Shown here in pieces: positions 1-64,000 of a DNA stretch of 64,000 nucleotides. The translations under genes and the position numbers were made by a program. Below the pieces are notes generated by a model. It saw only the letters and a list, made by a program, of their open reading frames with translations, was not told the origin of the DNA and made no database searches. The DNA comes from an uncultured Bacteroidota bacterium (lineage in GTDB: Bacteria > Bacteroidota > Bacteroidia > Bacteroidales > P3), in NCBI GenBank assembly GCA_902762805.1, contig CACWPQ010000006.1:64695-128694 (forward strand), written 5' to 3'. How positions within the stretch are numbered: position 1 is the first letter of the stretch; each line of letters starts with the position of its first letter.

Positions 1-76
1 GGAATTCGACGATGGTGTAGATGTCGTTGTTGAAATTGATGCAAAGTCCGTTCTTGATATCTGCGGTTGTTGCCAT
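1..76 (-). CDS. efp: Elongation factor P, N-terminal fragment (gene runs off the window edge)
   Basis: Reverse strand from 76 reads MATTADIKNGLCINFNNDIYTIVEF, the conserved EF-P N-terminus (DIKNG...Y.IVEF). Not in the ORF track because it is cut by the window edge. Confidence 0.8.
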   Translation of the reverse strand, partial: MATTADIKNGLCINFNNDIYTIVEF

Positions 77-93
77 AAAATGAATGATGTTTA

Positions 94-363
94 TTATTTA
101 TTGTTGTTGTTTTTCTTTTTTTCCTCGGCCAGCAGCTGTGTGAGGCGGCGCAAGTCGGCCTGCAGTTGGTCAATCTCCTCGTCGGCCGACTTGGCACGGT
201 GGCGCTCCATCAACCACCGCATGGCCACAGCCATGGTTACCAACACCATAGTCATCGACAGGCGCATCTGGTTGTCTTTCAGCATGAAGAAAACTACCGT
301 AGCTCCCAAAATCAATATATAGGAGGCTATCTCGTATAGGCGTATGGCTGTTTTGTGGCTCAT
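94..363 (-). CDS. Small membrane protein with charged coiled-coil tail (hypothetical)
   Basis: ORF 94..390. ATG at 363 is preferred because a TAnnTTTG box (388..395, minus) lies just upstream. Two hydrophobic helices, then a charged tail ending EEKKKNNNNK. Stop is 17 nt upstream of the efp start. Confidence 0.55.
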   Translation of the reverse strand: MSHKTAIRLYEIASYILILGATVVFFMLKDNQMRLSMTMVLVTMAVAMRWLMERHRAKSADEEIDQLQADLRRLTQLLAEEKKKNNNNK

Positions 364-387
364 GATGTCGGACGATTTTTGAGGGTG

Positions 388-395
388 CAAAGATA
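388..395 (-). promoter_or_regulatory. Bacteroidetes -7 promoter box (TATCTTTG on minus strand)
   Basis: Plus strand caaagata equals TATCTTTG on the minus strand, in the context gtgcgTATCTTTGCAccc, about 25 nt upstream of the ATG at 363. Confidence 0.45.
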
Positions 396-467
396 CGCAC
401 TTTTTTTGAATTGGCGAATATTTTTTTCACCTGCCATGCCGGAAAGCGGGCGGGACGGCAGGGGAAC

Positions 468-551
468 TCTAGGGGAACGGTAGGGGAATACTAGGGTCTT
501 TTCCCATTATTACCCACCGATGGGAAAATAGGGATACTTTGGCTTGTCGGG
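468..551 (+). repeat. REP/MITE-like dispersed element, copy 1
   Basis: ggcaggggaactctaggggaacggtaggggaatactagggtcttttcccattattacccaccgatgggaaaatagggatactttgg. Same architecture as the copies at 13606, 21215, 30100 and 33951. Confidence 0.6.
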
Positions 552-606
552 TTCCGGAGAGCGGGCTTCCGGGGGTGAAAAAAAACGCCGATTGTGAAAA
601 AAGTTG

Positions 607-614
607 TATCTTTG
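607..614 (+). promoter_or_regulatory. -7 promoter box TATCTTTG for the M1 peptidase gene
   Basis: aaaaaagttgTATCTTTGCAt lies 21 nt upstream of the ATG at 635. The module is nearly identical to the one at 30226. Confidence 0.5.
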
Positions 615-634
615 CATTTTAAAACACTGGCAAA

Positions 635-2929
635 ATGCGACTGAAAAGACTGTGGACTGCGGCACTCATCCTGCTGTGCTGCAATACGATAAAGGCCCAG
701 ACCGCCGACTCGGTGGATGTGCTGGACTACGACCTGCGGCTCGACCTGAGCCAGGAGGCCCCCTTTGGCGGAGACGCCACGCTGACGCTCAAACTGTTGC
801 GTCCATGCGCGACGATAGCGTTGCGGCTGTACGGCACGCTGGACTCGGCCGAGGTGGACGGCGTGCGGGTGGAGGATGCCAGCCTGGCGGCCCTGCCGAC
901 AGCGGGCATCGCTGCGGGGCGCGAGTTCACGATCCGCCTTTGGTACAAGGGGCGCGGATATGTGGAGCCGGCCAGCGGCAACGAGTGGGGGGGCTTCCAT
1001 TTCGACCGCACGATGAGCTACAACCTGGGCGTGGGCTTCAGCACCGACCCGCACTGCCTGGGGCGCGCGGTGTTCCCCTGCCGCGACAATTTCCACGACA
1101 AGGCGACCTACACGCTGCGTGTGAAGACGAAGGCTGGGTGGAGCGCGGAATGCGGCGGGATGCTGCAGGGGCGCACGGTGGCGGAGGACGGCACGGAGGA
1201 GAGTGTGTGGCGCATTGCGCAGCCGACGCCGACCTACCTTGTCTCGGTCAGCCAGGCCCAGGGCTACACCCGCATCCACGACACCATCGCTTCGCTCCAC
1301 GGCGACTATCCGCTGACGCTGGGCTACCAGAACCGCGACAGCATAAGGGTGCGCGATGCTTTTGCGCAGCTGGACTCGGTGGTGCCGCAGTTCGAGCGCT
1401 GCTTCGGCCCCTACCGCTGGGGTCGCATCGGATATATCGCCACGCGCAAGGGTTCGATGGAGCACGTGAACAACATAGCGCTGGCGACGGGTTTCATGAC
1501 CTCGACCGAGGAGCATGCGCAGAGCACGATAGCCCACGAGCTGGGGCACGCGTGGTTCGGCAACCTGGTGACCTGCGCGACGGAGGCCGACATGTGGATC
1601 AACGAGGGCGGTGCGTCGTTCACGAGCGAGGTGGCGATGGAGAGCGTGAAGGGGCGCGCGGCGTCGGACGACTACTACCAGCGCAACCTGGAGAGCGTCA
1701 TCCGCACGACCCACCTCACCGACGGCGCCTACCGCCCCCTGAGCCCTATGCCGCACTCCCACACCTACGGCTCGACGACCTACAACAAGGGGTGGATGGT
1801 GTGGCACTCGCTGCGAGGCTACCTGGGCGAGGAGCGCTTCTATGCCGCCCTGCAGAGGCTGATGGAGCGGTGCGCCTACGGCAATATCGACTCCTACGGC
1901 CTGCGCGACTCGCTGAGCGCCTACACGGGCGAGGACCTGACCGACTTCTTCGACTTCCACGTCTTCGGGCGCGGATTTGCGGACTTCTATGTCACCAACA
2001 CCTCCGGCGACGGCGCATGCCTGACCAACAGTGTGGACCTGACGGTACGCCAGCAGTCGGTGGGCGGCGATGCGCTTATGCAGTCGACGCGTGTGCCGGT
2101 AACCTTCTTCTCGGAGACGGGCGACACGGCGAAGCGATGGTTCACCGCCGAAGGCGAGAGCTTCGAGACGGTCATGAGGCTCCCCTTCACGCCGGCTTTC
2201 TATGTGCTGGACTACGACAAAGAGATTTCCGATGCCGCCACCGTGGGCGAGGCGCACCTGACGGGTGGGAATACAACCAGCCGCATCAACCATGCCCACA
2301 TAGCCCTCAGCGCCGGGGCGGTGGCCGACGTGTACGTGGAGCACCACTGGGGGTCGCCCTACGGCGAGCGCCCCTACGGCGCACAGCGCATGGCACAGCG
2401 CTACTGGCTGCTGCGCGGCGTGTGGGGCAAGGAGGCGGCCGTGCAGGGCCGGTTCCGCTACGCACGCAACGGCACCTACACGCAGCTCGACCATGGCTTC
2501 CTCCCGCTGGCCTCCGATGTGGACTCGCTGGCGCTGCTCTACCGCTCGGCACCCAACAGCCCGTGGCAATTGCTGTCGCTCACCCGCGAAGGCAACGCCA
2601 CCGAAGGCTTCCTGGTGGCCGACAGCCTGCTGCCGGGCGAGTACACGCTGGCGGTGGTGGACAGTGTCCGCATCGGCATCGAGGACGCCATACCCGTCGA
2701 AGCCAACCTCTTCCCCAACCCCCTGAAGCAGGGGCAGGCGCTGGCCGTCGAGGTGCCGACCGAGGCGCCATTCACGGTGGCCATTTTCGACGCCGAGGGG
2801 CGCGCGGTGTGGCGGAAAGAGGGGGTGGTGAGCGGCCAGAAACTGTTGCCCAGCCTGGAAAGTGGCAATTACATTGTCCGAATTGAAAATAAATTCCTAT
2901 CTTTGCACTCGAAATTGATTGTACTATGA
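635..2929 (+). CDS. M1-family zinc aminopeptidase with T9SS (Por) C-terminal sorting domain
   Basis: Signal peptide MRLKRLWTAALILLCCNTIKAQ. Motif HELGHAWFGN...WINEGGASF is HEXXH-X18-E. C-terminus NLFPNPLKQG...GNYIVRIENKFLSLHSKLIVL is a type-A T9SS CTD. Confidence 0.9.
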   Translation: MRLKRLWTAALILLCCNTIKAQTADSVDVLDYDLRLDLSQEAPFGGDATLTLKLLRPCATIALRLYGTLDSAEVDGVRVEDASLAALPTAGIAAGREFTIRLWYKGRGYVEPASGNEWGGFHFDRTMSYNLGVGFSTDPHCLGRAVFPCRDNFHDKATYTLRVKTKAGWSAECGGMLQGRTVAEDGTEESVWRIAQPTPTYLVSVSQAQGYTRIHDTIASLHGDYPLTLGYQNRDSIRVRDAFAQLDSVVPQFERCFGPYRWGRIGYIATRKGSMEHVNNIALATGFMTSTEEHAQSTIAHELGHAWFGNLVTCATEADMWINEGGASFTSEVAMESVKGRAASDDYYQRNLESVIRTTHLTDGAYRPLSPMPHSHTYGSTTYNKGWMVWHSLRGYLGEERFYAALQRLMERCAYGNIDSYGLRDSLSAYTGEDLTDFFDFHVFGRGFADFYVTNTSGDGACLTNSVDLTVRQQSVGGDALMQSTRVPVTFFSETGDTAKRWFTAEGESFETVMRLPFTPAFYVLDYDKEISDAATVGEAHLTGGNTTSRINHAHIALSAGAVADVYVEHHWGSPYGERPYGAQRMAQRYWLLRGVWGKEAAVQGRFRYARNGTYTQLDHGFLPLASDVDSLALLYRSAPNSPWQLLSLTREGNATEGFLVADSLLPGEYTLAVVDSVRIGIEDAIPVEANLFPNPLKQGQALAVEVPTEAPFTVAIFDAEGRAVWRKEGVVSGQKLLPSLESGNYIVRIENKFLSLHSKLIVL
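2898..2905 (+). promoter_or_regulatory. Possible internal -7 box TATCTTTG upstream of 2926 gene
   Basis: cctATCTTTGCActc inside the 3' end of the peptidase gene, 21 nt before the ATG at 2926. Confidence 0.35.
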
Positions 2930-3546
2930 CCCGTATAAAGACCCTCCTCCTAGTGGCCCTGGCGGCCTTGGCGCTGAACGCCTCGGCGCAGTACACGCAG
3001 CTGGGCAAGAAGAACGAATTCATGCTCAAGATCGAAGGCGGCTATGCCCCCTTTGTGGGCCATATCGGCGAAGCCGACAACTACGGCTACCCGCTCCCCA
3101 AGAGCTACCACGGAGCCGACATCGACGTGATGGCCGGCATCAACATCAGCCAGGACTGGTTCCTCGGCGGCGGCGCAGGCTTCGGCTATTACTTCTCGAA
3201 CCACGACGACACGCCGTCGATGATGGGCGCCAAGGTATTTGCGGACATGGACTTCCGCCCCATCTGGAAGTCGGTCATGGGCAAGGACTACCAGCCCAAG
3301 TCGATCAAGTGGGCCCCCGAGGTGGGCGTCCGCCTGGGCGGCAGCATCCTGCTGGACCACCCCGTCGAGGGCACCCTCTTCTCGCCCCTGGCCGAGGTCT
3401 ACGGCGGTGTGAACTGGTACTACTGGTACCACTTCAACGGCATGCGCAACATGACGCGCAACTGGTCGAGTTTCTACCTCACCGCGGGCGTGGCCTACCT
3501 CCACAAGACAGTGTTTTTCCCCATACGTATAGGTTGGAGGTGGTAA
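2926..3546 (+). CDS. Secreted / outer-membrane beta-barrel-like hypothetical protein
   Basis: Signal peptide MTRIKTLLLVALAALALNASAQ. Gly/aromatic-rich alternating pattern, terminal aromatic residues (IRIGWRW). ATGA overlap with the upstream gene. Confidence 0.65.
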   Translation: MTRIKTLLLVALAALALNASAQYTQLGKKNEFMLKIEGGYAPFVGHIGEADNYGYPLPKSYHGADIDVMAGINISQDWFLGGGAGFGYYFSNHDDTPSMMGAKVFADMDFRPIWKSVMGKDYQPKSIKWAPEVGVRLGGSILLDHPVEGTLFSPLAEVYGGVNWYYWYHFNGMRNMTRNWSSFYLTAGVAYLHKTVFFPIRIGWRW

Positions 3547-3550
3547 GCAG

Positions 3551-3895
3551 ATGCAGACAGTACGACAGAACAAGATTTGCAGCCTCATCCAGCAGGATCT
3601 GGGCGACATCTTCCTGCGGGAGATGAAGCCGGTGCTGGGCAATTCGCTCATCACCGTGACGCGAGTCCGCATCACGCCCGACCTCTCCATCGCGCGCGCG
3701 CACCTATCTATCATGCCCATCGGCGGGGCGAAGCAGGAGGACATCATGGACCTCATCGAGCAGAACCGCAGCGACATCCGCCGCCGCCTCGGCCTGCGCG
3801 AGGGCAAGCAACTGCGCATCATTCCGCAGCTGGAGTTCTACCTCGACGACTCGCTCGACTACATCGAGAACATCGAGCGCCTGCTCAAACAATAG
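3551..3895 (+). CDS. rbfA: Ribosome-binding factor A
   Basis: 114 aa. RQNKICSLIQQDLGDIF...VTRVRITPDLSIARAHLSI matches the RbfA pattern. Confidence 0.88.
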   Translation: MQTVRQNKICSLIQQDLGDIFLREMKPVLGNSLITVTRVRITPDLSIARAHLSIMPIGGAKQEDIMDLIEQNRSDIRRRLGLREGKQLRIIPQLEFYLDDSLDYIENIERLLKQ

Positions 3896-3898
3896 CCG

Positions 3899-5104
3899 AT
3901 GCGCATCGAAGGGCTCATCGCGGTGCGCTACCTCTTCGCCCGCCGGCAACGGTCGGTGGTGAACATCATTTCGTGGATTTCGCTCGTCGGGCTGATGGTC
4001 AGCACGGCGGCGCTGATTATAGTCCTCTCGGTCTACAACGGCATCGGCGAGCTGACCAAGAGCCTATTCAACACGTTCGATCCCGAGCTCGTCGTCGAGC
4101 CGGCCGAGGGCAAGACCTTCCGCCTGACGGAGATCCCCTACAGCACGATTGCGGGCGCCGAAGGGGTGGCCGAGGTGGTGCCGCTGGCCAGCGAGTCGGC
4201 CTGGATTACCTACAGCGACCAGCAGGCCATCGTCACCCTCCGCGGCGTCGGCGAGGGCTACGCGCGCCTCACCGGCCTCGACACCCTGCTGGCCGACGGG
4301 CGCTACGACATCTCCGACCACAGCCTCATTCTCGGCGGCGAGATATTCCACCGCCTCGGCATGCGCATCCCCTCCCCCACCCCGGCCACCGTCCACATCC
4401 CCAAGCGCGGCACCACCAGCCTCGGCATGACCATGGACGAGGCCTTCAACATCGCCTATGCCTACCCCGCGGCCAACTTCTTCATCCAGCAGGACATCGA
4501 CCGGCGCTACGTGGTGACCGACATCGCGCTGGTGCGCCGACTGATGGACTACGCGCCCGACGAGTGCACCGCCCTCGCCCTGCGCCTGGCGCACGGGGCC
4601 GACGCGGCCAAGGTGAAGCGTGAGCTCAACTCCTCACTCCTCACTCCTCACTCCCCACTCCTCATCAAAGACCGCTACGACCAGCAGCCGCTCTATTTCA
4701 AGGTGTTCCGCACCGAGCGGCTCGGCATCTACCTCATACTCTCGCTCATCGTGCTCATCTCGACGCTGAGCCTCGTGGCGTCGCTCTCGCTGCTGATTAT
4801 CAACAAGCGCGGCGACATCTTCATGCTGCGCAGCATGGGCATGACGGCGCGGCAGGTGCGCCGCTCGTTCCTGGCCGAGGGGCTGCTCATCTGTGCCGTG
4901 GCCGTGGCGGCGGGACTGCTGATTGGCTTCGTGGTCTGCTTCCTGCAGCAACAATTCGGCCTTATCCGCATGGGCGACGGCAACTTCGTGGTGGAAGCCT
5001 TCCCCGTGGCCATGCGTGCACAGGATTTCCTCTGGACCTTCCTGCTGGTGATGGTCCTGAGCTCGCTCTCGGTCGCCCTTACAGTCCGCAGGGCCCGAAT
5101 CTGA
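3899..5104 (+). CDS. FtsX-like ABC transporter permease (LolC/E family)
   Basis: N-terminus IAVRYLFARRQRSVVNIISWISLVGLMVSTAALIIVLSVYNG. Large periplasmic loop and three C-terminal TM helices. The rbfA-adjacent position is typical of Bacteroidales. Confidence 0.85.
   Translation: MRIEGLIAVRYLFARRQRSVVNIISWISLVGLMVSTAALIIVLSVYNGIGELTKSLFNTFDPELVVEPAEGKTFRLTEIPYSTIAGAEGVAEVVPLASESAWITYSDQQAIVTLRGVGEGYARLTGLDTLLADGRYDISDHSLILGGEIFHRLGMRIPSPTPATVHIPKRGTTSLGMTMDEAFNIAYAYPAANFFIQQDIDRRYVVTDIALVRRLMDYAPDECTALALRLAHGADAAKVKRELNSSLLTPHSPLLIKDRYDQQPLYFKVFRTERLGIYLILSLIVLISTLSLVASLSLLIINKRGDIFMLRSMGMTARQVRRSFLAEGLLICAVAVAAGLLIGFVVCFLQQQFGLIRMGDGNFVVEAFPVAMRAQDFLWTFLLVMVLSSLSVALTVRRARI
4625..4666 (+). 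repeat. Heptanucleotide tandem repeat (CCTCACT)x~6 inside the permease CDS
   Basis: ctcaact cctcact cctcact cctcact ccccact cctcatc, translated as ELNSSLLTPHSPLLIK. Confidence 0.85.
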
Positions 5105-5155
5105 ATGTCAAAATCTCCGCATTAGGATGGCGGATGAGGAGGGTTGCTTTCCGTG

Positions 5156-6223
5156 CTATAATATACACTTCACGCGGAAGCCGCGAGTGGTGGGCTCTTC
5201 AACAATCTCCTGGCATAGCGGACGGAGCGAGTCCTTCACCTCGCCGATGAACGATTGCTGCACCCCCTCCTTCATGAAGTCGAGCGCCACGATTTCCGAC
5301 ATCTCGCTGTAGGTCAGGCGCAGGGTGTAGGGATAGCGCGACGCCATCACCGACCCGGTCATGAAGTCCACAATCTTGTCCGCCGCCTCGCGCTTGGCGG
5401 CGATGTTGTATTTGTTGCAGAAAGCGGCCATCTGCGTGTGGATGCCCAGCATGTCGTAGTCCGCGCCGTCCACCTCGAACACCAGTTTGTGGATGCGCTG
5501 CACGAACTGCTTGGTGGCGCTGTGCACGGGGTTTTCAAATATCTGCTGCGGCGTGCCGTCCTCGTAGATGATGCCCTCGTTCATGAAGAAGATACGCGTG
5601 CTGACGTCGCGCGCGAACTTCATCTCGTGGGTGACGATGAGCATGGTCATGCCTTCGGAGGCCAGCTGTCGCATGACGCTCAGCACCTCGCCCACCATGG
5701 TGGGGTCGAGGGCGGAGGTGGGTTCGTCGAAGAGGATCACCTCGGGGTGCATGGCCAGGCAGCGGGCTATGGCCACGCGCTGCTTCTGTCCGCCGGAGAG
5801 GTCGCTTGGCATGGCGCCGGCCTTCTCGCCCATGCCCACCTTGCGCAGCAGCGTCATGGCTTCGGCCTCGGCCTCGGCGCGCGCGGTGCCGCGCAGCTTC
5901 ATCGGGGCGTAGGTCACGTTGTCGAGGATGCTCAGGTGCTCGAAGAGGTTGAAGCTCTGGAACACCATGCCCATCTTCTGACGCATTTTGTTGAGGGGGT
6001 ACCCTTTGGCCAGGATGTTCTCGCCGTCGAAGATGATTTCGCCGCCGGTGGGCGGGTCGAGCAGGTTGAGGGCGCGCAGGAAGGTGCTCTTGCCGGTGCC
6101 CGAGGGGCCTATGATGCTGATGACCTCGCCGCGCTGGATGTCGCAGTTGACATCTTTCAGCACTTTGAATATCGACCCGTCGGGGTTCACAAACTGTTTG
6201 CTCAGGTGCTTTATGGTGATCAT
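5156..6223 (-). CDS. Polar amino-acid ABC transporter ATP-binding protein with ~110-aa C-terminal extension
   Basis: Walker A GPSGTGKST, signature LSGGQKQRVAIAR, Walker B ILFDEPTSALDP. GlnQ/ArtP-like. An extra C-terminal domain follows residue ~245. Confidence 0.9.
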   Translation of the reverse strand: MITIKHLSKQFVNPDGSIFKVLKDVNCDIQRGEVISIIGPSGTGKSTFLRALNLLDPPTGGEIIFDGENILAKGYPLNKMRQKMGMVFQSFNLFEHLSILDNVTYAPMKLRGTARAEAEAEAMTLLRKVGMGEKAGAMPSDLSGGQKQRVAIARCLAMHPEVILFDEPTSALDPTMVGEVLSVMRQLASEGMTMLIVTHEMKFARDVSTRIFFMNEGIIYEDGTPQQIFENPVHSATKQFVQRIHKLVFEVDGADYDMLGIHTQMAAFCNKYNIAAKREAADKIVDFMTGSVMASRYPYTLRLTYSEMSEIVALDFMKEGVQQSFIGEVKDSLRPLCQEIVEEPTTRGFRVKCIL

Positions 6224-7701
6224 TTCTTTGTGTTTTTAACGGTGAGGTCGAGCGCCTTGCCCAGCAGCCAGGCCAGGATGAAGTAGATGATGGTGATGAG
6301 CAGCAGGGGGAAGAAGGCGTCGAAGGTGCGGTTGCGGATCATGTCGCTGGCGCGCGTGAGGTCCTGGATGGCAATGTAGCCCACGATGGAGGTGTTCTTC
6401 ACCAGCGACACCGCCTCGCCCTTGTAGACGGGCATCACGTTGCGCAGCGCCTGCGGAGCCACGATGTAGGCGAAGGTCTGCCAGCGGGTGAAGCCGATGG
6501 CCAGGCCCGCCTCGGTCTGCCCGTGGCTGACCGACGAGATGGCCGTGCGGAACATCTCGCTCACGTAGGCCGCGAAGTTCAGCGCGAAGGACACCACCGC
6601 CACCGCCGTGGCGCTCAGCCCCGTGCCGGAAAGGACCACGTAGAACATGATCATCAGGAACACCAGCATCGGTATGCCGCGCATGATGTCCACATACACC
6701 TTGGCAGTGGTGCTCACCCAGCGCCTTCTGCTCATGCGCATCCAGCACACGCCGGCGCCCAGCAGCGTCCCCAGCAGGATGGAGAAGAGGGAAATCTTGA
6801 CCGTCTCCCAGAGACCCTCGACAATGTAGCGCCAGCGCTCTTCAACAACGAGATTGGTGTGGAACGACTGCTTGATGCTCCCCCAGAAGCCCAGCTTGTG
6901 TCCTCCGTCCTCCGACTTCACAAAATAGCCCGGATAGGCGTAGTAGTGGACCGACGAGAAGTCGATCGTCTTCTGTCGCTCCTCGGTGACGAAGATGCCG
7001 CCGCACATGATGTCGATATTGCCCGACTGCAACGCGGTTGCGGCCGTGGTGAAGTTCATGTAGACAATATCCACCGGCCGCCCGGCGTAGCGGCTGAAGC
7101 GCTGCAACAACTCGGGTTCGAATCCGTGCCAGCTTTTTCCGACAGGGAAGCCTATGGGAGGAATATTGACCGCTATGCCCACAACAACAGGCTTCCCCTC
7201 GGGCATCGGGCCGAGGTCGGGCATCGGCACCCGCGACGGCGTGTCGCACACGAACCACCGGTCGTACATCGTCTGCAACTCGCCCGTGGAACGCAGCGAA
7301 TCGATGAAACGGTTGAGCACCTCGCGCACCTCCACCCGCTCGGGGTCGCCCTTGCGGAAGCAGAAAGCGCAGGCGAAGCGCTCCTTGCCGCGGAAGGCCA
7401 GCTTGATGCCGATGCGCGCCATCTCCTCGGGCGACATGAAGGTGTCGTCTTCCACCTGCACATCCACCTTGCCGCGCACCAGCGCCTCGGAGCCGTCGCT
7501 CTGCATATTGAAACTCATCTTCGTGATGTCGGTACGCGGGGCAAGCATCATCTCGTAGATACCCCCCGAGGTGTAGCACACCCGCAGGCCAGCCAAGTCT
7601 GCCTCGCTCCGCAACTCGCGGCCTTCCAGGCCGCCGTCCTTCTGGCATGCGGTCAGCACAAAGACCAGCATACCCAACAAATATAATAGTTTCTTTTTCA
7701 A
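6220..7701 (-). CDS. Fused amino-acid ABC substrate-binding domain(s) plus permease (lipoprotein)
   Basis: TTG at 7701 gives (M)KKKLLYLLGMLVFVLTAC, a lipobox; the alternative ATG is at 7671. SBP family-3-like halves precede a HisM/GlnP-type permease (MRGIPMLVFLMI...EAGLAIGF). ATGA overlap with the ATPase gene. The track start at 7869 is an unlikely upstream extension. Confidence 0.8.
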   Translation of the reverse strand: MKKKLLYLLGMLVFVLTACQKDGGLEGRELRSEADLAGLRVCYTSGGIYEMMLAPRTDITKMSFNMQSDGSEALVRGKVDVQVEDDTFMSPEEMARIGIKLAFRGKERFACAFCFRKGDPERVEVREVLNRFIDSLRSTGELQTMYDRWFVCDTPSRVPMPDLGPMPEGKPVVVGIAVNIPPIGFPVGKSWHGFEPELLQRFSRYAGRPVDIVYMNFTTAATALQSGNIDIMCGGIFVTEERQKTIDFSSVHYYAYPGYFVKSEDGGHKLGFWGSIKQSFHTNLVVEERWRYIVEGLWETVKISLFSILLGTLLGAGVCWMRMSRRRWVSTTAKVYVDIMRGIPMLVFLMIMFYVVLSGTGLSATAVAVVSFALNFAAYVSEMFRTAISSVSHGQTEAGLAIGFTRWQTFAYIVAPQALRNVMPVYKGEAVSLVKNTSIVGYIAIQDLTRASDMIRNRTFDAFFPLLLITIIYFILAWLLGKALDLTVKNTKK

Positions 7702-7823
7702 AACAGTATAATGTATTACATTAATAAAAAGAAAGTGCAAATATACAGCTTTTTCATAAAAACAGGTTCTTTTTTTATTTTTTTTAACCAAACCGGACAG
7801 CCAGCTGCCGGGTCGGGGCGAAA

Positions 7824-7868
7824 TGTTAATACATGTTAATGGAGGGGTGCCATTAACATGTATTAACA
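7824..7868. promoter_or_regulatory. Perfect 19-bp inverted repeat (candidate operator) built from 10-bp-phased GTTAAT half-sites
   Basis: tgttaatacatgttaatgg-aggggtg-ccattaacatgtattaaca, in the divergent intergenic region between the ABC operon and the 8218 gene. No flanking T-run. Confidence 0.5.
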
Positions 7869-7890
7869 CAAACGTTAAATTCTCCTCTCA

Positions 7891-7932
7891 AGGCCGAACT
7901 ATTACCCTACCATTACCCTAGAAAACCCCTCC
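7891..7932 (-). repeat. REP/MITE-like element, truncated copy (TAGGG-box half only)
   Basis: Reverse complement ggaggggttttctagggtaatggtagggtaatagttcggcct matches the 5' half of the 30100 copy. The hairpin half is absent. Confidence 0.45.
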
Positions 7933-8217
7933 AAATGTAGACAGGAAGCCCGTTTTGAGAAATCGCCTTTGCAACACACTGTATTCCAGCCCACTGCAAA
8001 CACCCCTTCTCACCACTTTTGGTATTTTAACAAATTCTAACCATTTTTCATACACATCACCAATTTTCATAACAAATGTTAATCTAACGCTTTTTTGCAA
8101 AAACATAGACTCTACAAATCAAGCATGCCTGTCCGCGGCATTGCTCCAGCCGGAATCGACATTTTTTTCATCCCGCATGTCAGATTTTGCCGAAAAGGTG
8201 GGTATGTAATATGCAGA

Positions 8218-9510
8218 ATGAGACGAATTTGCACATACATGTTTTTTCTTCTGCTTGCAGCCCCCCTGCGCGGACAGGCCGACAGCGTGCTGGTGGTGCG
8301 CGGGCAGGTGGTGGGCGGCGGTGGCGCGGTGCCCTACGCCACGCTGCAGCTGCAGGGCACCTCGGTCGGGGTGGTGAGCAACGATGCCGGCCACTACGAG
8401 CTGCGGCTGCCCGCGGGCTCGGAGGGGAAGGCCGTCGTGGTCCGCTCCATCGGCTTCCGGCAGGCGGTGCGCAGCGTGGGTTCGCTGCTGAAGGAGGGGC
8501 GCATCGTGCTGCAGACGCAGCCCATCGAACTGCAGGAAGTGCAGGTGAGCGACTACCGCGACGGGCGCAGCCTCGTCAACGCCGTGGTGGAGCGCGCCGG
8601 GCGCAACTGCCACCAGCGCACGGCCTGGTCGACCTTCTTCTGCCGCGACTGGCGGGCGCTGCAGGGCGAGCTCTACCTCTTCGACGAGGCCGTCATGCGG
8701 GTGCAGCGAGCCCCCTATGCCGCCTATGCCGACAAGCACGGCTACGTGCTCAACCCCTGCGTGCGCGAAATCGAGAGCAACATCAAGACGCTCCTGCGCC
8801 ACCGCCTGCTGGTGCTGGACCAGGGCTACCTGCAGCGCCACATCCGCAAGCAGCTCGGCGTCTACCAATGCCTCGAGTTTTCGGACAACGACGCCCTTTT
8901 CGACCCCCTGGCCACGCCCCAAGCCAGCTATCCCCTGGCCCGGCGCATGCTGCTCCAGCATCGCTTCGAACCCATCCAGCAGTTCACCGCCGACGGCGAG
9001 CAATACTACCTCGTGCGCTCCGTCGGCCCCAGCCGCAGCAAGGGCAGCTCGCGCTACGAATACATCATCCGCTGCAGCGACCTGGCACTGGTGCGCCTGA
9101 CCTCGGTCAAAGTGCCGGTGCAGGTGCGTGCACCGCAGAGCGCATGGGTCAACGTCTACTTCACTCACCTGCACCTCGATGCCGACTCGACCGTGTGGAC
9201 CTACGGCCTGCGCGACTCGGCCTACACCCTCACCCGCTACTACAACGCCAAGACCTACCGCCTCACCTCGCACAACCGCGGGCGCGACGGCGAGGTGCAA
9301 CGCTGGGAGCAGAGCATTGACTGGCACCTGACCGACTTCAGCCTCACCGCCCCGCCGCCCGGGGGCGAGCCTATCGAGGTGAAGCCGCAGACCCTCGGCG
9401 ACGCCTTCGGGTCGAGCGACTACAGTTCCGACTTCTGGGGCCACTACAACGCCATCCCCCTCGACACCCTCCCCCTGCGCTTGCTGCAACAGAAATTCAA
9501 TTCCCGATAG
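8218..9510 (+). CDS. Carboxypeptidase-regulatory-like (CarboxypepD_reg) domain protein, secreted
   Basis: ATG at 8218 gives the signal peptide MRRICTYMFFLLLAAPLRGQA. VVRGQVVGGGGAVPYATLQLQGTSVGVVSNDAGHYELRLP is the CarboxypepD_reg pattern. Confidence 0.75.
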   Translation: MRRICTYMFFLLLAAPLRGQADSVLVVRGQVVGGGGAVPYATLQLQGTSVGVVSNDAGHYELRLPAGSEGKAVVVRSIGFRQAVRSVGSLLKEGRIVLQTQPIELQEVQVSDYRDGRSLVNAVVERAGRNCHQRTAWSTFFCRDWRALQGELYLFDEAVMRVQRAPYAAYADKHGYVLNPCVREIESNIKTLLRHRLLVLDQGYLQRHIRKQLGVYQCLEFSDNDALFDPLATPQASYPLARRMLLQHRFEPIQQFTADGEQYYLVRSVGPSRSKGSSRYEYIIRCSDLALVRLTSVKVPVQVRAPQSAWVNVYFTHLHLDADSTVWTYGLRDSAYTLTRYYNAKTYRLTSHNRGRDGEVQRWEQSIDWHLTDFSLTAPPPGGEPIEVKPQTLGDAFGSSDYSSDFWGHYNAIPLDTLPLRLLQQKFNSR

Positions 9511-9514
9511 CCCT

Positions 9515-10270
9515 ATGAAACGTCACCTGATGCTTATCGCCACCTGCTGCCTGCTGGCAGCCTCCCTGCGCGGACAGGCCGACACCGTCCTCGTCACCGG
9601 CACCGTGCACAACCTCCACACCCGGCGCCCCCACCCCTACTGCCTCGTGCAGATGCTGCAAGGCGGCGTGGCCAAAGCGATGCGCGTGGCCGATGCGGAG
9701 GGCCACTTCCACATCGACAGCCTCCCCGCGGGCACCTACACGCTGCATCTCTCCGTGGGTATCCTGCCGCTCTACACGGCCGAGCTGGACCTCACGGAGG
9801 ATGCCAACCTCAGCCTCTTCGTCGACACCCTCCGCATGGTGGACCTGCGCGCCGTCACCATCCGCGCGCGCCGCCGCGTTCCCGGCATGCCGCGCCACAT
9901 GCTGGGGGCCAAACTCATCACCTCGCCCAACGACCCACGTCTCTGGGACTTCCACGGCACGGGGCGCGACGCCAGTGCCTCGGTGGCCGAGCCGATGGAA
10001 CTGCACCCCCTCTTCGAGGAAGAGCCCCTCGACCCCTTTGCCCTCTTTGCCGCCAACAGTTTCCAGCGCCCCTCGGATATCATCGACCAGGCCGTGCGCA
10101 GCCACAAACTGGTCATCGCCTTTCTTGGCAACAAAGCAGACCGCAAAGACCCGGGATTGCCCTTCTGGGAGCGCGAACGCATCGGCAAGATGGTCACGCG
10201 GCAAATCAACGCCATCATCGCCGCCGCCTACTGGCAGAGCGAGCTCCCCAGCCTCGCCCGCCCACGCTGA
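9515..10270 (+). CDS. Carboxypeptidase-regulatory-like domain protein, secreted (N-terminal paralog of previous gene)
   Basis: Signal MKRHLMLIATCCLLAASLRGQA, then VTGTVHN...VADAEGHFHIDSLPAGTYTLHL. Starts 4 nt after the previous stop. Confidence 0.7.
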   Translation: MKRHLMLIATCCLLAASLRGQADTVLVTGTVHNLHTRRPHPYCLVQMLQGGVAKAMRVADAEGHFHIDSLPAGTYTLHLSVGILPLYTAELDLTEDANLSLFVDTLRMVDLRAVTIRARRRVPGMPRHMLGAKLITSPNDPRLWDFHGTGRDASASVAEPMELHPLFEEEPLDPFALFAANSFQRPSDIIDQAVRSHKLVIAFLGNKADRKDPGLPFWERERIGKMVTRQINAIIAAAYWQSELPSLARPR

Positions 10271-10284
10271 GGCGGCGAGGTGGA

Positions 10285-10310
10285 GCCTGCATGCGGCAAA
10301 AAATGCAGGC
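10285..10310 (+). terminator. Hairpin downstream of 9515 gene (possible terminator)
   Basis: gcctgcat-gcggcaaaaa-atgcaggc, an 8-bp stem 15 nt after the stop. No clear T-tract. Confidence 0.35.
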
Positions 10311-10369
10311 ACGGGCAATATTCCGCCCCGCGGGCCGTTATATTGGGGTTGTAAATTGTAAAAACAGGC

Positions 10370-11425
10370 ATGAACGTAGCCGCATTGGTATCGGGAGGAG
10401 TGGACAGCTCGGTGGTGGTGCACCTGCTGAAGGAGCAGGGCATCACGCCCGACATCTTCTATATCCGCATCGGGATGGAGGATGAGGAGGGCTACATCAG
10501 CTGCCCGGCCGAAGAGGACATCGAAATCACGCAGTGGATAGCGCGCCGCTACGGCTGCCGGTTCGAGGAGGTGGACCTCCACCGCGAGTACTGGGACCGC
10601 GTGGTGAGCTACACCATCGACTCGGTGCGCCGCGGCCTGACGCCCAACCCCGACGTGATGTGCAACCGGCTGATCAAGTTCGGCGCCTTCGACGACCTCC
10701 GCGGCCACGCCTACGACCGCCTCGCCACCGGCCACTACGCGCGCACCGAGCCGCTGGAAGGGCGCACCTTCCTGGCCACAGCCCTCGACCCTGTGAAGGA
10801 CCAGACCGACTTCCTCTCGCAGTTGGAATACAGGCAAATAGAGCGCCTGATGTTCCCCATCGGCCACCTGATGAAGTCCGACGTGCGCACCATCGCCGCC
10901 CGGGCCGCCCTGCCCTCGGCCACCCGCAAGGACTCGCAGGGCATCTGCTTCCTGGGCAAGATCAACTACAACGACTTCATAAAGAGGTACCTCGGCGAGC
11001 GCGAGGGCGACATCGTGGAGCTGGAGACGGGCCGTGTGCTGGGCAAGCACCGCGGCTACTGGTTCCACACCATCGGCCAGCGCAAGGGGCTCTACCTCGG
11101 CGGCGGACCCTGGTTCGTGGTGCGCAAGGATATAGAGGAAAATGTCCTCTACGTCTCGCAGGGCTACGACCCCGAGGCGCAGTACGGCCGCAGCATCCCG
11201 CTGGCGGGCTTCCGCTGGCTCGGCGGTTTCAACCCCGGCGGGAGCGACATCAAGTTCAAAATCCGCCACACCCCCGAGTTCCACCCCGGCCGCCTCGCCG
11301 TCGGCCCCGACGGCAGCGCCCTCATCGAGAGCGAGGACCGCATCCAAGGCATCGCCGCCGGCCAGTATGCCACCATCTACGACACCGACGCCCGCCTTGT
11401 CGTGGCCTCCGGAATGATAACCTGA
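10370..11425 (+). CDS. mnmA: tRNA 2-thiouridine(34) synthase
   Basis: PP-loop [16 protein letters not shown], then [19 protein letters not shown] and DSQGICFLG motifs. Confidence 0.9.
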
Positions 11426-11434
11426 CCCACCGCC

Positions 11435-12157
11435 ATGCAACTTTTCTACAGCCCCGATATAACCCCCTCTGCCCTCTGCACCCTCGATCCCGAGGAGAGC
11501 CGCCACGCCGTGCGCGTGCTGCGGATGCGTCAGGGCGACCCCATCGACGTCACCGACGGCCGCGGCGCGCTGCACCACTGCACCATCCTGGAAGCCAGAG
11601 AGAAGGGCTGCGTGGTACAACCCCTCACCTCCGACCTCCGACCTCCAACCTCCGACCTCCACCTCGCCGTGGCCCCCACCAAGAACCCCTCGCGCATGGA
11701 GTGGCTGGTGGAGAAGGCCGTGGAGATGGGCGTGGGGGACATCACCCTGCTGCGGTGCGACCGCTCGGAGCGCTCGTTCCTGAAGACCGAGCGGCTGCAG
11801 AAGCTGGCCGTCAGCGCCATGAAGCAGAGCCTGCGCACCCTCCTGCCCGCCATCGGCGAGGCCGTGGTGCTGCGCGACTGGCTCCATTCAAAATTCAAAA
11901 TTCAAAATTCTGAATTAAAGTTTATCGCCCACTGCGAAGCCGGCCAGCCGCGCACGCCGCTGGCCGACCTCCTCGAGTCCGGGCGCCCCGCCACCATCCT
12001 CATCGGCCCCGAAGGCGACTTCTCCGCCGAGGAGATCGCCCTCGCCCTCGAGCTGGGCTTCCGGCCCGTCAGCCTCGGCCCCAGCCGCCTGCGCACCGAG
12101 ACCGCCGCACTCTACGCCGTGGCGGCATTCAACCTCATCAACGACCGCACCCTATGA
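11435..12157 (+). CDS. rsmE: 16S rRNA (uracil1498-N3)-methyltransferase
   Basis: MQLFYSP...EESRHAVRVLRMRQGD...VTDGRG...KNPSRMEWLVEKAVEMGV...LIGPEGDFSAEE fits the RsmE/SPOUT pattern. The CDS contains two repeat-encoded insertions. Confidence 0.88.
   Translation: MQLFYSPDITPSALCTLDPEESRHAVRVLRMRQGDPIDVTDGRGALHHCTILEAREKGCVVQPLTSDLRPPTSDLHLAVAPTKNPSRMEWLVEKAVEMGVGDITLLRCDRSERSFLKTERLQKLAVSAMKQSLRTLLPAIGEAVVLRDWLHSKFKIQNSELKFIAHCEAGQPRTPLADLLESGRPATILIGPEGDFSAEEIALALELGFRPVSLGPSRLRTETAALYAVAAFNLINDRTL
11623..11663 (+). repeat. Heptanucleotide tandem repeat (TCCGACC)x~6 inside rsmE
   Basis: cctcacc tccgacc tccgacc tccaacc tccgacc tccacc, translated as PLTSDLRPPTSDLHL. Confidence 0.85.
11886..11920 (+). 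repeat. Heptanucleotide tandem repeat (ATTCAAA)x5 inside rsmE
   Basis: attcaaa attcaaa attcaaa attctga attaaag, translated as HSKFKIQNSELKF. Confidence 0.85.
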
Positions 12158-12801
12158 AACGCCTCCTGCCCATACTCCTGCTTTTATTTTCAATCTTCAA
12201 TTCTTCCGCCCAGCCCCAGCTGGCCCTGCTCAAATACGGCGGCGGCGGCGACTGGTACGCCAACCCCACATCGCTCAAAAACCTCATCGCCTTCTGCAAC
12301 CAGGACCAGCAGATGGGCCTGCAGCCGCAGGCGGCCACCGTCGAGGTGGGCAGCGCCGAGCTGTTCAACTACCCTTTCGTCCACATGACGGGCCACGGCA
12401 ACGTCCTCTTCTCCGACCGCGAGGTGCAGAACCTCCGCACCTACCTCATCGGCGGCGGATTCCTCCACATCGACGACAACTACGGCATGCGTGAGTTCGT
12501 AGTGCCGCAGATGAAGCGCGTCTTCCCCGAGCTGGAGTTCGTCGAGCTCCCCTTCACCCACCCCGTCTACCACCAGAAATACGACTTCCCCAACGGCCTG
12601 CCCAAAATCCACGAGCACGACAACCTGCCGCCCAAAGGCTACGGCCTCATCTGGGAGGGCCGCCTGGTGTGCTTCTTCACCTGGGAGTGCGACCTCGGCG
12701 ACGGCTGGGAGGACCCCGACGTGCACAACGACAGCCCCCAGACGCGCCAGAAAGCCCTCCGCATGGGCTCCAACATAGTGAGATACGCATTCACGCAATA
12801 A
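12154..12801 (+). CDS. DUF4159 domain protein (secreted)
   Basis: Signal MKRLLPILLLLFSIFNSSAQ. LLKYGGGGDWYANPTSLKNL is characteristic of DUF4159. ATGA overlap with rsmE. Confidence 0.75.
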   Translation: MKRLLPILLLLFSIFNSSAQPQLALLKYGGGGDWYANPTSLKNLIAFCNQDQQMGLQPQAATVEVGSAELFNYPFVHMTGHGNVLFSDREVQNLRTYLIGGGFLHIDDNYGMREFVVPQMKRVFPELEFVELPFTHPVYHQKYDFPNGLPKIHEHDNLPPKGYGLIWEGRLVCFFTWECDLGDGWEDPDVHNDSPQTRQKALRMGSNIVRYAFTQ

Positions 12802-12821
12802 AACAAAAAACAGATACCCCT

Positions 12822-13604
12822 ATGAGAACAATCCTGACAATGATGGCCGTGTGCCTGCTGATGGCCGTCGGCAACCCCGACGCGGCTGCACAGCGCAAGA
12901 AAAAAACCGCCAAGACCGGCCCCGAGAGCCGCACCTACGCCCTCGCCGGCAACTACACGCGCCTCGAGGTCAAGTCGGCGCTCGACGTCGTGGTCTGCGA
13001 CACCGTCAAGGCCGTCACCGTCACCCTCCCGGCCCGCGTGCACGACGACATGGTGGTCGAAATCGAAAACGACGAACTCACCATCCGCCTCCGCGGCCAG
13101 CACCGCCTCAAAGAGCGTCCGCAGGTCCTCCTCCCCCACAATCCGCGCCTGACGCGGGTGGAACTCTCGGGCTCCGCCTCGTTCACCACCCCCAAAGGGC
13201 TCAGCGGCGACAACGTCAAAGTCGACGCCGGCGGCGCCTCGCGTTTCGAGGGCAACCTCACGGGCAAGAAAATCGACATCGAGCTCAGCGGCGCCTCCTG
13301 GTTCCACGGCCACATCGAAGCCGGCATCGTCGAATACGACTCCAAAGGCGCCTCCTCCGCCCTGATGACCGGCAGCGCCTTCATGACCCTCGACGTCGAC
13401 CTCAGCGGCGCCAGCACCATGGACGCCAAAAACTTCACCGCCAAGAAGGTGCGCGGCGAGATGAGCGGCGCCAGCAACCTCGTGGTCCAATGCACGGAAA
13501 GCCTGCGCGTGAACCTCAGCGGCGCCAGCACACTCACCTACATCGGATCGCCACGCGACATAAACTGCCAGACCGACGCCCTCTCAAACGTAGTGAAAAA
13601 ATAA
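12822..13604 (+). CDS. DUF2807 / GIN-domain (putative auto-transporter adhesin head) protein
   Basis: ATG at 12822 gives the signal MRTILTMMAVCLLMAVGNPDAAAQ. Repeated LSGAS.. beta-strand motifs (ELSGSASF, ELSGASWF, DLSGASTM, EMSGASNL, NLSGASTL). Confidence 0.75.
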   Translation: MRTILTMMAVCLLMAVGNPDAAAQRKKKTAKTGPESRTYALAGNYTRLEVKSALDVVVCDTVKAVTVTLPARVHDDMVVEIENDELTIRLRGQHRLKERPQVLLPHNPRLTRVELSGSASFTTPKGLSGDNVKVDAGGASRFEGNLTGKKIDIELSGASWFHGHIEAGIVEYDSKGASSALMTGSAFMTLDVDLSGASTMDAKNFTAKKVRGEMSGASNLVVQCTESLRVNLSGASTLTYIGSPRDINCQTDALSNVVKK

Positions 13605-13605
13605 A

Positions 13606-13696
13606 AAGTATCCACCATTACCCATCGATGGGTAATAATGGGAAAAGACCCTACTATTACCCTAGAGAACCCCTACCATTCCCCTAGAAAACCCCG
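13606..13696 (-). repeat. REP/MITE-like element, full copy (inverted orientation)
   Basis: gtatccaccattacccatcgatgggtaataatgggaaaagaccctactattaccctagagaacccctaccattcccctagaaaacccc, between convergent genes. Confidence 0.65.
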
Positions 13697-13702
13697 GGGC
13701 GG

Positions 13703-14608
13703 TTATTCCGATAGCCGCCCCTCTTTGTCGCCATGCCGGCGCGCCTTGGCCAGCACCACCAGGGTCACCGCAGCCAGAATGAGCGCAATGCCCGCCGCCA
13801 ACCGCAGCGAAAAGGGCTCGCTGAACACGAAGACACCTATCAGCACCGCCGTCAGCGGCTCCAAGGCGCCAAGGATAGCCGTCGGGGTGGAGCCGATATA
13901 CTTGGCGGCATATACCATCATCACCAGCGCCATGATGGCCGGCACCACCGCCAGCCACGACACCCACACCCACGCCGTCGGCGTGGGCGGCAGCATCAGC
14001 CCCTGCCCGCTCAGCAGCGCATAGAACACCATACCGAGGGCACACCAGGCCAAAACATAGAAATTCACCTTGAAACCCGACATCGGCAGCGGGCTTTTGT
14101 CCACCACAATTATATACAGCGCATAGGTCAGCGCCGACACCAGCACCAGCGCCACGCCGGTGAGGCTCAAGGCACCGCCGCTGTCGCCCCAGTAGAGCAG
14201 CACCACACCCACCAGCGAAAGCAGGATGGACAGCACGGTGCCGCCCGTGATGCGCTCGCGGAAGAAGATGGCCATGATGGCCGCCGTCATCACGGGGTAG
14301 GTGAACAATATGGTCGACGCCACGCCGGCCGGCATATGGTGGAACGAAAGGTAGAGCGTCAGCGACGAGACAATGAAAAGCAGCCCCAGGGCGCTGAGGG
14401 TGAGAAACTCGCGCTTGGTCACCCGCAAACCCTCCTTGCGGAAGGCCATCACCACGGCAATGATAATCCACGCCAGACCGAAACGATAGAAGAGAACCGA
14501 GGGCGTATTCATGCCCTCGGCGTAGAGGTTGAGCGCCCCGAGGGGGTTAGTGCCGTAGCACACCGCCGCCCCCACGGCGCAGAGTATACCTATCAGCTTG
14601 CGGTTCAA
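13703..14608 (-). CDS. EamA/DMT-family transporter
   Basis: Ten predicted TM helices and two EamA-like halves. TTG at 14608 ((M)NRKLIGILCAVGAAV) is preferred because the track ATG at 14713 would overlap ftsZ by 100 nt. The start is uncertain. Confidence 0.7.
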   Translation of the reverse strand: MNRKLIGILCAVGAAVCYGTNPLGALNLYAEGMNTPSVLFYRFGLAWIIIAVVMAFRKEGLRVTKREFLTLSALGLLFIVSSLTLYLSFHHMPAGVASTILFTYPVMTAAIMAIFFRERITGGTVLSILLSLVGVVLLYWGDSGGALSLTGVALVLVSALTYALYIIVVDKSPLPMSGFKVNFYVLAWCALGMVFYALLSGQGLMLPPTPTAWVWVSWLAVVPAIMALVMMVYAAKYIGSTPTAILGALEPLTAVLIGVFVFSEPFSLRLAAGIALILAAVTLVVLAKARRHGDKEGRLSE

Positions 14609-14612
14609 GGCA

Positions 14613-16304
<1,692 letters not shown>

Positions 16305-16441
16305 GTGCTTGTGTGTTATCTATATGACTGAATACTAATTTATTGCTCTATTACAATCACTCACTAAAGACGGTGTAAAATTACAAAATTCTTCCCAATG
16401 CCAAACGAGTACTACTAATTAGTTTTCAACAACTTAATTAA

Positions 16442-17830
16442 CTATTCAATATTCTCCTTGAAAATAATGCTAAATGTCTTATCGATGGCAGCCCAAAAAT
16501 CCCTTGGCTCTTTGGGCTCCTTGGGTTTCTTAACCTTCTTCCCTGTGTCGTCTGTGGGAGTAGATTCAGGTTCGGGAGCAGGATTAAGCACCGTCTCGTC
16601 AAACCCTTCCGGGAACGGCAGGTCAACCTTCTTCTTGGCAGGCTCCGGATTCTCCTTCTGCACCGCCTCGGTACGTTCCAATCCACAGATAACAAGGCCA
16701 ATACCAGTGGCATACATCGGGTGGGCAAGTTCGGCGTAGGACACACTATCCTTCTCCAAGTGCTCGGTGGGGATACCTATACGAGTGTCGGTGGCGGTAA
16801 CCAGTTCGCAAAGATCCTTGATATTCTTCATCTGGGCACCACCACCTGTGAGGGTAATACCGGCGATGAGCTTCTTCTGGCAACCCGAGAGTTTGATTTC
16901 GTAGTCCACCTGCTCCATGATCATCTTGGCTCGCGCATTGATGATACTGGCAAGGGTTTTCATATAGATCTCGCGTGGTGCCTGACTGCGTATGCCGGGG
17001 ATGGAGATGACGTCGTTCTCCGAGACCGCCTGTACAAGACAGGATCCGAACTTGACCTTGAGGCTTTCGGCCTGGCGCTTCATGATGTTGCATCCCTCGC
17101 GGATATCGTTGGTGATGGCGTTGCCAGCCAAGGGGAGCACCGATGTGTGGCGGATGATGCCATCGTGGAAGATGGCGATGTCTGTGGTGCCACCACCGAT
17201 GTCAACCATGGCCACGCCGGCATCGCGGTCACTATCGTCAAGCACAGCCTTGGCCGATGCTACCGGCTCGAGAACAACACCCTTGATTTTGAGGCCGGCA
17301 TCGGTAACTGCATACTTGATATACTCGAGGTTCTGCTTGTTGGCGGTAACCATGTGGAAGTTGGCTTGGAGCACCTTGCCGGCCACGCCGACGGGCGACA
17401 CCTCGCGGCTAAGCTCCTCGCGGTCGACGATAAACTGCTGGGGGAAAATGTGGATAATCTCCTCGCCGGGCTCGAGCGCGGTGTTGTACTGCTCGGCGAT
17501 GAGGCGGTCGACATCCTCCTGCTTGATGAGGCGATGCTCCTGCGGAATCAACACACTCCCTTGCGAGGGGCGCGATTTGATGTGTTGGCCGGCGATGCCG
17601 ACCCAGACTTCTTCGATGTCGACATTGGCTTGGTCAGCAGCATCGCTGACAGCACGGCGGATCGACTCGGCCGTCTCATCGATATTGCGTACCACACCGT
17701 GTTCGACGCCTTTGGAGTCGGTCTTGCCAAAACCAAGGATTTTCACTTTGCCCGATTCGCCCCGCATACCCACAAAGCATGCAATTTTGGTGGTTCCGAT
17801 GTCGAGGCCTACAATGATTTCTTGTTCCAT
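16442..17830 (-). CDS. ftsA: Cell division protein FtsA
   Basis: Actin-like ATPase: IVGLDIGTTKIACFVG and MVDIGGGTTDIAIF. Lies between ftsQ and ftsZ. Confidence 0.95.
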   Translation of the reverse strand: MEQEIIVGLDIGTTKIACFVGMRGESGKVKILGFGKTDSKGVEHGVVRNIDETAESIRRAVSDAADQANVDIEEVWVGIAGQHIKSRPSQGSVLIPQEHRLIKQEDVDRLIAEQYNTALEPGEEIIHIFPQQFIVDREELSREVSPVGVAGKVLQANFHMVTANKQNLEYIKYAVTDAGLKIKGVVLEPVASAKAVLDDSDRDAGVAMVDIGGGTTDIAIFHDGIIRHTSVLPLAGNAITNDIREGCNIMKRQAESLKVKFGSCLVQAVSENDVISIPGIRSQAPREIYMKTLASIINARAKMIMEQVDYEIKLSGCQKKLIAGITLTGGGAQMKNIKDLCELVTATDTRIGIPTEHLEKDSVSYAELAHPMYATGIGLVICGLERTEAVQKENPEPAKKKVDLPFPEGFDETVLNPAPEPESTPTDDTGKKVKKPKEPKEPRDFWAAIDKTFSIIFKENIE

Positions 17831-17849
17831 AATGTGACTGTATTTTTGA

Positions 17850-18605
17850 TTATTTCTTTGTACAAACTACTTGGCCTTTGAATTTAAGGCTGATACGCGA
17901 ATAGGTGTCCCAGCCGGCGCGCGGCATGCCCTTGCGGTAGAAAGCAAGGAGGTTGGAGAACTTGTCGTCGAGGTCATAGGCATCGCCCAACTCGATGACG
18001 TGGTCTCCCACCTTGGGAACCATCATGATGTCGCCGTCGCGCTCGATGTATATCTGGTCGATGAGCTGAGCATAACGGTGTTCGGCGTCGAGGTAGGAGG
18101 CGAGCTGCCAGAGGGCGGTGAGCTGGGAGTCGAGGCTGTCGCTGCGCAGGGGCTCCACAAAGTCACCACCGGCCACGAGCACGTTGCAGTTGCCCAAGCG
18201 GGAGAGGGGGAAGATGGCCCCTTCGCGGTCGAGGTAGCGCTCGCGGTCGCCATGGAAGAGGCGAGCGATGGGGCGGCGCTGGTCGGCACGCACCACCACG
18301 CGGCCGCTGACGCTGACGACGGACTGCACATTGGTGAGGAAGGGCACACGTCGTGCGGCCTCGGCCACCGCGTCGCAGTCGACCGACTTGACCTGCTGCT
18401 GCAAGAGCGTGGGGAGGGCGGCGAGGACGGAGTCTTCGACGGTCTGGTCGGCCACCAGGGCTGGGGTGGAGCCGCGGCGGATGTCGACCTCGATGCCACG
18501 CACCTGCGAGCGCGAGCGCACGACGTTGGCCACCACCACCAGCACGGCCAGCAGCAGGGCGCCGAGGAGGATGAGGAGTATCTTGGCGGAGCGTTTCATT
18601 TTCAT
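17850..18605 (-). CDS. ftsQ: Cell division protein FtsQ
   Basis: Single N-terminal TM helix (AKILLILLGALLLAVLVVVANVV) followed by a POTRA-like region. Position in the dcw cluster supports the call. Confidence 0.85.
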   Translation of the reverse strand: MKMKRSAKILLILLGALLLAVLVVVANVVRSRSQVRGIEVDIRRGSTPALVADQTVEDSVLAALPTLLQQQVKSVDCDAVAEAARRVPFLTNVQSVVSVSGRVVVRADQRRPIARLFHGDRERYLDREGAIFPLSRLGNCNVLVAGGDFVEPLRSDSLDSQLTALWQLASYLDAEHRYAQLIDQIYIERDGDIMMVPKVGDHVIELGDAYDLDDKFSNLLAFYRKGMPRAGWDTYSRISLKFKGQVVCTKK

Positions 18606-20050
18606 AGCATGGTCTCCTTCAGAACGGTTTCGAGACGGGGCACGAGGCGGTCGATGTCGCCGGCGCCGAGGGTGAGCACTACATCGGGGCAGAGGGCTGG
18701 GACGAGCTCGAGGGCCTGGTCGGGGGTGCAGAGGTACTTGGACATGGTGTCCATCTTGCGGAGCACCATGGAGGAGGTGACGCCGAGGATGGGTTTTTCG
18801 CGGGCGGGATAGATGGGGAGCATGATGACCTCGTCGAGGGTCTGGAGGACGCGGGCGAAGTCGTCGGCCAGGTCGCGGGTGCGGCTGTAGAGGTGGGGCT
18901 GGAAGATGCCGACGAGGCGCTTGCCGGGGTAGAGGTAGCGGACAGACTCGATGGTGGACTGCAGTTCCTGCGGATGGTGGGCATAGTCGTCGATGTAGAC
19001 GAGGTCCTTCTCGCGGATGCGGTAGTCGAAGCGTCGCTGGACGCCCTGGAAGGTCTTCAGCCCGTGGCGGAGCTGGTACTGGTCGAGGCCGCAGGCGAGG
19101 GCGATGGCGGCGGCGGCGACGGCGTTTTCGACGTTGAAGAGGGCGGTGCCCTGCAGCTCGAGGTCGTAGAGCACGCCGTCGGGGGTGCGGAGGTCGAAGA
19201 AGAGGTTGCCGCTATAGGTGCGTACGTTGATGGCGTAGTAGTCGGCTTCGACGCCGCGGGCGGTGTAGGTGGTCAGTGGCCAGTGGTCAGTGGTCAGTGG
19301 CCGGTGGTCAGTGGTCAGTGGCTGGTGGTCGTGGTCGTGGTGGTGGTGGTGGTCGTGGTGGTGGTGCCCGTGGGGGAGGAGGGATTCGCCGTCGGCGGTG
19401 ATAAAGGTGCCGTCCTTGATGAGGAGGCGTCCGGAGGGGTCGACCTGGGAGGCGAACTGGAGATAGGCTTCGAGCATGTGGCGGTGGTCGCCGTAGATGT
19501 CGAGGTGGTCAGGGTCGGTGGCGGTGACGACGGCCATGTGGGGATGGAGCTGGAGGAAGGAGCGGTCGTATTCATCGGCCTCGACAACGATGAGGTCGCT
19601 CTGGGGGTCGACGTGGAGGTTGGACTGGAAGTTCTTGCTTATGCCGCCGAGAAAGGCGTTGCACCCGCAGGAGGCCTTGCTGAGCAGGTGGGCGATCATG
19701 GCGGATGTGGAGGTCTTGCCGTGGGAGCCGGCGACGGCGATGCAACGTTTGCCGCGGGTAAGCTCGCCGAGCACCTGGGAGCGCTTCTCCATTTTCACGC
19801 CGCGAGCCAGCAGGGCTTGGAACTCAAGGGTATCGGTGGGGACGGCGGGGGTGTAGACGACGAGGTCGATATCGGCGGGCAGGCGGTCGGGGTTGTCGTC
19901 GAAATGGATGTCGATGCCTTCGGCCTGCAGCCGGTCGGTCAGGGGCGAGGGTGTGCGGTCGTAGCCGCAGACGGTGTCGCCACGCTGATGGAAGAAGCGC
20001 GCGAGGGCGCTCATGCCGATGCCTCCTATGCCAAGGAAGTAGTAGTTCAT
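18602..20050 (-). CDS. murC: UDP-N-acetylmuramate--L-alanine ligase, with ~37-aa repeat-encoded His-rich insertion
   Basis: MNYYFLGIGGIGMSALARFF and VAGSHGKTSTSAMIAHLL (the Mur ligase P-loop). Insertion HGHHHHDHHHHHDHDHQPLTTDHRPLTTDHWPLTT. Confidence 0.95.
   Translation of the reverse strand: MNYYFLGIGGIGMSALARFFHQRGDTVCGYDRTPSPLTDRLQAEGIDIHFDDNPDRLPADIDLVVYTPAVPTDTLEFQALLARGVKMEKRSQVLGELTRGKRCIAVAGSHGKTSTSAMIAHLLSKASCGCNAFLGGISKNFQSNLHVDPQSDLIVVEADEYDRSFLQLHPHMAVVTATDPDHLDIYGDHRHMLEAYLQFASQVDPSGRLLIKDGTFITADGESLLPHGHHHHDHHHHHDHDHQPLTTDHRPLTTDHWPLTTYTARGVEADYYAINVRTYSGNLFFDLRTPDGVLYDLELQGTALFNVENAVAAAAIALACGLDQYQLRHGLKTFQGVQRRFDYRIREKDLVYIDDYAHHPQELQSTIESVRYLYPGKRLVGIFQPHLYSRTRDLADDFARVLQTLDEVIMLPIYPAREKPILGVTSSMVLRKMDTMSKYLCTPDQALELVPALCPDVVLTLGAGDIDRLVPRLETVLKETML
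19265..19366 (-). repeat. Heptanucleotide repeat (CACTGAC)x9 followed by (CAC/GAC)n trinucleotide tract inside murC
   Basis: Coding strand: caccagc cactgac cactgac caccggc cactgac cactgac cactggc cactgac cacctac. This tract is preceded by cac/gac codons encoding HGHHHHDHHHHHDHDH. Confidence 0.9.
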
Positions 20051-21153
20051 TTTGCAATCTTTTCTATTTGGTCAACGATTTTGTCGGCGGCGCCGCGGAC
20101 AGCCAAGGTCTGTATGGCCTGGCGCATGGCCTGCATGCGTGGCTGGTCCTTGAGGAGTTCGTCCGCCAGGGGGAGCGCTTTGGCGCTGCATTCGGCGTCG
20201 GGCACCATGAGTGCGGCGCCTTTGTCGACCAGCGCGAGGGCGTTTTTGGTCTGATGGTCTTCGGCGACGTTGGGCGAGGGGATGAGGACGACGGGCTTGC
20301 CGACGAGGCAGAGCTCGCTGATGGCGATGGCACCGGCGCGGGAGACGACGAGGTCGGCGGCGGCGTAGGCGAGGTCCATGCGCTGGATGAACTGGTGGAC
20401 TTTGACGGGGCAGGTGTCGGGGTGGCGGCGGATGGCGGCCTGGGCCTCGTCGAAGCCCCAGCGGCCGGTCTGCCAGATGTACTGCACCTGGGCGGAGGCG
20501 AGCGAGGGGAGTGCGGCGAGCATCATCTGGTTGATGCTGCGAGCGCCGAGGCTGCCGCCGACGACGAGGACGGTGGGCATGGAGGGGGAGAGGGCGAAGT
20601 GGGCGAGGCCCTCCTCGCGCGTGCAGGTCATCTGCTCGATATCGGCGCGGACGGGGTTGCCGGTGAAGACGATTTTGTCGGCGGGGAAGAAGCGCTGCAT
20701 GCCGTCGTAGGCGACGCAGATGGTGCGAGCGCTGCGGGAGAGGAGCTTGTTGGTGAGGCCGGCGTAGGAGTTTTGCTCTTGGAGGAGGGTGGGATAGCCG
20801 AGCGAGGCGGCGGCTTTGAGGGTGGGTTCGGAGGCGAAGCCGCCGACGCCGACGACGACGTCGGGGCGGAAGTCGGCGAGGATGCGTTTGACTTTGGCGC
20901 GGCTGCGGATCATCTTCAGGGGGAGCTGGAGGTTCTTCCAGATGTTGGCGGGGGTGAGCTTGCGCTGCAGGCCGGCGATGGGGAGGCCCTCAATGGGATA
21001 GCCTGCGGCCGGCACCTTCTCCATCTCCATCTTGCCTTCGGCGCCGACGAAGAGGATGTCGGCGTCGGCATGGCGAGCCCGGATGGCGTTGGCGATTGCG
21101 ATGGCGGGGAAGATGTGTCCGCCGCTGCCTCCTCCGCTGATGATGACTTTCAT
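20047..21153 (-). CDS. murG: Undecaprenyldiphospho-muramoylpentapeptide beta-N-acetylglucosaminyltransferase
   Basis: MKVIISGGGSGGHIFPAIAIANA, the GT28 N- and C-terminal patterns, and dcw position. Confidence 0.95.
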   Translation of the reverse strand: MKVIISGGGSGGHIFPAIAIANAIRARHADADILFVGAEGKMEMEKVPAAGYPIEGLPIAGLQRKLTPANIWKNLQLPLKMIRSRAKVKRILADFRPDVVVGVGGFASEPTLKAAASLGYPTLLQEQNSYAGLTNKLLSRSARTICVAYDGMQRFFPADKIVFTGNPVRADIEQMTCTREEGLAHFALSPSMPTVLVVGGSLGARSINQMMLAALPSLASAQVQYIWQTGRWGFDEAQAAIRRHPDTCPVKVHQFIQRMDLAYAAADLVVSRAGAIAISELCLVGKPVVLIPSPNVAEDHQTKNALALVDKGAALMVPDAECSAKALPLADELLKDQPRMQAMRQAIQTLAVRGAADKIVDQIEKIAK

Positions 21154-21166
21154 GATGATGTTGTGT

Positions 21167-21197
21167 TAATTTAAACTAATTTTTAACTATTTTTAAG
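21167..21197 (-). repeat. A/T-rich ~10.5-bp tandem repeat x3 forming the murG 5' leader
   Basis: taatttaaac taatttttaac tatttttaag (plus strand), starting 13 nt upstream of the murG ATG. Confidence 0.5.
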
Positions 21198-21214
21198 TGT
21201 ATCTTCTGGGTTTT

Positions 21215-21297
21215 GGTAGGGGAATGGTAGGGGTTCTGTAGGGGAATACAAAGGCAATGTTACATTATTACCCATTATTACCCAAGGCTGGTTACTT
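21215..21297 (+). repeat. REP/MITE-like element, variant copy inside the dcw cluster (between ftsW and murG)
   Basis: ggtaggggaatggtaggggttctgtaggggaatacaaaggcaatgttacattattacccattattacccaaggctggttac. Confidence 0.6.
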
Positions 21298-21299
21298 TA

Positions 21300-22505
21300 T
21301 CATTCTTCGGGTGGTTTTTGGGGTTCGACTTGTGGTTCGGGGGAGGGTGCGGGAAGGGGTTCTGTTTCGGAGTTGGTGTCGGCGGCGATGGACTGGATGA
21401 TGCCGAAGCCGCAGCCGAGGAAGAGGTAGGCGGTGCCGCCGTAGGAGATGAAGGGGAGGGTCTGTCCGGTGACGGGGAGGACGCCGACGGCGACGGACAT
21501 GTTGACCAGCGCCTGTATGTATATCATAGTGCCCAGACCGGCCACGGTCAGTGCGCCGAAGCGTCCGCGGCAGCGTCGTGCCAGTCGCACACAGCGGAAG
21601 TAGAAGAAGCTGTAGAGCAGGAATACGCCGACTCCCCCCACGAGGCCGAACTCCTCGAGGATGATGGCGTAGATGAAGTCGTTGTGGGCCTGGGTCATGA
21701 GGCGAGCGTGGATGGTGTTGCCCGGGCCTTTGCCGAGGAGGCCGCCGCGTGCGATGGCCATGCGTGCCATGTTCTCTTGGGTGAGTTCGTCGGGGTTGGG
21801 GTTGATCCAGGAGTGGACACGGTGGCCCCATGTCTCGGCGCGCTCGAGCACCTGGGCTGTCTGGGGCTGGTTGTCGGCGTAGAGGGAGCGGTCGTAGCGG
21901 TAGTAGGTGATGGCCAATCCTGCCACGACGGCGACGAGGCCGACCAGGAAGAGGCGCCACCACCAGCGGCGGTTGACGCCGCCGAAGAGCATCATCAGGA
22001 AGCAGGAGAGGAAGATGAGTGCGGCGGTGGAGAAGTTCTGCGGGAGCACCAGCACTACGACGACACCGATGTAGATGAGCAATTGGAGGAAGGTGCCGAG
22101 GTCGCCCATTTGGTCCTTTTTGAAGGTCATCATGCGTGCGATGAAGAGGACCAGGAACAGCTTGGCCACCTCGGAGGGTTGGAACTGTCCGATGCCTGGC
22201 ACGCGGAACCAGCGGCTGCCCAGGGCGAGCATCACAATGAGAATCACCGCCGAGGCCCAATAGCCCAGCAGGGCGAAGCGGGAGAAGTAGCGGTAGTCGA
22301 CGCGCGAAAGGAAAACCGCCGCCACCCAGGTGGCAGCCACGATGGCCATGTGGCGCAGGAAGAGCGACGAGGGGGTCTTGCTGGCATACTCGGTGTAGGC
22401 ATAGAGTCCGATGGAGCTGTAGACCTCGACCAGCGAGACGATGGTCAGCAGCAGAAAGAGGACCCAAAGGGTACGGTCGCCACGGAATATGTTGGTCAGT
22501 TTCAT
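21300..22505 (-). CDS. ftsW: SEDS-family peptidoglycan glycosyltransferase FtsW
   Basis: Multi-TM protein with FtsW/RodA/SpoVE motifs (HNDFIYAIILEEFG, PVTGQTLPFISYGGT) in the dcw position. Confidence 0.93.
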   Translation of the reverse strand: MKLTNIFRGDRTLWVLFLLLTIVSLVEVYSSIGLYAYTEYASKTPSSLFLRHMAIVAATWVAAVFLSRVDYRYFSRFALLGYWASAVILIVMLALGSRWFRVPGIGQFQPSEVAKLFLVLFIARMMTFKKDQMGDLGTFLQLLIYIGVVVVLVLPQNFSTAALIFLSCFLMMLFGGVNRRWWWRLFLVGLVAVVAGLAITYYRYDRSLYADNQPQTAQVLERAETWGHRVHSWINPNPDELTQENMARMAIARGGLLGKGPGNTIHARLMTQAHNDFIYAIILEEFGLVGGVGVFLLYSFFYFRCVRLARRCRGRFGALTVAGLGTMIYIQALVNMSVAVGVLPVTGQTLPFISYGGTAYLFLGCGFGIIQSIAADTNSETEPLPAPSPEPQVEPQKPPEE

Positions 22506-22508
22506 AGG

Positions 22509-23048
22509 TTATAACTCATTGACTTCGCGACAGAAGCTGGCGGCGCGGTCGGAGGCGGACTGCTCGGAGGGGCAGGCTGGGGAGTAGAGGACGCGCACGT
22601 CGTCGGCCTCGTAGCGGTAGGCGTGGTGGAGCGCCTCGTGCATGGTGTCGCAGGGGATGATGTTGGGCACGACGCCGTCGAAAGCCTGATGCATGCAGGG
22701 GCTGTCGCCGCCCACGATAAGCAGCATGCGAACCTTGCGCAGGGCGGTGGGCACGAGGCGGCTGTAGTCGACCTCGTCCTTGGGTGCATCGGCAATCCAG
22801 ATGATGCCGCCCTGGGTGCTTTCGAGGGCGTACCAGGTGGCGTTGACCGAACGGGAGGCGGCGTCGCAGATGTATTCGCGGCCGAGGATGCGTGCCACGA
22901 ACTCGAGGCGGTGGCGCGTGTCCTCGAGGCGGCTGAAGCATGCGCGGAGGGAGGCGTTGCGGATCACCTTGAGGCGGTGGGCGTCGATGCCGGAGAGGCC
23001 GGTGTGTATTCTTTCGCGGCCTTGGGTGGCCAGGGTTTCGATTGTCAT
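22509..23048 (-). CDS. MurD C-terminal-domain-only homolog (179 aa), occupying the murD slot; possibly a remnant
   Basis: HRLEFVARILGREYICDAASRSVNATWYALEST...LLIVGGDS...VRVLYSPACPSEQSASDRAASFCREV aligns to domain 3 of MurD (HR.E.V...NDSKATN...LLSPACAS.D.F). The N-terminal Rossmann domain and central GTNGKT ATPase domain are absent, and no other frame encodes them. Confidence 0.75.
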   Translation of the reverse strand: MTIETLATQGRERIHTGLSGIDAHRLKVIRNASLRACFSRLEDTRHRLEFVARILGREYICDAASRSVNATWYALESTQGGIIWIADAPKDEVDYSRLVPTALRKVRMLLIVGGDSPCMHQAFDGVVPNIIPCDTMHEALHHAYRYEADDVRVLYSPACPSEQSASDRAASFCREVNEL

Positions 23049-23087
23049 GTTGATGGGTTGATATGTTGACAGGTTGATATGGGGTGG
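23049..23087 (-). repeat. Octanucleotide tandem repeat (ATATCAAC-like x4) forming the entire mraY-murD' spacer
   Basis: Coding strand: ccacccc atatcaac ctgtcaac atatcaac ccatcaac ATG. Confidence 0.8.
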
Positions 23088-24266
23088 CTAACGGAGTTTG
23101 AGTGTGGAGAGGGTGAAGATGGCCAGGAGGATGGCGATGATGATGAAGCGCATGACGACCTTCTCCTCGGCCACGCCCTTCTTCTGGTAGTGGTGGTGGA
23201 GGGGTGTCATGCGGAAGGGGCGCTTCTCCACCGGCACCACCTGGTCTGGCGGCAGGTTGTGGCGGCGTCGGTAGGCCTTGCAGAAGGAGGTCTGGATGAT
23301 GACCGAGAGGTTCTCCACCACATAGATGCCACACAGCACCGGCAGGAGGAGTTCCTTCTTGATGAGCACGGCGAAGACGGCGATGATGCTGCCGATGGCC
23401 AGCGAGCCGGTGTCGCCCATGAAAATCTCGGCCGGATGGGAGTTGAACCAGAGGAAGCCGAGGGTGGCGCCGACGAAGGCGGTGCTGAAGATGGCCAGCT
23501 CGCCGATGTTGGGGAGGTAGACGGTGTTGAGGTAGGAGGCCATGACGACGTTGCCCGACACCCACGCCAGCAGGGCCAGGGCGCCCCCGTTGACGGCGGC
23601 CACGCCGGTGGCGATGCCGTCGATGCCGTCGGTGAGGTTCGAGGCGTTGCTCACGGCGGTGACAATCAGGATGATGACCAGCACGTAGACCACCCATACG
23701 AGCTCCTGCGCCCAGGGGCCCATCCAGGTGACGAGCCAGGCATAGTCGAACTCGTTGTTCTTGACGAAGGGGATGGTGGTGGTGGTGGTGCCGCTGAAGC
23801 CTGGGTGGTGGATGATGAGCAGGCCGACCACGAGGCCGAGGAGCACCTGGGCCAGCACCTTGTACTTGCCGGGCAGGCCGGCCTTGCCGCGGGTTTTCTT
23901 CAGGTAGTCGTCGAGGAAACCGACGAGGCCCATCCAGACGGTGGTGCCGAGCATGACCTGGACATAGACATTGTCCAGCTTGGCGAAGAGGAGCGTGGGG
24001 ACGATGATGGCGAAGAGGATGAGGAGGCCGCCCATGGTGGGGGTCTGCGACTTGAGGGCGGCGCCCTCGAGGCCGAGCTCGGTGCGCACCTCGTCCATCA
24101 TGCCCAGCCGGTTCTTCATGAAGCGTATGAACGGCTTGCCGAGCAGCAGCATGATGAGCAGCGAGGTGACCATGCTGGCCGCCGCACGGAACGAGATGTA
24201 TTGGAACACACCCGCCCCGGGGAAGTCGAACGCCTTGTCTAGCCAGTCGAAGAGATAATATAACAT
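23088..24266 (-). CDS. mraY: Phospho-N-acetylmuramoyl-pentapeptide-transferase
   Basis: MLYYLFDWLDKAFDFPGAGVFQYISFRAA, NLTDGIDGIA, HHHYQ motifs. Confidence 0.96.
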   Translation of the reverse strand: MLYYLFDWLDKAFDFPGAGVFQYISFRAAASMVTSLLIMLLLGKPFIRFMKNRLGMMDEVRTELGLEGAALKSQTPTMGGLLILFAIIVPTLLFAKLDNVYVQVMLGTTVWMGLVGFLDDYLKKTRGKAGLPGKYKVLAQVLLGLVVGLLIIHHPGFSGTTTTTIPFVKNNEFDYAWLVTWMGPWAQELVWVVYVLVIILIVTAVSNASNLTDGIDGIATGVAAVNGGALALLAWVSGNVVMASYLNTVYLPNIGELAIFSTAFVGATLGFLWFNSHPAEIFMGDTGSLAIGSIIAVFAVLIKKELLLPVLCGIYVVENLSVIIQTSFCKAYRRRHNLPPDQVVPVEKRPFRMTPLHHHYQKKGVAEEKVVMRFIIIAILLAIFTLSTLKLR

Positions 24267-24294
24267 AATTCCTAATTTCTAATTCCTAATTGAC
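24267..24294 (-). repeat. Heptanucleotide repeat (AATTAGG/AATTAGA x4) spanning the murE stop and the mraY start
   Basis: Coding strand: tc aattagg aattaga aattagg aattATG. The murE TAG stop and the mraY ATG both sit inside repeat units. Confidence 0.8.
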
Positions 24295-25720
24295 TTTCGA
24301 GTTCTTCCACATCGTCGAAGTGCGAGCGGACGCCGTTGACCTCCTGGTACTTCTCGTGCCCCTTGCCGGCCACGAGGACGATGTCGCCCTCGCGGGCCAT
24401 GAGGCAGGCGGTGCGGATGGCCTGTCGGCGGTCGGTGATGCGGACGGTGTGGCTGAGCTGCTCGGCGGAGAGGCCGGCTTCCATGTCGTCGAGGATGGCG
24501 TCGGGCTGCTCGGTGCGGGGGTTGTCGCTGGTGAGCACCAGCTTGTCGCTCAGGCGCATGGCAATCTGCGCCATCTCGGGGCGCTTGGTGCGGTCGCGGT
24601 CGCCGCCGCAGCCGACGACGGTGATGATTTGCTGCTGCGCGCGGCGCAGGTCGCGGATGGTGTCGAGCACGTTCTGGAGGGCGTCGGGCGTGTGGGCATA
24701 GTCGACGATGGCGGTCACGCCGCGACCGCTGACGTACTGGAAGCGGCCCGGGGCGGGCTCGAGGAGCGACAGCTGCCGCAGCACCTCCTCCTTGGGCACC
24801 CCGCAAAGCAGGGCGGCGGAGTAGATGGCCAGCAGGTTGTAGGCGTTGAAACGGCCCACGAGGCGGCACCAGAGTTCGCTGCCGTCGAGGTCGAGCAGCA
24901 TGCCCTCGAAGCCTTCCTCGACAATGCGGCAACGATGGTCGGCCATCTGGCGCAGGGAGTAGGTGTGGACGGCGGCGCGTGTGTTCTGCACCATGACGCG
25001 GCCGTTCTTGTCGTCGATGTTGACCAGCGCCCATGCCGTGGCCGGCAGGGCGTCGAAGAAGCCCTTCTTGGCGGCGATGTAGGCCTGCATGGTGCGGTGG
25101 AAGTCGAGGTGGTCGTGGGTGATGTTGCTGAAGATGGCGCCGGCGAATTCGAGCCCCGCGATGCGGCGCTGCACGACGGCGTGGCTGCTGACCTCCATGA
25201 AGCAGCAGTCGCATCCGGCCTCCACCATGCGGGCGAGGAGCTGGTTGAGTTCCAGGGCGTCGGGGGTGGTGTGTCCGGTGGGGAGCTCTTGGTCGTCGAT
25301 TTTGTTGACGATGGTGGAGATGAGGCCGGCGTGGCGGCCCAAATGGCGGAAGAGGCGGTGCAGCAGGGTGACGGTGGTGGTCTTGCCGTTGGTGCCAGTG
25401 ATGCCGACCAGCTGCAGGCGTCGCGAGGGGTGGCCGTAGAAGTTGGCGGCGGCGAGGCCGAGGGCTTCGCTGCTGTCGGGCACCACGACATAGGTACACG
25501 TCGGCGCGTCGGCAGGCACATGCTGGCAGACGACGGCCACGGCGCCGGCCTGGACGGCGGCGGCGATATAGTCGTGCCCGTCTACCTTGGTGCCCGGCTG
25601 GGCCACGAAGAGGGTTCCCTCCCCCACCCTGCGCGAGTCGAACTGGAGGTCCTTCACCTCCACGTCGACCGGGCCTTGCAGCTGCGCGTCTATGCCTTGT
25701 ATGATTTGTTTCAGTTTCAT
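24272..25720 (-). CDS. murE: UDP-N-acetylmuramoyl-L-alanyl-D-glutamate--2,6-diaminopimelate ligase
   Basis: VGITGTNGKTTTVTLL P-loop and the DNPR motif (LTSDNPRTE) typical of meso-DAP-adding MurE. Confidence 0.95.
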   Translation of the reverse strand: MKLKQIIQGIDAQLQGPVDVEVKDLQFDSRRVGEGTLFVAQPGTKVDGHDYIAAAVQAGAVAVVCQHVPADAPTCTYVVVPDSSEALGLAAANFYGHPSRRLQLVGITGTNGKTTTVTLLHRLFRHLGRHAGLISTIVNKIDDQELPTGHTTPDALELNQLLARMVEAGCDCCFMEVSSHAVVQRRIAGLEFAGAIFSNITHDHLDFHRTMQAYIAAKKGFFDALPATAWALVNIDDKNGRVMVQNTRAAVHTYSLRQMADHRCRIVEEGFEGMLLDLDGSELWCRLVGRFNAYNLLAIYSAALLCGVPKEEVLRQLSLLEPAPGRFQYVSGRGVTAIVDYAHTPDALQNVLDTIRDLRRAQQQIITVVGCGGDRDRTKRPEMAQIAMRLSDKLVLTSDNPRTEQPDAILDDMEAGLSAEQLSHTVRITDRRQAIRTACLMAREGDIVLVAGKGHEKYQEVNGVRSHFDDVEELESQLGIRN

Positions 25721-25727
25721 TGCGTTT

Positions 25728-27935
25728 TTATTTCATGGTGAGCACCACGGTGGAGCCCTGGGCGGCTTTGCCCTTGAGGGATTGGGAGAAGACCTTGCCG
25801 TAGCCGCGCACACGGGCGCGGTAGCCCATGGAATGGAGCAGCTCGACGGCGTCCTTGGCGGTCATGCCGTAGCAGTTGGGCACCTGCCCTTCGGTGGGAG
25901 CATAGGGGATATAGGTGGCGGCGGTGCTGTCGGTGGCCTGCCGGTAGCTGACCCAGCGGCTGTCGGGGTCGGCAGTCTGGTAGGGCAGGCGGAGCAGCTT
26001 GTAGATGTCGGGCAGGTTGGTCTGGTCGCCCTTGGCCAGGGTGGGGCGTTGCTGGGCCTTGGCGCTGTCTTCCTGAAGGGTGGGCCAGACGGACTTCACG
26101 CCGCCGTCGCTCAGTCGCTTGTCGACAGCCACCACACAGTCGGAGATATCCTTGAAGACCAACGCCGCCTGGCGGCCATAGTAGGGGATGTCCTTGACCA
26201 CCACAAGGCAAGTGTAGCGCGGGTTCTCCGAGGGGAAGAAGCCGGCGAAGGAGGCGTTGTAGCGCTTGAGGTTGGCGTAGCTGTGGACGGCGGTGCCTGT
26301 CTTGCCGGCGATGCCATAGGTGTTGTTCTTGATGTTGTTGCCGGTGCCGTTCTCGCTGCAGATGCTGGGGTTGAGCACCACGGGCTTCACCTCGCGCTGG
26401 CGCCCGCGCTCGTCGACATAGGCGCGGCAGAAGAGCGGCTTCACCATGCGGCCGCCGGCGCCGAGGGCGTTGTAGAAGGTGATCAGGCGCATGGCCGAGA
26501 CATCGGTCGAATAGCCGTAGCAGAAATTGAGGAAGTCGCGCTTCGAGGCCCAGAGGTTGTTGATGTGGAGGTCGTATTCGCGTGCCTTGACATCGAGGTT
26601 GAGCTTCTCGTAGGGGAACATGCCCTCGACCAGCTGGCGCAGCGTGTCGCGCCGGTCGCTGTAGAGCTGCCAGCCGAGGTCGCACATACCGACGTTGGAC
26701 GACTGCTCGATGACGCGCTTGAGGCTCAGCGAGTCCCAGTCGCCATGGTCGTCCTTGATTTCGCCGTATTTGCCGCCGAAGTTCTTGTAGCGGGCGGGCA
26801 GACGCATGGTGGTGTCGATGGTGGTGTTGGGGTCCTCAAGCATAGCCGAGAGGATGACGGTCTTGAAGGTGGAGCCTGGCTCGTAGATGTCGCTGACGGC
26901 CACATTGCGGTCGCGCACCTCGCGGTAGTCGTGCACCGAAGTGTCGACAGCCAGGTTGGCGCAGGCCAGCACGTAGCCGGTCTCCATCTCCATCAGAATG
27001 GCGCAGCCGGCCGAGCCGCCGTACTGGCGCAGGGCTTTGCGGAGCGAGCTCTCGGCGATGTCCTGATAGCGGGTGTCGATGGTGGAGACGATGTCGCGGC
27101 CATCCACCTTGTTCTGCACCACCACGGTGTCTATCCTGTCGCCATCGGTGCGTTGGGGGATTTCCATGCGTTGGCGCGGCTCGTCGGGCAACCAGATGCC
27201 CTTGGTGAGGCGGCGGCAATTGAAGATGCCGTCCTGGCCGCGGAGGATGCTGTCGTAGTAGCCTTCGAGTCCGGTGTAGGTGTCGGTCGCACGGCTATTG
27301 CGGAAGCCGATGGTGTTGGCGGCCATGTTGCCGTAAATGTGGGCGCGCACCTGGCGGACGACGCTCTGCCCGTCGACCTGCTTCACCACGCCGCGCTTCC
27401 AGCCCGGCAGGCGGCTGATGTCGAGCCATACGGAGTAGGGCACATTGCGCTCGATGAGCGCACAGCGGCGCGACTTCTCACGCTGACGCCCTTTCAGCAG
27501 GCGGTCGCGGTAGTAGGCGGCGTTGTGCTGCGGCATGGCCTGGGCAAGCATGAGGCTGACGGTGTCGATATACTTGTGGAAGTTGGAGTCCACGATGGGG
27601 CCGGTCTCCTTGAGGATGCCCTTCTTGTCGTAGGTGGGATTGCCGTGGTCGTCGAGCACGGGGGCGTTGTAGAGGTCGAGGTAGAGGTCGCATTCGGTGA
27701 CGGTGGTGGCCAGGATCTTGCCGTCGCTGGAATAGATGTTGCCACGGCGGGCGGGGTCGGTGCGGAGGCCGGCCTCGCGCTTGCTGGCGCGGGCACGCCA
27801 CTCGTCGCCGTCCACAAACTGTATTTTGATGATGCTCCACACGATGGCGATACCCACTCCCAAAGTGAGGAGCAGGTAGAGCAGCGCCATTCCGCGTGTC
27901 ATCTGTGTGTCGTTGTCTTTCTTTTCTGTGCTCAT
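25728..27935 (-). CDS. ftsI: Penicillin-binding protein (class B transpeptidase, FtsI/PBP3)
   Basis: N-terminal TM helix, PBP dimerisation domain, STFK active-site motif (EPGSTFKTV), KTGTA motif, and a C-terminal PASTA-like segment. Confidence 0.93.
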   Translation of the reverse strand: MSTEKKDNDTQMTRGMALLYLLLTLGVGIAIVWSIIKIQFVDGDEWRARASKREAGLRTDPARRGNIYSSDGKILATTVTECDLYLDLYNAPVLDDHGNPTYDKKGILKETGPIVDSNFHKYIDTVSLMLAQAMPQHNAAYYRDRLLKGRQREKSRRCALIERNVPYSVWLDISRLPGWKRGVVKQVDGQSVVRQVRAHIYGNMAANTIGFRNSRATDTYTGLEGYYDSILRGQDGIFNCRRLTKGIWLPDEPRQRMEIPQRTDGDRIDTVVVQNKVDGRDIVSTIDTRYQDIAESSLRKALRQYGGSAGCAILMEMETGYVLACANLAVDTSVHDYREVRDRNVAVSDIYEPGSTFKTVILSAMLEDPNTTIDTTMRLPARYKNFGGKYGEIKDDHGDWDSLSLKRVIEQSSNVGMCDLGWQLYSDRRDTLRQLVEGMFPYEKLNLDVKAREYDLHINNLWASKRDFLNFCYGYSTDVSAMRLITFYNALGAGGRMVKPLFCRAYVDERGRQREVKPVVLNPSICSENGTGNNIKNNTYGIAGKTGTAVHSYANLKRYNASFAGFFPSENPRYTCLVVVKDIPYYGRQAALVFKDISDCVVAVDKRLSDGGVKSVWPTLQEDSAKAQQRPTLAKGDQTNLPDIYKLLRLPYQTADPDSRWVSYRQATDSTAATYIPYAPTEGQVPNCYGMTAKDAVELLHSMGYRARVRGYGKVFSQSLKGKAAQGSTVVLTMK

Positions 27936-27941
27936 AGGGTG

Positions 27942-28385
27942 TTATTTCTCTATCTCGTAGGGGGGGCCGGAGGTGATGCCGACTCCCGATTGGCTGAGGT
28001 CTTCGGCTATTTGGGATATCTTGACACTCTTCTGGTACTGTTTCTGCATCTGGATGCGATGCTCGCGGAGGTCGTTGATGCGTTCCTGCACTGCAATCTT
28101 CTCGCGACTGAGGCTCTCGACGCGGTAGCGGTTGCCTACAATCAGCAAGAGGAATATCAGGCAGAGGATGAGCAGGGGTATCTGCCGCAGCACCAACTTG
28201 TCAGCCAGCAGGTCGCCACCGAGCACCTTGCCCACCCCGCGGGCCACCTTGCCCCCCCTGGAGGAACGGGACTCGGCCTGCGGCGCGTCGGACACGGAAG
28301 CCGTCGATGCTTCGACCACATCGGGCTCCTGCACCTCGGGGGCGAGACCTTCCTCGACTACCTTTTCTCTAAACTTGTTTCCCAT
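27942..28385 (-). CDS. ftsL: Cell division protein FtsL-like
   Basis: Single TM helix (IPLLILCLIFLLLIVG) followed by a coiled coil. Lies between rsmH and ftsI. Confidence 0.75.
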   Translation of the reverse strand: MGNKFREKVVEEGLAPEVQEPDVVEASTASVSDAPQAESRSSRGGKVARGVGKVLGGDLLADKLVLRQIPLLILCLIFLLLIVGNRYRVESLSREKIAVQERINDLREHRIQMQKQYQKSVKISQIAEDLSQSGVGITSGPPYEIEK

Positions 28386-28459
28386 ATCAGTCTTCTAATC
28401 TAATCCCAGTTTATAATATCATCTATACAATATATAATATGTATTACAGTCTGTGTTGT

Positions 28460-29377
28460 TTATTGTTGACTTCTCAGTGCTCCCACACGGAGCCGTGCGC
28501 TGCGCGAGCGGGGGTTCCGAGCCACCTCTTCGTCACTGGCCTGCAGGGCTTTGCGCACCACAGGCTGCATGGGCGAAAGCAGGTTGCCGTAGAAATCCTT
28601 CTCCTCGCGACCCTCGAAGTTGCCCGTGCGGAGGAAGTTCTTCACCAGGCGGTCCTCGAGCGAGTGGTAGCTGATGACCACCAGCCGCCCGTCGGGCGCG
28701 AGGAGCTGCTGCGCCTGGAGGAGCATTTCTTTCAGGGCCTCCAGCTCGCCGTTGACCTCGATGCGGAGGGCTTGGAAGAGCATGGCCAGGTACTTGTTCT
28801 CCATGCCGCGCGGCAGGTGGTGGACCACGGCTTGCTTCAGCTCGGCGGTGGTGGTGATTTCGTGCTCTGCACGTGCTTTGACAATGGCGCGGGCCATCTG
28901 TCGTGCGTTGGGCAGCTCGCCGTAGAGCTTGAGCAGGCGGGCCAGGTCGTCCTCGGAGAGGGTGCACACGAGGGTGGCGGCGGTGGTGGCGGTGCGGCGG
29001 TCCATGCGGAGGTCGAGGTCGCCGTCGAAGCGGGTGGAGAAGCCACGCTCGGCGACATCGAACTGGTGGCTGCTGACGCCGAGGTCGGCCAGCAGGCCGT
29101 CGACCTGGCGCACGCCGTGGAGGCGGAGGAAATTGCGCAGGTGGCGGAAGTTCTCATTGATGAGGGTGAAGCGGGGGTCGGGGATGGCATTGCGGAGGGC
29201 GTCCTCGTCCTGGTCGAAGGCGTAGAGGCGCCCGTCGGGCCCGAGGCGGTCGAGGATGGCGCGCGAGTGGCCGCCGCCGCCGAAGGTGACGTCGACATAG
29301 GTGCCCCCGGGCCTGATGTTCAGTCCTTCGAGGGCTTCGGCGAGCATGACGGGTATGTGGTAGCTATTCTCCTGCAT
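28460..29377 (-). CDS. rsmH: 16S rRNA (cytosine1402-N4)-methyltransferase
   Basis: ATG at 29377 gives MQENSYHIPVMLAEALEGL...DVTFGGGGHS...DLGVSSHQ. The track start at 29422 is a 15-codon upstream extension. Confidence 0.93.
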   Translation of the reverse strand: MQENSYHIPVMLAEALEGLNIRPGGTYVDVTFGGGGHSRAILDRLGPDGRLYAFDQDEDALRNAIPDPRFTLINENFRHLRNFLRLHGVRQVDGLLADLGVSSHQFDVAERGFSTRFDGDLDLRMDRRTATTAATLVCTLSEDDLARLLKLYGELPNARQMARAIVKARAEHEITTTAELKQAVVHHLPRGMENKYLAMLFQALRIEVNGELEALKEMLLQAQQLLAPDGRLVVISYHSLEDRLVKNFLRTGNFEGREEKDFYGNLLSPMQPVVRKALQASDEEVARNPRSRSARLRVGALRSQQ

Positions 29378-29828
29378 CGTCGCTCCGGCTTGTGCCAAGC
29401 AGCGCTTCGGCCCGTTGGGCAAAGTCGCCGCCGGCGGTGTTCATACGGTCGTAGGCAGCGCGGTCCCAGAGCTCGATGAACTTGCCGGTCGATTGCAGTA
29501 CAACCTCTTTGGCCTTGGCGATGACGTGCTTCTGCTCGGCGGGGACGAGGAGGCGGTCGTTCGAGTCGAGCTCGATGATGTTGCCTTCGGTCAGCTTGCG
29601 CAGCAGTTCGCGGTCTTCGCGTCGGTAGGGGTTGAGCATGGCTTGGAGTTTCTCCACTTCCTCCCTGAAACTGGCATAGGTCCACAGCTCTAGGCACTCG
29701 GCATAGACGCTCTGCCGGATCACAAAACGGCCATCCTCGGTTTCCAACTGCCGCTTGAGGGCAATTGGGAACTTGAAACGACCGTTAGAATCGATCTTAC
29801 AGTACTCTTTACCAAGTATTAACGCCAT
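29364..29828 (-). CDS. mraZ: Transcriptional regulator MraZ
   Basis: 154 aa. KIDSNGRFKFPIALKRQL and ELDSNDRLLVPAEQK are the two MraZ/SpoVT-AbrB repeats. Confidence 0.93.
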   Translation of the reverse strand: MALILGKEYCKIDSNGRFKFPIALKRQLETEDGRFVIRQSVYAECLELWTYASFREEVEKLQAMLNPYRREDRELLRKLTEGNIIELDSNDRLLVPAEQKHVIAKAKEVVLQSTGKFIELWDRAAYDRMNTAGGDFAQRAEALLGTSRSDDAGE

Positions 29829-30099
29829 TTTTGCCTATAGATTTTCAGGTTGTAAAATTACGAAGAAATTTCCAATTTATGACAAAAAGTTCCTTTTTTT
29901 GTTTTTTTTAACCATTTTTTGTTGTTCATAACCATAAACGAAAATGCGCGGAAAAAGTTTCATTGAGGTAAAAATAATACACAAATCATTGCAATACAGA
30001 CACGTACATGACAACAAGCATGCCGAGGGCGAGGGGGATGTGCCTGTTGAAAACTTTTCGTGTGTGCACGACCGAGCCGGGGTGCCTCTCCGAGGGGGT

Positions 30100-30197
30100 G
30101 GGGAGCGGTAGGGGAACGGTAGGGGTTCTCTAGGGGAATAGTTCGGCCCTTTCGCATTATTACCCACCGATGGGTAATGGTGGATACTTTTGCAAAA
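30100..30197 (+). repeat. REP/MITE-like element, copy A (upstream flank of adhesin gene)
   Basis: ggggagcggtaggggaacggtaggggttctctaggggaatagttcggccctttcgcattattacccaccgatgggtaatggtggatacttttgcaaaa. Three TAGGGG boxes at 11-bp spacing, the hairpin ATTACCCA-ccga-TGGGTAAT, and a TACTTTTG box. Confidence 0.8.
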
Positions 30198-30225
30198 AAA
30201 ACGGTTTCGGATTAAAAAAAAGTTG

Positions 30226-30233
30226 TATCTTTG
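30226..30233 (+). promoter_or_regulatory. -7 promoter box TATCTTTG for the adhesin gene
   Basis: aaaaaaaagttgTATCTTTGCAcc lies 30 nt upstream of the ATG at 30264. Confidence 0.5.
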
Positions 30234-30263
30234 CACCTTGAAAAGATAAAGAAATTGCCCATC

Positions 30264-33200
30264 ATGACATCTGGAAGGACATATTCCATCTTATTGACAA
30301 TCACACTACTATGCAGCATTACAGCCAACGCGCAGAATTATATGGGGACCGACTTTTGGGTGGGCCATATCGTGAATGGGGGCGACCAACGCCCCCACAG
30401 CATCAAGATCACGGCCACGGGCGACACGGCCTGCCAGGTAACCGTCAGCCATCCCGCCACGGGGTGGACACAGACGTCGGCCCTGACGGCCGGCGGGCAG
30501 GTGACGTTCACGCTAACCGAGTCAGCCCTGCCCGAGCACTACTCGATGGTGGAGGCCAAGGGCTACCATGTCACATCCACAGCTGGGATTCAAGTGTCGA
30601 CGCTGTCCAGCGTGCTAGCATCATCCGACGCCACGGCCCTCATCCCGACGCGTATTTTGGGCACCCGCTATATTGTGCTTGACTATCCGGCCGACCCGAA
30701 CCTCGCCGCCCTCGGCGAGACGGGCGGAACGGTGACCATCGTGGCTACGGAGGACAACACCACGGTGTCCTACACCCCGCCCTGCGCACTCCACACCCTG
30801 CCCGGCGACCCGCCGGCGCCTGCGGCGGGCACGCCCACGACCCACACCCTCGCTTCGGCCGGCCAGACGGTCACCCTGCTGGCCAACAGTGCCAACAGCA
30901 GCCTCAGCGGGATGGAGATCACGGCGGACAAGCCCATTGCCGTGTTCCAGGGCAACCAGATTACTTACGTGCCGCATGGCAGTTCGAGCGCCGACATGAT
31001 GTATCACCAGTCGGTGCCGGTGGAGCTGTGGGGGACGGCCTACGGGCTGGTGACCACGGCTGGGCGCAGCGTGGGCGACCGCGTGAGGGTGGTGGCCGAC
31101 AGTGCCTGCACCGTCAGCCTCAGCGATGGGACCACTTTCAATCTGGCGGCACACGGGGTGCATGAGTTCGACTTGCCTGCCAACAGCACCCGCATGTTGA
31201 CGGCTACCAGCCCCGTCAGCGTGGGATTCTGCAGCAAGTCGTCCACCTATAGGGGCGAGGCGGGCGACGCCTCGCTGCTGATGGTGCCGCCCACCGACTA
31301 CGGCATCAGCCACGGACGTTTTGTCACCTACACGACGGAGCGCATCCACACATGGTATGTGGTTGTCGTGACCGACCAGCCGGCCGGCATGACCCACAAC
31401 GGCAACAACATATCCTCGCGCTTCCAACCCATCGGGACCACGGGCTACAGTTACGCCCGCTTCACGGTAACCTCCGGCACCCACCGGCTGGACCACGGCA
31501 ACGGCACGTTCAACGCCTGGACCTACGGGGTGGGCAATGTGCAGAGCTACTTATACAGCATCGGGCAGAGCTACCCACTGCCTGTGCCCGACCCCTGCGC
31601 CATGGGCAACGGGCAGGGCACCGACTTCTGGGCCACTTTCCTCTGCAACGACGACGACCCGGCCAATGCCGAACTCTCGCTCGTTGCCACCGGGCAGCGT
31701 GCGGCCGACATCACCGTCACCAATCCCGTCACGGGGCACACCCAGACCGCCCACCTCAACGCCGGCGGCATGGTGAAGATGACGCTGCCCACCGCCACCT
31801 CCATGCCCTCGGCGCAGCCGGACAACAAGGGCTACCACATCACCTCCACGGCCCCCATCACACTCTACGGCAACAACTATCTCCCGGGCAGCTGGGACTT
31901 CACGCAGGTGCTGCCCACACTGGCGCTGAGCCACCAGTACCTCGTGCAGAACTATCCCAACAACAGCAACCACCCAGCCAACATCGCCATCGTGGCCACG
32001 GAGGACAACACGCAGCTCACCATGGTGCTGCCCTGCACCGTGACGGGACTTAGCCTCCCCATAGGGGCCACCTATACCGTCACCCTCAATTCGGGCCAGA
32101 CCCTTCTGCTGCGCGCCAACAACGGGCAGCACTTCTCGGGCATGGAGGTCAGCTCGAACTGCAAGCCCTTCGCCCTCTTCCAAGGCTGCGGGGCGGGGCG
32201 CGTGGGCGACAACGGCAATTCCTCCGGCCGCGACCACTTCATGGAGCAGGCTGTGCCGCTGGAGATGTGGGGCACGGAGTTTGTGGCCACCGCCACGAAA
32301 GACCGCAGCGAGGGCGACCGCGTGCTGGTCACGGCCGGAGACGACAACTGCGCCGTCGCCGTCAACGGCACCACGGTGGCCACCTTGACGCGCGGACAGA
32401 GCTACGAGCACACCCTGGCCGCCAACAGCACGGCCCGCATCACCACCACGCAGCCCGCCTACGCCTGCCTCTACATGGCCAGTTACCGCAACGGCGGCAC
32501 CAACGGCGACCCCGGCGCTGCCACCCTGCCGCCCGTGGACCGGTGGGTGCAGCGCAGCAATTTCATGCTCGTGCAGTGCAACAACGACCCCAATAGCCAG
32601 TACTATATCGCCAATCCCTACATCAACATCATCGCCGAGAACTCAGCCGTGGGCACGCTGGCGCTCGACGGCACGGTGATTCCGGCCGCACAGTTCGCGC
32701 CCATCGCCGGCACTCCCTACAGCCACGCCCGCATGCACATCGCCTACGGCGCCCACCGCCTGGACGCCGGCGGCAGCGGCACCTTCGCGGCCCGCGCCTA
32801 CGGACTGGGCAGATGGGTGGGGTTCACCTATAACATCGATATGGATTTGGACTGCGCCGAGCGGTGCATTCCCGCGACCCAGCGCGACACAGTCCACCTC
32901 TACGACACCACCTGTCTGGGCATGCTCTACGAGGGCCACGGCTTCCGCTTCGACGCCTCGCGGTGCAGCCCGGGGACGTTCCACCTGTGGGACTCGACGG
33001 TGGTGGCCGACACGGTGCACATGCGTGTGCTGCACCTGCTGGTGCTGCCGACGGCGGAGACGCGCCTGCGGCACACCATCGTGGCAGGCGACACGTTGCG
33101 CTTCGGCGACACACTGATCACGCTGGCCGGCGAATACCGCTTCACCTACACGGCCGCCAACGGGTGCGACTCGGTGGTGGTGCTGGAGGTGGGCTACGAG

Positions 33201-33950
33201 GCGGCCGGCATCACGGCCAGCGCCGACGGCATCTGCCCGGGCGACAGCGTGGTGCTGACGGCCACAGGGCTGCACGTCTTCCACTGGACATCGGTCCCCC
33301 CCGACCCCACGCTGGCAGCGCAGGAGGGGCGCAACCCCATCACGGTGCGACCGGCCACGACCACCACCTACACCCTTGCCGACGCCAACGGCAATCCCAT
33401 CGCCAGCCACACCGTGGGCGTGGAGCCGCCGCCGGCGCTCTGCATCGAAGGCGTGCCGCCATACATCGATTTCGACCACCCGGTTATCATCATGCACGAC
33501 TGCTCGGAGGGGCGCCAACGCACGAGCTGGGACTTCGACGACGGGGCGCACTTCACAGGTGCACGCATGCGCCGCATCGTGCCCTACCCGCTGCCGGACA
33601 GCGTACGGGTGACCATGACGTCGTGCAACCGCTATGGCTGCTGCGCCGACACCACCCTTGTGCTCCCCACCTGCACCCTCTCGGTGTGGTTCCCCAATGT
33701 GTTCACCCCCGACGCCGAGAGCAACAACCGATTCGGCTGCGTGACCACGCACGAGGTGGCCGAGTGGGAGATGGACATCTACAACCGCTGGGGGCTCCTG
33801 GTGTGGAGCACGAAGGAGATCAGCCAGCCGTGGGACGGCACGAAGGACGGCAAGCCGGTGAAGCAGGAAGCCTACGTATACACCTGGCGCCTCAAGGACA
33901 TCCACGGCAACGTGCGCTCGGGCATCGGCACAGTGACCCTCCTGCGGTGA
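30264..33950 (+). CDS. Large secreted adhesin-like protein: two tandem IgGFc-binding-N-terminal-like modules, Cys-containing repeats and a T9SS type-B (gliding-motility-associated) C-terminal domain
   Basis: ATG at 30264 gives the signal MTSGRTYSILLTITLLCSITANAQ. Internal duplication GTDFWVGH...VTIVATEDNT... versus GTDFWATF...IAIVATEDNT.... C-terminus VWFPNVFTPDAESNNRF...IYNRWGLLVWS...WDGT..GKPV...YVY is a CHU_C-type CTD. The track TTG at 30231 lies inside the promoter box. Confidence 0.88.
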   Translation: MTSGRTYSILLTITLLCSITANAQNYMGTDFWVGHIVNGGDQRPHSIKITATGDTACQVTVSHPATGWTQTSALTAGGQVTFTLTESALPEHYSMVEAKGYHVTSTAGIQVSTLSSVLASSDATALIPTRILGTRYIVLDYPADPNLAALGETGGTVTIVATEDNTTVSYTPPCALHTLPGDPPAPAAGTPTTHTLASAGQTVTLLANSANSSLSGMEITADKPIAVFQGNQITYVPHGSSSADMMYHQSVPVELWGTAYGLVTTAGRSVGDRVRVVADSACTVSLSDGTTFNLAAHGVHEFDLPANSTRMLTATSPVSVGFCSKSSTYRGEAGDASLLMVPPTDYGISHGRFVTYTTERIHTWYVVVVTDQPAGMTHNGNNISSRFQPIGTTGYSYARFTVTSGTHRLDHGNGTFNAWTYGVGNVQSYLYSIGQSYPLPVPDPCAMGNGQGTDFWATFLCNDDDPANAELSLVATGQRAADITVTNPVTGHTQTAHLNAGGMVKMTLPTATSMPSAQPDNKGYHITSTAPITLYGNNYLPGSWDFTQVLPTLALSHQYLVQNYPNNSNHPANIAIVATEDNTQLTMVLPCTVTGLSLPIGATYTVTLNSGQTLLLRANNGQHFSGMEVSSNCKPFALFQGCGAGRVGDNGNSSGRDHFMEQAVPLEMWGTEFVATATKDRSEGDRVLVTAGDDNCAVAVNGTTVATLTRGQSYEHTLAANSTARITTTQPAYACLYMASYRNGGTNGDPGAATLPPVDRWVQRSNFMLVQCNNDPNSQYYIANPYINIIAENSAVGTLALDGTVIPAAQFAPIAGTPYSHARMHIAYGAHRLDAGGSGTFAARAYGLGRWVGFTYNIDMDLDCAERCIPATQRDTVHLYDTTCLGMLYEGHGFRFDASRCSPGTFHLWDSTVVADTVHMRVLHLLVLPTAETRLRHTIVAGDTLRFGDTLITLAGEYRFTYTAANGCDSVVVLEVGYEAAGITASADGICPGDSVVLTATGLHVFHWTSVPPDPTLAAQEGRNPITVRPATTTTYTLADANGNPIASHTVGVEPPPALCIEGVPPYIDFDHPVIIMHDCSEGRQRTSWDFDDGAHFTGARMRRIVPYPLPDSVRVTMTSCNRYGCCADTTLVLPTCTLSVWFPNVFTPDAESNNRFGCVTTHEVAEWEMDIYNRWGLLVWSTKEISQPWDGTKDGKPVKQEAYVYTWRLKDIHGNVRSGIGTVTLLR

Positions 33951-34047
33951 GGGGAGCGGTAGGGGAACGGGAGGGGTTCTCTAGGGGAATAGTTCGGCCC
34001 TTTCGCATTATTACCCACCGATGGGTAATGGTGGATACTTTTGCAAA
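33951..34047 (+). repeat. REP/MITE-like element, copy B (downstream flank of adhesin gene)
   Basis: Starts immediately after the adhesin stop codon. By eye it has 1 mismatch over ~97 nt versus copy A, in the same orientation. Confidence 0.8.
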
Positions 34048-34276
34048 AGTATCCGTCATGTTCAGTGCGGATGCGTGCAGGGGATGTTGTGGACATCCCG
34101 TTAGGGTTCATCGGCACGTTTTTTTTCTGTCTTTATATATGTGGTAAAAAAAATATCGGGCGTTAATATCGAAAATCAATATGATAGCTTGTGCGCTTGT
34201 TATCAAAATAAAAAAATAATTTTCATTGGATTTTTTTTGTAATCTTGCACCAAGATTTGAAGGTAAAATATACAAA

Positions 34277-34426
34277 ATGAACCCAAACTTTCGACATCGC
34301 ATGAATTTGCCCAGTGTGTTTGCTATCCTATTTGCCCTGGCGTTTCCTGTCTTGAGTTCTGCACAAGACCGCGTGAGGTGCTTGACGGGTACCCTTAAGT
34401 GTATAAGGCTGCCTTCAAAATCATAA
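34277..34426 (+). CDS. Possible 49-aa secreted Cys-containing peptide (speculative)
   Basis: MNPNFRHRMNLPSVFAILFALAFPVLSSAQ/DRVRCLTGTLKCIRLPSKS. A TAATCTTG -7-like box at 34240..34247 lies 30 nt upstream. Sits in an AT-rich island. Confidence 0.3.
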   Translation: MNPNFRHRMNLPSVFAILFALAFPVLSSAQDRVRCLTGTLKCIRLPSKS

Positions 34427-34459
34427 CCATATGCGGCAACCAATAAAAAACTCAACGAT

Positions 34460-34969
34460 ATGAAACATTTAGCAGTATTTTGCCTTATGGCGGCATTCCT
34501 TTCGGGTGCACTATATGCACAGGACACCATCGAATCGGAGTTCCCTGTGGAGAATCTGTTTTACAACAGAGAGCCGCTACGGGCTGGCACCTGCAGCTAT
34601 ATATCCTATCAACCAGAAATTCCCTTCCTATGAAGAGAAAAGGACGGCATATTACGAATCCCGCTGGCGCTATTTCAGGCCGGATGGTTATCAGGACTGT
34701 TCACTTCTTTTCCCCATCCTCACTTCCGGAGATACGGACACGACCAGCGGCGGTGGCGGCGGAGACACGCTGGCGGTGGAGGGGCCGGAGCTGCTGAGGC
34801 GCATGGTGAGCGTCAGCCCCAACCCAGCGTCGAAGGAGGCAAGGTGCTGGACTGCAAGGCTGAAGGCTTTGCATCCACAATCGACATCGCAGCCTGGCCC
34901 AGCGGCACCTATATGCTCCGCGTCCACACCCCGATGGGGGTTGCCGGGCGCAGGCTGGTGGTGCGGTAG
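34460..34969 (+). pseudogene. Degraded gene for a small T9SS-sorted secreted protein (at least 2 frame disruptions)
   Basis: Frame 2 gives MKHLAVFCLMAAFLSGALYAQ..., stopping at 34631. Frame 0 continues to ...MVSVSPNPASKEAR. Frame 2 resumes with VLDCKAEGFASTIDIAAWPSGTYMLRVHTPMGVAGRRLVVR*, the tail of a type-A CTD. Confidence 0.5.
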
Positions 34970-34999
34970 AACATGGTTGGGCAGTCTCCGTTTAGTGGC

Positions 35000-35602
35000 C
35001 TACAGCACCTCGATGTCGACGGTGCGGAGGTCGCGGAGGGCGTCGTAGAGGCGGACGGAGAGTGACTGGCGGACGAGGACTTCGAGCGAGCACTCGAGGT
35101 CGAACTGCTGGTTGAGGGGTTTGAGGTCGAAGTCTTTCAGCAGGCGCATGACGTCGTTCATGGCCTCGTATTTGAAGCGGAGGCGGTAGCGGGCGTCGAT
35201 GTTTTTTTCGATGATGGTGGCGTGGTCGATGGCGTCGCGGGCGGCGGTCTTGTAGGCGTTGGCCAGGCCGCTGGCGCCGAGGAGGACGCCGCCGAAGTAG
35301 CGTACGACAACAATCAGTGTGTCAGTCAGGTCGGCCGACAGGAGCTGTCCGTGGATGGGGCGGCCACCGGTGCCGGAGGGTTCGCCGTCGTCGTTGGCGC
35401 GGAAGGCGTCCTTGCGTGGGCCGAGGATATAGGCGTAGCAGTGGTGGCGGGCGTCGAAGTAGTCCTTGCGCAGCTGGTCGAGGTGGGCCTTCACCTGGTC
35501 GAGGGTGCTGACGGGGTAGGCAAAGGCGAGGAACTTGGAGCCTTTCTCCTTGTAGAGCCCTTCGCTGGGGCCCGCTAAAGTTCTATAGGTATCGTCGAAC
35601 AT
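35000..35602 (-). CDS. yigZ: YigZ / IMPACT-family protein
   Basis: YKEKGSKFLAFAYPV...ARHHCYAYILG...DDGEPSGTGGRPI...VVVRYFGGVLLG is the UPF0029 signature. Confidence 0.88.
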   Translation of the reverse strand: MFDDTYRTLAGPSEGLYKEKGSKFLAFAYPVSTLDQVKAHLDQLRKDYFDARHHCYAYILGPRKDAFRANDDGEPSGTGGRPIHGQLLSADLTDTLIVVVRYFGGVLLGASGLANAYKTAARDAIDHATIIEKNIDARYRLRFKYEAMNDVMRLLKDFDLKPLNQQFDLECSLEVLVRQSLSVRLYDALRDLRTVDIEVL

Positions 35603-35604
35603 CT

Positions 35605-35632
35605 TTCAGTTTTCATTTTTCAATTCGAAACA
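35605..35632 (-). repeat. Heptanucleotide repeat (TTGAAAA family, x4) spanning the fucosidase stop and the yigZ start
   Basis: Coding strand: tgtttcg aattgaa aaatgaa aactgaa agATG. The fucosidase TGA stop lies inside one unit. Confidence 0.7.
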
Positions 35633-37364
35633 CCCAGGCGTGGGCGAGGGCATCCAGTTCGTGGTGGGGGACGAGGGAGAGGTCGAGGGAGAGGGTGCCG
35701 TCGCGCTTCTGCCGCCAGGGGATGGGGGCAGTGGAGCCGAGGAGGGCGATGCGGGCGTGCTTGGGCAGGCGCGGCATGTCGGGGATGGAGAGCGAGGAGC
35801 CGGGGCGCTCGAACTCGATGACGTAGAGGTTGTCGCCTTTGGTGGTGAAGCAGCGGACGGTGCGCTGCCAGGTGGCGGTGCCGCGGAGCGAGTCGATCGG
35901 CAGGGGTGCGAAGTGGAGGGAGTCGGTGCTGACAAGGAGCGAGGCGGTGGCCTCGAGGTCGCGCTCGCGGTAGTAGATGTCGAGCGCGAGGCATTGGTCG
36001 CGGTCGAGGCGGCCGGTGCAGTAGACGTCGTTGTTCTCGGCCCAGGCGTGGTTGTGGTGGAGGATGGTGTCGCCGTTGCTGACGACGGTCATCTCGTCGT
36101 TGGCCACGGCCTTGAGCCAGTAGGTGGCGCGGCCGGGGGCGGTGAACCATCCCTGCCAGCGGATGCTGAAGTTGTCGACCGGCATGCCGGGCATCGGCGC
36201 ATTGCGCACCCAGTCGAAGTCGATGGAGGTGGAGTGCGGCAGGGAGGCGGAGTCGCTGACGCGGTGGCAGGGGGTGGCGTGGGGGCGGCTGCCATAGATG
36301 GCTTCGCCGTTGACCTCGAGCCATTGGCCGAGGGCGAGGAGGCGCTCCTGCTGGATGAGCGGGATGGTGCCGTCGGCATAGGGGCCTACGTTGAGGGTGA
36401 GGCCGCCGCCGTGGGCCACGAGTTCGCAGAAGTGCTGTATGAGGGCGGTGGGGGTGAGGTAGTTGGCCAGGTCCTCGTTGCGGTTGAGGCCGAAACTGCG
36501 GCCTATGCCGCGGCATTCGGCCCAGGGGCGTGTGGTGTCGGCGATGCCGGCGCTGTATTCCGGGGTCTTGAAGCCGTGCTTGGTTCCTTGTCCCCAGCGG
36601 TCGTTGACGATGGCGGAGGGGCCCACGGTGCGGTAGTACCAGTCGATGAGTTCGGCGGAGCGGAGCTGGTCGGCGGTGAAGTCCCAGTCGCCGTCGGCGA
36701 AGATGAGCTCGGGGCGGTAGGTGGATACCAGGTGTTTGAACTGGGGCACCATGTAGGAGTCCACGTAGCGGCGGATGCTGTCGTGGGGGTCGAGGGTCCA
36801 GCGGTGGAGTGGGTGGCTCCATTCGGGCAGTGAGTAGTAGAATCCCATGGTGAGCCCCTCGGCGCGGACGGCGTCGGTGAGCTCGGCCACGATGTTGCGC
36901 CGCGGGCCGCTCACGGTGCTGTTCCATAGGGGCTGGTAGGGATCGTCCCAGAGGGAGTAGCCGTCGTGGTGCTTGGTGACGAGGACCACGTAGCGTGCGC
37001 CGGCCTGGCGGAAGAGGCGCGCCCAGTCGGCGGGCTGCCATAGCTCGGCGTGCCAGTGGCGGGTGAGCTGGGCGTACATCTCGCGCACGGGCAGGGTGGT
37101 GTCGGCGAAGTAGGACATGGCGCGCATGCGGCCGGGGTCGCGGCTCATCAGGCCGCGGTAGAGCCATTCGGAATAGCCCTCCTTGGAAGCGTAGGCGGGG
37201 ACGGAGTAGAGACCCCAGTGGACGAAGATGCCCAGTTTGGCGTCGGCGAACCACTGGGGGTAGGGGCGGCGGCCCAGGGCGTCCCAGTCCTGCGCACACA
37301 GGGATTTGAAAATCGAAAGTTGAAAAATGAAAAGGAGGAGCAGGAGGATGGACTTGCGTTTCAT
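35613..37364 (-). CDS. GH29 alpha-L-fucosidase with C-terminal PA14-like domain
   Basis: ATG at 37364 gives the signal MKRKSILLLLLFIFQLSIFKSLCAQ. FADAKLGIFVHWGLYSVPA and VLVTKHHDGYSLWD are GH29 motifs. FSIRWQGWFTAPGRATYWLKAVANDEMTV is PA14-like. ATGA overlap with the upstream gene. Confidence 0.88.
   Translation of the reverse strand: MKRKSILLLLLFIFQLSIFKSLCAQDWDALGRRPYPQWFADAKLGIFVHWGLYSVPAYASKEGYSEWLYRGLMSRDPGRMRAMSYFADTTLPVREMYAQLTRHWHAELWQPADWARLFRQAGARYVVLVTKHHDGYSLWDDPYQPLWNSTVSGPRRNIVAELTDAVRAEGLTMGFYYSLPEWSHPLHRWTLDPHDSIRRYVDSYMVPQFKHLVSTYRPELIFADGDWDFTADQLRSAELIDWYYRTVGPSAIVNDRWGQGTKHGFKTPEYSAGIADTTRPWAECRGIGRSFGLNRNEDLANYLTPTALIQHFCELVAHGGGLTLNVGPYADGTIPLIQQERLLALGQWLEVNGEAIYGSRPHATPCHRVSDSASLPHSTSIDFDWVRNAPMPGMPVDNFSIRWQGWFTAPGRATYWLKAVANDEMTVVSNGDTILHHNHAWAENNDVYCTGRLDRDQCLALDIYYRERDLEATASLLVSTDSLHFAPLPIDSLRGTATWQRTVRCFTTKGDNLYVIEFERPGSSLSIPDMPRLPKHARIALLGSTAPIPWRQKRDGTLSLDLSLVPHHELDALAHAWVFRIEK
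37306..37333 (-). repeat. Heptanucleotide repeat (TTTTCAA family, x4) encoding the fucosidase signal-peptide core
   Basis: Plus strand: ttgaaaa tcgaaag ttgaaaa atgaaaa. Translated on the minus strand as FIFQLSIFK. Confidence 0.8.
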
Positions 37365-38551
37365 GGCGTGAAGGGTATTAATTCGCAAAGGAAAGCGGTG
37401 CGGCGCGAGCCGAGGGTGGTGGCGATGACGAAGAGGTGGCCGCCCTCGCGGAGGCCCAGCTGCTTTTGAAGGTCGGCGGCGGGCACGGGGTAGTTGCGGG
37501 TGACCACATGGGCTTTCCCGTCGGGGATGGCCTCGGCCACGGCTTTACGGCTGGGGCTGACCTCCGCGAGGACGCTGAAGATGCGGCCAGGGAAGTGCTG
37601 CAGGAGGCGGTCGTCGGTGTAGAGGTGGGTGTGCTGCGCCAGTTTCTCCAGGCCTTCCCGCTGGCTGATCAGCTTGAAGGGGCCGGCTTTCATCAGGGCG
37701 GCATTGGGCTCGTAGAGGTATTTCTTCATCTCGCTGGCATAGGTGGCCTGGGCCCGGGCCTCGTCTTCGCGAGTGAAGGCAAATTCGTCCTCCTCGCCAT
37801 GATGCAGATGGTCGCAATGGATAAGGGGCTCGCCGTCGGCCCTTCCGCAGCGGAACAGCACCTCCTTGCACTCGCCTTGGACGGCTATGACATGGATGTC
37901 GCTGACGCCTGCCAGCTGGCTGGCACCCAGGGTGATGTCGATCATGGGGGAGGCTTTCACCATAATCTCGTTCCCTTTGGACAGCAACAGCTCCTGATGC
38001 GCCAATATGTCGGGAGCGCAATCCTCGAAGGCCGCGACCTTGCGCCCCTGCTTGTCGCGTCGGGCGGGGTCGACGAAGAGCAGGTCGAAGTGGCGGTCCT
38101 GCTGCTGGAGCCACTCCATGCTGTCGGCGCAGTGGACGCTGACGTTGGTGATGCCGAGTGCGCGGAGGTTGTGCGCCATGAGGGTGCAGAGGTCGGGCGA
38201 GCGCTCCACGTAGTCGACATGTTCGGCCACGCGTGCGAAGGCGAAGGTGTCGATGCCCATGCCGCCGGTAAGGTCGGCCACGGTTGTGATGGCGGAGGTC
38301 GGAGGTTGGAGGTCGGCTTTGTGCCGGGCGGTGGCTTCGGACGAGGCCTGCTCGCGGTTCAGGCGAGGAGGGTATAGGTAGTCGTGACAGGCATATAGAG
38401 ATGGCCATTTGGCGAGTGCTGTGCGGCGGCCCTCAATCTGCTGCACCGCCAGCGGCATGTCGATATCAGGATACCGCGCGGCCGAGAGCAGCAGCCGCGC
38501 GGTATCCTCGTGCTCGTGCTGGAGGATGAAGTCAATAAACTCCCTGCTCAT
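37361..38551 (-). CDS. Class I SAM-dependent methyltransferase with THUMP-like N-terminal region
   Basis: VADLTGGMGIDTFAFA (SAM motif I) and LLFVDPARR. This architecture is common in Bacteroidales. Confidence 0.8.
   Translation of the reverse strand: MSREFIDFILQHEHEDTARLLLSAARYPDIDMPLAVQQIEGRRTALAKWPSLYACHDYLYPPRLNREQASSEATARHKADLQPPTSAITTVADLTGGMGIDTFAFARVAEHVDYVERSPDLCTLMAHNLRALGITNVSVHCADSMEWLQQQDRHFDLLFVDPARRDKQGRKVAAFEDCAPDILAHQELLLSKGNEIMVKASPMIDITLGASQLAGVSDIHVIAVQGECKEVLFRCGRADGEPLIHCDHLHHGEEDEFAFTREDEARAQATYASEMKKYLYEPNAALMKAGPFKLISQREGLEKLAQHTHLYTDDRLLQHFPGRIFSVLAEVSPSRKAVAEAIPDGKAHVVTRNYPVPAADLQKQLGLREGGHLFVIATTLGSRRTAFLCELIPFTP
38291..38318 (-). repeat. Heptanucleotide repeat (TCCGACC family, x4) inside the methyltransferase CDS
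   Basis: Plus strand: ggcggag gtcggag gttggag gtcggct. Translated on the minus strand as ADLQPPTSA, the same unit and reading frame as the rsmE tract at 11623. Confidence 0.8.
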
Positions 38552-39422
38552 GGAGCTGGCGGAGGCGGGCGACGACCATGGGGCGGTCTTCTTTGTAGGT
38601 GACGCCGAACCACTGGGCGGTGGTGTGGAGGACCTGCATGGTGGCGGTGCCGTCGGCGATGAAGGTGTTGACGGCGAAGGGGATGTAGTATTCGGACTTG
38701 AGCTCGTGGCCGTGGTCGCGGAGGAACTGGACGAAGAGGGCCTCGCTCTTGGCGAAGTAGTCAGGCGTGAAGCCGAAGAGGTTCATGGAGACGGTGGCGT
38801 CGGCGGGGAGCGGGTGGGAGGAGCCGTCGGGGTCGGTGTAGGCGATGCCTTGTGGGGTGCGTGCGATGGCGGTGCGTTCGGTCATGCCGATGAGGAGGCC
38901 TTGGGGGTCGGTCTGGCATACGCCGCGGGAGACGGTGCCGTTTTCGGAGAGGGTGTTTTCGAGGCGGTAGCCGACCATGCAGTAGCGGCCTGTGGCGCCG
39001 TCGAGGGTGCGGAGGTGGTCGGCCATGACCTGGAAGGCGTCGCGGCCGTAGAAGTCGTCGGCGTTGATGATGGCGAAGGGCTCGTGGATGAGGTCCTTGG
39101 CCATGAGGATGGCGTGGTTGGTGCCCCAGGGTTTCTCGCGGCCTTCGGGGACGGTGAAGCCTTCGGGGAGGCAGTCGAGCTCCTGGAAGGCGTAGTGGAC
39201 TTCGATGCGGTGGCCGTAGTGCTCGGCGTTGATGCGGGCGCGGAATTCGTTTTCGAAGCTGTGGCGGATGACAAAGACGACTTTGCCGAAGCCGGCGCGG
39301 ATGGCGTCTTCGACGCTGTAGTCGAGGATGATTTCGCCGTTGGGGCCGAGGCCGTCGAGCTGTTTGAGGCCGCCGTAGCGGCTGCCCATGCCGGCGGCAA
39401 GGACGAGGAGAGTGGGTTTCAT
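38532..39422 (-). CDS. Sugar-phosphate nucleotidyltransferase family protein
   Basis: ATG at 39422 gives MKPTLLVLAAGMGSRYGGLKQLD, the NTP-transferase G-loop. 20-nt overlap with the downstream methyltransferase gene. Confidence 0.82.
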   Translation of the reverse strand: MKPTLLVLAAGMGSRYGGLKQLDGLGPNGEIILDYSVEDAIRAGFGKVVFVIRHSFENEFRARINAEHYGHRIEVHYAFQELDCLPEGFTVPEGREKPWGTNHAILMAKDLIHEPFAIINADDFYGRDAFQVMADHLRTLDGATGRYCMVGYRLENTLSENGTVSRGVCQTDPQGLLIGMTERTAIARTPQGIAYTDPDGSSHPLPADATVSMNLFGFTPDYFAKSEALFVQFLRDHGHELKSEYYIPFAVNTFIADGTATMQVLHTTAQWFGVTYKEDRPMVVARLRQLHEQGVY

Positions 39423-39544
39423 GCGGATGGTTTTTAACATTATTTAGAACAAGTAACGCCGCGGAGGGCGAAAAAGTATGCCACGGGTGGAATTCTTTGC
39501 CAACATGATGATATACAGCATGTTGGGCCAGACGGAAAAAAGAT

Positions 39545-39668
39545 GAGATTTTTTGGCAAAAAAACTGAAAAAAGCCCGTTTTTGGCCCGAATACAAGTAG
39601 TGGACAATCAGCGAATTATAGGCATCCTCTTCTTCTCCTCTTTTTCTCTTCTTCTTCCTCTCTTGGGG
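39545..39668 (+). repeat. Second intergenic repeat family (E-element), copy 1
   Basis: gagattttttggcaaaaaaactgaaaaaagcccgtttttggcccgaatacaagtagtggacaatcagcgaattataggcatcctcttcttc.... About 75% identical by eye to 60276..60380. Confidence 0.55.
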
Positions 39669-39730
39669 ATGAATCGGGCGAGCGGGCGGGGATGAAAAAA
39701 ACAAGGGTTTGCGGAATGGGAAAAAATGTG

Positions 39731-39738
39731 TATCTTTG
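39731..39738 (+). promoter_or_regulatory. -7 promoter box TATCTTTG for rubredoxin
   Basis: aaaaaatgtgTATCTTTGCCg lies 45 nt upstream of the ATG at 39784. Confidence 0.5.
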
Positions 39739-39783
39739 CCGAGAGTTAATTCACGGAGTAATAACAATAAAACACTGAAAGTC

Positions 39784-39945
39784 ATGAAGAAATATGTCTG
39801 CAAGGTGTGCGGCTATGTCTACGATCCGGCCGCTGGCGACGCTGACAGCGGCATCGCCCCCGGCACGGCCTTCGAGGACCTGCCCGCCGACTGGGTGTGC
39901 CCGCTCTGCGGCGTGGGCAAGGAGGACTTCGAGCCTGCCGAGTGA
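39784..39945 (+). CDS. Rubredoxin
   Basis: [15 protein letters not shown]...[15 protein letters not shown], with two CxxCG iron-binding knuckles. 53 aa. Confidence 0.93.
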
Positions 39946-39953
39946 ACACGCAG

Positions 39954-39990
39954 CGGGGCTGACCTGGAGAGGGTCAGCCCCGTTTGTTTT
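39954..39990 (+). terminator. Rho-independent terminator (bidirectional context)
   Basis: ggggctgacc-tggagag-ggtcagcccc followed by gtttgttttt. Overlaps the 3' end of the convergent tadA. Confidence 0.7.
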
Positions 39991-40423
39991 TGAAGAATTG
40001 TTTGAGGAGGGTTTCGGCTTCGTCGGCCAGGGGGCCTTGCAGCACTTCGGTGCGCGGATGGAGGAGGGTGGGCGAGAATTGGGTGTAGCCGCGCTTGGGG
40101 TCGGGTGCGCCGTAGACGATGCGCGACACCTGCGCCCAGCCGGCGGCGGCGGCGCACATGGGGCAGGGTTCGAGGGTGACGTAGAGGGTGCAGTCGGTCA
40201 GGTATTTGGCGCCGAGGTGGTTGGCGGCGGCGGTGATGGCGAGCATTTCGGCGTGGGCGGTGACGTCGTGCAGCCGCTCGGTCTGGTTGTAGGCGCGGGC
40301 GATGATGCTGTCGGCGCTGACGATGACGGCGCCGACGGGTATCTCGTCGTCGTCGAAGGCGAGGCGGGCCTGCCGCAGCGCTTCGCGCATGTAGAATTCG
40401 TCGGGATTGTCGAAGATGCTCAT
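39974..40423 (-). CDS. tadA: tRNA adenosine(34) deaminase
   Basis: ATG at 40423 gives MSIFDNPDEFYMREALRQA...HAEMLAI...LEPCPMCAAA, the CDA zinc motifs H(A)E and PCxxC. Confidence 0.92.
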   Translation of the reverse strand: MSIFDNPDEFYMREALRQARLAFDDDEIPVGAVIVSADSIIARAYNQTERLHDVTAHAEMLAITAAANHLGAKYLTDCTLYVTLEPCPMCAAAAGWAQVSRIVYGAPDPKRGYTQFSPTLLHPRTEVLQGPLADEAETLLKQFFKNKRG

Positions 40424-41166
40424 TTGTCGCGATTGAATATCAGGGTGTTGCGAGGCAGAAAGCGGGGTTTGGTGGCGAGGATGGTGAGGGTGGTGCCGCG
40501 GAGGAAGCTTTCGAGCGAGGGGATGAGGCACTCGCCGAGGGGCTGGTACTCGTGGAAGACCTTCCACTCGATGTGCGAGGGTGAGATGCGTGCACTGTCG
40601 CCATAGATGGTGGGCTGCTCGATGATGAGGGTGAGGAGGTTGTTGGAGGGGTCAAACATGTAGAAGCGGTCGTAGCTGTCGGGGCGCAGCACCTTGACGA
40701 CTTGGAGCGGGTGGCCGTTGTAGTCGGTGGTGCCGTTCCAGTGGAGCTCGGAGGCGTTGTTGCGCCAATCGTAGAGGGGTCCGCGGAAGTCGTAGCCGTC
40801 GAATTCTTCCCAGAACTTGTCGGGCGAGAACTCTTCCCAGTAGTCGGCTTTGGGGATGTACTGGCGGTAGCGGTCATTGCCGTTGGAGCAGATGCCGTAG
40901 GTGAGTTTGTCTTTTTTCCACACTTCGACGCGGAACATTTGGGGCCGGGCATGCCAGCGGCGCATGAGGAAGGTGTCGGCCGAGCCGGGCGAGGTGATGG
41001 TGGTTTCGAGGTAGAGGGTGCTGTCTTCGGGCAGGGCCTCGAAGTTGAGCATGCGGAGGTAGGTGTCGACGACGTGGACGGCCGTGTCCTTAATTACAAA
41101 GTGGTGGTTTTGAGCCCCCAAGGCCAAAGGGAGGAGCATCAATGCGGAAAGGAGGAGGCGTTTCAT
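40420..41166 (-). CDS. Secreted hypothetical protein (possibly LolA-like fold)
   Basis: ATG at 41166 gives the signal MKRLLLSALMLLPLALGAQ. ATGA overlap with tadA. No motif that I can name with confidence. Confidence 0.6.
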   Translation of the reverse strand: MKRLLLSALMLLPLALGAQNHHFVIKDTAVHVVDTYLRMLNFEALPEDSTLYLETTITSPGSADTFLMRRWHARPQMFRVEVWKKDKLTYGICSNGNDRYRQYIPKADYWEEFSPDKFWEEFDGYDFRGPLYDWRNNASELHWNGTTDYNGHPLQVVKVLRPDSYDRFYMFDPSNNLLTLIIEQPTIYGDSARISPSHIEWKVFHEYQPLGECLIPSLESFLRGTTLTILATKPRFLPRNTLIFNRDK

Positions 41167-41177
41167 GGCGGCGGATG

Positions 41178-41678
41178 CTATTTGTTGAACGGGAACGAAA
41201 GGCGGTCGACTTGCTGTCGGCGTGTGATGCGGACGGTGGCGGGGTGGCCGAAGGTGCTGGACATTTCGGCTAGGCGCTGCTCGGCGTCGTCGCTCATGAG
41301 AAGTTCTTGTATCTGGCTGAAGGTGAGGTTGGTCTTGGCTTTGCGCTGGGCTTGGCTGAAGGTGCCTGCCTCGTTGACGCCCAGCAGGGAGGAGCGCACC
41401 CAGACGGAGTCGGGCGTGGCCATGGCGCGGCCCACTTCGAGCAGCTTGGTGACGCTGCACCAGATGAGGCTGTCCTTGGCCATGCGCACCTGGCCGTTGA
41501 CGCTGATGCCGTCGACGGTGCCGGTGAAGGAGATGACGGTGTAGCGGGCCTCGGCGATAGGCGTGGCGGGGGTGCCGGGTGTGTCGGGCGTGGCCGCGGT
41601 GTCGCGCTGCGAGCGACAGGCGGCGACGGCGAGCAATGCTATGGCAAAGAACAGAAATATAACGTGTCGGCGTTTCAT
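41178..41678 (-). CDS. DUF4292-like lipoprotein
   Basis: Lipobox LLAVAAC. GQVRMAKDSLIWCSVTKLLEVGRAMATPDSVWV resembles the DUF4292 core. Follows a TPR gene, as in other Bacteroidales. Confidence 0.6.
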   Translation of the reverse strand: MKRRHVIFLFFAIALLAVAACRSQRDTAATPDTPGTPATPIAEARYTVISFTGTVDGISVNGQVRMAKDSLIWCSVTKLLEVGRAMATPDSVWVRSSLLGVNEAGTFSQAQRKAKTNLTFSQIQELLMSDDAEQRLAEMSSTFGHPATVRITRRQQVDRLSFPFNK

Positions 41679-43318
41679 TGCAGTTTCTCTTGAATGGCTT
41701 TCAGGTGAAGCTGATTGGTCTCGGAAGGGTCATTCTTCACAGCACGCTGAATGTAGGGCAGGGCCTCGCGATCGCGCCCCAGCAGATGGAGGATCCAGGC
41801 GTAGGTGTCGAGGTAGTAGGAGTTGTCCGGCTCGGCCTCGATGGTTCGTTGACTCATCCGCAGGGCCTTTTCCAGCTGCAGGCCTTGTTCGGCGAGGTAG
41901 TAGGCGTAGTTGTTGAGCATGAGCACGTCGTCGGGCCGCAGGGCGAGGTAGCGGTCGAAGGCGCGCCAGCACTTGTCGTACTGTCCGTCGCGGTAGGCGG
42001 CTTCGGCCATCAAGGCGTGGGTTTCAAGCTCGAGGTAGCCTTTGGAAAATCCCCAGCGGAGGATGTCGTCGAGGCGTTCGACGGCCTCGCCGTAGCGCTC
42101 CTGTTCATAGGCCACACTAGCCAGGAGGAAGTGGGGCAGGGTGTGCATGGGGAAAAACATGGCGGCGCGGCGGGCATAGTCGTTGATTTTCAAGTCACTG
42201 CCGGGCACCTCGGAGAGGCAGATCAGGAGGCGTTCCCAGACGGCATAGTCGCTGCTGTCGCGCCCGAGGGCCATCTCGAAGAGACGTGCCGCCTCGGCGT
42301 ATTTCTTCTGTGCCATGAGGATGTTGCCGTAGTAGGCGGCCAGCTCGCTGCTGTCCTGGCAGTCGGCCATGGCCATGTCGACCAGCCGGAAGGCCGTCTC
42401 GCTGCGGCTGCCGAAGAACTCCTCCTGCGAGTAGAAGCCGCTGAGCAGCTGCAGCTTGGTCTTGGTGTCGAGCTGCTTGTTGCGGAAAGCCAGCAGGAGT
42501 TCTTGGTCGGCGCGGTCGGGCTGCGCGGTGGCTTTGTAGTACTCGGCCAGCTGGATGTGGATGTAGGGGTCGTCGGGGTTGGCTTTGAGGATGCGGTCGT
42601 AGCACTGCTTGGCCTTGTCGTAACGGCGCTGCTTCATGTAGGTCTCGGCCAGCATGGCGTTGTAGCGGCGGTCGCCGGGGAGGCTCTCGGCCAGGCGCTC
42701 GATTTCGCGTGCCGCCTTGTCGTCCTTGCCGGCGGCCTGCCAGAGGCGCTGCTTCTGGAGCGAGATGGGTTCGGTGACGCCAATCTTGCGCTCCACGCGG
42801 TTGAGGACTTCGACCGCGGCCGCGAGGTCGCCGTTGGCAATGTGGGCGTTGGAGAGTTCGTAGTGGTACTCCAGCACGTCGGGCTTGAGGGCCACGAGGC
42901 GCTCCCACGTGCGTATCAAAGCGCGCTTGTCGGAGCGTTGGCTTTGCACCTGCGCCAGTGCCAGCAGGTACCACGTGTTGTCGGGCTGCAGCTCGACGGC
43001 ACGCGTGGCGCAGGCCAGCGCGCTGTCGGTCCAGCGGCGCTGGATGAGCAGCTGACCCATCTCGTACCAGGCGGCGGCACACGCGGGGTCCTTGGCGGTG
43101 AGCTTGGCGTAGGCCTCGAGGGCTTGGTCGATGCGGCCGCTCTCCTGCAGGGCGATGGCGTCGATGAGCATGCCGTCGAGGGCAAGCTGCGACTCCGTCA
43201 CCTCGCGGATGGGGGGGCGCTCGTAGGGGCTGACCTTGGGCGCCGGCTTGCTGCCCGAGCAGGCTGCCAGCAGGAAGGTCGCCAACAATATTATATATGT
43301 ATTCCTTAATATTCGCAT
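41675..43318 (-). CDS. Tetratricopeptide-repeat lipoprotein
   Basis: ATG at 43318 gives MRILRNTYIILLATFLLAAC (lipobox). TPR-like A/Y/L helical repeats run throughout the protein. Confidence 0.8.
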   Translation of the reverse strand: MRILRNTYIILLATFLLAACSGSKPAPKVSPYERPPIREVTESQLALDGMLIDAIALQESGRIDQALEAYAKLTAKDPACAAAWYEMGQLLIQRRWTDSALACATRAVELQPDNTWYLLALAQVQSQRSDKRALIRTWERLVALKPDVLEYHYELSNAHIANGDLAAAVEVLNRVERKIGVTEPISLQKQRLWQAAGKDDKAAREIERLAESLPGDRRYNAMLAETYMKQRRYDKAKQCYDRILKANPDDPYIHIQLAEYYKATAQPDRADQELLLAFRNKQLDTKTKLQLLSGFYSQEEFFGSRSETAFRLVDMAMADCQDSSELAAYYGNILMAQKKYAEAARLFEMALGRDSSDYAVWERLLICLSEVPGSDLKINDYARRAAMFFPMHTLPHFLLASVAYEQERYGEAVERLDDILRWGFSKGYLELETHALMAEAAYRDGQYDKCWRAFDRYLALRPDDVLMLNNYAYYLAEQGLQLEKALRMSQRTIEAEPDNSYYLDTYAWILHLLGRDREALPYIQRAVKNDPSETNQLHLKAIQEKLQ

Positions 43319-43450
43319 CTTTCGCGGGGTCTGTTCACGCAATAGGTAACTATTTTTGACCCCATTTATTGCCCGCAGCAAGAAAAATTGTCGGAGCGGT
43401 ACTAATTTCATAAAAAAACAAAAAAATGGCGCCAGTTGAAAAAAAATGTC

Positions 43451-43458
43451 TATATTTG
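43451..43458 (+). promoter_or_regulatory. -7 promoter box TATATTTG for the 43573 gene
   Basis: aaaaaaaatgtcTATATTTGCAcc, implying a leader of about 105 nt. Confidence 0.45.
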
Positions 43459-43572
43459 CACCGTGAAATAGTGTCGAGAGAGATGTTAAAAATATAATAT
43501 AGTATATTGAAACAGAAAACTTTATAACAGAAATTGAAGGACAACAATTTTAATCATCAAATTCAAACAACA

Positions 43573-46290
43573 ATGAAAAAAGCACTTATGTTTGTCGGTT
43601 TGGCAATGTGCGCCTCCGTCGCCTTCGCCCAGACCCAGACGATTTCGCGCATCGCGAAATCCAGCATGAAGCAGGACCTTTCCCGCGTTGCTCAGCCCAA
43701 GCTGGCTCCCGTGGACTACAAGGCCTCGATTTTCACCAAGGAAGATGGTGCTGACACCATCCGCACCTTCTCCTTCGCGGAGACCGACATGGACGGCATC
43801 AACTACGGTGCAGCTGCAGTCCTGAACGCCACCGATGTGATTAACGACACCGCCACCGCTGGCATGGCCCACACCGTGCCCCTGGCAAAGGACCTCTGGA
43901 CTCGCATCACCGACACCGCCACGTTTGCCGAGACCTATGCCACCGAGTACCCCAACACCAACCGTTCCGTCGGCGTGAGATTCATCCTCAACCGCATGGG
44001 TGTTGTCAACAACCCCGGCACCACCGACGACGGCTTCATGTTCCTCACCTTCTGCGAGCAGACCAACCGTGCAGGTAACTTCAACACCTACTTCACCCTC
44101 CCCGCTGTTCAGAAGAACAACAACACCCAGATGATCGAGGTCCGCCTCACCCAGGCCTACATCAAGTACTACGACCGTTGCTTCATCGACTACAAGATCG
44201 GCAACAACTGGTACGCTCGCGAAATCAACGTCACCGGTGTCGACTGCGAAGTCAACGGTGTCGCCAGCTACCACCCCTTCTACACCATGCCCCACGCATT
44301 GGCCAACCAGGACAACATCGAGCTCCGTATCCGCGCCCTATCCTGGCGTCGTGGTTCTGCCTACGGCCACTGCTGGGCTGTCGACAACGTCGCCATCGTC
44401 AGCATCACCCGTGCCGACCGCTGGGTCCTCAGCGGCGCCCGCGCCTACGACGGCTTCTACGGCATGATCCCCGAAGGCATGAGCATCCCCATGACCTTCG
44501 GTGTCGCTGCCCGCAACATCAGCACCGCCAACCTCACCAACGCCACCCTCTCCGTCAATGCCGGCACCAACGCCAGCAACTTCACCACCGTTGCCACCAG
44601 CACCCCCAGAACCGTGCCCGCTGGCAACATCGAGGCCACCTATAACCTCGTCATCAACGAGCGCGGCTTCATGATGCCCGACTCGGCCCTTGACTACGGT
44701 ATCCACGGCTGGCTCGGCTACCACGAAAACTACGGCGCCACCAGCCTCAGCGGCGGCTACCAGGGCCGCTCCCTCCCCACCGCCACCGCTGGCGACAACT
44801 ACTACACCATGGTCGCCACCACCACCAACAACATCAACAGCAACACCCTGACCACCAAGTTCGACACCGTCCTCTACACCGTCTCCGAATACAGCGAGCG
44901 CCTTGGTAGCGGCCGCCTCGACGGCCACCGCTGGGGTATCGACAACGGTCTGATCTCCGCAGGCTCCATCTTCTGCACCCAGTTCACCAACGACGGCTAT
45001 GTCACTGGCGACACCGCCGACAACCACTACACCACCGCCGGCTACAGCGTCCACTCGCGCTTCATCACCGGTAACGAAATCCCCGAAAACTGGCGCTTCC
45101 GCGGTATCGAAATCATCCCCCAGACCCTCTACGACACCGCCCGCATGCGCGGCACCTCCATCGTCCCCATCATCTACGAAGAGGACTATGTCTCCCGCCC
45201 CGGCTACCTCGTCTGGCAGAGCGTTCCCTGCGGCATCGACAACCAGGCCTTCTCCGTCAACGGTTCCATGGCCAACGACCTCTCCACTGGCTACATCCTC
45301 CCCACCACCGACTACAAAGCCATCACCATCCGCTTCCCCGACCAGCCCGCCATGAAGCCCAACACCGCCTACCGCTTCGGCTACGTCCTCAACACCGATG
45401 GCTTCTTCGCTGCCGCCGGTCAGGAAACCTCCTATCGTGACCTCGACGAAAACAGCCAACCCGTCTACAGATCCATCAGCGGCAACCCCGAAATCGCCAA
45501 GTACGCCAACCAGAACATGATGCCCCCCACCTACCTCAACATCATCGTTCGCGACCCCATCAACGAGGAATCCCAGCAAGTGACCGGTTGGAACATCGAC
45601 CACTTCCCCCTCATCCGCCCCATCGTCGGCGAACCCGATGTGATGCCCACCAACTACGTCTTTGCTGACTGCTCCGGCAACACCGACACCAACGGATTCT
45701 ACATCCAGCGCGGTACCGACTCCATCTGCAACGGCAACTACGAAGTAACCGTCGGCTCCAGCCAGTATGTCTACATCATGCCCGCCGGCAACCACAGCGT
45801 CATCGACACCGTCTACCTCAACGGCGTAGCCCTCACTGAATACAACGACGACACCGAAGAAGGCGACCTCGAAGTCATCAACGCCGACGTCGAGGACGAC
45901 CCCGACGCCGACAACCCCGAAATCCTCCTCTCCCGCTCCGCCTACGCCTACTTCATCCGCGAAGTTGAAGGCGTTGAGACCGCCTCCTACGTCTTCACCG
46001 CCAAGACCCACTGGGAGCCCTGGATCATCGGTATCGACCCCGTCGCCCCCGAAGTTGGCCTCAACCTCGCACCCAACCCCGCCACCTCGACCGTTAAGCT
46101 GAACATCACCGGCGTCACCGGCACCGTCAACTGCAACATCATCGACATGAGCGGCCGCGTCATCTACAACGCCAACATCAACGCCGAAGGCCAGAACACC
46201 ATCAACGTCAGCAACTTCCCCGCTGGTGCCTACTTTGTGCGCGTCACCAACGACACCTTCAGCAAAATCGAGAAACTTATCATCCGCTAA
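43573..46290 (+). CDS. 905-aa T9SS-sorted surface protein of unknown function
   Basis: Signal MKKALMFVGLAMCASVAFAQ. C-terminal type-A CTD LNLAPNPATSTVKLNI...IIDMSGRVIYN...FPAGAYFVRVTNDTFSKIEKLIIR. Codon usage is strongly C-ending. Confidence 0.88.
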   Translation: MKKALMFVGLAMCASVAFAQTQTISRIAKSSMKQDLSRVAQPKLAPVDYKASIFTKEDGADTIRTFSFAETDMDGINYGAAAVLNATDVINDTATAGMAHTVPLAKDLWTRITDTATFAETYATEYPNTNRSVGVRFILNRMGVVNNPGTTDDGFMFLTFCEQTNRAGNFNTYFTLPAVQKNNNTQMIEVRLTQAYIKYYDRCFIDYKIGNNWYAREINVTGVDCEVNGVASYHPFYTMPHALANQDNIELRIRALSWRRGSAYGHCWAVDNVAIVSITRADRWVLSGARAYDGFYGMIPEGMSIPMTFGVAARNISTANLTNATLSVNAGTNASNFTTVATSTPRTVPAGNIEATYNLVINERGFMMPDSALDYGIHGWLGYHENYGATSLSGGYQGRSLPTATAGDNYYTMVATTTNNINSNTLTTKFDTVLYTVSEYSERLGSGRLDGHRWGIDNGLISAGSIFCTQFTNDGYVTGDTADNHYTTAGYSVHSRFITGNEIPENWRFRGIEIIPQTLYDTARMRGTSIVPIIYEEDYVSRPGYLVWQSVPCGIDNQAFSVNGSMANDLSTGYILPTTDYKAITIRFPDQPAMKPNTAYRFGYVLNTDGFFAAAGQETSYRDLDENSQPVYRSISGNPEIAKYANQNMMPPTYLNIIVRDPINEESQQVTGWNIDHFPLIRPIVGEPDVMPTNYVFADCSGNTDTNGFYIQRGTDSICNGNYEVTVGSSQYVYIMPAGNHSVIDTVYLNGVALTEYNDDTEEGDLEVINADVEDDPDADNPEILLSRSAYAYFIREVEGVETASYVFTAKTHWEPWIIGIDPVAPEVGLNLAPNPATSTVKLNITGVTGTVNCNIIDMSGRVIYNANINAEGQNTINVSNFPAGAYFVRVTNDTFSKIEKLIIR

Positions 46291-46315
46291 GTTTCCACAA
46301 ACAACACCCAAACCG

Positions 46316-46350
46316 AAGAGAGCATCCCGCACAGGATGCTCTCTTCTTAT
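46316..46350 (+). terminator. Rho-independent terminator
   Basis: aagagagcatcc-cgcaca-ggatgctctctt, a 12-bp stem followed by cttatt, 26 nt after the stop. Confidence 0.7.
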
Positions 46351-46387
46351 TCCCCCACCACCACCCTACACAACCCACCCCACACCA

Positions 46388-46473
46388 GGACCCATCCAGA
46401 ACCCATCTAGGAGTCATCTAGGACCCATCTAGGAGTCATCTAGGAGTCATCTAGGACCCATCCAGGACCCATC
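46388..46473. repeat. 11-bp tandem repeat, ~7.8 copies (GGAGTCATCTA / GGACCCATCTA)
   Basis: ggacccatcca gaacccatcta ggagtcatcta ggacccatcta ggagtcatcta ggagtcatcta ggacccatcca ggacccatc. Intergenic, between two terminators. Confidence 0.9.
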
Positions 46474-46491
46474 AAAAAGACAAAAAAGAAA

Positions 46492-46511
46492 GAGCCTGCA
46501 TCTGCAGGCTC
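46492..46511 (-). terminator. Terminator hairpin for hup (A-run/T-run on both sides)
   Basis: gagcctgca-tc-tgcaggctc. On the minus strand it is followed by tttcttttttg. Confidence 0.6.
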
Positions 46512-46542
46512 CCATTCTTTTGCCAATAGGCGCGAAGCTGAC

Positions 46543-46803
46543 TTAGATAAGCTTGCTGCCGGCTTTGAACTTGGCGACCTTCTTGGCGGCCACTTTCACG
46601 GGCTTGCCGGTGCGGGGGTTCTTGGCGGTGCGGGCTTTGCGCTTCACAACGCTGAAGGTGCCGAAGCCAATGAGGGTGACCTTCTCACCCTTCTTGAGCT
46701 GCTCCTGGATGGTGTCGAAGCAAGCGCTCATTGCCTGTTTGGCGGCGACTTTGGTCATGCCGGTCTTCTCGGCCATTGCGTTAACAAGTTCAGTTTTGTT
46801 CAT
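46543..46803 (-). CDS. hup: HU-family DNA-binding protein
   Basis: MNKTELVNAMAEKTGMTKVAAKQAM...LIGFGTFSVVKRKARTAKNPRTGKPVKV. Confidence 0.95.
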   Translation of the reverse strand: MNKTELVNAMAEKTGMTKVAAKQAMSACFDTIQEQLKKGEKVTLIGFGTFSVVKRKARTAKNPRTGKPVKVAAKKVAKFKAGSKLI

Positions 46804-46861
46804 AATTGTTTATGTTTAAAGGGTTAATATTTGTTTGATTTCTTGTGTCTTAATCACGCTG

Positions 46862-46869
46862 CAAATGTA
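46862..46869 (-). promoter_or_regulatory. -7 promoter box TACATTTG for hup
   Basis: Plus strand caaatgta, in the context gttctTACATTTGCAgc on the minus strand, about 58 nt upstream of the ATG. Confidence 0.45.
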
Positions 46870-46935
46870 AGAACTTTTTTTTATTTACACCAAATTTTTT
46901 TTTCATTTTTTTTGCAAATTCTTAACCTCAATTCA

Positions 46936-47871
46936 CTAAACAATTAATTCCCAATCGCTTACATCCTTCCCACGTAAAAATTCTTCGACAGAATTTTTAC
47001 GCTTCCCGCTCATTTGCAGGCTCAAAATGCTGACCATTCCGTCATTTGCAGCGATTTTTATATATGTTTTTCCATCGCTTTCAAGCCTGCACGGCGTGCC
47101 TGCAACGCTGGGCGCAAAAGCCACATCGTAGATTTTGAACGGCACCTCCTCGCCCTCGGGCGAGCGCAGCGTGAGGGTGGCGGCGGGATGGGGCGACAGA
47201 CCGCGCACAAAGTCCACCACGCGCCTCCCCTCCTGGCGGAAATCGATGCGCGTGTCCTCCTTGAAGATTTTTGGAGCCGTCGTGGCCGCGCCCTCCTGCG
47301 GCGTCGGCGCGAGGGTGCCGGCGGACAGGCCGTCGAGCGTCGCCACCACCAGTCCACGCCCCATCTCAGCCAGCCGGTCGTGCAGCGTGCCCGCATTGTC
47401 TTCGGCCGCAATGGGCGTCTCGGCCTGCAGCAGGATGTTGCCCTCGTCGATCCGGTGGTTCAGCATGAACGTGGTGACGCCCGTCCGCTGCTCGCCGCGG
47501 ATGATGGCCCAGTTGATGGGCGCCGCGCCGCGGTAGGCAGGCAGGAGCGACGCATGCAGGTTGAACGTCCCCTTCGGCGGCATGTTCCACACCGCCTCCG
47601 GCAGCATCCTGAAGGCCACCACAACGAAAATGTCGGCCCCCAGTGCCGCCAGCGCCCCGAGGAACTCAGGGTCGCGCAGCTTCTCCGGCTGCAGCAGCGG
47701 CAGCCCGTGGTCGAGGGCATACTGTTTCACGGGGCTATAGACCACCTTCTGCCCGCGCCCGGCCTGCCGGTCGGGCACCGTCACCACACCCACCACCTCA
47801 TGCTCCGAATGCACTATCGCGTCCAGCGACGCCACCGCAAAATCGGGCGTGCCCAAGAATACCACTCGCAT
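46936..47871 (-). CDS. fmt: Methionyl-tRNA formyltransferase
   Basis: MRVVFLGTPDFAVASL...FNLHASLLPAYRGAAPINWAII. Confidence 0.94.
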   Translation of the reverse strand: MRVVFLGTPDFAVASLDAIVHSEHEVVGVVTVPDRQAGRGQKVVYSPVKQYALDHGLPLLQPEKLRDPEFLGALAALGADIFVVVAFRMLPEAVWNMPPKGTFNLHASLLPAYRGAAPINWAIIRGEQRTGVTTFMLNHRIDEGNILLQAETPIAAEDNAGTLHDRLAEMGRGLVVATLDGLSAGTLAPTPQEGAATTAPKIFKEDTRIDFRQEGRRVVDFVRGLSPHPAATLTLRSPEGEEVPFKIYDVAFAPSVAGTPCRLESDGKTYIKIAANDGMVSILSLQMSGKRKNSVEEFLRGKDVSDWELIV

Positions 47872-47873
47872 CG

Positions 47874-48374
47874 CTAGAACGGCAATTCAAATTCAACACT
47901 GTCATTGAACTCTGCCATCTTCAGCGCCGTCACAGCTCCCTCCACGCCCTTGTTCCCGTGGCGGCCGCCGGCGCGGTCCAGCGCCTGCCGCATCGTCTCC
48001 GTGGTCAGCACACTGAATATGACGGGCCGCTCGTGCTTGACCGCCACGTTGGTCAGTCCCTGCGACACCGCCTGGCAGATAAACTCAAAGTGGCGCGTCT
48101 CCCCCTGGATGACACAGCCAATGCATATCACGGCATCGACTGAGGTGCGTTTCAGTATGATATCGGCGGCGCTGGTGAGCTCGTAAGTGCCGGGCACACG
48201 GCGCACCAGCAAATCCTCCTCCTCCACTCCGTGCTCGCGCAGGGTATCGAGGGCGCCTTGGAGCATGGCATTGGTTATTTCGGGGTTCCACTCGGCGGCT
48301 ACAATGGCAAAGCGGCGACCCTTGCCCGAGGGGATGGCTGCGGGGTCGTAGGCTGAAAGGTTGGTCTTTTTCAT
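47874..48374 (-). CDS. ribH: 6,7-dimethyl-8-ribityllumazine synthase
   Basis: FAIVAAEWNPEIT...VPGTYELT...VICIGCVIQGETRHFEFI...NKGVEGA. Confidence 0.93.
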   Translation of the reverse strand: MKKTNLSAYDPAAIPSGKGRRFAIVAAEWNPEITNAMLQGALDTLREHGVEEEDLLVRRVPGTYELTSAADIILKRTSVDAVICIGCVIQGETRHFEFICQAVSQGLTNVAVKHERPVIFSVLTTETMRQALDRAGGRHGNKGVEGAVTALKMAEFNDSVEFELPF

Positions 48375-48375
48375 G

Positions 48376-49299
48376 CTAGAAGTCTTTTATATTAAATGTA
48401 GGGGCTGCCACGCTGGCGGCGCGGCGCTTGCCCTTGGGAGTCTCTTTGATGCGGCTGGCGTCGGGCTTGTGGTGCGACTCGTGGCCGGCCGTCGGCTTCC
48501 GGATGCCGAAGTAGGTCTTGTCCAGGTGCAGCAGCCGCGTGCGGAGCGTGTAGTTCTCGAAATCGAGTATCCACTCCGGATCGAAAGTCTGGTATAGGAA
48601 GCGGCACTCGAAGTGCAGGTGCGGCCCGGTGCTGTTGCCCGTGCTTCCACCAAGCCCCAGCACCTCGCCGGCGGCCACCTGCTGGTGGGGCTGCACATTG
48701 ATTTTCGACAGGTGCCCGTAGAGCGTCTCCAACCCGTTCGGGTGGCGCACCACCACGCAGTTGCCGTACCCACCCATGCGCGCCGCCACACGCACTATGC
48801 CGCCGAAAGCCGCATAGACCGGGTCGCCGGTCGCAAGGGCGATGTCCACCCCGTGGTGGCCCCGCTGCCACCGCCACCCATACTCCGAGGTCTTCGTGTT
48901 GCGCACCGGGAAGCAGAAGTCCGACGTATCCGCCATCAGGCGCAGGATGATTTCGTCTGGCAGCATGTCCACCTGCGTGCGTCCGTGGGGGTTGACGCGG
49001 TGCTGCGGGAACGCGTCGTACCACATCGGCACCATCGCCCGGTCCATCGCGGGCCGTGCCGCGGCGGAGTCCTTGGGCGCCGGCGCGGGTTGCACCGCCT
49101 TCCGCTCGGGCGTCGCCTTGGGCTTGGGTTTGTTGGGGTCCACCTTCTTGACCACCTTGGGCGGGTTCTTCGCGCGCTCCAGGCGCACGGCGATGAGCGA
49201 GTCGAAATACGACTGCTGCGCCTCCACGCGCCCCAGCCCGCAGAGCAGCACCAGCAGCAACACCAGCGTGCGCCGCAGGCGCGCGATGGGGATACCCAT
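48376..49299 (-). CDS. Alternative model: M23 peptidase translated from the internal in-frame ATG
   Basis: The ATG at 49299 gives MGIPIARLRRTLVLLLVLLCGLGRVEAQ/Q, a canonical Sec signal peptide, followed by a Pro/Lys linker and the M23 domain. Confidence 0.4.
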   Translation of the reverse strand: MGIPIARLRRTLVLLLVLLCGLGRVEAQQSYFDSLIAVRLERAKNPPKVVKKVDPNKPKPKATPERKAVQPAPAPKDSAAARPAMDRAMVPMWYDAFPQHRVNPHGRTQVDMLPDEIILRLMADTSDFCFPVRNTKTSEYGWRWQRGHHGVDIALATGDPVYAAFGGIVRVAARMGGYGNCVVVRHPNGLETLYGHLSKINVQPHQQVAAGEVLGLGGSTGNSTGPHLHFECRFLYQTFDPEWILDFENYTLRTRLLHLDKTYFGIRKPTAGHESHHKPDASRIKETPKGKRRAASVAAPTFNIKDF

Positions 49300-50670
49300 C
49301 TGCTCGCGGTATTTGGCCACCGTGCGCCGCGCCAGCGGGTAGCCCTGCGCGTTGAGCATCCGCGTCAGCGCGTCGTCCGAGAGCGGCGCCTGCTTGTCCT
49401 CGGCGGCGATGGCGTCGGCCAGATGCTGCTTGATGGCTTCCACCGACACCTCCTCGCCTCCGTCGCCCATCATGCCTTTGGAGAAGCACTCTTTGAGCGG
49501 TATGGTGCCGAAGTCGGTCTGGAGGTATTTGCTGTTGGCCATGCGCGAGATGGTGCTGATGTCCAGCCCCGTGGCCTCGGCCACTTCGCGCTGCCGCAGG
49601 GGCTGCAGCTGGTCGGGGTCGCCCGTGAGCAGGTAGCGGCGCTGGTGGCGCACCAGGTAGCGCATGACGCGCACGATGGTGTCGTGCCTCTGCTGCAGCA
49701 GGTCGATGAAGCCCTGTGCGTCGTCCCGCTTGGTGCGCAGGAACTGCAGCGTCTCGCGGTCCCCCTTCGCCTTTTCCATCTCGGCCAGCATGTCGGTATA
49801 GTAGCTGTTGAGCGAGAGGCGAGGCAGGTGGCTGTCGTTGAGGTAGAAGCTGAGCTGCCCGTCGTGCTGCTGCAGCACGATGTCGGGCGTGATGGTCTGT
49901 GCCGCGAGGTCGCTGTCGGCCTCCGAGCTGCCGGGTTTGGGGTTGAGGCGCCGGATGAGGGCGGTGGCTGCGTCGAGCTCCTGCTGGCTGATGCCGAGGT
50001 CGGCGCAGATGCGCTCGTAGCGGTGGTTGGCCAGGTCGTCGAAGTGGCGCTCCACGATGTCGAGCGCGCGGTCCACCTCGTCCGTTGCCTCCATCCGCTG
50101 CAACTGCAGCAGCAGGCATTCCTGCAGGCTTCGGGCGCCGATGCCGGGCGGGTCGAGGCTTTGGATGATGCGCAGCACGCCGAGCACCTCCTCGCGCGAG
50201 GCGTCGATGCCTTGGCGGAAGGCCAGGTCGTTGGTGAGCAGGTCGAGGTCGCGGCCCAGGTAGCCCGCATCGTCGAGCGAGCCGATGAGCTCGTCGGCTA
50301 TGCGCTGCTGCCGCTCGTCGAGGTCGCGGCTGACCAGCTGCGAAGCGAGGCGGTCGGCAAACGAACTGCTGTCGGCCACCACGAATTCGCGCTGCCGCGC
50401 ATTGGGGTCGCTCTCGAGGTGCTCGCGGTAGTCGTATCCGAAGTCTTCCTCGTCGCTGTCCCAGTCCGAGCTGTCGTTGTCGGCAGCCGAGACGATGTCG
50501 TCGATGTTGGCTGTGTCGTCGGGTGCTTCGGCATCCAGAAGGGGGTTCTTCTCTATCTCCTCCTTGATGGCCTGTTCGAGGTCAGTGACAGGCAACTGCA
50601 GCAGACGCATCAGCTGTATCTGTTGCGGTGATAGCCTCTGCTGCAGTTGCTGTCGCTGAACTTGTTTCAT
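48376..50670 (-). CDS. rpoN: RNA polymerase sigma-54 factor continuing in frame into a signal-peptide/TM segment and an M23 (LytM) peptidase domain
   Basis: N-terminus MKQVQRQQLQQRLSPQQIQLMRLLQLP (region I). RpoN box ARRTVAKYREQMGIPIARLRR, then with no stop TLVLLLVLLCGLGRVEAQ. Later HHGVDIAL...GNCVVVRHPNGLETLYGHL...GSTGNSTGPHLHFE is the M23 domain. Confidence 0.8.
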   Translation of the reverse strand: MKQVQRQQLQQRLSPQQIQLMRLLQLPVTDLEQAIKEEIEKNPLLDAEAPDDTANIDDIVSAADNDSSDWDSDEEDFGYDYREHLESDPNARQREFVVADSSSFADRLASQLVSRDLDERQQRIADELIGSLDDAGYLGRDLDLLTNDLAFRQGIDASREEVLGVLRIIQSLDPPGIGARSLQECLLLQLQRMEATDEVDRALDIVERHFDDLANHRYERICADLGISQQELDAATALIRRLNPKPGSSEADSDLAAQTITPDIVLQQHDGQLSFYLNDSHLPRLSLNSYYTDMLAEMEKAKGDRETLQFLRTKRDDAQGFIDLLQQRHDTIVRVMRYLVRHQRRYLLTGDPDQLQPLRQREVAEATGLDISTISRMANSKYLQTDFGTIPLKECFSKGMMGDGGEEVSVEAIKQHLADAIAAEDKQAPLSDDALTRMLNAQGYPLARRTVAKYREQMGIPIARLRRTLVLLLVLLCGLGRVEAQQSYFDSLIAVRLERAKNPPKVVKKVDPNKPKPKATPERKAVQPAPAPKDSAAARPAMDRAMVPMWYDAFPQHRVNPHGRTQVDMLPDEIILRLMADTSDFCFPVRNTKTSEYGWRWQRGHHGVDIALATGDPVYAAFGGIVRVAARMGGYGNCVVVRHPNGLETLYGHLSKINVQPHQQVAAGEVLGLGGSTGNSTGPHLHFECRFLYQTFDPEWILDFENYTLRTRLLHLDKTYFGIRKPTAGHESHHKPDASRIKETPKGKRRAASVAAPTFNIKDF

Positions 50671-50707
50671 TCTTTAGCGGACGATTTCCATAATGGCAGG
50701 TTATGGA

Positions 50708-52885
50708 CTATCTGACGATGTCCATCTCCTCGATGAGGTTCTTGGCGCCGGCATAGACGTCGATGACCCAGAGCATGTAGCGGCTGTCGAGGCAGATGCA
50801 GCGCTGCAGGTTCTCTTCGAAGTCGATGTCGCCGCTCATGGCCTCGCTGTTGCCGTCGAAGGCCAGGCCGATGAGGCGGCCGCGGGCGTCGATAACGGGC
50901 GAGCCGCTGTTGCCGCCGGTGATGTCGTTGTTGGTGATGAAGCAGGTGGGCAGTTCGCCGCGGCGGTTGGCGTAGCGGCCGAAGTCTTTCTTGGCGTAGA
51001 GCTCTTTGAGGCGGGCGGGCACCTCAAATTCGCCGCCCGCGGGGCCTTCCTTCTCGATGACGCCTTTCATGGTGGTGAAGTAGTGGTACGAGACGCCGTC
51101 CTTGGGGTCGTAGCTCATCACGTTGCCGTAGGTGAGGCGGATGGTGCTGTTGGCGTCGGGCGACATCAGTTTGCCGTTCTTGTCGTTGATTTGCAGGATG
51201 CCGTCGGTGAAGTCGCGGATGCCGCGCTCCAGGCCGTCCTTGGTCTCCTTCGAGCCCAGCTCGTTCACTTCGCGGTAGCGCTCGTAGGTCTCCTTGCCGG
51301 CCTGGAAGGCGGGGTCTTTCTGCAGCTTCTTCAGGTCGGGCTTCTCCATGAATTTGGCGAAGCTCTCCTCGGTGGCGAAGATGGATTTCTTGAAGAGGTT
51401 CTCGACGAATTTGGTGCAGTCGCCTTTGCCTTTCTTGCCGGCCTCGAGGAGGAACTGGGGCATGTACTCCTCGCTCATGTGCTCGTAGACGTAGTTGAAG
51501 AGGCCGGTCATGACGCGCTGCTCGGTCTGGGGGTTGTAGTCTTTGTAGAAGTCGGCGGCCGACGAGCGGAGGCTTTCGATGATCTGGTCGCGCATTTCAT
51601 CATAGCGGGGGTCCTGGATGGTTTCGAAGGTGCTGCCCACGCGGAAGGCGCGCAACAGCAGTTCGGGACCGCTCAGCAGGCCTTCGCGCAGGTAGAGGCT
51701 GGCCTCTTCGGCGGTGCGGCGCTCGGCGTAGCCGTTGCTGATGAGGTCGAGGGCGCGGCTGTACTTGGGGTTGCGCTGCTTGCGGGCCCAGTCCATGTAT
51801 TCGCGCTCCACGTCGCGCTTCAGGCCCATCGTGTTGAGGTTGCGGAGGGCTTTGTTCTGCTCGTTGCTGTATTTCCAGTAGTTGGAGCAGGAGGCGTACT
51901 TCGAGGCGTATTTGATGCGGGTGGCCTGGTCGGCGGCCATCTCTTCGCGCAGGATGTTGATTTTCACGGTGCGGATTTCATAGACCAGCTTGTTGGTGAT
52001 CTCCATCGTCTCCTCGAGGCCGTAGCTGGTGAGGAAGTGGTCGGTCGTGCCGGGGAAGCCCATCACCATGGCGAAGTCGCCGTCGTTGATTTCGCCGGCG
52101 CTGACGGGCAGCGAGTGCTTGGGTTTCAGGGGGACGTTGTCTTTCGAGTAGTCGGCGGGGGTGCCGTCGGGGGCGGTGTAGATGCGGAAGAGCGAGAAGT
52201 CGCAGGTGTGGCGCGGCCAGCTCCAGTTGTCGGTGTCGCCGCCGAACTTGCCCATCGACGACGGCGGGGCGCCCACCAGGCGCACGTCGCGATAAATCAT
52301 GTGGACAAAGAGGAAGAACTGGTTGCCGTTGAACATGGGCTTCACCGTGGCGTTGTAGAGGGTGCCTTCGGTGGCCTTGGCGGACAGCTGCTCGGAGATT
52401 TTCTCGATGGCGGCCTGGCGGTCGTCCTCGCTCATCTCGTCGGTGATCACCTCTTTCACCTTGTCGGTGACGTCCTCCATGCGGACGAGGATCGAGGCGG
52501 TGAGGCCCGGGTTGGGCAGCTCCTGGTCCTTGGTGTAGGCCCAGAATCCGTCGCGCAGGTAGTCGTGCTCCACGGTCGAGTGCTCCTGGATTTTGCCGTA
52601 GCCGCAGTGGTGGTTGGTGCTCATCAGGCCCTGCTTCGAGATGATCTCGCCGGTGCAGAAGTGCCAGAAGGGGGTGCCGGCGTTGCCGAGGCCCACGATG
52701 GCGTCTTTCAGGCAGCTGCGGTTGATGCTGTAGATGTCCTCCGGCGTCAGCTTGAAGCCGGCGCGCTGCATGTCGGTGTAGTTCTTGCCGATGAGCGACA
52801 GGAGCCACATGCCTTCGTCGGCACGGGCGGCGTTGGGCAGCAACAGGCTGAACGCCAACGCGAGTGCTAAAGTGCGAATTTTCAT
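50708..52885 (-). CDS. S46-family dipeptidyl-peptidase (DPP7/DPP11-like)
   Basis: Signal MKIRTLALALAFSLLLPNAARA, then DEGMWLL, TNHHCGY and GGNSGSPV, which carry the catalytic His and Ser motifs of S46. Confidence 0.93.
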   Translation of the reverse strand: MKIRTLALALAFSLLLPNAARADEGMWLLSLIGKNYTDMQRAGFKLTPEDIYSINRSCLKDAIVGLGNAGTPFWHFCTGEIISKQGLMSTNHHCGYGKIQEHSTVEHDYLRDGFWAYTKDQELPNPGLTASILVRMEDVTDKVKEVITDEMSEDDRQAAIEKISEQLSAKATEGTLYNATVKPMFNGNQFFLFVHMIYRDVRLVGAPPSSMGKFGGDTDNWSWPRHTCDFSLFRIYTAPDGTPADYSKDNVPLKPKHSLPVSAGEINDGDFAMVMGFPGTTDHFLTSYGLEETMEITNKLVYEIRTVKINILREEMAADQATRIKYASKYASCSNYWKYSNEQNKALRNLNTMGLKRDVEREYMDWARKQRNPKYSRALDLISNGYAERRTAEEASLYLREGLLSGPELLLRAFRVGSTFETIQDPRYDEMRDQIIESLRSSAADFYKDYNPQTEQRVMTGLFNYVYEHMSEEYMPQFLLEAGKKGKGDCTKFVENLFKKSIFATEESFAKFMEKPDLKKLQKDPAFQAGKETYERYREVNELGSKETKDGLERGIRDFTDGILQINDKNGKLMSPDANSTIRLTYGNVMSYDPKDGVSYHYFTTMKGVIEKEGPAGGEFEVPARLKELYAKKDFGRYANRRGELPTCFITNNDITGGNSGSPVIDARGRLIGLAFDGNSEAMSGDIDFEENLQRCICLDSRYMLWVIDVYAGAKNLIEEMDIVR

Positions 52886-52901
52886 TGATTTAAACTGTTT
52901 T

Positions 52902-53705
52902 TTACTGTTTATTTATATTTATATTCGGAGGTGCAAAGATACAACTTTTTTTGTTTCTGTCGACACTTTTTTGGCCTTCGCCCGACACCTCCCCTCCATC
53001 GGGGTGTGGTCGCGGAAGGCACTGGGATTGGTTTTTGTCAGCCACATCGCCATCCTCCGGCACGGCATCCCCCACCCCCACATACGCCGACCCGCTCGCC
53101 CGTCCCTCACTGTCCACCACAAATCCCCACATCCTGATATTCAATTCGTTCCACCCCGCCGGAAGCTGCATCTGCAACCCTCCCCGCCGCCGCTCCGCGG
53201 CGGCGCTCAGCAAACCCTCGCGCGTATCCGTATTGTAAACGTACACATACACCCCATCCGACGCCTTCGCCCTCGTCATCCCGCTATTCCTCTCGAAATC
53301 AACGTGCAGCACATTATTCTCATCCACGCTCGCCGTGGTGAACCTCACCGGCGCCGCACTCCCCTCCGCAATGCGAATGTATTCATAATCAACCCCTGTA
53401 CGGACGCGGCGTGCCGCGTCCCTACCGAAACACCCCTTGTTCATCCTCACAAACACATTCCCCTCCGTCATCACGTCCCTCTCCGCCCGCTCCCGCAGCC
53501 CCAGCAACAGCGCCTGCCGCGCCGTCGCCGCAAACCGCACCATCCCCACAAACCACTCCCGCTCAGCCTGTTGCATCTCGGTGTTCGGATAATTGATCTC
53601 CTTGCGGTAAGCCCTCACAACGTGCTTACCCCTCCACAGGTACCCCACCACGGTACCCACCTTCCCCCGGAACGGCCCGAGGATGCCCTGCTCTAACTTT
53701 GCCAT
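52902..53705 (-). CDS. DUF6266-like hypothetical protein
   Basis: ATG at 53705 gives MAKLEQGILGPFRGKVGTVVGYLWRGKHVVRAY, which resembles the DUF6266 N-terminus as I recall it. The C-terminal ~45 aa run across the DPP promoter and may be read-through. Confidence 0.55.
   Translation of the reverse strand: MAKLEQGILGPFRGKVGTVVGYLWRGKHVVRAYRKEINYPNTEMQQAEREWFVGMVRFAATARQALLLGLRERAERDVMTEGNVFVRMNKGCFGRDAARRVRTGVDYEYIRIAEGSAAPVRFTTASVDENNVLHVDFERNSGMTRAKASDGVYVYVYNTDTREGLLSAAAERRRGGLQMQLPAGWNELNIRMWGFVVDSEGRASGSAYVGVGDAVPEDGDVADKNQSQCLPRPHPDGGEVSGEGQKSVDRNKKSCIFAPPNININKQ
52934..52941 (-). promoter_or_regulatory. -7 promoter box TATCTTTG for the S46 peptidase gene
   Basis: Plus strand caaagata, in the context gttgTATCTTTGCAcc on the minus strand, 49 nt upstream of the ATG at 52885. 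Confidence 0.45.
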
Positions 53706-53914
53706 TGTTTGCTTGTTGTTTTCAAAAATTGTTTTTCTTGTCTTTCTTGTCTTCCCCAAACACCCCTACAACGCCACAATTTCTGTTTTATTGCCCCCCA
53801 TCGCCTGCCAATGAAGAACAGGGGAAGAAGAGGATATATCCAATCGCCTGGAAATCACCAGTTTGCCTGCAGCCGATTTTTTGAAAAAAAGTCTAAAATT
53901 TCAAAAAAAATTCG

Positions 53915-53922
53915 TATTTTTG
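53915..53922 (+). promoter_or_regulatory. -7 promoter box TATTTTTG for uvrD/pcrA
   Basis: tcaaaaaaaattcgTATTTTTGCAcc lies 22 nt upstream of the ATG at 53945. Confidence 0.5.
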
Positions 53923-53944
53923 CACCCCCAATAGCACATCTGTT

Positions 53945-56194
53945 ATGAGCGAACTTCTTGCACAACTGAATGAACCACAGCGCGAGGCCGCGGCATGCAC
54001 CCAAGGCCCCGTCATGATAATTGCCGGCGCCGGCAGCGGCAAGACACGCACGCTGACCTACCGCATCGCACACCTCCTCGAGCTCGGCGTCGACCCCTTC
54101 GGCATCCTCGCACTCACCTTCACCAACAAAGCCGCCCGCGAGATGCGCGACCGCATCACCAAACTCGTCGGCACCGAGGCCAAAAACCTCTGGATGGGCA
54201 CCTTCCATTCCGTCTTCGCCCGTGTGCTCCGCGCCGAAGCCACCCGACTGGGCTACACCTCCTCTTTCACCATCTACGACACCGACGACACCAAAGCCGC
54301 CATCAAGCACGTCGTCAAAGCCCTCAACCTCGACCCCAAAACCTACAAACCCTCCACCGTCCTCTCACGCATCTCCATGGCCAAGAGCAACCTCCTCTCG
54401 CCCAAAGACTACATGGAGAACCCCGAAGTCTACCAGACCGACATCGACGCCCGCCGCCCGGCCATCGGCCAAATCTACCAGCACTACGACCAGCGCCTGC
54501 GCAACTCCAACGCCATGGACTTCGACGACCTGCTCTTCAACATGAACATCCTCCTGCGCGACTTCCCCGACGTCCTCCTCAAGTACCAGAACCGCTTCCA
54601 GTACATCATGGTCGACGAGTACCAAGACACCAACTACGCCCAGTACCTCATCGTCAAAAAGCTCGCCGCGCGCCACCAGAACATCTGCGTCGTCGGCGAC
54701 GATGCCCAAAGCATCTACGCCTTCCGCGGCGCCAACATACAGAACATCCTCAACTTCCGGCGCGACTACCCCGACATGCACCTCTTCAAGCTCGAGCAGA
54801 ACTACCGCTCCACCAAGACCATCGTCCAGGCCGCCAACAGCATCATCGAGCACAACCGCGACCAGATACAGAAAGAGCTCTGGAGCGACAACGCCGAGGG
54901 TCAGCGCATACGCCTGCTGCGTGCCGACGACGAAAAGGCCGAGGGCACCCTCGTGGCCGACGCCATACAGAACACACGCCTCGACGCCGACGCCGACTTC
55001 CGCGACTTCGCCATCCTCTACCGCCAGAACTCCCTCTCGCGCGCCGTCGAGGATGCCCTCCGGCGCCTCAACATACCCTACCGCATCTACCAGGGCCTCT
55101 CCTTCTACGGCCGCCGCGAAGTGAAGGACGTCCTCGCCTACCTTCGCCTCGCCGTCAACCCCTGCGACGACGAGTCGCTCGTCCGCGTCATCAACTACCC
55201 CGCCCGCGGCATCGGCCAAACCACCCTCGACCGCATCCGCGTCGCCGCCACCGACAACGACGTCCCCCTTTGGACCGTGCTCGAAAACCTGCCCGACTTC
55301 GGCCTCCCCATCAACAGTGGCACCGTGCAGAAAATCACCGAGTTCGTCTTCATGATCAAGCGCTTCCAGGGGCAAGTGGACAACACCGACGCCTTCACCC
55401 TAGCCAAACAGATTGTCGGCGCCTCGGGCATCCTGCGCGCCCTGCGCGAAGAGGATGAGCCCGACACCGCCGAGCGCATCGACAACATCGACGAACTCCT
55501 CAACGGCATACAGGAATTCTGCGAGGAAGAGGAGATAAAAACCCTCGACCAGTTCCTCCAGCAGGTGCTCCTCTACACCTCCGAAGACAAGGACAAGGAC
55601 GCCGATGCCGACAAGGTCAGCCTCATGACCATCCACGCCGCCAAGGGCCTGGAGTTCCCCTACGTCTTCGTCGTCGGCATGGAAGAGCAGATCTTCCCCT
55701 CGTTCATGGCCAGCAGCCGCGCCGAGCTCGAGGAGGAACGCCGCCTGTTCTACGTCGCCGTCACACGCGCCGAGCGGCAGGTCACCCTCTCCTACGCCCA
55801 AAGCCGCTTCAACAACGGCCAGCGCATGGGGGGCGAAGTGAGCCGCTTCGTCGAGGAAATCGACCCCAAATACATCGAGATGCCCTCCTCGCGCCGTGCC
55901 TTCCCCGAGGCCGGCACCCTGCCGCGCGCCTTCTTCAACGCCGGCAAGCCCGCCACCCCCGCCGCCCCCGCCGCCAAACCCGCCCGCCGCCCCTCGGCAC
56001 CCGTCGCCCCCAACCCGCCCGCCGCCATCGCAGCCATCATGCCCGGCATGCAAGTCCAGCACGAAAAATTCGGCATCGGCAAGGTGCTCGGCGTCGAAGG
56101 CAGTGGCGACTCGCGCAAAGCCATCGTCTTCTTCGAGGGCGTGGGCCAGAAGCAACTCATGCTCAAGTTCGCCAAACTCTCTATCGTTGAATGA
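53945..56194 (+). CDS. ATP-dependent DNA helicase, UvrD/PcrA/Rep family
   Basis: LNEPQREAA...IIAGAGSGKTRTLTYRIAHLL (motif I), VDEYQDTN (motif II), TIHAAKGLEFP (motif V/VI region), and a Pro/Ala-rich tail. Confidence 0.93.
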   Translation: MSELLAQLNEPQREAAACTQGPVMIIAGAGSGKTRTLTYRIAHLLELGVDPFGILALTFTNKAAREMRDRITKLVGTEAKNLWMGTFHSVFARVLRAEATRLGYTSSFTIYDTDDTKAAIKHVVKALNLDPKTYKPSTVLSRISMAKSNLLSPKDYMENPEVYQTDIDARRPAIGQIYQHYDQRLRNSNAMDFDDLLFNMNILLRDFPDVLLKYQNRFQYIMVDEYQDTNYAQYLIVKKLAARHQNICVVGDDAQSIYAFRGANIQNILNFRRDYPDMHLFKLEQNYRSTKTIVQAANSIIEHNRDQIQKELWSDNAEGQRIRLLRADDEKAEGTLVADAIQNTRLDADADFRDFAILYRQNSLSRAVEDALRRLNIPYRIYQGLSFYGRREVKDVLAYLRLAVNPCDDESLVRVINYPARGIGQTTLDRIRVAATDNDVPLWTVLENLPDFGLPINSGTVQKITEFVFMIKRFQGQVDNTDAFTLAKQIVGASGILRALREEDEPDTAERIDNIDELLNGIQEFCEEEEIKTLDQFLQQVLLYTSEDKDKDADADKVSLMTIHAAKGLEFPYVFVVGMEEQIFPSFMASSRAELEEERRLFYVAVTRAERQVTLSYAQSRFNNGQRMGGEVSRFVEEIDPKYIEMPSSRRAFPEAGTLPRAFFNAGKPATPAAPAAKPARRPSAPVAPNPPAAIAAIMPGMQVQHEKFGIGKVLGVEGSGDSRKAIVFFEGVGQKQLMLKFAKLSIVE

Positions 56195-56201
56195 AGGCAA
56201 T

Positions 56202-56345
56202 GGGAGTGAAAAGGAGTGAGAAAGGAACTTGTGTGGGGGTGAAAAGGAGTGAGAAAGGAGTGGAAGGGAGTGAAATGACAATAGCATCGTCTTCATCATT
56301 TGTCCTCTCACTCCCTCTCACTCCCTCTCACTCCCTTTCACTCCT
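56202..56345. repeat. Purine-rich GGAGTGA decamer array and complementary TCACTCC decamer array (long interrupted inverted repeat)
   Basis: Left arm: gggagtgaaaaggagtgagaaagga ... ggtgaaaaggagtgagaaaggagtggaagggagtgaaatg. Right arm: tcctctcactccctctcactccctctcactccctttcactcc. The 21-mer gtgaaaaggagtgagaaagga occurs twice (56206 and 56239). Confidence 0.8.
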
Positions 56346-58143
56346 GTTTTTTTTAATTTTCAATTTTCAATTTTCAATTTCCCACTCCCAGGTAGTCCTC
56401 TTCTCGCACTACGGCGGCTTCCATGCCGACACCTTCGCACTCGCCATGCGCCTCGACCTCGCCCCCGAAGGCGAACCCTTCACCATCCACTACACCCTCA
56501 ACGGCGGCACCCCCACCGAGTGCGACCCCGTCTACTCCGCCCCCCTCCCACTCACCTCCGCCCTCTACTCGCCCTCGGCCGCCTACCGCATACAGAACGT
56601 GCCCGACGACCGCTGGTTCCAGCCCGACTCCGTCGAGCGCATCATCGTCGTCCGCGCTGCCGCCTTCGACAGCACCGGCACCCGTCGTTCGCCGGTCAAC
56701 ACACAGTCCTTCTTCATCGACAGCCTCCTGCGGCGCACCATCCCCCTGCCCGTCATCTCGCTCTGCGCCGACTCGCTTGCGCTCTTCGACTACGACACCG
56801 GCATCCTGGTCCGAGGCCAATGCTTCGACCCCCGCCACCCCTTCCGCACGGGCAACTACTTCCAGCGCGGCATCCTATGGGAGCGCCCCGCCAGCTTCGA
56901 ATACTACGACAGCAGCGGTGCCTCGCTGGCCATCGACTGCGGCCTCCGTATCCATGGCAACAGCCAGCGGGTGCTCAGCCAGAAAGGCCTTTCGCTCTAC
57001 GCCCGCAACCTCTACGGCGCCTCCCACTTCGACCTCCCCTTCTTCGCCGACAGCCCCCTCGAGCGCTTCCAGCGCCTGGTGCTTCGGCCGTGGAAGACTT
57101 CGTGGAGCGCCGCCGGTGTCGAAGACTGGCTCTGTCAGCGTATCGCCGAGCCCCTGCGCTTCGACCGCCTCGCCTCGCGCCCCGTCGTCCTCTTCCTCAA
57201 TGGCGAATACTGGGGCATCTACTTCCTCGAGGAGAAGGCCGACGAGCACTATGTCCAGGACCACTACCGCGTCGACAACCGCGCCGTCAGCTTTCTCGCC
57301 TACTGGGGCGATGAGGTGGAGAACGGCTCCAACACCCGTTGGAACGCTCTCTATGACTGGCTCCTCAACGCCGACCTCACATCCACTCCCAACTACAACT
57401 ATCTCGCCTCGCAGGTCGACACAGGTGCCCTGATGGACTATATGCTGATGCAGATCCTTGTGGCCAACGACGACTGGCCTATCTGCAACGTGCGCTTCTG
57501 GGCCGCGCCCGGTATGCCCTGGCGTTGGGTCTTCTTCGATGGCGACGGCACCCTGGCCACCCTCCCCGAGAGCCCGGCCATACTGGACCGCATGACCTAT
57601 GCCGACGCCGGCTTCACCACACGCACCTCACCCAAAGCCACCCTGCTGTTCCGGCGACTGCTGTCGAACCGCAGCTTCCTCGAGCGGTCGGCCCAGCGCA
57701 TGGCCGAACTGGTCGACAGCCACTTCAGCTACCGACGCACCGCACCGCTGCTCAACGAGATAGCCTCGCAGGTGGTGGCCGAAGTGCCCTACCAAATCAA
57801 GCGCTTCGACGCCCCCTCGTCGATGATGGCCTGGCGCACCGCCATCGCCGCCATCGACTCCTACCTCCGCACCGAGCCGCAGTTGATGCTTGAGGAATAC
57901 CGCCGCTACTTTGGCCTGCAACCCCCAGAGCCACAACTTGCCGTGGACGAGAGCGGCATGCTACGCTTCGACGCCGGCACCACGCAGGTCATCCTCTACG
58001 ACATCAACGGCCACATCCTGGCCCAACTGTCGGTGCCCGACGGCGCCACCTCGCTCCAGCTCCCAGCCATGCCGCCCGGCCGCTACTTCATATTCACCGA
58101 CAACAGTGCCACCGCCATCCTGTGGACCATCCGCAATTCCTGA
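56275..58143 (+). CDS. CotH-family protein (atypical kinase fold) with T9SS-like C-terminal domain
   Basis: The CotH region includes VLRPWKTSWSAAGVEDWLCQRIAEPL...VVLFLNGEYWGIYFLEEKADEHYVQDHY. C-terminus LRFDAGTTQVILYDINGHILAQLSVPDG...PPGRYFIFTDNSATAILWTIRNS. The start at ATG 56275 is uncertain because the N-terminus is repeat-encoded. Confidence 0.8.
   Translation: MTIASSSSFVLSLPLTPSHSLSLLFFLIFNFQFSISHSQVVLFSHYGGFHADTFALAMRLDLAPEGEPFTIHYTLNGGTPTECDPVYSAPLPLTSALYSPSAAYRIQNVPDDRWFQPDSVERIIVVRAAAFDSTGTRRSPVNTQSFFIDSLLRRTIPLPVISLCADSLALFDYDTGILVRGQCFDPRHPFRTGNYFQRGILWERPASFEYYDSSGASLAIDCGLRIHGNSQRVLSQKGLSLYARNLYGASHFDLPFFADSPLERFQRLVLRPWKTSWSAAGVEDWLCQRIAEPLRFDRLASRPVVLFLNGEYWGIYFLEEKADEHYVQDHYRVDNRAVSFLAYWGDEVENGSNTRWNALYDWLLNADLTSTPNYNYLASQVDTGALMDYMLMQILVANDDWPICNVRFWAAPGMPWRWVFFDGDGTLATLPESPAILDRMTYADAGFTTRTSPKATLLFRRLLSNRSFLERSAQRMAELVDSHFSYRRTAPLLNEIASQVVAEVPYQIKRFDAPSSMMAWRTAIAAIDSYLRTEPQLMLEEYRRYFGLQPPEPQLAVDESGMLRFDAGTTQVILYDINGHILAQLSVPDGATSLQLPAMPPGRYFIFTDNSATAILWTIRNS
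56354..56381 (+). repeat. Heptanucleotide repeat (CAATTTT = TTTTCAA family, x4) in the CotH N-terminal hydrophobic segment
   Basis: taatttt caatttt caatttt caatttc, translated as LIFNFQFSIS. Confidence 0.85.
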
Positions 58144-58163
58144 ACTTAAACCCCTGATTTGCC

Positions 58164-58622
58164 ATGCGCCTTGTAATCCAACGTGTCACATCCGCTTCCG
58201 TCAGCATCGACGCCCATGTCCATTCCGCCATCGGCCACGGCCTGCTCATCCTCGTTGGCATCTGCGACCAAGACTCCGACGACGACATCGAATACCTGGC
58301 CCAAAAGGTGGTCAAGATGCGCCTCTTCGACGACGCCGAGGGGGTGATGAACCTGTCGGTCGGCGACGTGGGGGGCGAGGTGCTGGTGGTGAGCCAGTTC
58401 ACCCTCATGGCCTCGACGCGCAAAGGCAACCGTCCGAGCTATATCCGCGCCTCGCGTCCCGAGGTGGCGGTGCCGCTCTACGAGCGCTTCGTCGACCGTC
58501 TGCGGCAACTGCTGGGGCGCGAGGTACGCACCGGCGTCTTCGGTGCCGACATGCAGGTGGCGTTGCTCAACGACGGCCCCGTCACCATTGTCATGGACTC
58601 CCACCAGCGCGACCTCTTCTAG
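58164..58622 (+). CDS. dtd: D-aminoacyl-tRNA deacylase
   Basis: MRLVIQRV...GLLILVG...VSQFTL...GNRPS...[16 protein letters not shown]. Confidence 0.94.
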
Positions 58623-59497
58623 CGCACGGCGCTGATCCAGCGCTCTTTGCCGCGGAAGTCGGTGTGAACCGTGGGGCGGAACCCATAGCCACGCAGCAGG
58701 TCGGCGGTCTCGTCGGCCAATGCCTCGTTGATTTCCAACGCCAGCAGCCCCGTGTCCGTCAAGTGCTTGGACGCTATCTGTGCAATGGCGCGGTAGAACA
58801 CCAGCGGGTCGCTGTCGTCGACGAAGAGCGCCATCGCCGGCTCATGGTCCAGCACATTGGCACGCATCGCCGTCCGCTCGCACTGCCGCACATACGGGGG
58901 GTTGGAGACAATAATTGAAAATTGAGAATTGAAAGTTGAAAGTTCCGGCGCGAGTATGTCAGCTTGCAAGAAGTTGACATCCGCCCCGTTGCGCTCGGCG
59001 TTGCGCCGCGCCACGGCAAGGGCCTCCTCCGAGAGGTCCACCGCCGTCACCTGCGCCTCGGGCCACGCCTTCTTCAGCGCGATGGCAATGCATCCGCTGC
59101 CCGTGCAGAGGTCCAGCACACCTCCCTCTCCCATGGACACGGGGCCGAGCGCGAGACACCGGACCATCTCCTCGGTCTCCGGCCTGGGTATCAGCACACT
59201 GGGGTTCACCTCGATGCGGCAACCGCAGAAGTCCACATGCCCGACGATATGCTGTATCGGGCGCTGCCTCCCCAGGTCTTCCAGCGCCCAGTGGAAACGC
59301 AGGAGGTCGCTCTGATTGATGGTACTATCCTTGTTCACAAGCAGTTGCACCCTGTCCCACCCCAGCCACGCCTCGCAGAGCATCTCCACGAAAGCATTCA
59401 CCTCCCCGACGCCATACAGGCCATCCAACTCCGCATGCATCAGCGCGATAACATCGCGCATGCGGTTGGAACGGAAACGGAGGTTGTCTGTATTCAT
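58619..59497 (-). CDS. prmC: Peptide chain release factor N5-glutamine methyltransferase
   Basis: ATG at 59497. [14 protein letters not shown] (SAM motif) and IVSNPPYV (the NPPY catalytic motif). ATGA overlap with rnhA. Confidence 0.9.
58913..58947 (-). repeat. Heptanucleotide repeat (TTTTCAA family, x5) inside prmC, directly N-terminal to the NPPY motif
   Basis: Plus strand: aattgaa aattgag aattgaa agttgaa agttccg. Translated on the minus strand as [18 protein letters not shown]. Confidence 0.85.
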
Positions 59498-60168
59498 TTG
59501 CGTCCAAAGTCGGCCGGGATTTCGCCCCAGTGGTCGGTGTCCCACTTGCGTATCTCGGTGGTGAAGGTATTCTGTTTCAGCCAGTTCTCAGCTCGGTGCA
59601 CATAGTCCCACAGGTCGGCAGTCGCAGCGTCCACGGGCAGTTTACTCTTGCACTGCCGCTGGCGCACCCAGCTCATGGCGTTGACCGAGTCGGTATAGAT
59701 CAACTGATTGAGTCCGTGTTTCTTCAGGTAGCTCAACCCATGCACGAGGGCCAGGAATTCGCCTATGTTGTTCGTTCCCTTGGGGTGTTTATAATGGAAC
59801 ACGCGCGTGCGCGTGGGGATGTAGACGCCTTGATACTCCATCACGCCCGGATTGCCGCTGCAGGCGGCGTCGACGGCCAGGGCATCGAGCACCGGCGGGT
59901 TCTCGGTCCCCGGGCGCAGGGCCGTCATGCCGTTCTCGTCGACGAAAAGGACGCTGGGGGTGCCAGCGGAGGCGGCAGCCCTGGCGGTGCTGGCGACCAC
60001 ACTACTGTACGGCATCCGCAGGGCCGACTCGGCCTCGGCCATCGTGTCGAACGACTTGTACTGTGCGCCTTGCACTCCCACAACCTGCGCCTTGCAGGTC
60101 TCCCAGTCGGTGTAGATGCCGGGGCGCCGGCCCTGCCACACCACGTAGTATTTCTGCTTCTTTGCCAT
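59494..60168 (-). CDS. rnhA: Ribonuclease HI with N-terminal hybrid-binding (viroplasmin-like) domain
   Basis: KYYVVWQGRRPGIYTDWETCKAQV...FDT..EAE, then the RNase H core VDAACSGNPG..EYQG...TNNIGEFLALVHGL...IYTDS. Confidence 0.9.
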   Translation of the reverse strand: MAKKQKYYVVWQGRRPGIYTDWETCKAQVVGVQGAQYKSFDTMAEAESALRMPYSSVVASTARAAASAGTPSVLFVDENGMTALRPGTENPPVLDALAVDAACSGNPGVMEYQGVYIPTRTRVFHYKHPKGTNNIGEFLALVHGLSYLKKHGLNQLIYTDSVNAMSWVRQRQCKSKLPVDAATADLWDYVHRAENWLKQNTFTTEIRKWDTDHWGEIPADFGRK

Positions 60169-60182
60169 AGCGTTTCGGGGTG

Positions 60183-60190
60183 CAAAAATA
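60183..60190 (-). promoter_or_regulatory. -7 promoter box TATTTTTG for rnhA
   Basis: Plus strand caaaaata, in the context ggtgTATTTTTGCAcc on the minus strand, 15 nt upstream of the ATG at 60168. Confidence 0.45.
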
Positions 60191-60275
60191 CACCTTTTTT
60201 CCCACTCGGCGGCATTTTTCTCGAAAACCGATGCAATGTACTGATCAATAGTGCATTATGGCAAGCTCCATTTGG

Positions 60276-60380
60276 GGGGATTTTTTGCACAAAAACCGAA
60301 AAACAGCCCAAAATCGCCCAAATACAACAGGTTGAATATCAGTGCGTAAAAGGCATCCTCTTCTTCCTCTCTTCTTCTAT
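60276..60380 (+). repeat. Second intergenic repeat family (E-element), copy 2
   Basis: gggattttttgcacaaaaaccgaaaaacagcccaaaatcgcccaaatacaacaggttgaatatcagtgcgtaaaaggcatcctcttcttcctctc. Confidence 0.55.
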
Positions 60381-60512
60381 GGTAGCGGATGTTTTGGGGA
60401 ACGGGGAAATGCACTTTTGAGACGGCGTTTTTCTAGAGGAGGTATACCCTGTCGGACGAGCGTTTTACAACTTTTTAAGATTAAAATGTTTGGCCGTATG
60501 GGGGAAAATGCG

Positions 60513-60520
60513 TACTTTTG
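60513..60520 (+). promoter_or_regulatory. -7 promoter box TACTTTTG for the M23/LysM gene
   Basis: aaaatgcgTACTTTTGCAac lies 34 nt upstream of the ATG at 60555. Confidence 0.5.
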
Positions 60521-60554
60521 CAACACTTTTTGTATACTGATTGAAAATAAAGGA

Positions 60555-61802
60555 ATGAAATATATTGAACGCATCTTATTGCTACTCACCCTCTTGACAG
60601 CCCCGTTTGCCGCCAAGGCACAGGTGCGCGAACCACAGAAGAAAACCGACAAGTCGGAAATCAAGGTCAATAAACTGGATGTGATCTACGAGGAGGAGGA
60701 GTTCAAAGGCGTAGTAATCGACCTCCGCAACGACAAGGAGACGGAGCAGTACCTGTATACGGCACCTTTCATTTTCGAGACCGAGGATGAGCTGGAGACC
60801 GACGATGCAGACGAACTGCCCGGCAACTACAACCTCAGCGACGAAGGTGCCACGAGTGAGGACGAGATACTGATTGAGGGTTTCGACACGTCGGAGATAC
60901 ACCGAGAGAAGTTGGATGTGTCGCGTATGGTCGAGCCTGTCACCATATTGCTGCGCGACGAGTCGCAGGGCAAATTTTTCCACTGGCCGACACCGAAGAG
61001 CGCCCGTCCGTCATCGCACTTCGGTCCGCGCTGGCGCCGCTTCCACTACGGCCTCGACCTGGCGCAACCCACGGGCGAGCCCATCTACGCCGCTTTCGAC
61101 GGGACTGTGCGCATATCGAAACGCAACCGCTCTTACGGCCACCTGGTCATCATCCAGCATGCCGACGGACTGGAGACCTACTATGCCCACATGTCGAAGC
61201 GCCTGGTGGATGCCGGCGACCACGTGAAAGCCGGCGACGTCATTGGCCTCTGCGGCAACACCGGCCGCTCGTTCGGCAGCCACCTGCATTTCGAGATACG
61301 CTACCAGGGCAACGCCATCAATCCCGAGCTTGTCATCAACTGCGCGACCCACGACCTCATCTCCGACCGCCTGACGCTCACGCCGGCCTCGTTCCGCAAG
61401 GTGAGCAGCCACAAACGCTCCAGTGGCGGAAGTAGCTCAAGCAGCGGCTGGTACCGTGTGCGCAAAGGCGACACGCTTGAGAAAATTGCCCGCCGCCACG
61501 GCACCACCGTCAGGCGCCTCTGCCAACTCAACGGCATCAGCAAGGACAAGGTACTTCATCCGGGCGACCGCCTGCGCGTCAGCGGCTCGAGCAGTGTGAA
61601 AAGTGGAGGCAAGGGTTCTGCCAGTCAGGCTGGTTCTGCCGGCAATACCGGTGGCGCCACCAAGACCTACACCATCCGCCGCGGCGACACCCTCGGCAAG
61701 ATAGCCAAGCGTCACGGCATGAGCATCAAGGACCTCTGCAGCCTCAACGGCATCAAGCAGAACAAGACCATCCGCGAAGGACAGAAACTGAAGGTGAGGT
61801 AA
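60555..61802 (+). CDS. M23 peptidase with two C-terminal LysM domains
   Basis: ATG at 60555 gives the signal [30 protein letters not shown]...[20 protein letters not shown]...[14 protein letters not shown] is the M23 domain. The LysM repeats are [17 protein letters not shown]...LN and [17 protein letters not shown]...LN. Confidence 0.9.
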
Positions 61803-61822
61803 CGGTTATAGGTTATTGAATT

Positions 61823-62500
61823 ATGAGGCTTGACATTTTGACCTTGTTTCCCAACATGATGCAGATGTTCTTCGAGGAGAGCATCATCAAGCGGGCGCAG
61901 AAGAAGGAGCTCGTGGAGGTACACTTCCACAACCTGCACGACTACTCACTCAACCGCTATGGCTCGGTCGACGACTACCCCTACGGCGGCGTGGCGGGCA
62001 TGGTGATGTGCGTGGAGCCCATCGCCAACTGCATCGAAGGCCTCCTGCGCGAACGCCCCTACGACGACATCATCTACACCGCCCCCGACGGCGAGATGTT
62101 CTCGCAACCGATGGCCAACCAGTTGTCGCTCAAGCAGAACCTGATGATCCTCTGCGGCCACTACAAGGGTGTGGACGAGCGCATACGCGAACATTTCATC
62201 ACGCGCGAAATCTCCATCGGCGACTACGTGCTCACCGGTGGCGAGCTGGCGGCAGCCGTCATTGCCGACACCGTCATCCGCCTCGTCCCAGGCGTCATTG
62301 GCGACGAGCAATCGGCGCTGGCCGACTCGTTCCAAGACAGCCTCGTGGCACCGCCCGAATACACGCGCCCGCCGGAGTTCCGCGGCTGGCGCGTGCCCGA
62401 CGTGCTCCTCAGCGGCAACCACGCCAAGATAGAGCAGTGGCGCATGGAGCAGGCCATCGCCCGCACCAAAGAACGCCGCCCTGAATTGCTTAAGCATTAA
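61823..62500 (+). CDS. trmD: tRNA (guanine37-N1)-methyltransferase
   Basis: [13 protein letters not shown]...[14 protein letters not shown]...[13 protein letters not shown]...[12 protein letters not shown]. Confidence 0.94.
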
Positions 62501-62540
62501 CATATCATCGTATCAAAATATCAACGTATCAACAGTCATC
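62501..62540 (+). repeat. Octanucleotide tandem repeat (ATATCAAC family, x5) forming the entire trmD-clpP spacer
   Basis: catatcat cgtatcaa aatatcaa cgtatcaa cagtcatc ATG. Confidence 0.8.
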
Positions 62541-63203
62541 ATGAACGAATTCGAGAAATACGCCACCCGCCACCGTGGCATCAGCAGCACCACCATGGCC
62601 AAGTACACCTCGGCCATCAACAACTCCCTCACTCCGTACATCGTCGAGGAGCGTCAGCTGAACGTAGCCCAGATGGATGTCTTCAGCCGCCTGATGATGG
62701 ACCGCATCATCTTCCTCGGCACCGCCATCGACGATTACACGGCCAACGTCATCCAGGCCCAGCTCCTCTTCCTCGAGAATATGGATCCGGACCGCGAGAT
62801 CACCATCTACCTCAACTCGCCCGGCGGCTCGGTCTACGCGGGCCTTGGCATCTACGACACCATGCAGTTCATCCAGCCCAAAGTGGCCACCATCTGCACC
62901 GGCCTGGCCGCCTCGATGGCCTCGGTGCTCCTCTGCGCCGGCGAGAAAGGGCGCCGCTCGGCCCTGCCCCACTCGCGCGTGATGATCCACCAGCCTATGG
63001 GCGGCGCCGACGGTCAGGCCACCGACATGGAAATCACCGTCCGCGAGATACTGAAGCTCAAGAAAGAGCTCTACGAAATCATCTCGCTCCACAGTGGCCA
63101 GCCCTTCGAGCAGGTGGAAAAAGACAGCGACCGCGACCACTGGTTCACCGCCGAAGAGGCCCTCCAGTACGGCATGATTGACGAGGTGCTGACGAAGAAA
63201 TAA
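62541..63203 (+). CDS. clpP: ATP-dependent Clp protease proteolytic subunit
   Basis: RIIFLGTAIDD...YLNSPGGSVYAGLGIYDTMQF...GLAASMASVLL...MIHQP. The catalytic Ser and His contexts are present. Confidence 0.96.
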   Translation: MNEFEKYATRHRGISSTTMAKYTSAINNSLTPYIVEERQLNVAQMDVFSRLMMDRIIFLGTAIDDYTANVIQAQLLFLENMDPDREITIYLNSPGGSVYAGLGIYDTMQFIQPKVATICTGLAASMASVLLCAGEKGRRSALPHSRVMIHQPMGGADGQATDMEITVREILKLKKELYEIISLHSGQPFEQVEKDSDRDHWFTAEEALQYGMIDEVLTKK

Positions 63204-63251
63204 TGCTAGTGGTTATCACCCGCTATTACAGAATTCAACCACCACTTCGTT

Positions 63252-64000
63252 ATGGAACAGCAACTGTTGATTTACAATACTTTGAGCCGTCAGAAAGAGC
63301 TCTTCCGCCCCCTGCATGAGGGGCGGGTGGGCATGTATGTCTGCGGCCCCACCGTCTACGGCGACGCCCACCTCGGCCACGCACGCCCGGCCATCACCTT
63401 CGACGTCGTCTTCCGCTACCTCCAGCACCTCGGCTACAAGGTGCGCTACGTCCGCAACATCACCGACGTGGGCCACCTCGAGCACGACGCCGACGAGGGC
63501 GAAGACAAGATTGCCAAGAAGGCACGCCTCGAGCAGCTCGAGCCCATGGAGGTGGCGCAGTACTACATGGGCCGCTACCATACCGCCATGGACAAGCTCA
63601 ATGTGCTGCCCCCCAGCATCGAACCCCAGGCCTCGGGCCACATCATCGAGCAGATAGCCCTCGTGCAGCAGATACTCGACGCCGGCTACGCCTATGTCAG
63701 CAACGGCTCGGTCTACTTCGACGTGCGCAAGTACCAGGACGACACCCACAAGTACGGACGCCTATCCGGCCGCGTCATCGACGAGATGCTCGCCACCACG
63801 CGCGAGCTCGACGGACAGGACGAGAAGCGCTTCCCCGGCGACTTCGCCCTCTGGAAGAAAGCCTCGCCGGAGCACATCATGCGCTGGCCCTCGCCCTGGA
63901 GCGACGGCTTCCCCGGCTGGCACGCCGAGTGCACCGCCATGGGCGCCAAGTACCTCGGCTCGCCGTTCGACATCCACGGCGGCGGCATGGACCTCGTCTT
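63252..64000 (+). CDS. cysS: Cysteine--tRNA ligase, N-terminal part (runs off the window)
   Basis: [21 protein letters not shown]...[19 protein letters not shown] (HIGH motif) ...[11 protein letters not shown]...DIHGGGMDL. Open to the window end, so it is absent from the ORF track. Confidence 0.92.

Follow-up and report, generated by a model that had tools for sequence, protein, structure and literature searches.

The short tandem repeats scattered through the 64-kb stretch of DNA analysed here (the window) are real and heritable: they are old, stable, inherited arrays. Their best explanation, which we consider likely, is amplification of local seeds in place by a slippage-type process, followed by selective filtering. 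The organism belongs to the Bacteroidales, the nearest relatives of the window are rumen MAGs, and our sample of the genome of this lineage, whose G+C content is 61%, comprises about 64 kb.

A preliminary description had counted at least 14 tracts of 3–9 copies. Run on the 64-kb window, Tandem Repeats Finder (TRF) yielded a tract at all 14 places and confirmed the unit families that had been named; the copy number is higher in the murC array, at about 14. Units measure 7 nt, less often 8 or 10–11 nt, and several tracts are imperfect, with matches of 65–81%. As described, the tracts occupy housekeeping genes, signal peptides and intercistronic spacers:

4629-4664, plus strand: ACTCCTC, 5.1 copies, in the gene (3899-5104; Pfam and NCBIfam hits) of a LolC/E-like (FtsX-family) permease
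11627-11665, plus strand: ACCTCCG, 5.7 copies, rsmE linker tract (gene 11435-12157)
11886-11910, plus strand: TTCAAAA (TRF unit ATTCAAA), 3.6 copies, rsmE loop tract
19269-19373, minus strand: GTGGTCA, 13.7 copies with a 21-nt superperiod, murC array
21170-21196, minus strand: weak 10/11-mer, 2.5 copies, in the A-rich murG leader, 15 nt upstream of the murG start codon
23049-23079, minus strand: ATATCAAC-type 8-mer, 3.9 copies, spacer between mraY and a MurD C-terminal fragment
24266-24291, minus strand: TAATTCC, 3.7 copies (AATTAGG on the sense strand), murE-mraY junction
35600-35622, minus strand: imperfect 7-mer, 3.3 copies (sense strand TGAAAAATGAAAACTGAAAG), fucosidase-YigZ/IMPACT junction
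37306-37333, minus strand: TTGAAAA, 4.0 copies (TTTTCAA x4 on the sense strand), fucosidase signal peptide
38293-38316, minus strand: CGGAGGT, 3.4 copies (ACCTCCG on the sense strand), THUMP-like SAM methyltransferase gene
46387-46473, no strand assigned: 11-mer AGGACCCATCT, 7.9 copies, gap between the convergent genes of a Por-tail protein and HU
56203-56275, plus strand: 10-mer, 6.9 copies, GGAGTGA(R)AA repeats of 9-11 nt, CotH 5' arm
56304-56344, plus strand: 10-mer CCTCTCACTC, 4.1 copies, CotH 3' arm, reverse complement of the 5' arm
56350-56380, plus strand: T8 run, then TTTTCAA, 4.4 copies, CotH signal peptide
58913-58941, minus strand: AATTGAA, 4.1 copies (TTTCAAY on the sense strand), prmC
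62499-62534, plus strand: (C/G)(A/T)ATCAAC-type 8-mer, 4.5 copies, trmD-clpP spacer

The claimed excess over chance is confirmed. Ten tracts of period 7 with at least three copies are present in the window, where 50 Markov-3 shuffles average 0.38 and never exceed 2, and non-triplet tracts of period 5–12 number 18 versus 0.76. Exact two-copy heptamers exceed expectation only about twofold (10 versus 5), so the rate of tract initiation is not obviously raised. Some families recur, namely the TTTTCAA class at 4 sites and ACCTCCG, CTCACTCC and ATATCAAC at 2 sites each. A separate family of 11-bp arrays, GGTAGGGGAAy, absent from the preliminary list, lies within a dispersed element of about 90 bp. 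Among the repeats of the window only this 11-mer element has G4 runs; the heptamer tracts are not G-rich and have no quadruplex capacity.

Could the tracts have been created by assembly or polishing? The question arises solely from the metagenome-type assembly that the window belongs to. Wherever another assembly spans a tract, the tract is found again: depending on the tract, in between 1 and 10 independent metagenome assemblies of 97–99.97% identity, a comparison that includes all tracts except 21170-21196. The sources were SPAdes NODE, MEGAHIT k87 and k141, STEW19 and LIUQ22 scaffolds, Logan and a contig of the JGI metagenome collection. The loss of tracts from an independent assembly, named beforehand as the mark of an artefact, was not seen. 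Since the tracts recur across studies and assemblers, other species carry orthologous tracts, a sequencing read is longer than any of the tracts, and no evidence in its favor was found, we regard this reading as refuted and its probability as practically nil.

The short tracts are equal in length across the assemblies of different strains and in a sister species of about 90–93% identity, as the earlier view that they are not contingency loci would have it. Length is invariant in 10 assemblies for 23049-23079, 24266-24291 and 38293-38316, in 8, sister species included, for 35600-35622, in 3 for prmC and in 2 for 62499-62534; the LolC/E-like tract is equally long in the independent contig L116, and the fucosidase signal-peptide tract acquires point substitutions with its length unchanged. 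Copy-number polymorphism is confined among assemblies to two long arrays: murC, with alleles of 92, 119, 122 and 125 nt, and the 11-mer array at 46387-46473, with alleles of 114, 136 and 147 nt (−22 and +11 nt). Together with a gain of 21 nt at the rsmE loop and of 14 residues in the rsmE linker, these alleles indicate that long arrays change by whole units.

Within genes, the tracts coincide with a disordered linker, with loops that lead up to beta-strands and with the cores of signal peptides, and structure models of RsmE and PrmC place them in a low-confidence linker and in loops that precede strands. The unit is stop-free on the sense strand in 7 of 8 in-gene tracts, murC being the exception. 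The first rsmE tract gives rise to LTSDLRPPTSDLH, the linker that joins the PUA domain to the SPOUT domain; there, residues 65-71 have a pLDDT below 50 in the AlphaFold model. Orthologous heptamer tracts with other units occupy this linker in L108, L109 and L110; across relatives the unit reads ACCTCCG, ACCTCCA, AACTCCG or ATTCTCC, and homologs differ in linker length by 7 or 14 residues (+14 in P0012/L108). The second rsmE tract encodes the loop SKFKIQNSE followed by the strand LKFI (loop 153-160 and strand 161-164 in the model). The same tract reaches 7.1 copies in L111 (+21 nt), the site holds CTCAATT x5 in L110, and L002 has a single seed, ATTCAAAAATTC, in contrast to the 3.6 copies of TTCAAAA in the window. 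In prmC, the 12 residues immediately preceding the catalytic NPPY motif are encoded by the tract, where the modeled structure comprises a short helix, a loop and strand 193-198; homologs have an equally long segment, many of them reading QFSILNSQFSII.

The LolC/E-like tract encodes NSSLLTPHSPLL, which links the periplasmic domain to the FtsX transmembrane domain, and that of the methyltransferase encodes ADLQPPTS, immediately upstream of the SAM-binding motif VADLTGGMG. For both ACCTCCG tracts of the window, the Asp-Leu codons (GACCT) of the tract have a second copy just downstream of it: the methyltransferase reads ADL and then VADLTGG, RsmE TSDL and then TSDLHLAVAP. The fucosidase tract encodes the hydrophobic core of the signal peptide (MKRKSILLLLLLFIFQLSIFKSLCA). 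The preliminary description took the in-gene tracts for insertions or repair scars. Most are not clear insertions but substitute for a segment of nearly equal length; relative to homologs, the gain is 0–3 residues for the tracts of the rsmE loop, prmC and the LolC/E-like gene, 3 in the last case. Simple expansion is insufficient to explain this near-zero gain, and compensating deletions or templated changes during transient misalignment would be needed. At the rsmE and prmC sites, relatives down to about 65–70% protein identity carry heptamer tracts with drifted units, which argues for old arrays evolving in concert and against fresh deposits. The murC array is species-specific and located within a His-rich insert common to the clade. 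On its sense strand the murC array reads (TGACCAC TGACCAC xGGCCAC)x3, that is (PLTTDHx)3, and continues into CAC/GAC triplets encoding a His/Asp run. Every third unit is altered to CAG, CGG or TGG exactly where an in-frame TGA would fall, and the alleles, which all differ by multiples of 3 nt, are all in frame.

Between genes, several tracts make up most of the spacer or run across a gene junction. A 39-nt spacer separates the mraY stop codon from the ATG of the MurD C-terminal fragment (179 residues); the tract at 23049-23079 takes up most of it and extends right to the ATG. At the same place, relatives show ATCAAC motifs or a spacer of 3 nt. The tract at 24266-24291 provides the last murE codons (QLGIRN), the murE TAG stop and the 5-nt gap to the mraY ATG. 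In L003 the corresponding array is of the AATTAAG type (TRF consensus GAATTAA; 3.6 copies), and in L001 a degenerate heptamer remnant is left. In L001 the interval between ftsW and murG holds a different 11-mer array (ATACCTACAGG x3), some 70 nt ahead of the murG start. The tract at 35600-35622 spans the fucosidase stop codon and ends at the YigZ/IMPACT ATG, and that at 62499-62534 accounts for the larger part of the trmD-clpP spacer (40 nt), leaving 8 nt up to the clpP ATG. No RNA structure is predicted for the array at 46387-46473 (fold z = 0.02). Initiation in Bacteroidia relies on upstream adenines and a low degree of mRNA structure (PMC6847099). At all five start sites that tracts abut, an A stands at position −3; these start regions fold with a mean of −1.7 kcal/mol versus −4.3 for other start regions, a difference that is not significant (p = 0.057, n = 5).

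The CotH locus carries two arrays in opposite orientation. The 5' arm follows the stop codon of an uvrD-like gene, lies within a long CotH ORF and encodes GVKRSEK-type repeats; with the 3' arm it forms a predicted hairpin of about 60 bp (−73 kcal/mol, z = −5.9). Counterparts in L112 (−123 kcal/mol) and L113 (−77) have arms whose copy numbers covary, and neither arm interrupts the ORF in the window, L112, L113 or the homolog P0242. L114 has just one CTCTCACTCC at the site of these arrays. The CotH signal peptide owes its hydrophobic core (LLFFLIFNFQFSISHS, then QVV) to the third tract; homologs have an ordinary signal peptide ending at the same QVVLFSH.

Is the underlying process specific to this lineage, as had been proposed? 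Across 80 Bacteroidota species (1.43 Mb), period 7 is the commonest period, with 71 tracts versus 5 in shuffles. A density no higher than in related taxa or in shuffles had been named as evidence against an excess; the window stands far above shuffles, and several loci of Pedobacter, Mucilaginibacter, Saprospiraceae and rumen MAGs equal or exceed it. The heptamer tracts of the window are an already described type of heptanucleotide simple-sequence repeat (SSR). Over-representation of heptanucleotide repeats is reported in PMC4679880 and PMC4692102, which both cite Mrazek 2007; by their account, Mrazek, Guo and Shah (2007) found long SSRs with units of 5–11 nt, heptanucleotides being the most abundant. 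As far as these citing papers relate it, the likeness extends to head-to-tail non-triplet arrays with 7 nt as the commonest unit, a large excess over chance, patchiness across lineages, polymerase slippage as the proposed source, and no tie to host-interaction genes. The richest genomes in that account are those of Burkholderia, cyanobacteria, actinobacteria and Xanthomonas, whereas ours is an uncultured rumen Bacteroidales at 61% G+C; unlike the SSRs so summarized, many arrays here lie in housekeeping genes, and orthologous arrays can be traced across genera.

The TAACTGA direct repeats known from marine Beggiatoaceae, cyanobacteria and five Bacteroidetes (MacGregor 2015, PMC4679880) are likewise heptamers in 2–6 or more copies; most lie just 5' of start codons, with no Shine-Dalgarno sequence. 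Some cover the stop codon of the upstream gene; in-gene orientation is set by the stop codons of the unit, in-gene copies lie at the protein periphery, and essential operons are involved, one array adjoining murG. TAACTGA itself was not found in the window, not even as a single copy, and, unlike that system, many unit families coexist here, in arrays that are demonstrably orthologous and old as opposed to possibly transferred. The STRR heptamer units of cyanobacteria were reportedly described by Mazel et al. in 1990. Other heptamers, GGGGA(T/C)T of Nostoc and GGGAATC of Xanthomonas, are G-rich (PMC4692102), unlike the heptamer tracts here. Shared with all of these are mostly intergenic arrays, positions common to related species with varying length and sequence, and occasional inverted pairs with stem-loop capacity, yet none of the STRR, GGGGA(T/C)T or GGGAATC units occurs in tandem within the window.

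Might ready-made arrays instead have been copied from site to site, whether through a small mobile element, by ectopic gene conversion or by a dedicated repeat-depositing enzyme? Copying would account for the recurrence of few unit families among unrelated genes and on either strand, for sequence replaced without length change at some tracts, and for the close similarity between the rsmE linker peptide SEFRTQNSEL (P0014, P0015) and the rsmE loop-tract peptide SEFRIQNSKFKIQNSEL (P0008). Similar units (AATTGAA, CAATTAA, CTCACTC, AACTGAC) appear in distant Bacteroidota, and horizontal spread was proposed by MacGregor for TAACTGA repeats (PMC4679880). Same-family sites, however, have no flanks, terminal motifs or target-site duplications in common, array-less relatives show single-copy seeds at the corresponding sites, and the tracts occupy orthologous positions in different genera even as their unit drifts with the genomic G+C content, a pattern that indicates vertical descent. 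Recurrence comes largely from units that are stop-free and encode tolerable peptides (TTTTCAA gives FSIFNFQ, ACCTCCG gives TSDLRPP), although stop avoidance and AT-richness may not fully suffice for the few families seen at unrelated sites and in distant phyla. We therefore judge copying quite unlikely. It is also unlikely, in our estimation, that the intergenic tracts are mRNA cis-sites at which a repeat-binding factor (S1, cold-shock or CsrA-like) sets downstream translation or coupling. Five tracts end 0–15 nt before operon-internal starts (mraY, the MurD C-terminal fragment, murG, yigZ, clpP), their lengths are strictly conserved across strains and in a sister species, the murE-mraY tract is kept across species, and the TAACTGA proposal offers a precedent (PMC4679880). 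A exceeds T on the sense strand in 56 of 74 tracts from 80 dcw clusters, a bias that may reflect general sense-strand composition. But the unit varies among sites and even among orthologous sites, leaving such a factor no single motif; ordinary start regions of the window are equally A-rich and weakly folded, and a 3-nt spacer suffices at the mraY/MurD-fragment junction of relatives.

Phase variation, with copy-number changes switching genes on and off, is a very improbable reading. The tracts do share with contingency loci, such as the SSRs of Haemophilus influenzae (PMC2651432), non-triplet repeats in reading frames or 5' regions; gain or loss of one heptamer shifts the frame, the long murC and 11-mer arrays are length-polymorphic, and in the related species L115 the LolC/E-like tract is exactly 7 nt shorter and a frameshift splits the gene, as seen in a single metagenome contig. 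Unlike contingency loci, the short tracts are fixed in length, the variable murC array stays in frame, and the genes are housekeeping genes (murC, rsmE, prmC, lolC/E-like) whose switching off would be harmful.

Slippage, already suggested as the repeat source, thus remains the most plausible origin. Slipped-strand mispairing or unequal exchange would amplify a short local seed in place; single-copy ATTCAAAAATTC in L002, single CTCTCACTCC in L114 and the GACCT copies near the ACCTCCG tracts suggest such seeds. The same process would keep the copies of an array alike, and concerted evolution is indicated by orthologous sites with drifted units (the rsmE linker; AATTAGG, AATTAAG and the degenerate form at murE-mraY). 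Selection would then eliminate tracts wherever they are harmful, a filter to which the stop-free units, the altered third units of murC and the modeled locations point. Inside genes, survival would be limited to disordered linkers, loops leading into beta-strands and signal-peptide hydrophobic cores, in the one orientation whose unit is stop-free in all three phases, and length could change by multiples of 3 nt only (three heptamers being 21 nt, or 7 residues). The opposed arrays would be a special case, in that together they make a long hairpin within the 5' portion of the CotH frame. Between genes of the same operon, tracts would be retained as spacers that are rich in A, poor in G and weakly structured and that extend to the next start codon; this composition may benefit translation and suits Bacteroidia, whose ribosomes use no Shine-Dalgarno pairing.

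Tandem Repeats Finder (TRF) recovered a tract at each of the 14 places named in the preliminary description, with the unit families reported there. The 16 TRF rows describe head-to-tail units of 5–11 nt in at least about three copies, as in long simple-sequence repeats (LSSRs). Exact arrays of 3.3–3.7 copies stand at 4629, 11886, 56304 and 56355, and weak or imperfect ones at 21170 (2.5 copies) and at 35600, 37306, 23049 and 62499 (71–81% matches). Tract sizes had to be corrected for the murC array, which runs to about 14 heptamers, longer than first stated. The excess over chance is borne out: 10 period-7 tracts of three or more copies were observed, against a mean of 0.38 (maximum 2) in 50 third-order Markov shuffles. 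For all non-triplet periods from 5 to 12, the window holds 18 tracts (10 of period 7, 2 of period 8, 2 of period 10 and 4 of period 11), compared with 0.76 in 50 such shuffles. Because two-copy heptamers, or proto-tracts, are only about 2-fold above expectation, we make no claim of a raised rate of tract birth. ARAGORN detected no tRNA or tmRNA genes in the window and Rfam no families at gathering thresholds, and the tracts were therefore rejected as pieces of known RNAs. A sigma-70 promoter and terminator scan of 20–25 kb was uninformative, since the host has Bacteroidetes-type promoters.

The G+C content of the window is 61%, and selection of reading frames by third-position G+C yielded a compact gene map that includes the following cluster.

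~14.6 to 29.8 kb, minus strand: dcw cluster of cell-wall and division genes

A full-length murD is missing from this cluster; the interval from mraY to ftsW contains a conserved ORF of 179 residues (22509–23048, minus strand), which matches the C-terminal domain of MurD only (TIGR01087 positions 291–421 of 441, E = 2e-17) and gave no hit in Pfam. It is found at the equivalent position in loci L001–L006 and L081–L090, fetched from other genomes, with 39–72% identity across the clade.

Are the tracts a peculiarity of this lineage, as the preliminary description had it? A scan by MurC with one genome per species returned, as close relatives, solely uncultured rumen Bacteroidales MAGs (identity to the window 85% for L001, 74% for L002 and L003, 65–66% for L004 and L005, and 59% for L006). 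Sequence surrounding murC in 80 Bacteroidota species (1.43 Mb in all) contained 71 period-7 tracts, against 5 in shuffles; 16 tracts had period 8 and 10 had period 11. Period 7 is thus the commonest non-triplet period both in the window and across the 80 loci. The period-7 density in the window, 1.6 per 10 kb, is about 3 times the sample average and inside the sample range, with densities of 1.9–2.8 per 10 kb in Pedobacter (L022, L039), Mucilaginibacter (L069), Saprospiraceae (L052) and several rumen MAGs. No period-7 tract occurs in 21 kb of L001, the nearest relative, and 6 occur in 20.8 kb of the sister species L108 (90% identity). Among these six is a 20-copy heptamer array (CCCACTG/ACCACTG; L108:20258–20397) inside a MiaB-like radical-SAM gene, with a unit of the family that also makes up the murC array in the window.

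Precedents exist in the literature. Heptanucleotides are the most abundant LSSR class in many bacteria (Mrazek 2007, as reported in PMC4679880 and PMC4692102), and heptamer repeats directly 5' of start codons have been described in Beggiatoaceae, cyanobacteria and five Bacteroidetes (PMC4679880). The tracts share with the TAACTGA system (MacGregor 2015) the presence of sense-orientation arrays a few nt 5' of start codons, at five places in the window and also in L003, L004 and L006; the unit differs, and TAACTGA has zero copies on either strand of the window. Among all fetched loci, TAACTGA occurs in tandem in L022 only. No tandem copies of TAACTGA, STRR1–3, GGGAATC or GGGGATT were found in the window. 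The unit families of the cyanobacterial STRRs, reportedly set out by Mazel et al. in 1990, are said to be CCCCAGT, TTGGTCA and CAACAGT. These three are likewise not in tandem in the window, whose host is a member of the Bacteroidales. Because period 7 is the commonest period across 80 Bacteroidota species, several of them as dense as the window or denser, and because of these precedents, the tracts are not specific to the lineage; they are a well-resolved new case in the known class of heptanucleotide simple-sequence repeats.

Could the tracts be assembly artefacts, or ordinary contingency loci? We looked up the exact window proteins in public assemblies and cut the tracts out by their flanks. 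The contigs of the window species recovered in this way are independent, coming from several studies and assemblers (97–99.97% nucleotide identity); a sister group (L095, L096, L099 and L101; ~90–93%) was recovered as well. The tracts recur in these independent assemblies, and an artefact is rejected on that ground. The short tracts keep a constant length in every assembly (2–10 each), and in the sister group where covered, with point substitutions only; the tract of the LolC/E-like permease gene was confirmed in one more contig, from a metagenome collection. Long arrays change in length. The murC array has alleles of 92, 119, 122 and 125 nt, with differences of −27, +3 and +6 nt that are all multiples of 3. 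At 46387, the 11-mer array between genes shows no RNA structure (z = 0.02) and has alleles of 114, 136 and 147 nt, which compared with the window means a loss of 22 nt or a gain of 11 nt. Together with +21 nt in the rsmE loop and −7 nt in the LolC/E-like gene of L115, these are the whole-unit length changes characteristic of LSSRs. No copy-number switching of frame or promoter within the species was seen in the assemblies compared. Nor do the tract-bearing genes (murC, rsmE, prmC, the LolC/E-like permease and a SAM methyltransferase) code for surface or host-interaction functions, fucosidase and CotH being the only secreted products. With the short tracts invariant and every murC allele in frame, the earlier statement that these are not ordinary contingency loci holds: tract lengths behave like those of ordinary simple-sequence arrays, mutability rising with copy number, and unlike phase-variation switches.

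In L115, from a related species (81% protein identity), the LolC/E-like tract is shorter by exactly one heptamer (7 nt), and the permease gene (L115:1213–2411) is broken into ORFs of 276 and 117 residues by a frameshift at the tract. The case is known from one metagenome contig, and the split gene may reflect a minority allele, an error or a true pseudogene.

The independent assemblies also document features apart from the tracts. A complete sigma-54 (RpoN, residues 1–470) and a C-terminal M23 peptidase domain (~residues 580–700) are fused in one 764-residue ORF (48376–50670, minus strand) that is called identically in L093, L098 and L103. A polypyrimidine tract of ~40 nt, rich in TCT and TCC, lies at 39625–39664 between the gene at 38532–39440 and a small rubredoxin gene, and has equal length in all assemblies. 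In L116, which belongs to the same species group and was assembled independently, positions 9031–9285 correspond to window 63243–63497; downstream of the permease gene, L116 joins DNA that lies ~58 kb away in the window, an alignment that suggests a strain rearrangement or a difference in gene order.

Within operons, tracts form the following spacers.

murE stop codon to mraY start
mraY to the 179-residue ORF
murG leader
fucosidase gene to yigZ
trmD to clpP

All five end 0–15 nt 5' of an ATG; their sense strands are rich in A and poor in G, and have A at −3 in each case. The start regions built from them have a mean folding energy of −1.7 kcal/mol, against −4.3 for other starts, a difference that is not significant (p = 0.057, n = 5). 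In Bacteroidia, initiation proceeds without Shine-Dalgarno pairing and is tuned by upstream adenines and low mRNA structure (PMC6847099). Because initiation there favours these properties, the composition of the spacers suits the host. Across the dcw clusters of the 80 species, A exceeds T on the sense strand in 56 of 74 tracts. At the murE–mraY junction L003 has an AATTAAG-type array (TRF consensus GAATTAA) of 3.6 copies and L001 a degenerate remnant; the mraY junction measures just 3 nt in L002 and L003, and L004 and L006 carry heptamer arrays at other junctions.

Within genes, stop codons constrain the orientation of heptamers (PMC4679880). The units of 7 of the 8 within-gene tracts are stop-free in all phases on the sense strand, and five carry TGA on the opposite strand; the orientation of the tracts follows, as opposite-strand units would bring in stops. 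The recurrence of unit families is in large part accounted for by stop-free units and the peptides they encode (TTTTCAA giving FSIFNFQ, ACCTCCG giving TSDLRPP). In murC, the sense unit is TGACCAC, and each third unit has CAG, CGG or TGG exactly at the would-be in-frame TGA codon. A His/Asp-rich insert in the middle domain of MurC is found clade-wide; (PLTTDHx)3, encoded by three 21-nt super-units, occurs in the window species only. The clade-wide insert, 20–40 residues rich in His, Asp and Glu, e.g. HGHHHHDHHHHHDHDH, is present in the window (19330–19380, minus strand; alignment columns ~235–270) and in L001–L006, and absent from other Bacteroidales; it looks like a metal-binding segment.

The first rsmE tract codes for the segment linking the PUA domain to the SPOUT domain (pLDDT below 50 in the model), and the second encodes a loop running, in the structure model, into a strand. 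Homologs down to ~70% identity have heptamer tracts at both sites, built from other units: in the linker, ACCTCCG in the window, ACCTCCA in 11 copies in L108, AACTCCG in L109 and ATTCTCC in L110; in the loop, TTCAAAA in the window, the same unit in 7 copies in L111, and CTCAATT in L110. The homologs differ in length by 7 or 14 residues (21 or 42 nt). The L002 homolog has no tract at either site, and a lone seed, ATTCAAAAATTC, at the loop. The prmC tract encodes 12 residues immediately 5' of the catalytic NPPY motif; its homologs have a segment of equal length, often QFSILNSQFSII, and the structure model has a short helix, then a loop and a strand (193–198). The tract of the LolC/E-like permease adds only 3 residues relative to homologs, that of the SAM methyltransferase lies just 5' of the SAM-binding VADLTGG and duplicates its Asp-Leu codons (GACCT), and TTTTCAA in four copies encodes the hydrophobic core of the fucosidase signal peptide. 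For the prmC, rsmE loop and LolC/E-like tracts, homolog alignments show 0–3 extra residues; the term insertion was dropped for them, and the proposal of fresh insertions or repair scars fails with it.

A composite case is found at 56203–56380, at the 5' end of a CotH gene. Two 10-nt arrays that are mutual reverse complements form a ~60-bp hairpin (−73 kcal/mol, z = −5.9) with a U8 run after it; the arrangement looks like an intrinsic terminator serving the uvrD-like gene upstream. The mature protein begins at QVVLFSH, judging by homologs, and the hydrophobic core of the signal peptide consists, in the window, of the T run and four copies of TTTTCAA. The arms are also present in L112 (92% protein identity) and L113 (58%), with hairpins of −123 and −77 kcal/mol, and the copy numbers of the two arms co-vary among window, L112 and L113. 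The window has a hairpin and U8 at 56203–56357. Even so, neither arm closes the reading frame in the window, L112, L113 or the homologous CotH protein P0242, and the U run is not conserved, being broken in L112 and missing from L113. Because the T run and TTTTCAA also encode the signal-peptide core, a pure intrinsic terminator was rejected as the sole reading. Arm units vary in length between 9, 10 and 11 nt, and this variation keeps TGA out of frame. L114 (84% identity) has no arms and a single CTCTCACTCC inside an ordinary signal-peptide coding region. In our reading, the arms arose when a local seed and an inverted copy of it expanded within the 5' end of the gene. The hairpin appears conserved, and may act in attenuation, in coupling to the upstream gene, or have no role.

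How would such arrays arise? We propose that local seeds give rise to them in place, that repeated slippage or unequal exchange keeps the copies alike, and that the arrays are subject to strict selective filtering. An in-place origin fits the single-copy seeds in relatives and the whole-unit length changes of long arrays, and also the drift of orthologous units, which change together and follow genomic G+C. Flank alignment of same-family heptamer tracts revealed none of the shared flanks expected of MITE- or REP-like elements; this absence also fits formation in place, and a mobile element was rejected because of it. Copying of arrays from site to site has a low probability, as has a specific repeat-binding factor acting on the tracts. 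The repeat-generating process put forward in the preliminary description survives as the likely source, shorn of its lineage-specific, fresh-insertion and scar readings. Several within-gene tracts add little or no length, and formation in place may then need compensating deletions, or templated substitutions during transient misalignment. The roughly twofold excess of two-copy heptamers is another weak point of this mechanism.

Why seven nucleotides? Formation in place does not account for this preference, a question that dates back to the survey of Mrazek (2007). A reading that we regard as improbable when its parts are taken jointly invokes, in place of passive slippage, a specific activity that keeps arrays uniform or copies them (for instance a variant polymerase or repair system working in a 7-nt register, or else ectopic conversion between tracts), patchily distributed in Bacteroidota, cyanobacteria and Beggiatoaceae. 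The arrays would then have been co-opted in Bacteroidia as structure-free stop/restart pads between cistrons and as building blocks of signal peptides and linkers, and the inverted-array CotH hairpin would be a regulatory RNA or DNA structure of the same material.

The window also contains a dispersed intergenic element of ~85–100 bp.

455–540, plus strand: element copy
7870–7940, minus strand: degenerate copy
13610–13695, minus strand: element copy
21205–21300, plus strand: element copy
30095–30190, plus strand: element copy
33945–34040, plus strand: element copy
L108:1495–1531: same element in a relative
L109:138–179: same element in a relative

It consists of 3–4 direct 11-bp repeats GGTAGGGGAAy, hence a G4 run each 11 nt, then a palindrome, TTACCCA-N4-TGGGTAA, and then GGATACTTTTGCA, which is similar to a Bacteroidetes −7 promoter motif. 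Against an expectation of 3, TAGGGGWW is found 20 times. The element could be a promoter with operator, or MITE-like.

In sum, the observation of an excess of tracts is confirmed and its interpretation supported in part: the tracts are neither lineage-specific, nor fresh insertions, nor scars. They explain low-complexity segments in housekeeping proteins of rumen Bacteroidales MAGs, split genes such as the LolC/E-like gene of L115, and over-long N-termini such as that of CotH, features not to be mistaken for assembly errors or phase-variation switches. The start-abutting spacers could be used to test repeat-built leaders in initiation without Shine-Dalgarno pairing. The lineage offers a clean natural series of orthologous arrays, from ~99% nucleotide identity to ~65% protein identity, that allows the birth, uniformity, G+C drift and decay of heptamer arrays to be measured, and the 7-nt question to be addressed.

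Follow-up and report, generated by a model that had tools for sequence, protein, structure and literature searches.

The dcw cluster of an uncultured Bacteroidota bacterium was found to carry, in the slot between mraY and ftsW that belongs to murD, a short gene whose conservation and domain content show it to be a real, expressed-looking gene for a predicted stand-alone MurD C-terminal domain. The gene lies on the minus strand of the window, the 64,000-nucleotide stretch of DNA that was analysed, at positions 22509..23048, and consists of 179 codons beginning with ATG and a stop codon at 22509-22511. MurD is viewed as an essential enzyme that is universally made as one chain of three domains. 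Just the last of these domains is kept at the canonical locus by abundant rumen bacteria forming a family-level clade of at least 74 species, and by several unrelated Bacteroidota lineages. The explanation favoured here, for which the balance of probability is about even, is that the product would be a domain-3 protein retained in the peptidoglycan-precursor machinery for a non-catalytic role, with the working ligase being encoded elsewhere.

All genes of the cluster are on the minus strand. The short gene is preceded by mraZ (29364-29828), rsmH (28460-29422), ftsL (27942-28385), ftsI (25728-27935), murE (24272-25720) and mraY (23088..24266), the upstream neighbour in the same operon, which scored 284 bits with TIGR00445 against a cut-off of 192 bits. 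It is followed by ftsW (21300..22505; Pfam FTSW_RODA_SPOVE, E=5e-62), which starts 3 nt past the stop codon of the short gene, then by murG (20047-21153) and murC (18602-20050), with ftsQ, ftsA and ftsZ coming after murC. The resulting order, mraZ-rsmH-ftsL-ftsI-murE-mraY-[short]-ftsW-murG-murC-ftsQ-ftsA-ftsZ, is the Bacteroidota dcw order, and MurE, MraY, MurG and MurC all scored above their curated NCBIfam equivalog cut-offs. The ORF calls and the Pfam and NCBIfam matches agree with the first-pass annotation of this DNA, which had described the other dcw genes as full length and in canonical order, with only a 179-residue ORF between mraY and ftsW. No promoter- or terminator-like site was found at the junctions of the short gene with mraY or ftsW. 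The GC3 of the short gene was 0.87, typical for the real genes of the window, which has a GC content of 62%.

The short protein matched the NCBIfam murD model TIGR01087 (E=2e-17), with residues 31-161 aligned to profile positions 291-421 of 441, and gave a score of 63.4 bits that does not reach the equivalog cut-off of 211.95 bits. No Pfam family was matched at E<=0.01, so that the gathering score of PF02875 (Mur_ligase_C) was not attained; a precomputed PF02875 match is present in a minority of clade members. Matches to PDB sequences were confined to MurD C-terminal regions. An AlphaFold model built on 50 family members had a mean pLDDT of 81, with residues 1-18 and 39-43 disordered, values below 70 up to residue 50 and values above 90 for most of residues 50-179. 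A Foldseek search with this model placed the protein in the Mur_ligase_C domain superfamily and revealed the domain-3 fold of MurD: the top 33 PDB matches were all MurD, superposed on domain 3 with an rmsd of 2.1–2.7 Å over approximately 141 residues and a probability of 1.00. The protein begins at the equivalent of MurD residue ~267, and the N-terminal UDP-binding domain (Pfam MurD-like_N / MurD_N) is absent, as is the central ATP-binding domain with its GxxGK[TS] P-loop (Pfam Mur_ligase_M). The profile match, the fold comparison and the PDB matches all support the original reading of the ORF as a MurD domain-3 homolog without domains 1 and 2.

Two regions can be distinguished within the protein. 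Residues 1-45 (22914..23048, minus strand) align to residues 267-311 of the MurD structure 3lk7 and represent what remains of the final β-strand and helix of MurD domain 2, together with the inter-domain helix. The GxHNxxN ATP-adenine motif of this region is lost, its His and Asn positions being variable in the clade, and MTIETLATQGRERIHTGLSG of the short protein pairs with MTIEELALQGKHNMYNSMAAG of the full-length Bacteroidota MurDs P0192, P0224 and P0239. Despite the low model confidence of this N-terminal segment, residues G17, L18, G20, D22, L26, R30, L34, C37 and F38 are invariant across the clade. Residues 46-179 (22512..22913, minus strand), mostly with pLDDT >90, form the Rossmann-like fold of MurD domain 3 and contain altered ligand-contact residues.

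In MurD, ATP and D-Glu are held by K319, T321, K348 and the F422 loop. The full set of ligand contacts was taken to be R302, D317, K319, T321, K348, S415, L416 and F422 in E. coli MurD numbering, following published structures. R302 and D317 are unchanged in the short protein as R47 and D62, while K319 is replaced by A64, T321 by R66, which is invariant in the clade, and K348 by D91, a variable residue within a loop that varies across the clade. Between S415 and F422 the loop has 3 residues fewer and also varies in the clade, with the S415 position being occupied by S in the window protein and by N in the clade consensus. The alignment upheld both motif changes noted in the first pass, NDSKATN to CDAASRSVN (NDSKATNVN to C61-DAASRSV-N69 over the full motif) and SPACASxDxF to SPACPSEQSA (SPACAS..F in MurD). 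The former active-site face is strongly conserved within the clade (Y/H-R-x-E-F, N/C-D-A-A-x-R-x-[IV]-N, W-I-A and S-P-A-C), and 43 residues are invariant over 50 clade sequences. Judged from these alignments, the old interface and the N-terminal tail are still under some constraint. Because the UDP-binding domain, the P-loop, the catalytic residues of domain 2, the GxHNxxN motif and the contacts listed above have been lost, the short protein is predicted to be incapable of ligation alone. Canonical binding of D-Glu by the short protein of the window clade also appears unlikely. With R66 gained at the T321 position and K348 lost, the carboxylate-binding charge could have been moved to a new place, and binding need not have been lost.

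The start codon of the short gene is positioned exactly at a conserved internal methionine of Bacteroidota MurD (MTIEELALQGKHN). The motif at this point in full-length Bacteroidota MurDs, M-[TN]-I-[EQ]-E-L-A-L-Q-G-K-H-N-x-Y-N-S-M-A-A-G (P0192, P0224, P0239), spans the final strand of the small antiparallel sheet in domain 2 as well as the helix bearing the GxHNxxN adenine-binding motif, and the N-terminus of the short protein reads M-T-I-E-T-L-A-T-Q-G-R-E-R-I-H-T-G-L-S-G. The simplest history would be an in-place deletion of approximately the first 270 murD codons, reaching from just past mraY to the internal methionine; since the start coincides with this residue, such a 5' deletion would have spared the end of domain 2, namely its final strand and helix, along with domain 3. 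An adjacent N-terminal ORF, as gene fission would leave, was present in none of the short-gene lineages examined. The internal-methionine start and the recurrence of the truncation in other Bacteroidota both extend beyond what the first-pass annotation had claimed.

A protein search returned 211 homologs, of which the 120 listed were all 167-187 aa long, 59-90% identical and derived from Bacteroidales MAGs. The exact window protein was present in 82 blocks of the assembly collection, originating from different assemblers, and loci L001-L014 each gave the arrangement mraY-[179/180 aa]-ftsW with intact neighbours. A scan of GTDB, using one genome per species, identified the short gene in 74 species genomes at 43-88% identity. 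All except one of these were uncultured Bacteroidales or Bacteroidetes MAGs (73/74), the remaining genome (L071) being labelled Christensenella and probably mis-binned. Most originated from ruminant gut compartments (cattle-rumen RUG MAGs, sheep, goat, deer, yak and buffalo), three came from horse faeces and a small number had other origins. Synteny in relatives, which the first-pass annotation had proposed to compare, was uniform, with the same mraY-[~179 aa]-ftsW layout in all 74 genomes. In most of them the short gene ends within a few bases of ftsW, and 19 genomes have an ATGA overlap there. Between the mraY stop and the ATG lie 1-195 nt (median ~36 nt), which leaves no room for the missing 270 codons. 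The median identity to the window protein in this 74-species set was 61.6%, with corresponding values of 64.1% for FtsW and 64.3% for FtsQ.

Pairwise Nei-Gojobori analysis of 83 species pairs, in many of which dS was saturated, gave a median dN/dS of 0.073 for the short gene, compared with 0.066 for murE, 0.044 for mraY, 0.082 for ftsW, 0.061 for murG, 0.079 for murC, 0.173 for ftsQ and 0.119 for ftsA. The three least saturated short-gene pairs (dS 0.14, 0.52 and 0.64) gave dN/dS values of 0.017, 0.061 and 0.14. Purifying selection on the short gene is as strong as that on murE, mraY, ftsW, murG and murC. A dN/dS of ~0.07, like that of the essential neighbours, and the constancy of length and position in 74 species favour the earlier reading of a retained fragment. 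Neither of the findings that had been named as refuting it was encountered: a collapsed assembly at the spacer is contradicted by the identical protein and layout across independent assemblies and 74 MAGs, and neutral evolution by the dN/dS value.

The suggestion that the ORF is a pseudogene remnant, or an artefact of assembly or gene calling, draws on the many 182-aa database entries for MurD that are artefacts, either contig-edge calls starting at the internal methionine or products of frameshift-ridden assemblies such as L015. It is barely credible for the gene described here, as misassembly or a collapsed repeat was ruled out by the 82 blocks encoding an identical protein, the different assemblers and the 74 MAGs, and a plain pseudogene by the dN/dS and the constant length; the neighbours are intact and the spacer never exceeds 195 nt. 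Retention of the ORF only so that ribosomes terminate beside the ftsW start, as translational coupling or operon spacing with a functionless protein, would be consistent with the 3 nt separating it from the ftsW ATG, the ATGA overlap in 19 species and the junctions devoid of promoter- or terminator-like sites. Such a role would constrain just the frame and the last codons, however. The low dN/dS instead extends over the entire gene, 43 residues never vary and the modelled domain fold is of high confidence, and this account is considered very improbable. The independent assemblies, the dN/dS and the conserved layout together therefore exclude misassembly, a pseudogene and an ORF kept for coupling of the frame only.

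The region from the mraY stop to the ATG (23049..23087, minus strand) is a 39-nt A/C-rich, G-poor leader containing 4 imperfect octamers. Analysis with TRF gave a period of 8, 3.9 copies and 78% matches, with a repeat unit of xxATCAAC preceded by 7 non-repeat bases. The octamer tandem repeat first described for this spacer is thus present, although the term pure was slightly overstated. The accompanying suggestion of a deletion scar did not hold, since the spacers of relatives differ in length and unit and similar repeats precede other genes. The spacers of relatives are A/C-rich and G-poor, with other repeat units (ACACATTC, AACTTAGA, AAGCACAC or TATCAAC) or none, and comparable 7-8-nt tandem repeats in the window immediately precede mraY, ftsL and the gene at 62541. 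No Rfam family was matched in the spacer region, and both a scar and an RNA element were rejected on the basis of this result and the variable spacer length. Spacers of this A/C-rich type are the ordinary leaders of the clade, and the one with the octamers is no exception.

The missing domains were searched for at several scales. A tblastn search of the 64-kb window in all frames, using an E. coli MurD sequence and the N-terminal parts of six Bacteroidota MurDs, returned only murC and murE, in agreement with the initial statement that no other frame encodes the missing domains, and no further Mur ligase was identified by Pfam among the 37 ORFs of the window. Domains 1-2 were also absent within ±10 kb of the short gene in the 74 genomes, corresponding to ~1.4 Mb and a small fraction of each genome. 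A profile of domains 1-2 was compared with the protein database, where the best 120 matches were canonical full-length MurDs and contig-edge partials only and showed no contig-length match to the short-gene contigs, and with metagenomes, where the best 80 loci were all ordinary mraY-murD-ftsW arrangements. No murD outside a dcw cluster was seen among the protein-search matches or these 80 loci; the profile searches are biased to canonical sequences and do not demonstrate absence. P0209 and P0239, the GC-rich MurDs of full length that come closest to the family profile, were considered as relocated copies and rejected, both being situated in normal dcw clusters of other organisms. MurD domain 3 also occurs outside the dcw cluster fused to unrelated N-termini, as in P0236 of locus L097 and in TIR and CarbopepD_reg fusions. 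The 381-aa upstream neighbour of P0236 was considered as a divergent partner and discarded, as it resembles nothing in Pfam or the PDB.

When 1.84 billion representative proteins were searched exhaustively with a profile, many end-to-end matches of ~178-182 aa emerged, interleaved with full-length MurDs. Many of these are artefactual, being contig-edge calls that start at the conserved methionine or, in other cases, products of the frameshift-ridden long-read assembly L015. Five loci contain an intact dcw cluster with mraY, a spacer of 23-45 nt, a 182-aa gene and ftsW: L016, which is a 407-kb JGI contig, L017, L018, L178 (GCA_034722575.1) and L179. All five are from low-GC (34-39%) environmental Bacteroidota, and the proteins encoded are P0383/P0419 in L016-L018, P0330 in L178 and P0380 in L179. 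Like the rumen clade, these lineages have the arrangement mraY-[~180 aa]-ftsW, start at the same internal methionine and have no domains 1-2 near the short gene. Unlike the rumen clade, their proteins match Pfam Mur_ligase_C and retain all of the canonical domain-3 motifs, namely NDSKATN, GGxDKGNDY and LLSPACASFDLFxNYExRG, with the GKHN motif being degenerate. In a rough neighbour-joining tree the low-GC short proteins were scattered among full-length MurDs and the rumen clade formed its own long branch. At least three low-GC Bacteroidota lineages thus seem to have been truncated independently to the same methionine, and repeated truncation to this point argues that domain 3 alone is worth keeping. 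The canonical motifs of the low-GC proteins would be unexpected for a purely structural remnant, which hints that domain 3 may still aid chemistry, at least in those organisms. These stand-alone MurD domain-3 genes appear to be undescribed as well.

MurE and MurC are canonical and under selection, and UDP-MurNAc-L-Ala-D-Glu must therefore be made. On the favoured explanation, the 5' part of murD would have been deleted in place after functional replacement, and the D-Glu ligase activity needed by the intact MurE would come from a complete MurD homolog outside the dcw cluster. The surviving domain-3 module would do something other than catalysis in the peptidoglycan-precursor machinery, possibly as a docking or regulatory subunit that touches other Mur enzymes, MurG or MraY, or the divisome. 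Candidate contact surfaces would be the former active-site face (YR.EF, NDAA.R and SPAC) and the conserved, intrinsically unstructured N-terminal tail. Deletion after replacement fits because no lineage has an adjacent N-terminal ORF, and a non-catalytic role fits because ligand contacts have been lost in the clade and Mur ligases are known to associate. MurD binds MurE-MurF at ~0.7 μM (PMC10214165), and MurD, MurE and MurF of T. maritima bind MurG and MreB according to work cited in PMC6420597. Such binding of Mur ligases to each other, to MurG and to MreB makes a docking role for a Mur domain plausible.

The main rival is a two-piece MurD, in which a split D-Glu ligase would have the short protein as its C-terminal subunit and, associated with it, a polypeptide carrying domains 1-2 that is encoded elsewhere; the N-terminal strand and helix of the short protein would complete domain 2, and its domain 3 would close over the active site in trans. 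Modelled alone, the first 45 residues are disordered or of low confidence, yet they are among the most conserved, as expected if they fold onto a partner, and the conserved active-site face, the selection equal to that on essential Mur genes and the full set of canonical D-Glu/ATP-contact motifs in P0383, P0419, P0330 and P0380 point in the same direction. Against it, K319, T321, K348, the F422 loop and the asparagines of GxHNxxN are lost or variable in the window clade, a protein of domains 1-2 only is absent from the protein-search matches (the short ones being contig-edge partials) and from the 80 metagenome loci, and no lineage shows the adjacent two-ORF stage of fission, so that this arrangement is judged unlikely. 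The organism might instead have no canonical MurD, with D-Glu, or L-Glu that is then epimerised, added by a different enzyme or by domains 1-2 of MurC acting with domain 3 of the short protein, which would serve as an accessory amino-acid-binding module of a new route. The lack of domains 1-2 in the 64 kb and in the ~1.4 Mb of clade sequence around the dcw cluster is compatible with this, as are the recurrence of the truncation in several lineages and the N-terminal domain type shared by MurC and MurD (MurC matches the murD model at 4e-25). The sequence covered is a small part of each genome, however, and a takeover of the D-Glu step by MurC was rejected because the MurC proteins of short-gene lineages (62-79 bits) are no more MurD-like than those of canonical loci (55-70 bits); MurC also passes the curated murC equivalog cut-off. 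No candidate alternative ligase was seen, and this route, the least parsimonious, is considered quite improbable. Taken more broadly, D-Glu ligation without a single-chain MurD, through a split Mur ligase completed by a partner or by domains 1-2 of another Mur ligase, or through a non-MurD enzyme with the short protein as an accessory, is a tentative possibility. If correct, recurrence at the same methionine would make domain 3 an autonomous module of the cell-wall precursor machinery.

Under the favoured reading of a retained non-catalytic domain, the existence of a relocated full-length murD would make the short gene a neofunctionalised remnant. The D-Glu step would be relocated or reorganised in the organisms that carry the short gene, and MurD domain 3 would by itself provide something that selection can act on, perhaps docking, regulation or catalysis in trans, which bears on the long-discussed complex of Mur ligases, MurG and MraY. 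In a full-text literature search, no publication was found that describes MurD as truncated, split or stand-alone. MurD is an antibiotic target and also serves as a phylogenomic marker. The short proteins are labelled in databases as 'hypothetical protein', 'cyanophycin synthetase' or 'UDP-N-acetylmuramoylalanine-D-glutamate ligase'; automated annotation is therefore misleading for this family and marker-gene estimates of completeness may be affected.

Compared with MurD itself, the short protein has the same mraY/ftsW slot, the same domain-3 fold at 26-28% identity (rmsd ~2.1–2.7 Å), residues equivalent to R302 and D317, and a SPAC motif. It differs in having no domain 1 and almost no domain 2, the missing part of which includes the P-loop, the catalytic Lys/Glu/His and the carbamylated Lys, and the equivalents of K319, T321, K348 and F422 are gone. 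Non-standard incorporation of D-Glu is represented by MurD2/MurL of Xanthomonas, where L-Glu is ligated and then epimerised. MurD2 is a full three-domain ligase, in contrast to the short protein, and there was no sign of MurL or an L-Glu route here. MurT of the MurT/GatD lipid II amidotransferase, which was matched by Foldseek (6h5e), is similar in having a Mur-ligase fold without being a classical Mur ligase and in working only with a partner. MurT differs from the short protein in that it retains the central ATP-binding domain and carries a C-terminal domain of its own; the relation is remote, at ~10% identity, and the genomic context is different. The Mur fusions MurE-MurF and MurC-Ddl, and the complexes of Mur ligases with MurG and MreB, resemble the present case as associated modules within a plastic dcw architecture, as described in PMC10214165 and PMC6420597. 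In the fusions complete enzymes are joined, whereas here one enzyme has been reduced to a single domain.

Between mraY and ftsW, low-GC lineages of Bacteroidota likewise contain only a single-domain gene, here of 182 aa, that encodes MurD domain 3. This gene was located at 5001-5549 in L016 and in L017/L018, and at 6001-6549 in L178 and L179, all loci of other assemblies, and the 182-aa proteins of these lineages keep all of the canonical domain-3 motifs. The low-GC genes look like separate truncation events, all of them at one internal Met.

Entries of this length also arise from assembly. In L015 (ERZ25039514 contig_2926, 750 kb) all of the dcw genes, mraY, murD, murG and murC, are in fragments, and this is an assembly full of frameshifts; the fragmentation shows that in many cases a 182-aa 'MurD' entry in the databases is an artefact, with its start at the internal Met conserved in full-length MurD. 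In L011 (ERZ1024276 scaffold_792, from the species of the window) the murC region at 13000-14400 is annotated as small ORFs on both strands, unlike the window and L012, where MurC is intact at 482 aa. The break-up in L011 could reflect either a mistake in the assembly or a disruption at strain level. A short gene of the Bacteroidales type is also present in L071 (DBXK01000008.1), which is labelled Christensenella sp. UBA1214; this contig is probably mis-binned in its MAG.

The MurD-type domain 3 was also found joined to unrelated N-terminal regions, in the protein matches P0236, P0240, P0311, P0204 and P0232. The fusion partners were an unknown domain that carries a PDEWSQY motif, TIR with TRADD-like_N, and CarbopepD_reg. 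The gene for P0236 (L097, 3727-4962) is not located in any dcw cluster, its neighbours being an ECF sigma factor, UDG and YchF.

Two further genes of the window recur in its relatives. In a 764-aa ORF (48376-50670, minus strand) the three sigma-54 (RpoN) domains are all present, joined to a Peptidase_M23 domain at the C-terminus. This fusion was found again at 1-513 of L001-L003, being kept in a relative whose short gene has approximately 63% identity. Adjoining mraZ in divergent orientation is a 1239-aa protein (30231-33950, plus strand) with IgGFc_binding and CHU_C (type IX secretion) domains, and its place beside mraZ is unchanged in L004, L007-L011 and L013.

Short tandem repeats of 7-8 nt lie immediately 5' of start codons, the host leaders being A/C- or A/T-rich and G-poor. 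Within the window, such leaders precede mraY (24267-24300, minus strand, AATTAGGA x3), the gene at 62541 (62500-62540, plus strand, (C/G)xTATCAxC x4) and ftsL (28386-28420). Repeat leaders rich in A/C or A/T were seen likewise in L001, L007, L035, L037, L038 and L068, and at junctions matched between the window and its relatives the repeat units differ. The leader repeats may have a part in translation initiation in this clade of uncultured rumen and hindgut Bacteroidales, which lacks Shine-Dalgarno sequences.

Follow-up and report, generated by a model that had tools for sequence, protein, structure and literature searches.

An rpoN gene of Bacteroidales is fused in frame, through a segment with the pattern of a retained secretion signal, to a gene of a cell-wall peptidase of the M23 family. 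The fused gene occupies positions 48376–50670 of the minus strand in the window (the whole 64-kb stretch of DNA analyzed here; all features described below are on the minus strand), and encodes a protein of 764 aa, in which a complete sigma-54 is followed by RLRR, a hydrophobic stretch, an A|Q pair, a linker rich in Pro and Lys, and an intact M23 peptidase. The gene fusion is real, conserved, and under selection, and in an abundant clade of gut and rumen Bacteroidales the sigma-54 of the fused locus appears to form the N-terminal portion of a secretory precursor. To our knowledge, sigma-54 has been regarded as soluble, invariant in its architecture, and controlled only by AAA+ activators. In the literature searched we have found no report of a sigma-54 fused via a retained secretion signal to a cell-wall peptidase, and nothing relevant on sigma-54/M23 fusions or membrane-bound sigma-54; in a survey from 2025, the domain arrangements of RpoN are AID/CBD/DBD combinations only (PMC12316311).

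Domain structure and conservation of the fused gene

The frame starts with ATG and ends with the stop codon at 48376–48378, and the original prediction that RpoN continues into M23 within a single frame of 764 aa is borne out by the ORF listing, Pfam, and retranslation. All four Pfam domain scores are well over the gathering thresholds. The sigma-54 part comprises region I, that is, the activator-interacting domain (aa 2–46, 50533–50667; PF00309 Sigma54_AID, E = 1e-12), the core-RNAP-binding domain (aa 97–291, 49798–50382; PF04963 Sigma54_CBD, E = 6.6e-55, AF2 pLDDT 70–92), and the DNA-binding domain with the HTH and the RpoN box (aa 309–467, 49270–49746; PF04552 Sigma54_DBD, E = 3.9e-46). The NCBIfam model of rpoN, TIGR02395, covers residues 7–467, end to end of the model, with 406.8 bits compared to the cutoff of 277. 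Residues 21–45 of region I are invariant in 57 fusion proteins; invariant are also columns A447–E456 of the RpoN box, ARRTVAKYRE (aa 447–456, 49303–49332, confirmed by retranslation). The usual length of sigma-54 is approximately 450–500 aa, with the protein ending soon after the RpoN box, whereas here the translation of 49204–49332 is ARRTVAKYREQMGIPIARLRRTLVLLLVLLCGLGRVEAQQSYF, with no stop past the RpoN box, and 297 residues follow R467.

The predicted mature N-terminus of the peptidase part, QQSYFDSLIAVRLE, is a conserved helix with a conserved SYYDS motif, and together with the subsequent disordered Pro/Lys-rich linker it spans aa 485–591 (48898–49218). The linker has AF2 pLDDT below 50 over residues 502–591, and amino-acid conservation of 0.28–0.33 over residues 501–540. 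The catalytic domain of the LytM-type M23 metallopeptidase (aa 604–698, 48577–48861; PF01551 Peptidase_M23, E = 2.9e-31, 108 bits) retains the zinc ligands HxxxD (H605, D609) and HxH (H684, H686), invariant in 57 sequences; its best relative in PDB is 3slu (E = 3e-25), others being 6muk, TagE, and ShyA. The AF2 model of the full fusion is modular and weak (pTM 0.30), with inter-domain packing absent. Downstream of the fusion lies its conserved neighbor ribH, encoding lumazine synthase (47874–48374). Annotation pipelines call such proteins just “RNA polymerase factor sigma-54,” which masks the peptidase. Elsewhere in the 64-kb window, neither a GAFTGA-type bEBP activator motif nor a second rpoN is found, one weak –24/–12-like site is present, and scanning of the whole window with Rfam yields no matches.

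The same in-frame fusion is present in 45 species-representative Bacteroidales genomes coming from many independent projects and assemblers. All of the best 120 protein clusters (66–100% identity) are fusions with all four domains; approximately seven deeper fused representatives are observed among 1.84 billion proteins, while later matches are of about 480 aa. The exact window protein is found on eight contigs and belongs to a cluster of 30 member sequences. Both halves are under purifying selection: dN/dS is 0.23 in the sigma-54 segment and 0.13 in the M23 segment, both strongly constrained, and 0.61 in the signal-peptide segment, where the sequence changes fast and the pattern stays. Invariance of the M23 ligands, together with the dN/dS of 0.13, implies a probably active enzyme.

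These data leave a negligible probability for an artefact of sequencing, assembly, or gene calling that would have joined two ordinary genes, rpoN and M23, by removing a stop codon or a frameshift between them: apart from the a priori oddness of the architecture nothing is in its favor, while one in-frame junction is shared by 45 species-level genomes with differing junction nucleotide sequences, the window protein recurs on several contigs, and both halves are constrained. The suggestion that a stop codon has been lost or misread is thus discarded as far as sequencing is concerned (45 genomes, at least 120 clusters), but it holds in the evolutionary sense, as a deletion that took out the stop.

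Signal peptide at the junction and origin of the fusion

The last residues of sigma-54, RLRR (aa 464–467, 49270–49281), now form the positively charged n-region of a predicted signal peptide. The RLR[RK] motif is conserved in both fused and unfused genes, the stop codon of the latter coming 0–7 residues later. In the window protein it is followed by the h-region TLVLLLVLLCGLG and the c-region RVEA (aa 468–484, 49219–49269), with the predicted signal peptidase I cut between A484 and Q485. The same succession of RLR[RK], a hydrophobic core (median length nine residues), and a G/P/S-rich c-region is observed in all 46 fused genes. The cleavage site was assessed by hand using the –3/–1/+1 rules: the –1 residue is Ala in 41 genes, Gly in three, and Ser in two, whereas the +1 residue is Gln in all 46. 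In agreement with the original prediction of a Sec signal peptide that has its n-region in the end of the RpoN box and is followed by Gln, the junction retains a predicted canonical cleavable Sec signal peptide in 46 out of 46 genes.

The N-terminal signal peptides of all 15 unfused M23 orthologs end likewise, with a small residue and Gln at +1, and an independent M23 paralog within the window also ends its signal peptide with AKA|Q; in Bacteroidetes, Gln at +1 is known to mark the substrates of signal peptidase I (PMC5837995). The segment fits the Q-rule pattern of Bacteroidetes signal peptides (a basic n-region, an h-region of 7–15 residues, a small –1 residue, and Gln at +1), and the separate M23 genes have signal peptides homologous to it. 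It departs from the usual features of signal peptides in its placement, starting at residue 464 of 764 and not at the N-terminus. For bacteria, a cleavable signal peptide that starts 464 residues into the protein, behind a folded cytoplasmic domain, is unusual.

Comparison with related rpoN loci demonstrates an ordinary gene that stops shortly after RLR[RK] and a separate secreted M23 gene downstream. In 15 unfused relatives the rpoN stop is located 20–23 residues after the first Arg of RRTVAKYR, so that the expectation of the RpoN box being near the C-terminus holds in this lineage. Low-GC relatives have the gene order asnS, rpoN with a stop, a gene of a 208-aa membrane protein, M23 with its own signal peptide, and ribH, while in another locus (L063) rpoN with a stop and the separate M23 gene are divided by a spacer of just 33 nt. 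The window protein shares, in its C-terminal half, 50% identity over 293 aa with the separate M23 of L063 (E = 2e-89), and its alignment to a further locus, L060, extends through the signal peptide. The ribH–fmt synteny downstream is also kept, and the presence of ribH places the fusion at the ancestral rpoN…M23–ribH–fmt locus. The 208-aa membrane protein, which has no Pfam family, is gone from the fused locus and has no homolog in the window, and the C-terminal LysM domain of the ancestral M23–LysM gene is absent from the window protein. This series of loci records a stepwise path from three genes to two adjacent genes, then to a fusion keeping LysM, and finally to a fusion without LysM.

In an ancestor of the gut and rumen clade, a deletion took out the rpoN stop together with the short spacer and the beginning (start and n-region) of the following gene, which encoded a secreted M23 peptidoglycan endopeptidase. 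The basic end of sigma-54 (…ARLRR) thereby came into one frame with the hydrophobic core of the signal peptide of M23. A fusion with the same join point is also observed within an otherwise unfused low-GC lineage (L062/P0128); judging by a neighbor-joining tree without support values, the fusion arose at least twice. Its recurrence at the same junction suggests pre-adaptation of the basic sigma-54 tail as an n-region.

Proposed fate of the precursor and alternative readings

We propose that the fused gene encodes a polyprotein precursor, whose internal signal exports the M23 peptidase, and that signal peptidase I separates the halves, freeing both; we estimate the probability of this reading at roughly 55%. 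The following scheme of export, cleavage, and sigma-54 fate is inferred from sequence conservation. Each translation of rpoN would give an 85-kDa precursor consisting of sigma-54, the signal peptide, and M23. The internal signal would leave the ribosome once the 467 residues of sigma-54 have emerged, and would then engage SRP/Sec, with sigma-54 kept on the cytoplasmic side by the positive charges of RLRR and the linker and the M23 domain being translocated. Signal peptidase I, cutting between the conserved small residue and Gln (A484|Q485 in the window protein), would release a normal periplasmic M23 peptidase, probably with an N-terminal pyroglutamate. Sigma-54 would keep a 17-residue hydrophobic C-terminal tail, too short for stable anchoring, which may be extracted or else clipped by the enzymes that deal with remnant signal peptides (SppA or an S2P/RseP-type protease); sigma-54 would then be free for transcription. 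Two proteins would be produced from one ORF by proteolysis, and not by internal initiation, with sigma-54 playing the role of a giant n-region for the signal peptide of the adjacent gene. If such processing takes place, this would be the first sigma-54 with availability dependent on the Sec pathway and envelope proteases, a rare bacterial case of signal peptidase dividing a polyprotein at a signal sequence in its interior, and a natural test of the function of bacterial signal peptides far from the N-terminus.

Somewhat more speculatively, sigma-54 may be a self-contained substrate of regulated intramembrane proteolysis, tethered from its synthesis on to the Sec translocon and membrane through the signal peptide of its fused enzyme, and available to RNA polymerase only after M23 export and the cuts by signal peptidase I and an S2P-type protease; we consider this possible, at a low probability. 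If true, it would couple sigma-54 transcription, both stoichiometrically and kinetically, to secretion capacity and cell-wall remodeling, with a sigma factor in the role of a signal-peptide n-region, a control logic that no sigma-54 is known to have.

Production of M23 mainly from an in-frame start within the 3′ end of rpoN, with the read-through fusion being a tolerated by-product, seems unlikely. The internal start proposed originally, the in-frame ATG of M458 in REQMGIP (49297–49299), is present in only four of 46 fused genes, the others having Leu, mostly CTG, at this position; with no start-codon enrichment and no start context, initiation at M458 is unsupported as a conserved feature. 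Other candidates exist, as the 16 codons preceding the h-region contain one or more of ATG, GTG, and TTG in 43 of 46 genes (compared to the background of 52%), and GTG at V462 is found in 33 of 40 genes, with 20.4 expected from the gene-wide Val usage (P ~2e-5). Both signals, however, vanish under same-tree controls: V462 ranks just fourth among 22 conserved Val columns of the same alignment, 108 of 846 windows of this alignment (13%) are equally rich in start-type codons, and tree-matched controls reveal no start-codon enrichment at the junction. Any ATG in this n-region is seen in 6 out of 46 genes, below the background of 25%, and three of the 46 loci have no candidate at all, with ATG, GTG, and TTG absent from the whole n-region. 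Loci without GTG at V462 more often have a nearby ATG (4 of 13 compared to 2 of 33), and two deep fusions, P0121 and P0123, retain an ATG immediately after RLRR, in which the ancestral M23 start probably survives; these observations would fit internal initiation. On the other hand, Bacteroidetes starts rely on an A-rich, unstructured context (PMC6847099), whereas the base at –3 of the candidate starts is C in 37 out of 37 loci, the A content is low, and the candidate internal start site folds more strongly than real starts do (–17.9 vs. –6.9 kcal/mol). An embedded promoter is not indicated either, the Bacteroidetes –7 motif TAnnTTTG being found in none of the 46 genes within 300 nt upstream of the h-region. 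Synonymous diversity, examined for an overlapping nucleotide element (a start region, a frameshift signal, or an RNA structure), does not dip at aa 440–500, and its junction values of 0.67–0.76 are no lower than the average over the gene, 0.63. Finally, as there is no stop codon, the full-length product would be made regardless and would still need handling. Conservation of A|Q could nevertheless reflect some M23 being made from an internal start. We also considered that a relic of the M23 initiator may persist in the residue following RLRR (A/V/I/T/L, in most cases a single mutation from ATG); given P0121 and P0123 this is plausible, but the signal is too weak, and the candidate was rejected.

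It is also improbable that sigma-54 is stably tethered by an uncleaved type II signal anchor, with sigma-54 inside and M23 outside, in a ToxR-like manner, either working or held inactive. The N-in/C-out topology, with RLRR preceding the hydrophobic stretch, fits such an arrangement, as does the continuous helix over residues 462–477 in the AF2 model of pTM 0.30 (followed by a break at 478–485), and there are known ECF sigma factors, e.g., ECF263, whose C-terminal extensions span the membrane. But the uncharged stretch before R481 in the window protein is 13 residues long, and this, as well as the median core of nine residues, is the length of a signal peptide, not of an anchor: ToxR/CadC-like anchors need approximately 18–20 or more uncleaved hydrophobic residues and a linker. 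A pure anchor needs no c-region, small –1 residue, or Gln at +1, yet these are kept in 46 of 46 genes. Moreover, no linker separates the RpoN box helix from the membrane segment, while this helix must occupy the –24 major groove. Hence, of the suggested true fusion yielding a membrane-tethered sigma-54, the fusion itself stands as real and conserved, whereas the tether is probably transient. Even less credible is a cytoplasmic, non-exported fusion, with the segment ignored by Sec and the peptidase appendage being irrelevant or repurposed. Signal sequences are usually N-terminal, and one lying after 464 residues may target poorly; against this, the substrate of M23 is periplasmic, while its catalytic residues are invariant and strongly constrained, and the signal-peptide pattern is maintained despite the sequence turnover. 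The h-regions of fused genes are, if anything, more hydrophobic than those of unfused ones (3.49 vs. 3.07), a difference confounded by GC content and phylogeny.

Comparison with known systems

The ancestral locus with rpoN and a separate M23–LysM gene shares with the window orthologous genes, the ribH–fmt neighborhood, the h-region, A|Q, and SYYDS, but has the rpoN stop, a spacer or an extra gene, the start and n-region of M23, and LysM, all missing from the window.

Pro-sigma-K and pro-sigma-E are also sigma factors made as membrane-associated precursors that need proteolysis, their pro-sequences being removed by SpoIVFB or SpoIIGA. These pro-sequences, however, are N-terminal, of approximately 20–30 residues, with no Sec signal peptide and no secreted enzyme, and belong to factors of the sigma-70 family, whereas the window protein has a C-terminal extension of approximately 300 residues that originates from a neighboring gene, in the sigma-54 family, and falls outside this class. 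Processing of pro-sigma-K in Bacillus subtilis is performed by the intramembrane S2P SpoIVFB (PMC6242693). ECF sigma factors to which a C-terminal extension is fused, including ECF263, which has either five or seven transmembrane helices (10.1101/2019.12.11.873521), likewise have a sigma factor covalently joined to a membrane-interacting C-terminal part, but they are of the sigma-70 family, and what they carry at the C-terminus is a regulatory domain or a polytopic anchor instead of a hydrolase behind a cleavable signal peptide.

Remnant signal peptides are removed by RseP after leader-peptidase cleavage (PMC8144685). The sigma-54 tail would be a similar short hydrophobic remnant in the membrane, to be cut by RseP or SppA; normal remnants, however, are peptides of approximately 20 residues, while this one would carry a folded sigma factor of 467 residues.

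In type II anti-sigma factors RsiP and RsiV the site-1 cut is made by signal peptidase, and S2P acts afterward (PMC8844934, PMC9044953). The RsiV/sigmaV and RsiP/sigmaP systems with RasP have the same order of a cytoplasmic N-domain, a hydrophobic segment, an outward-facing signal peptidase I site, and an extracytoplasmic domain, and at the sequence level the window protein has both the type II topology and the signal peptidase I site beyond the membrane segment. In these systems signal peptidase cuts first, S2P clears the membrane stub, and the sigma activity is freed. The membrane protein there is an anti-sigma of an ECF factor from the sigma-70 family, and its cleavage is ligand-gated; in the window fusion the cytoplasmic part is sigma-54 itself, and the outside part is an enzyme.

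The fused gene and its conservation

A single ORF of 764 aa occupies positions 48376–50670 on the minus strand and begins with MKQVQRQQLQQR; its upstream ATG at 50670 agrees with the conserved N-terminus of homologues, MKQVQRQQLQQK. Pfam places sigma-54 domains at aa 2–46, 97–291, and 309–467, and Peptidase_M23 at aa 604–698, while the NCBIfam rpoN equivalog spans aa 7–467 end to end with a score above the cutoff. Translation of the junction (49204–49332, minus strand) yields ARRTVAKYREQMGIPIARLRRTLVLLLVLLCGLGRVEAQQSYF, where the RpoN box is followed by no stop codon; the in-frame ATG of M458 is at 49297–49299 (minus strand). ORF calling, Pfam, NCBIfam, and this translation thus recover all features of the original prediction, that is, a sigma-54 gene continuing in frame into a signal peptide and an M23 peptidase. 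Among the members listed for the 90% cluster of this protein, about half are 744 rather than 764 aa long, which would fit gene callers having chosen M21 as the start (segment 50611–50670).

Scanning one genome per species gave 45 with the fused gene; they bear no label beyond “Bacteroidales bacterium,” and nearly all derive from rumen or gut metagenomes (cattle, sheep, goat, deer, yak, and buffalo). All four domains are present in 120 of the 120 best protein clusters (66–100% identity, 741–799 aa). When 1.84 billion representative proteins were searched exhaustively, about seven more fused representatives appeared (43–53% identity, 760–839 aa), beyond which the remaining matches are all ordinary sigma-54 of ~480 aa. 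The junction nucleotides vary between genomes, and the frame is always kept. A stop codon misread in error, one of the readings initially proposed, is refuted by this recurrence of the fused frame across genomes, clusters, and divergent junctions, as is a sequencing or assembly artefact. The rpoN::M23 fusion is real, conserved, and recurrent; in databases, the proteins are labelled merely “RNA polymerase factor sigma-54.”

Across 57 fusion proteins there is no variation in the RpoN box, HTH, region I, or the zinc ligands of M23 (H605, D609, H684, H686), and the closest relatives of the M23 domain are active peptidoglycan endopeptidases (3slu, 6muk, TagE, ShyA). The dN/dS values of 0.23 for sigma-54 and 0.13 for the M23 core, approximate as dS is high, indicate strong constraint. 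The AF2 model, weak overall (mean pLDDT 61.6, pTM 0.30), features folded sigma-54 domains, a helix at 462–477, a break at the c-region of the signal peptide, a helix at 486–501, disorder at 502–591, and the M23 beta-domain, which fits independent modules. Within rpoN, synonymous codon diversity in the 46 fused genes falls to 0.40–0.48, compared to the gene mean of 0.63, at aa 61–90 (50403–50490), corresponding to acidic region II, and at aa 211–230 (49981–50040). The dips could stem from biased codon use in Asp/Glu runs or from an embedded element.

A second, stand-alone M23 gene is located at 60342–61802 (plus strand), with a likely start near 60555. Its product starts with a normal signal peptide, ends in two LysM repeats, and is ~40% identical to the catalytic domain of the fusion; hence the genome encodes at least two M23 enzymes, only one of them fused to sigma-54. 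Repetitive, low-complexity antisense ORFs opposite the fusion (48613–50631, plus strand, 672 aa) and its upstream neighbor (50693–52870, plus strand, 725 aa) are most likely not genes but stop-poor frames typical of a genome with 61.6% GC. One –24/–12-like sigma-54 site, TGGCACGCCGAGTGCA, matches 10 of 11 consensus positions at 63918 (plus strand).

Origin from neighboring genes

In 15 low-GC environmental Bacteroidales, rpoN lies between asnS and the gene of a polytopic membrane protein of 208 aa, after which come M23-LysM, equipped with its own N-terminal signal peptide, and ribH; rpoN encodes 472–478 aa, with a stop directly after ARLRKxxx. The intervening membrane protein (208–214 aa in the relatives' loci L043–L060, e.g., L060 5417–6043) has no Pfam family and no homologue in the window, and is absent from L063 and all fused loci. 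In L063, the closest unfused relative (52% identity), the rpoN stop is followed after 33 nt by a separate M23 gene starting with MTKRNNIRGFARKG-FLFRLTPFTLLLFLTFHL-SPSTLQA/QQ…ESYYDSLI (the slash marks the signal peptide end). Over its C-terminal half, the protein from the window aligns with this M23 (50% identity over 293 aa, E = 2e-89), and the alignment with L060 extends through the signal peptide itself. The downstream ribH and fmt are also common to all compared loci. A deletion thus took out the stop codon of rpoN, the spacer, and the start and n-region of M23, joining RLR[RK] to the hydrophobic h-region of the M23 signal peptide. The lost stop codon considered in the original prediction therefore holds as an evolutionary event, given the stop-bearing rpoN and separate M23 of the unfused relatives.

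The C-terminal LysM domain, which binds peptidoglycan, is kept in the deeper fusions P0121–P0126 and the unfused orthologues, and is lost in the rumen clade including the window (LysM-less tail at 48376–48510; compare L060 7150–7292 and P0121–P0128). An 825-aa rpoN::M23-LysM fusion at L062 4001–6478, known from a single contig, sits within an otherwise unfused, low-GC, asnS-linked lineage; its junction, ARLRK-GFFLALFLFIFNFISFG/Q, coincides in position with that of the other fusions. In a crude neighbor-joining tree of the sigma-54 part, built without support values, the fused L062/P0128 groups with this lineage, and fused and unfused members are interleaved in the deeper part. Read with this caution, the tree suggests two or more origins of the fusion, or an origin followed by reversion; the L062 fusion is apparently an independent one.

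The gene upstream of the fusion (50708–52885, minus strand) resembles S46-type dipeptidyl-peptidases, an assignment by sequence resemblance only. The same neighbor is also present in another locus, L037, and asnS holds this position in the low-GC relatives; hence the upstream side of the locus has been rearranged too.

The predicted internal signal peptide and the proposed route to M23

In all 46 fused genes, RLR[RK] is followed by 17–23 residues, with a hydrophobic core (median 9) and a c-region rich in G/P/S. This segment ends (–1) in A in 41 genes, G in three, and S in two, and Q occupies +1 in 46 of 46, followed by SYYDS; a peptide beginning at the predicted +1 would be, for example, QVSYYDSLINAR. 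The segment lies internally, after sigma-54, rather than at the N-terminus. The N-terminal signal peptides of all 15 unfused orthologues end likewise, with a small residue before Q, and so does that of the stand-alone M23 paralogue. Gln directly after the cut is the “Q-rule” of Bacteroidetes signal peptidase I substrates (PMC5837995). The segment dN/dS of 0.61, approximate as dS is high, points to fast sequence turnover with the pattern retained.

The best-supported mechanism, to which we assign a probability of about 0.55, is a polyprotein split at the retained signal-peptidase site. The precursor would comprise, in this order, sigma-54, the signal peptide, the linker, and M23. The internal signal would leave the ribosome after complete sigma-54 and engage SRP/Sec with RLRR (aa 464–467) cytoplasmic; the linker and M23 would be translocated, and signal peptidase I would cut between A484 and Q485, setting M23 free in the periplasm. 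Sigma-54 would be left with a 17-residue tail, to be extracted or cut by enzymes clearing remnant signal peptides. Precedents exist for each of these steps. In RsiP and RsiV, which are type II anti-sigma factors, signal peptidase makes the site-1 cut and an S2P acts afterwards (PMC8844934, PMC9044953), and the signal peptide remnants that leader peptidase leaves behind are removed by RseP (PMC8144685).

A stable membrane-tethered sigma-54 is improbable, as the window protein has just 13 uncharged residues before R481; by the established distinction between signal peptides and signal anchors, this stretch has the length of the former and falls short of what stable anchoring in the membrane needs. 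That the fusion remains non-exported we consider highly improbable. Internal initiation is likewise an unlikely main source of M23. RLRR is immediately followed in P0121 and P0123 by an ATG that is probably the ancestral M23 start, and such early-stage fusions may produce M23 by both routes. The initially proposed start at M458 is not conserved: ATG is present there in four of 46 fused genes, others having a Leu codon, mostly CTG, and three genes have no ATG, GTG, or TTG in 16 codons before the h-region. A naive test gave an apparent excess of GTG at V462, the other candidate, and of start-type codons in general; this enrichment was rejected on the same alignment, where GTG use at V462 ranks only fourth among 22 conserved Val columns and 108 of 846 windows are as rich.

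In Bacteroidetes, initiation relies on surroundings that are rich in A and free of structure (PMC6847099). The A content of the 20 nt upstream is 39% at real rpoN starts, where folding is weak (–6.9 kcal/mol). At V462 it is 20%, with C at –3 in 37 of 37 loci and –17.9 kcal/mol, compared to –13.1 in random in-gene windows. The promoter motif TAnnTTTG is found in none of the 46 genes within 300 nt upstream of the h-region, and synonymous diversity at aa 440–500 is 0.67–0.76, with the gene mean of 0.63. An internal M23 start thus has no specific support, and, as there is no stop codon, the full-length fusion would still be made despite any internal initiation.

Comparison with known systems

In the literature searched, we found no sigma-54 joined to a secreted enzyme or bearing a membrane segment. 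The RpoN domain arrangements in a survey from 2025 are AID/CBD/DBD combinations only, with no M23 entry in its supplementary tables (PMC12316311). Among known systems, those most similar are the RsiV/RsiP cascades, pro-sigma-K/E, and ECF sigma factors extended at the C-terminus (e.g., ECF263); all of these are sigma-70-family factors or their anti-sigma partners, whereas the factor in the window is sigma-54.
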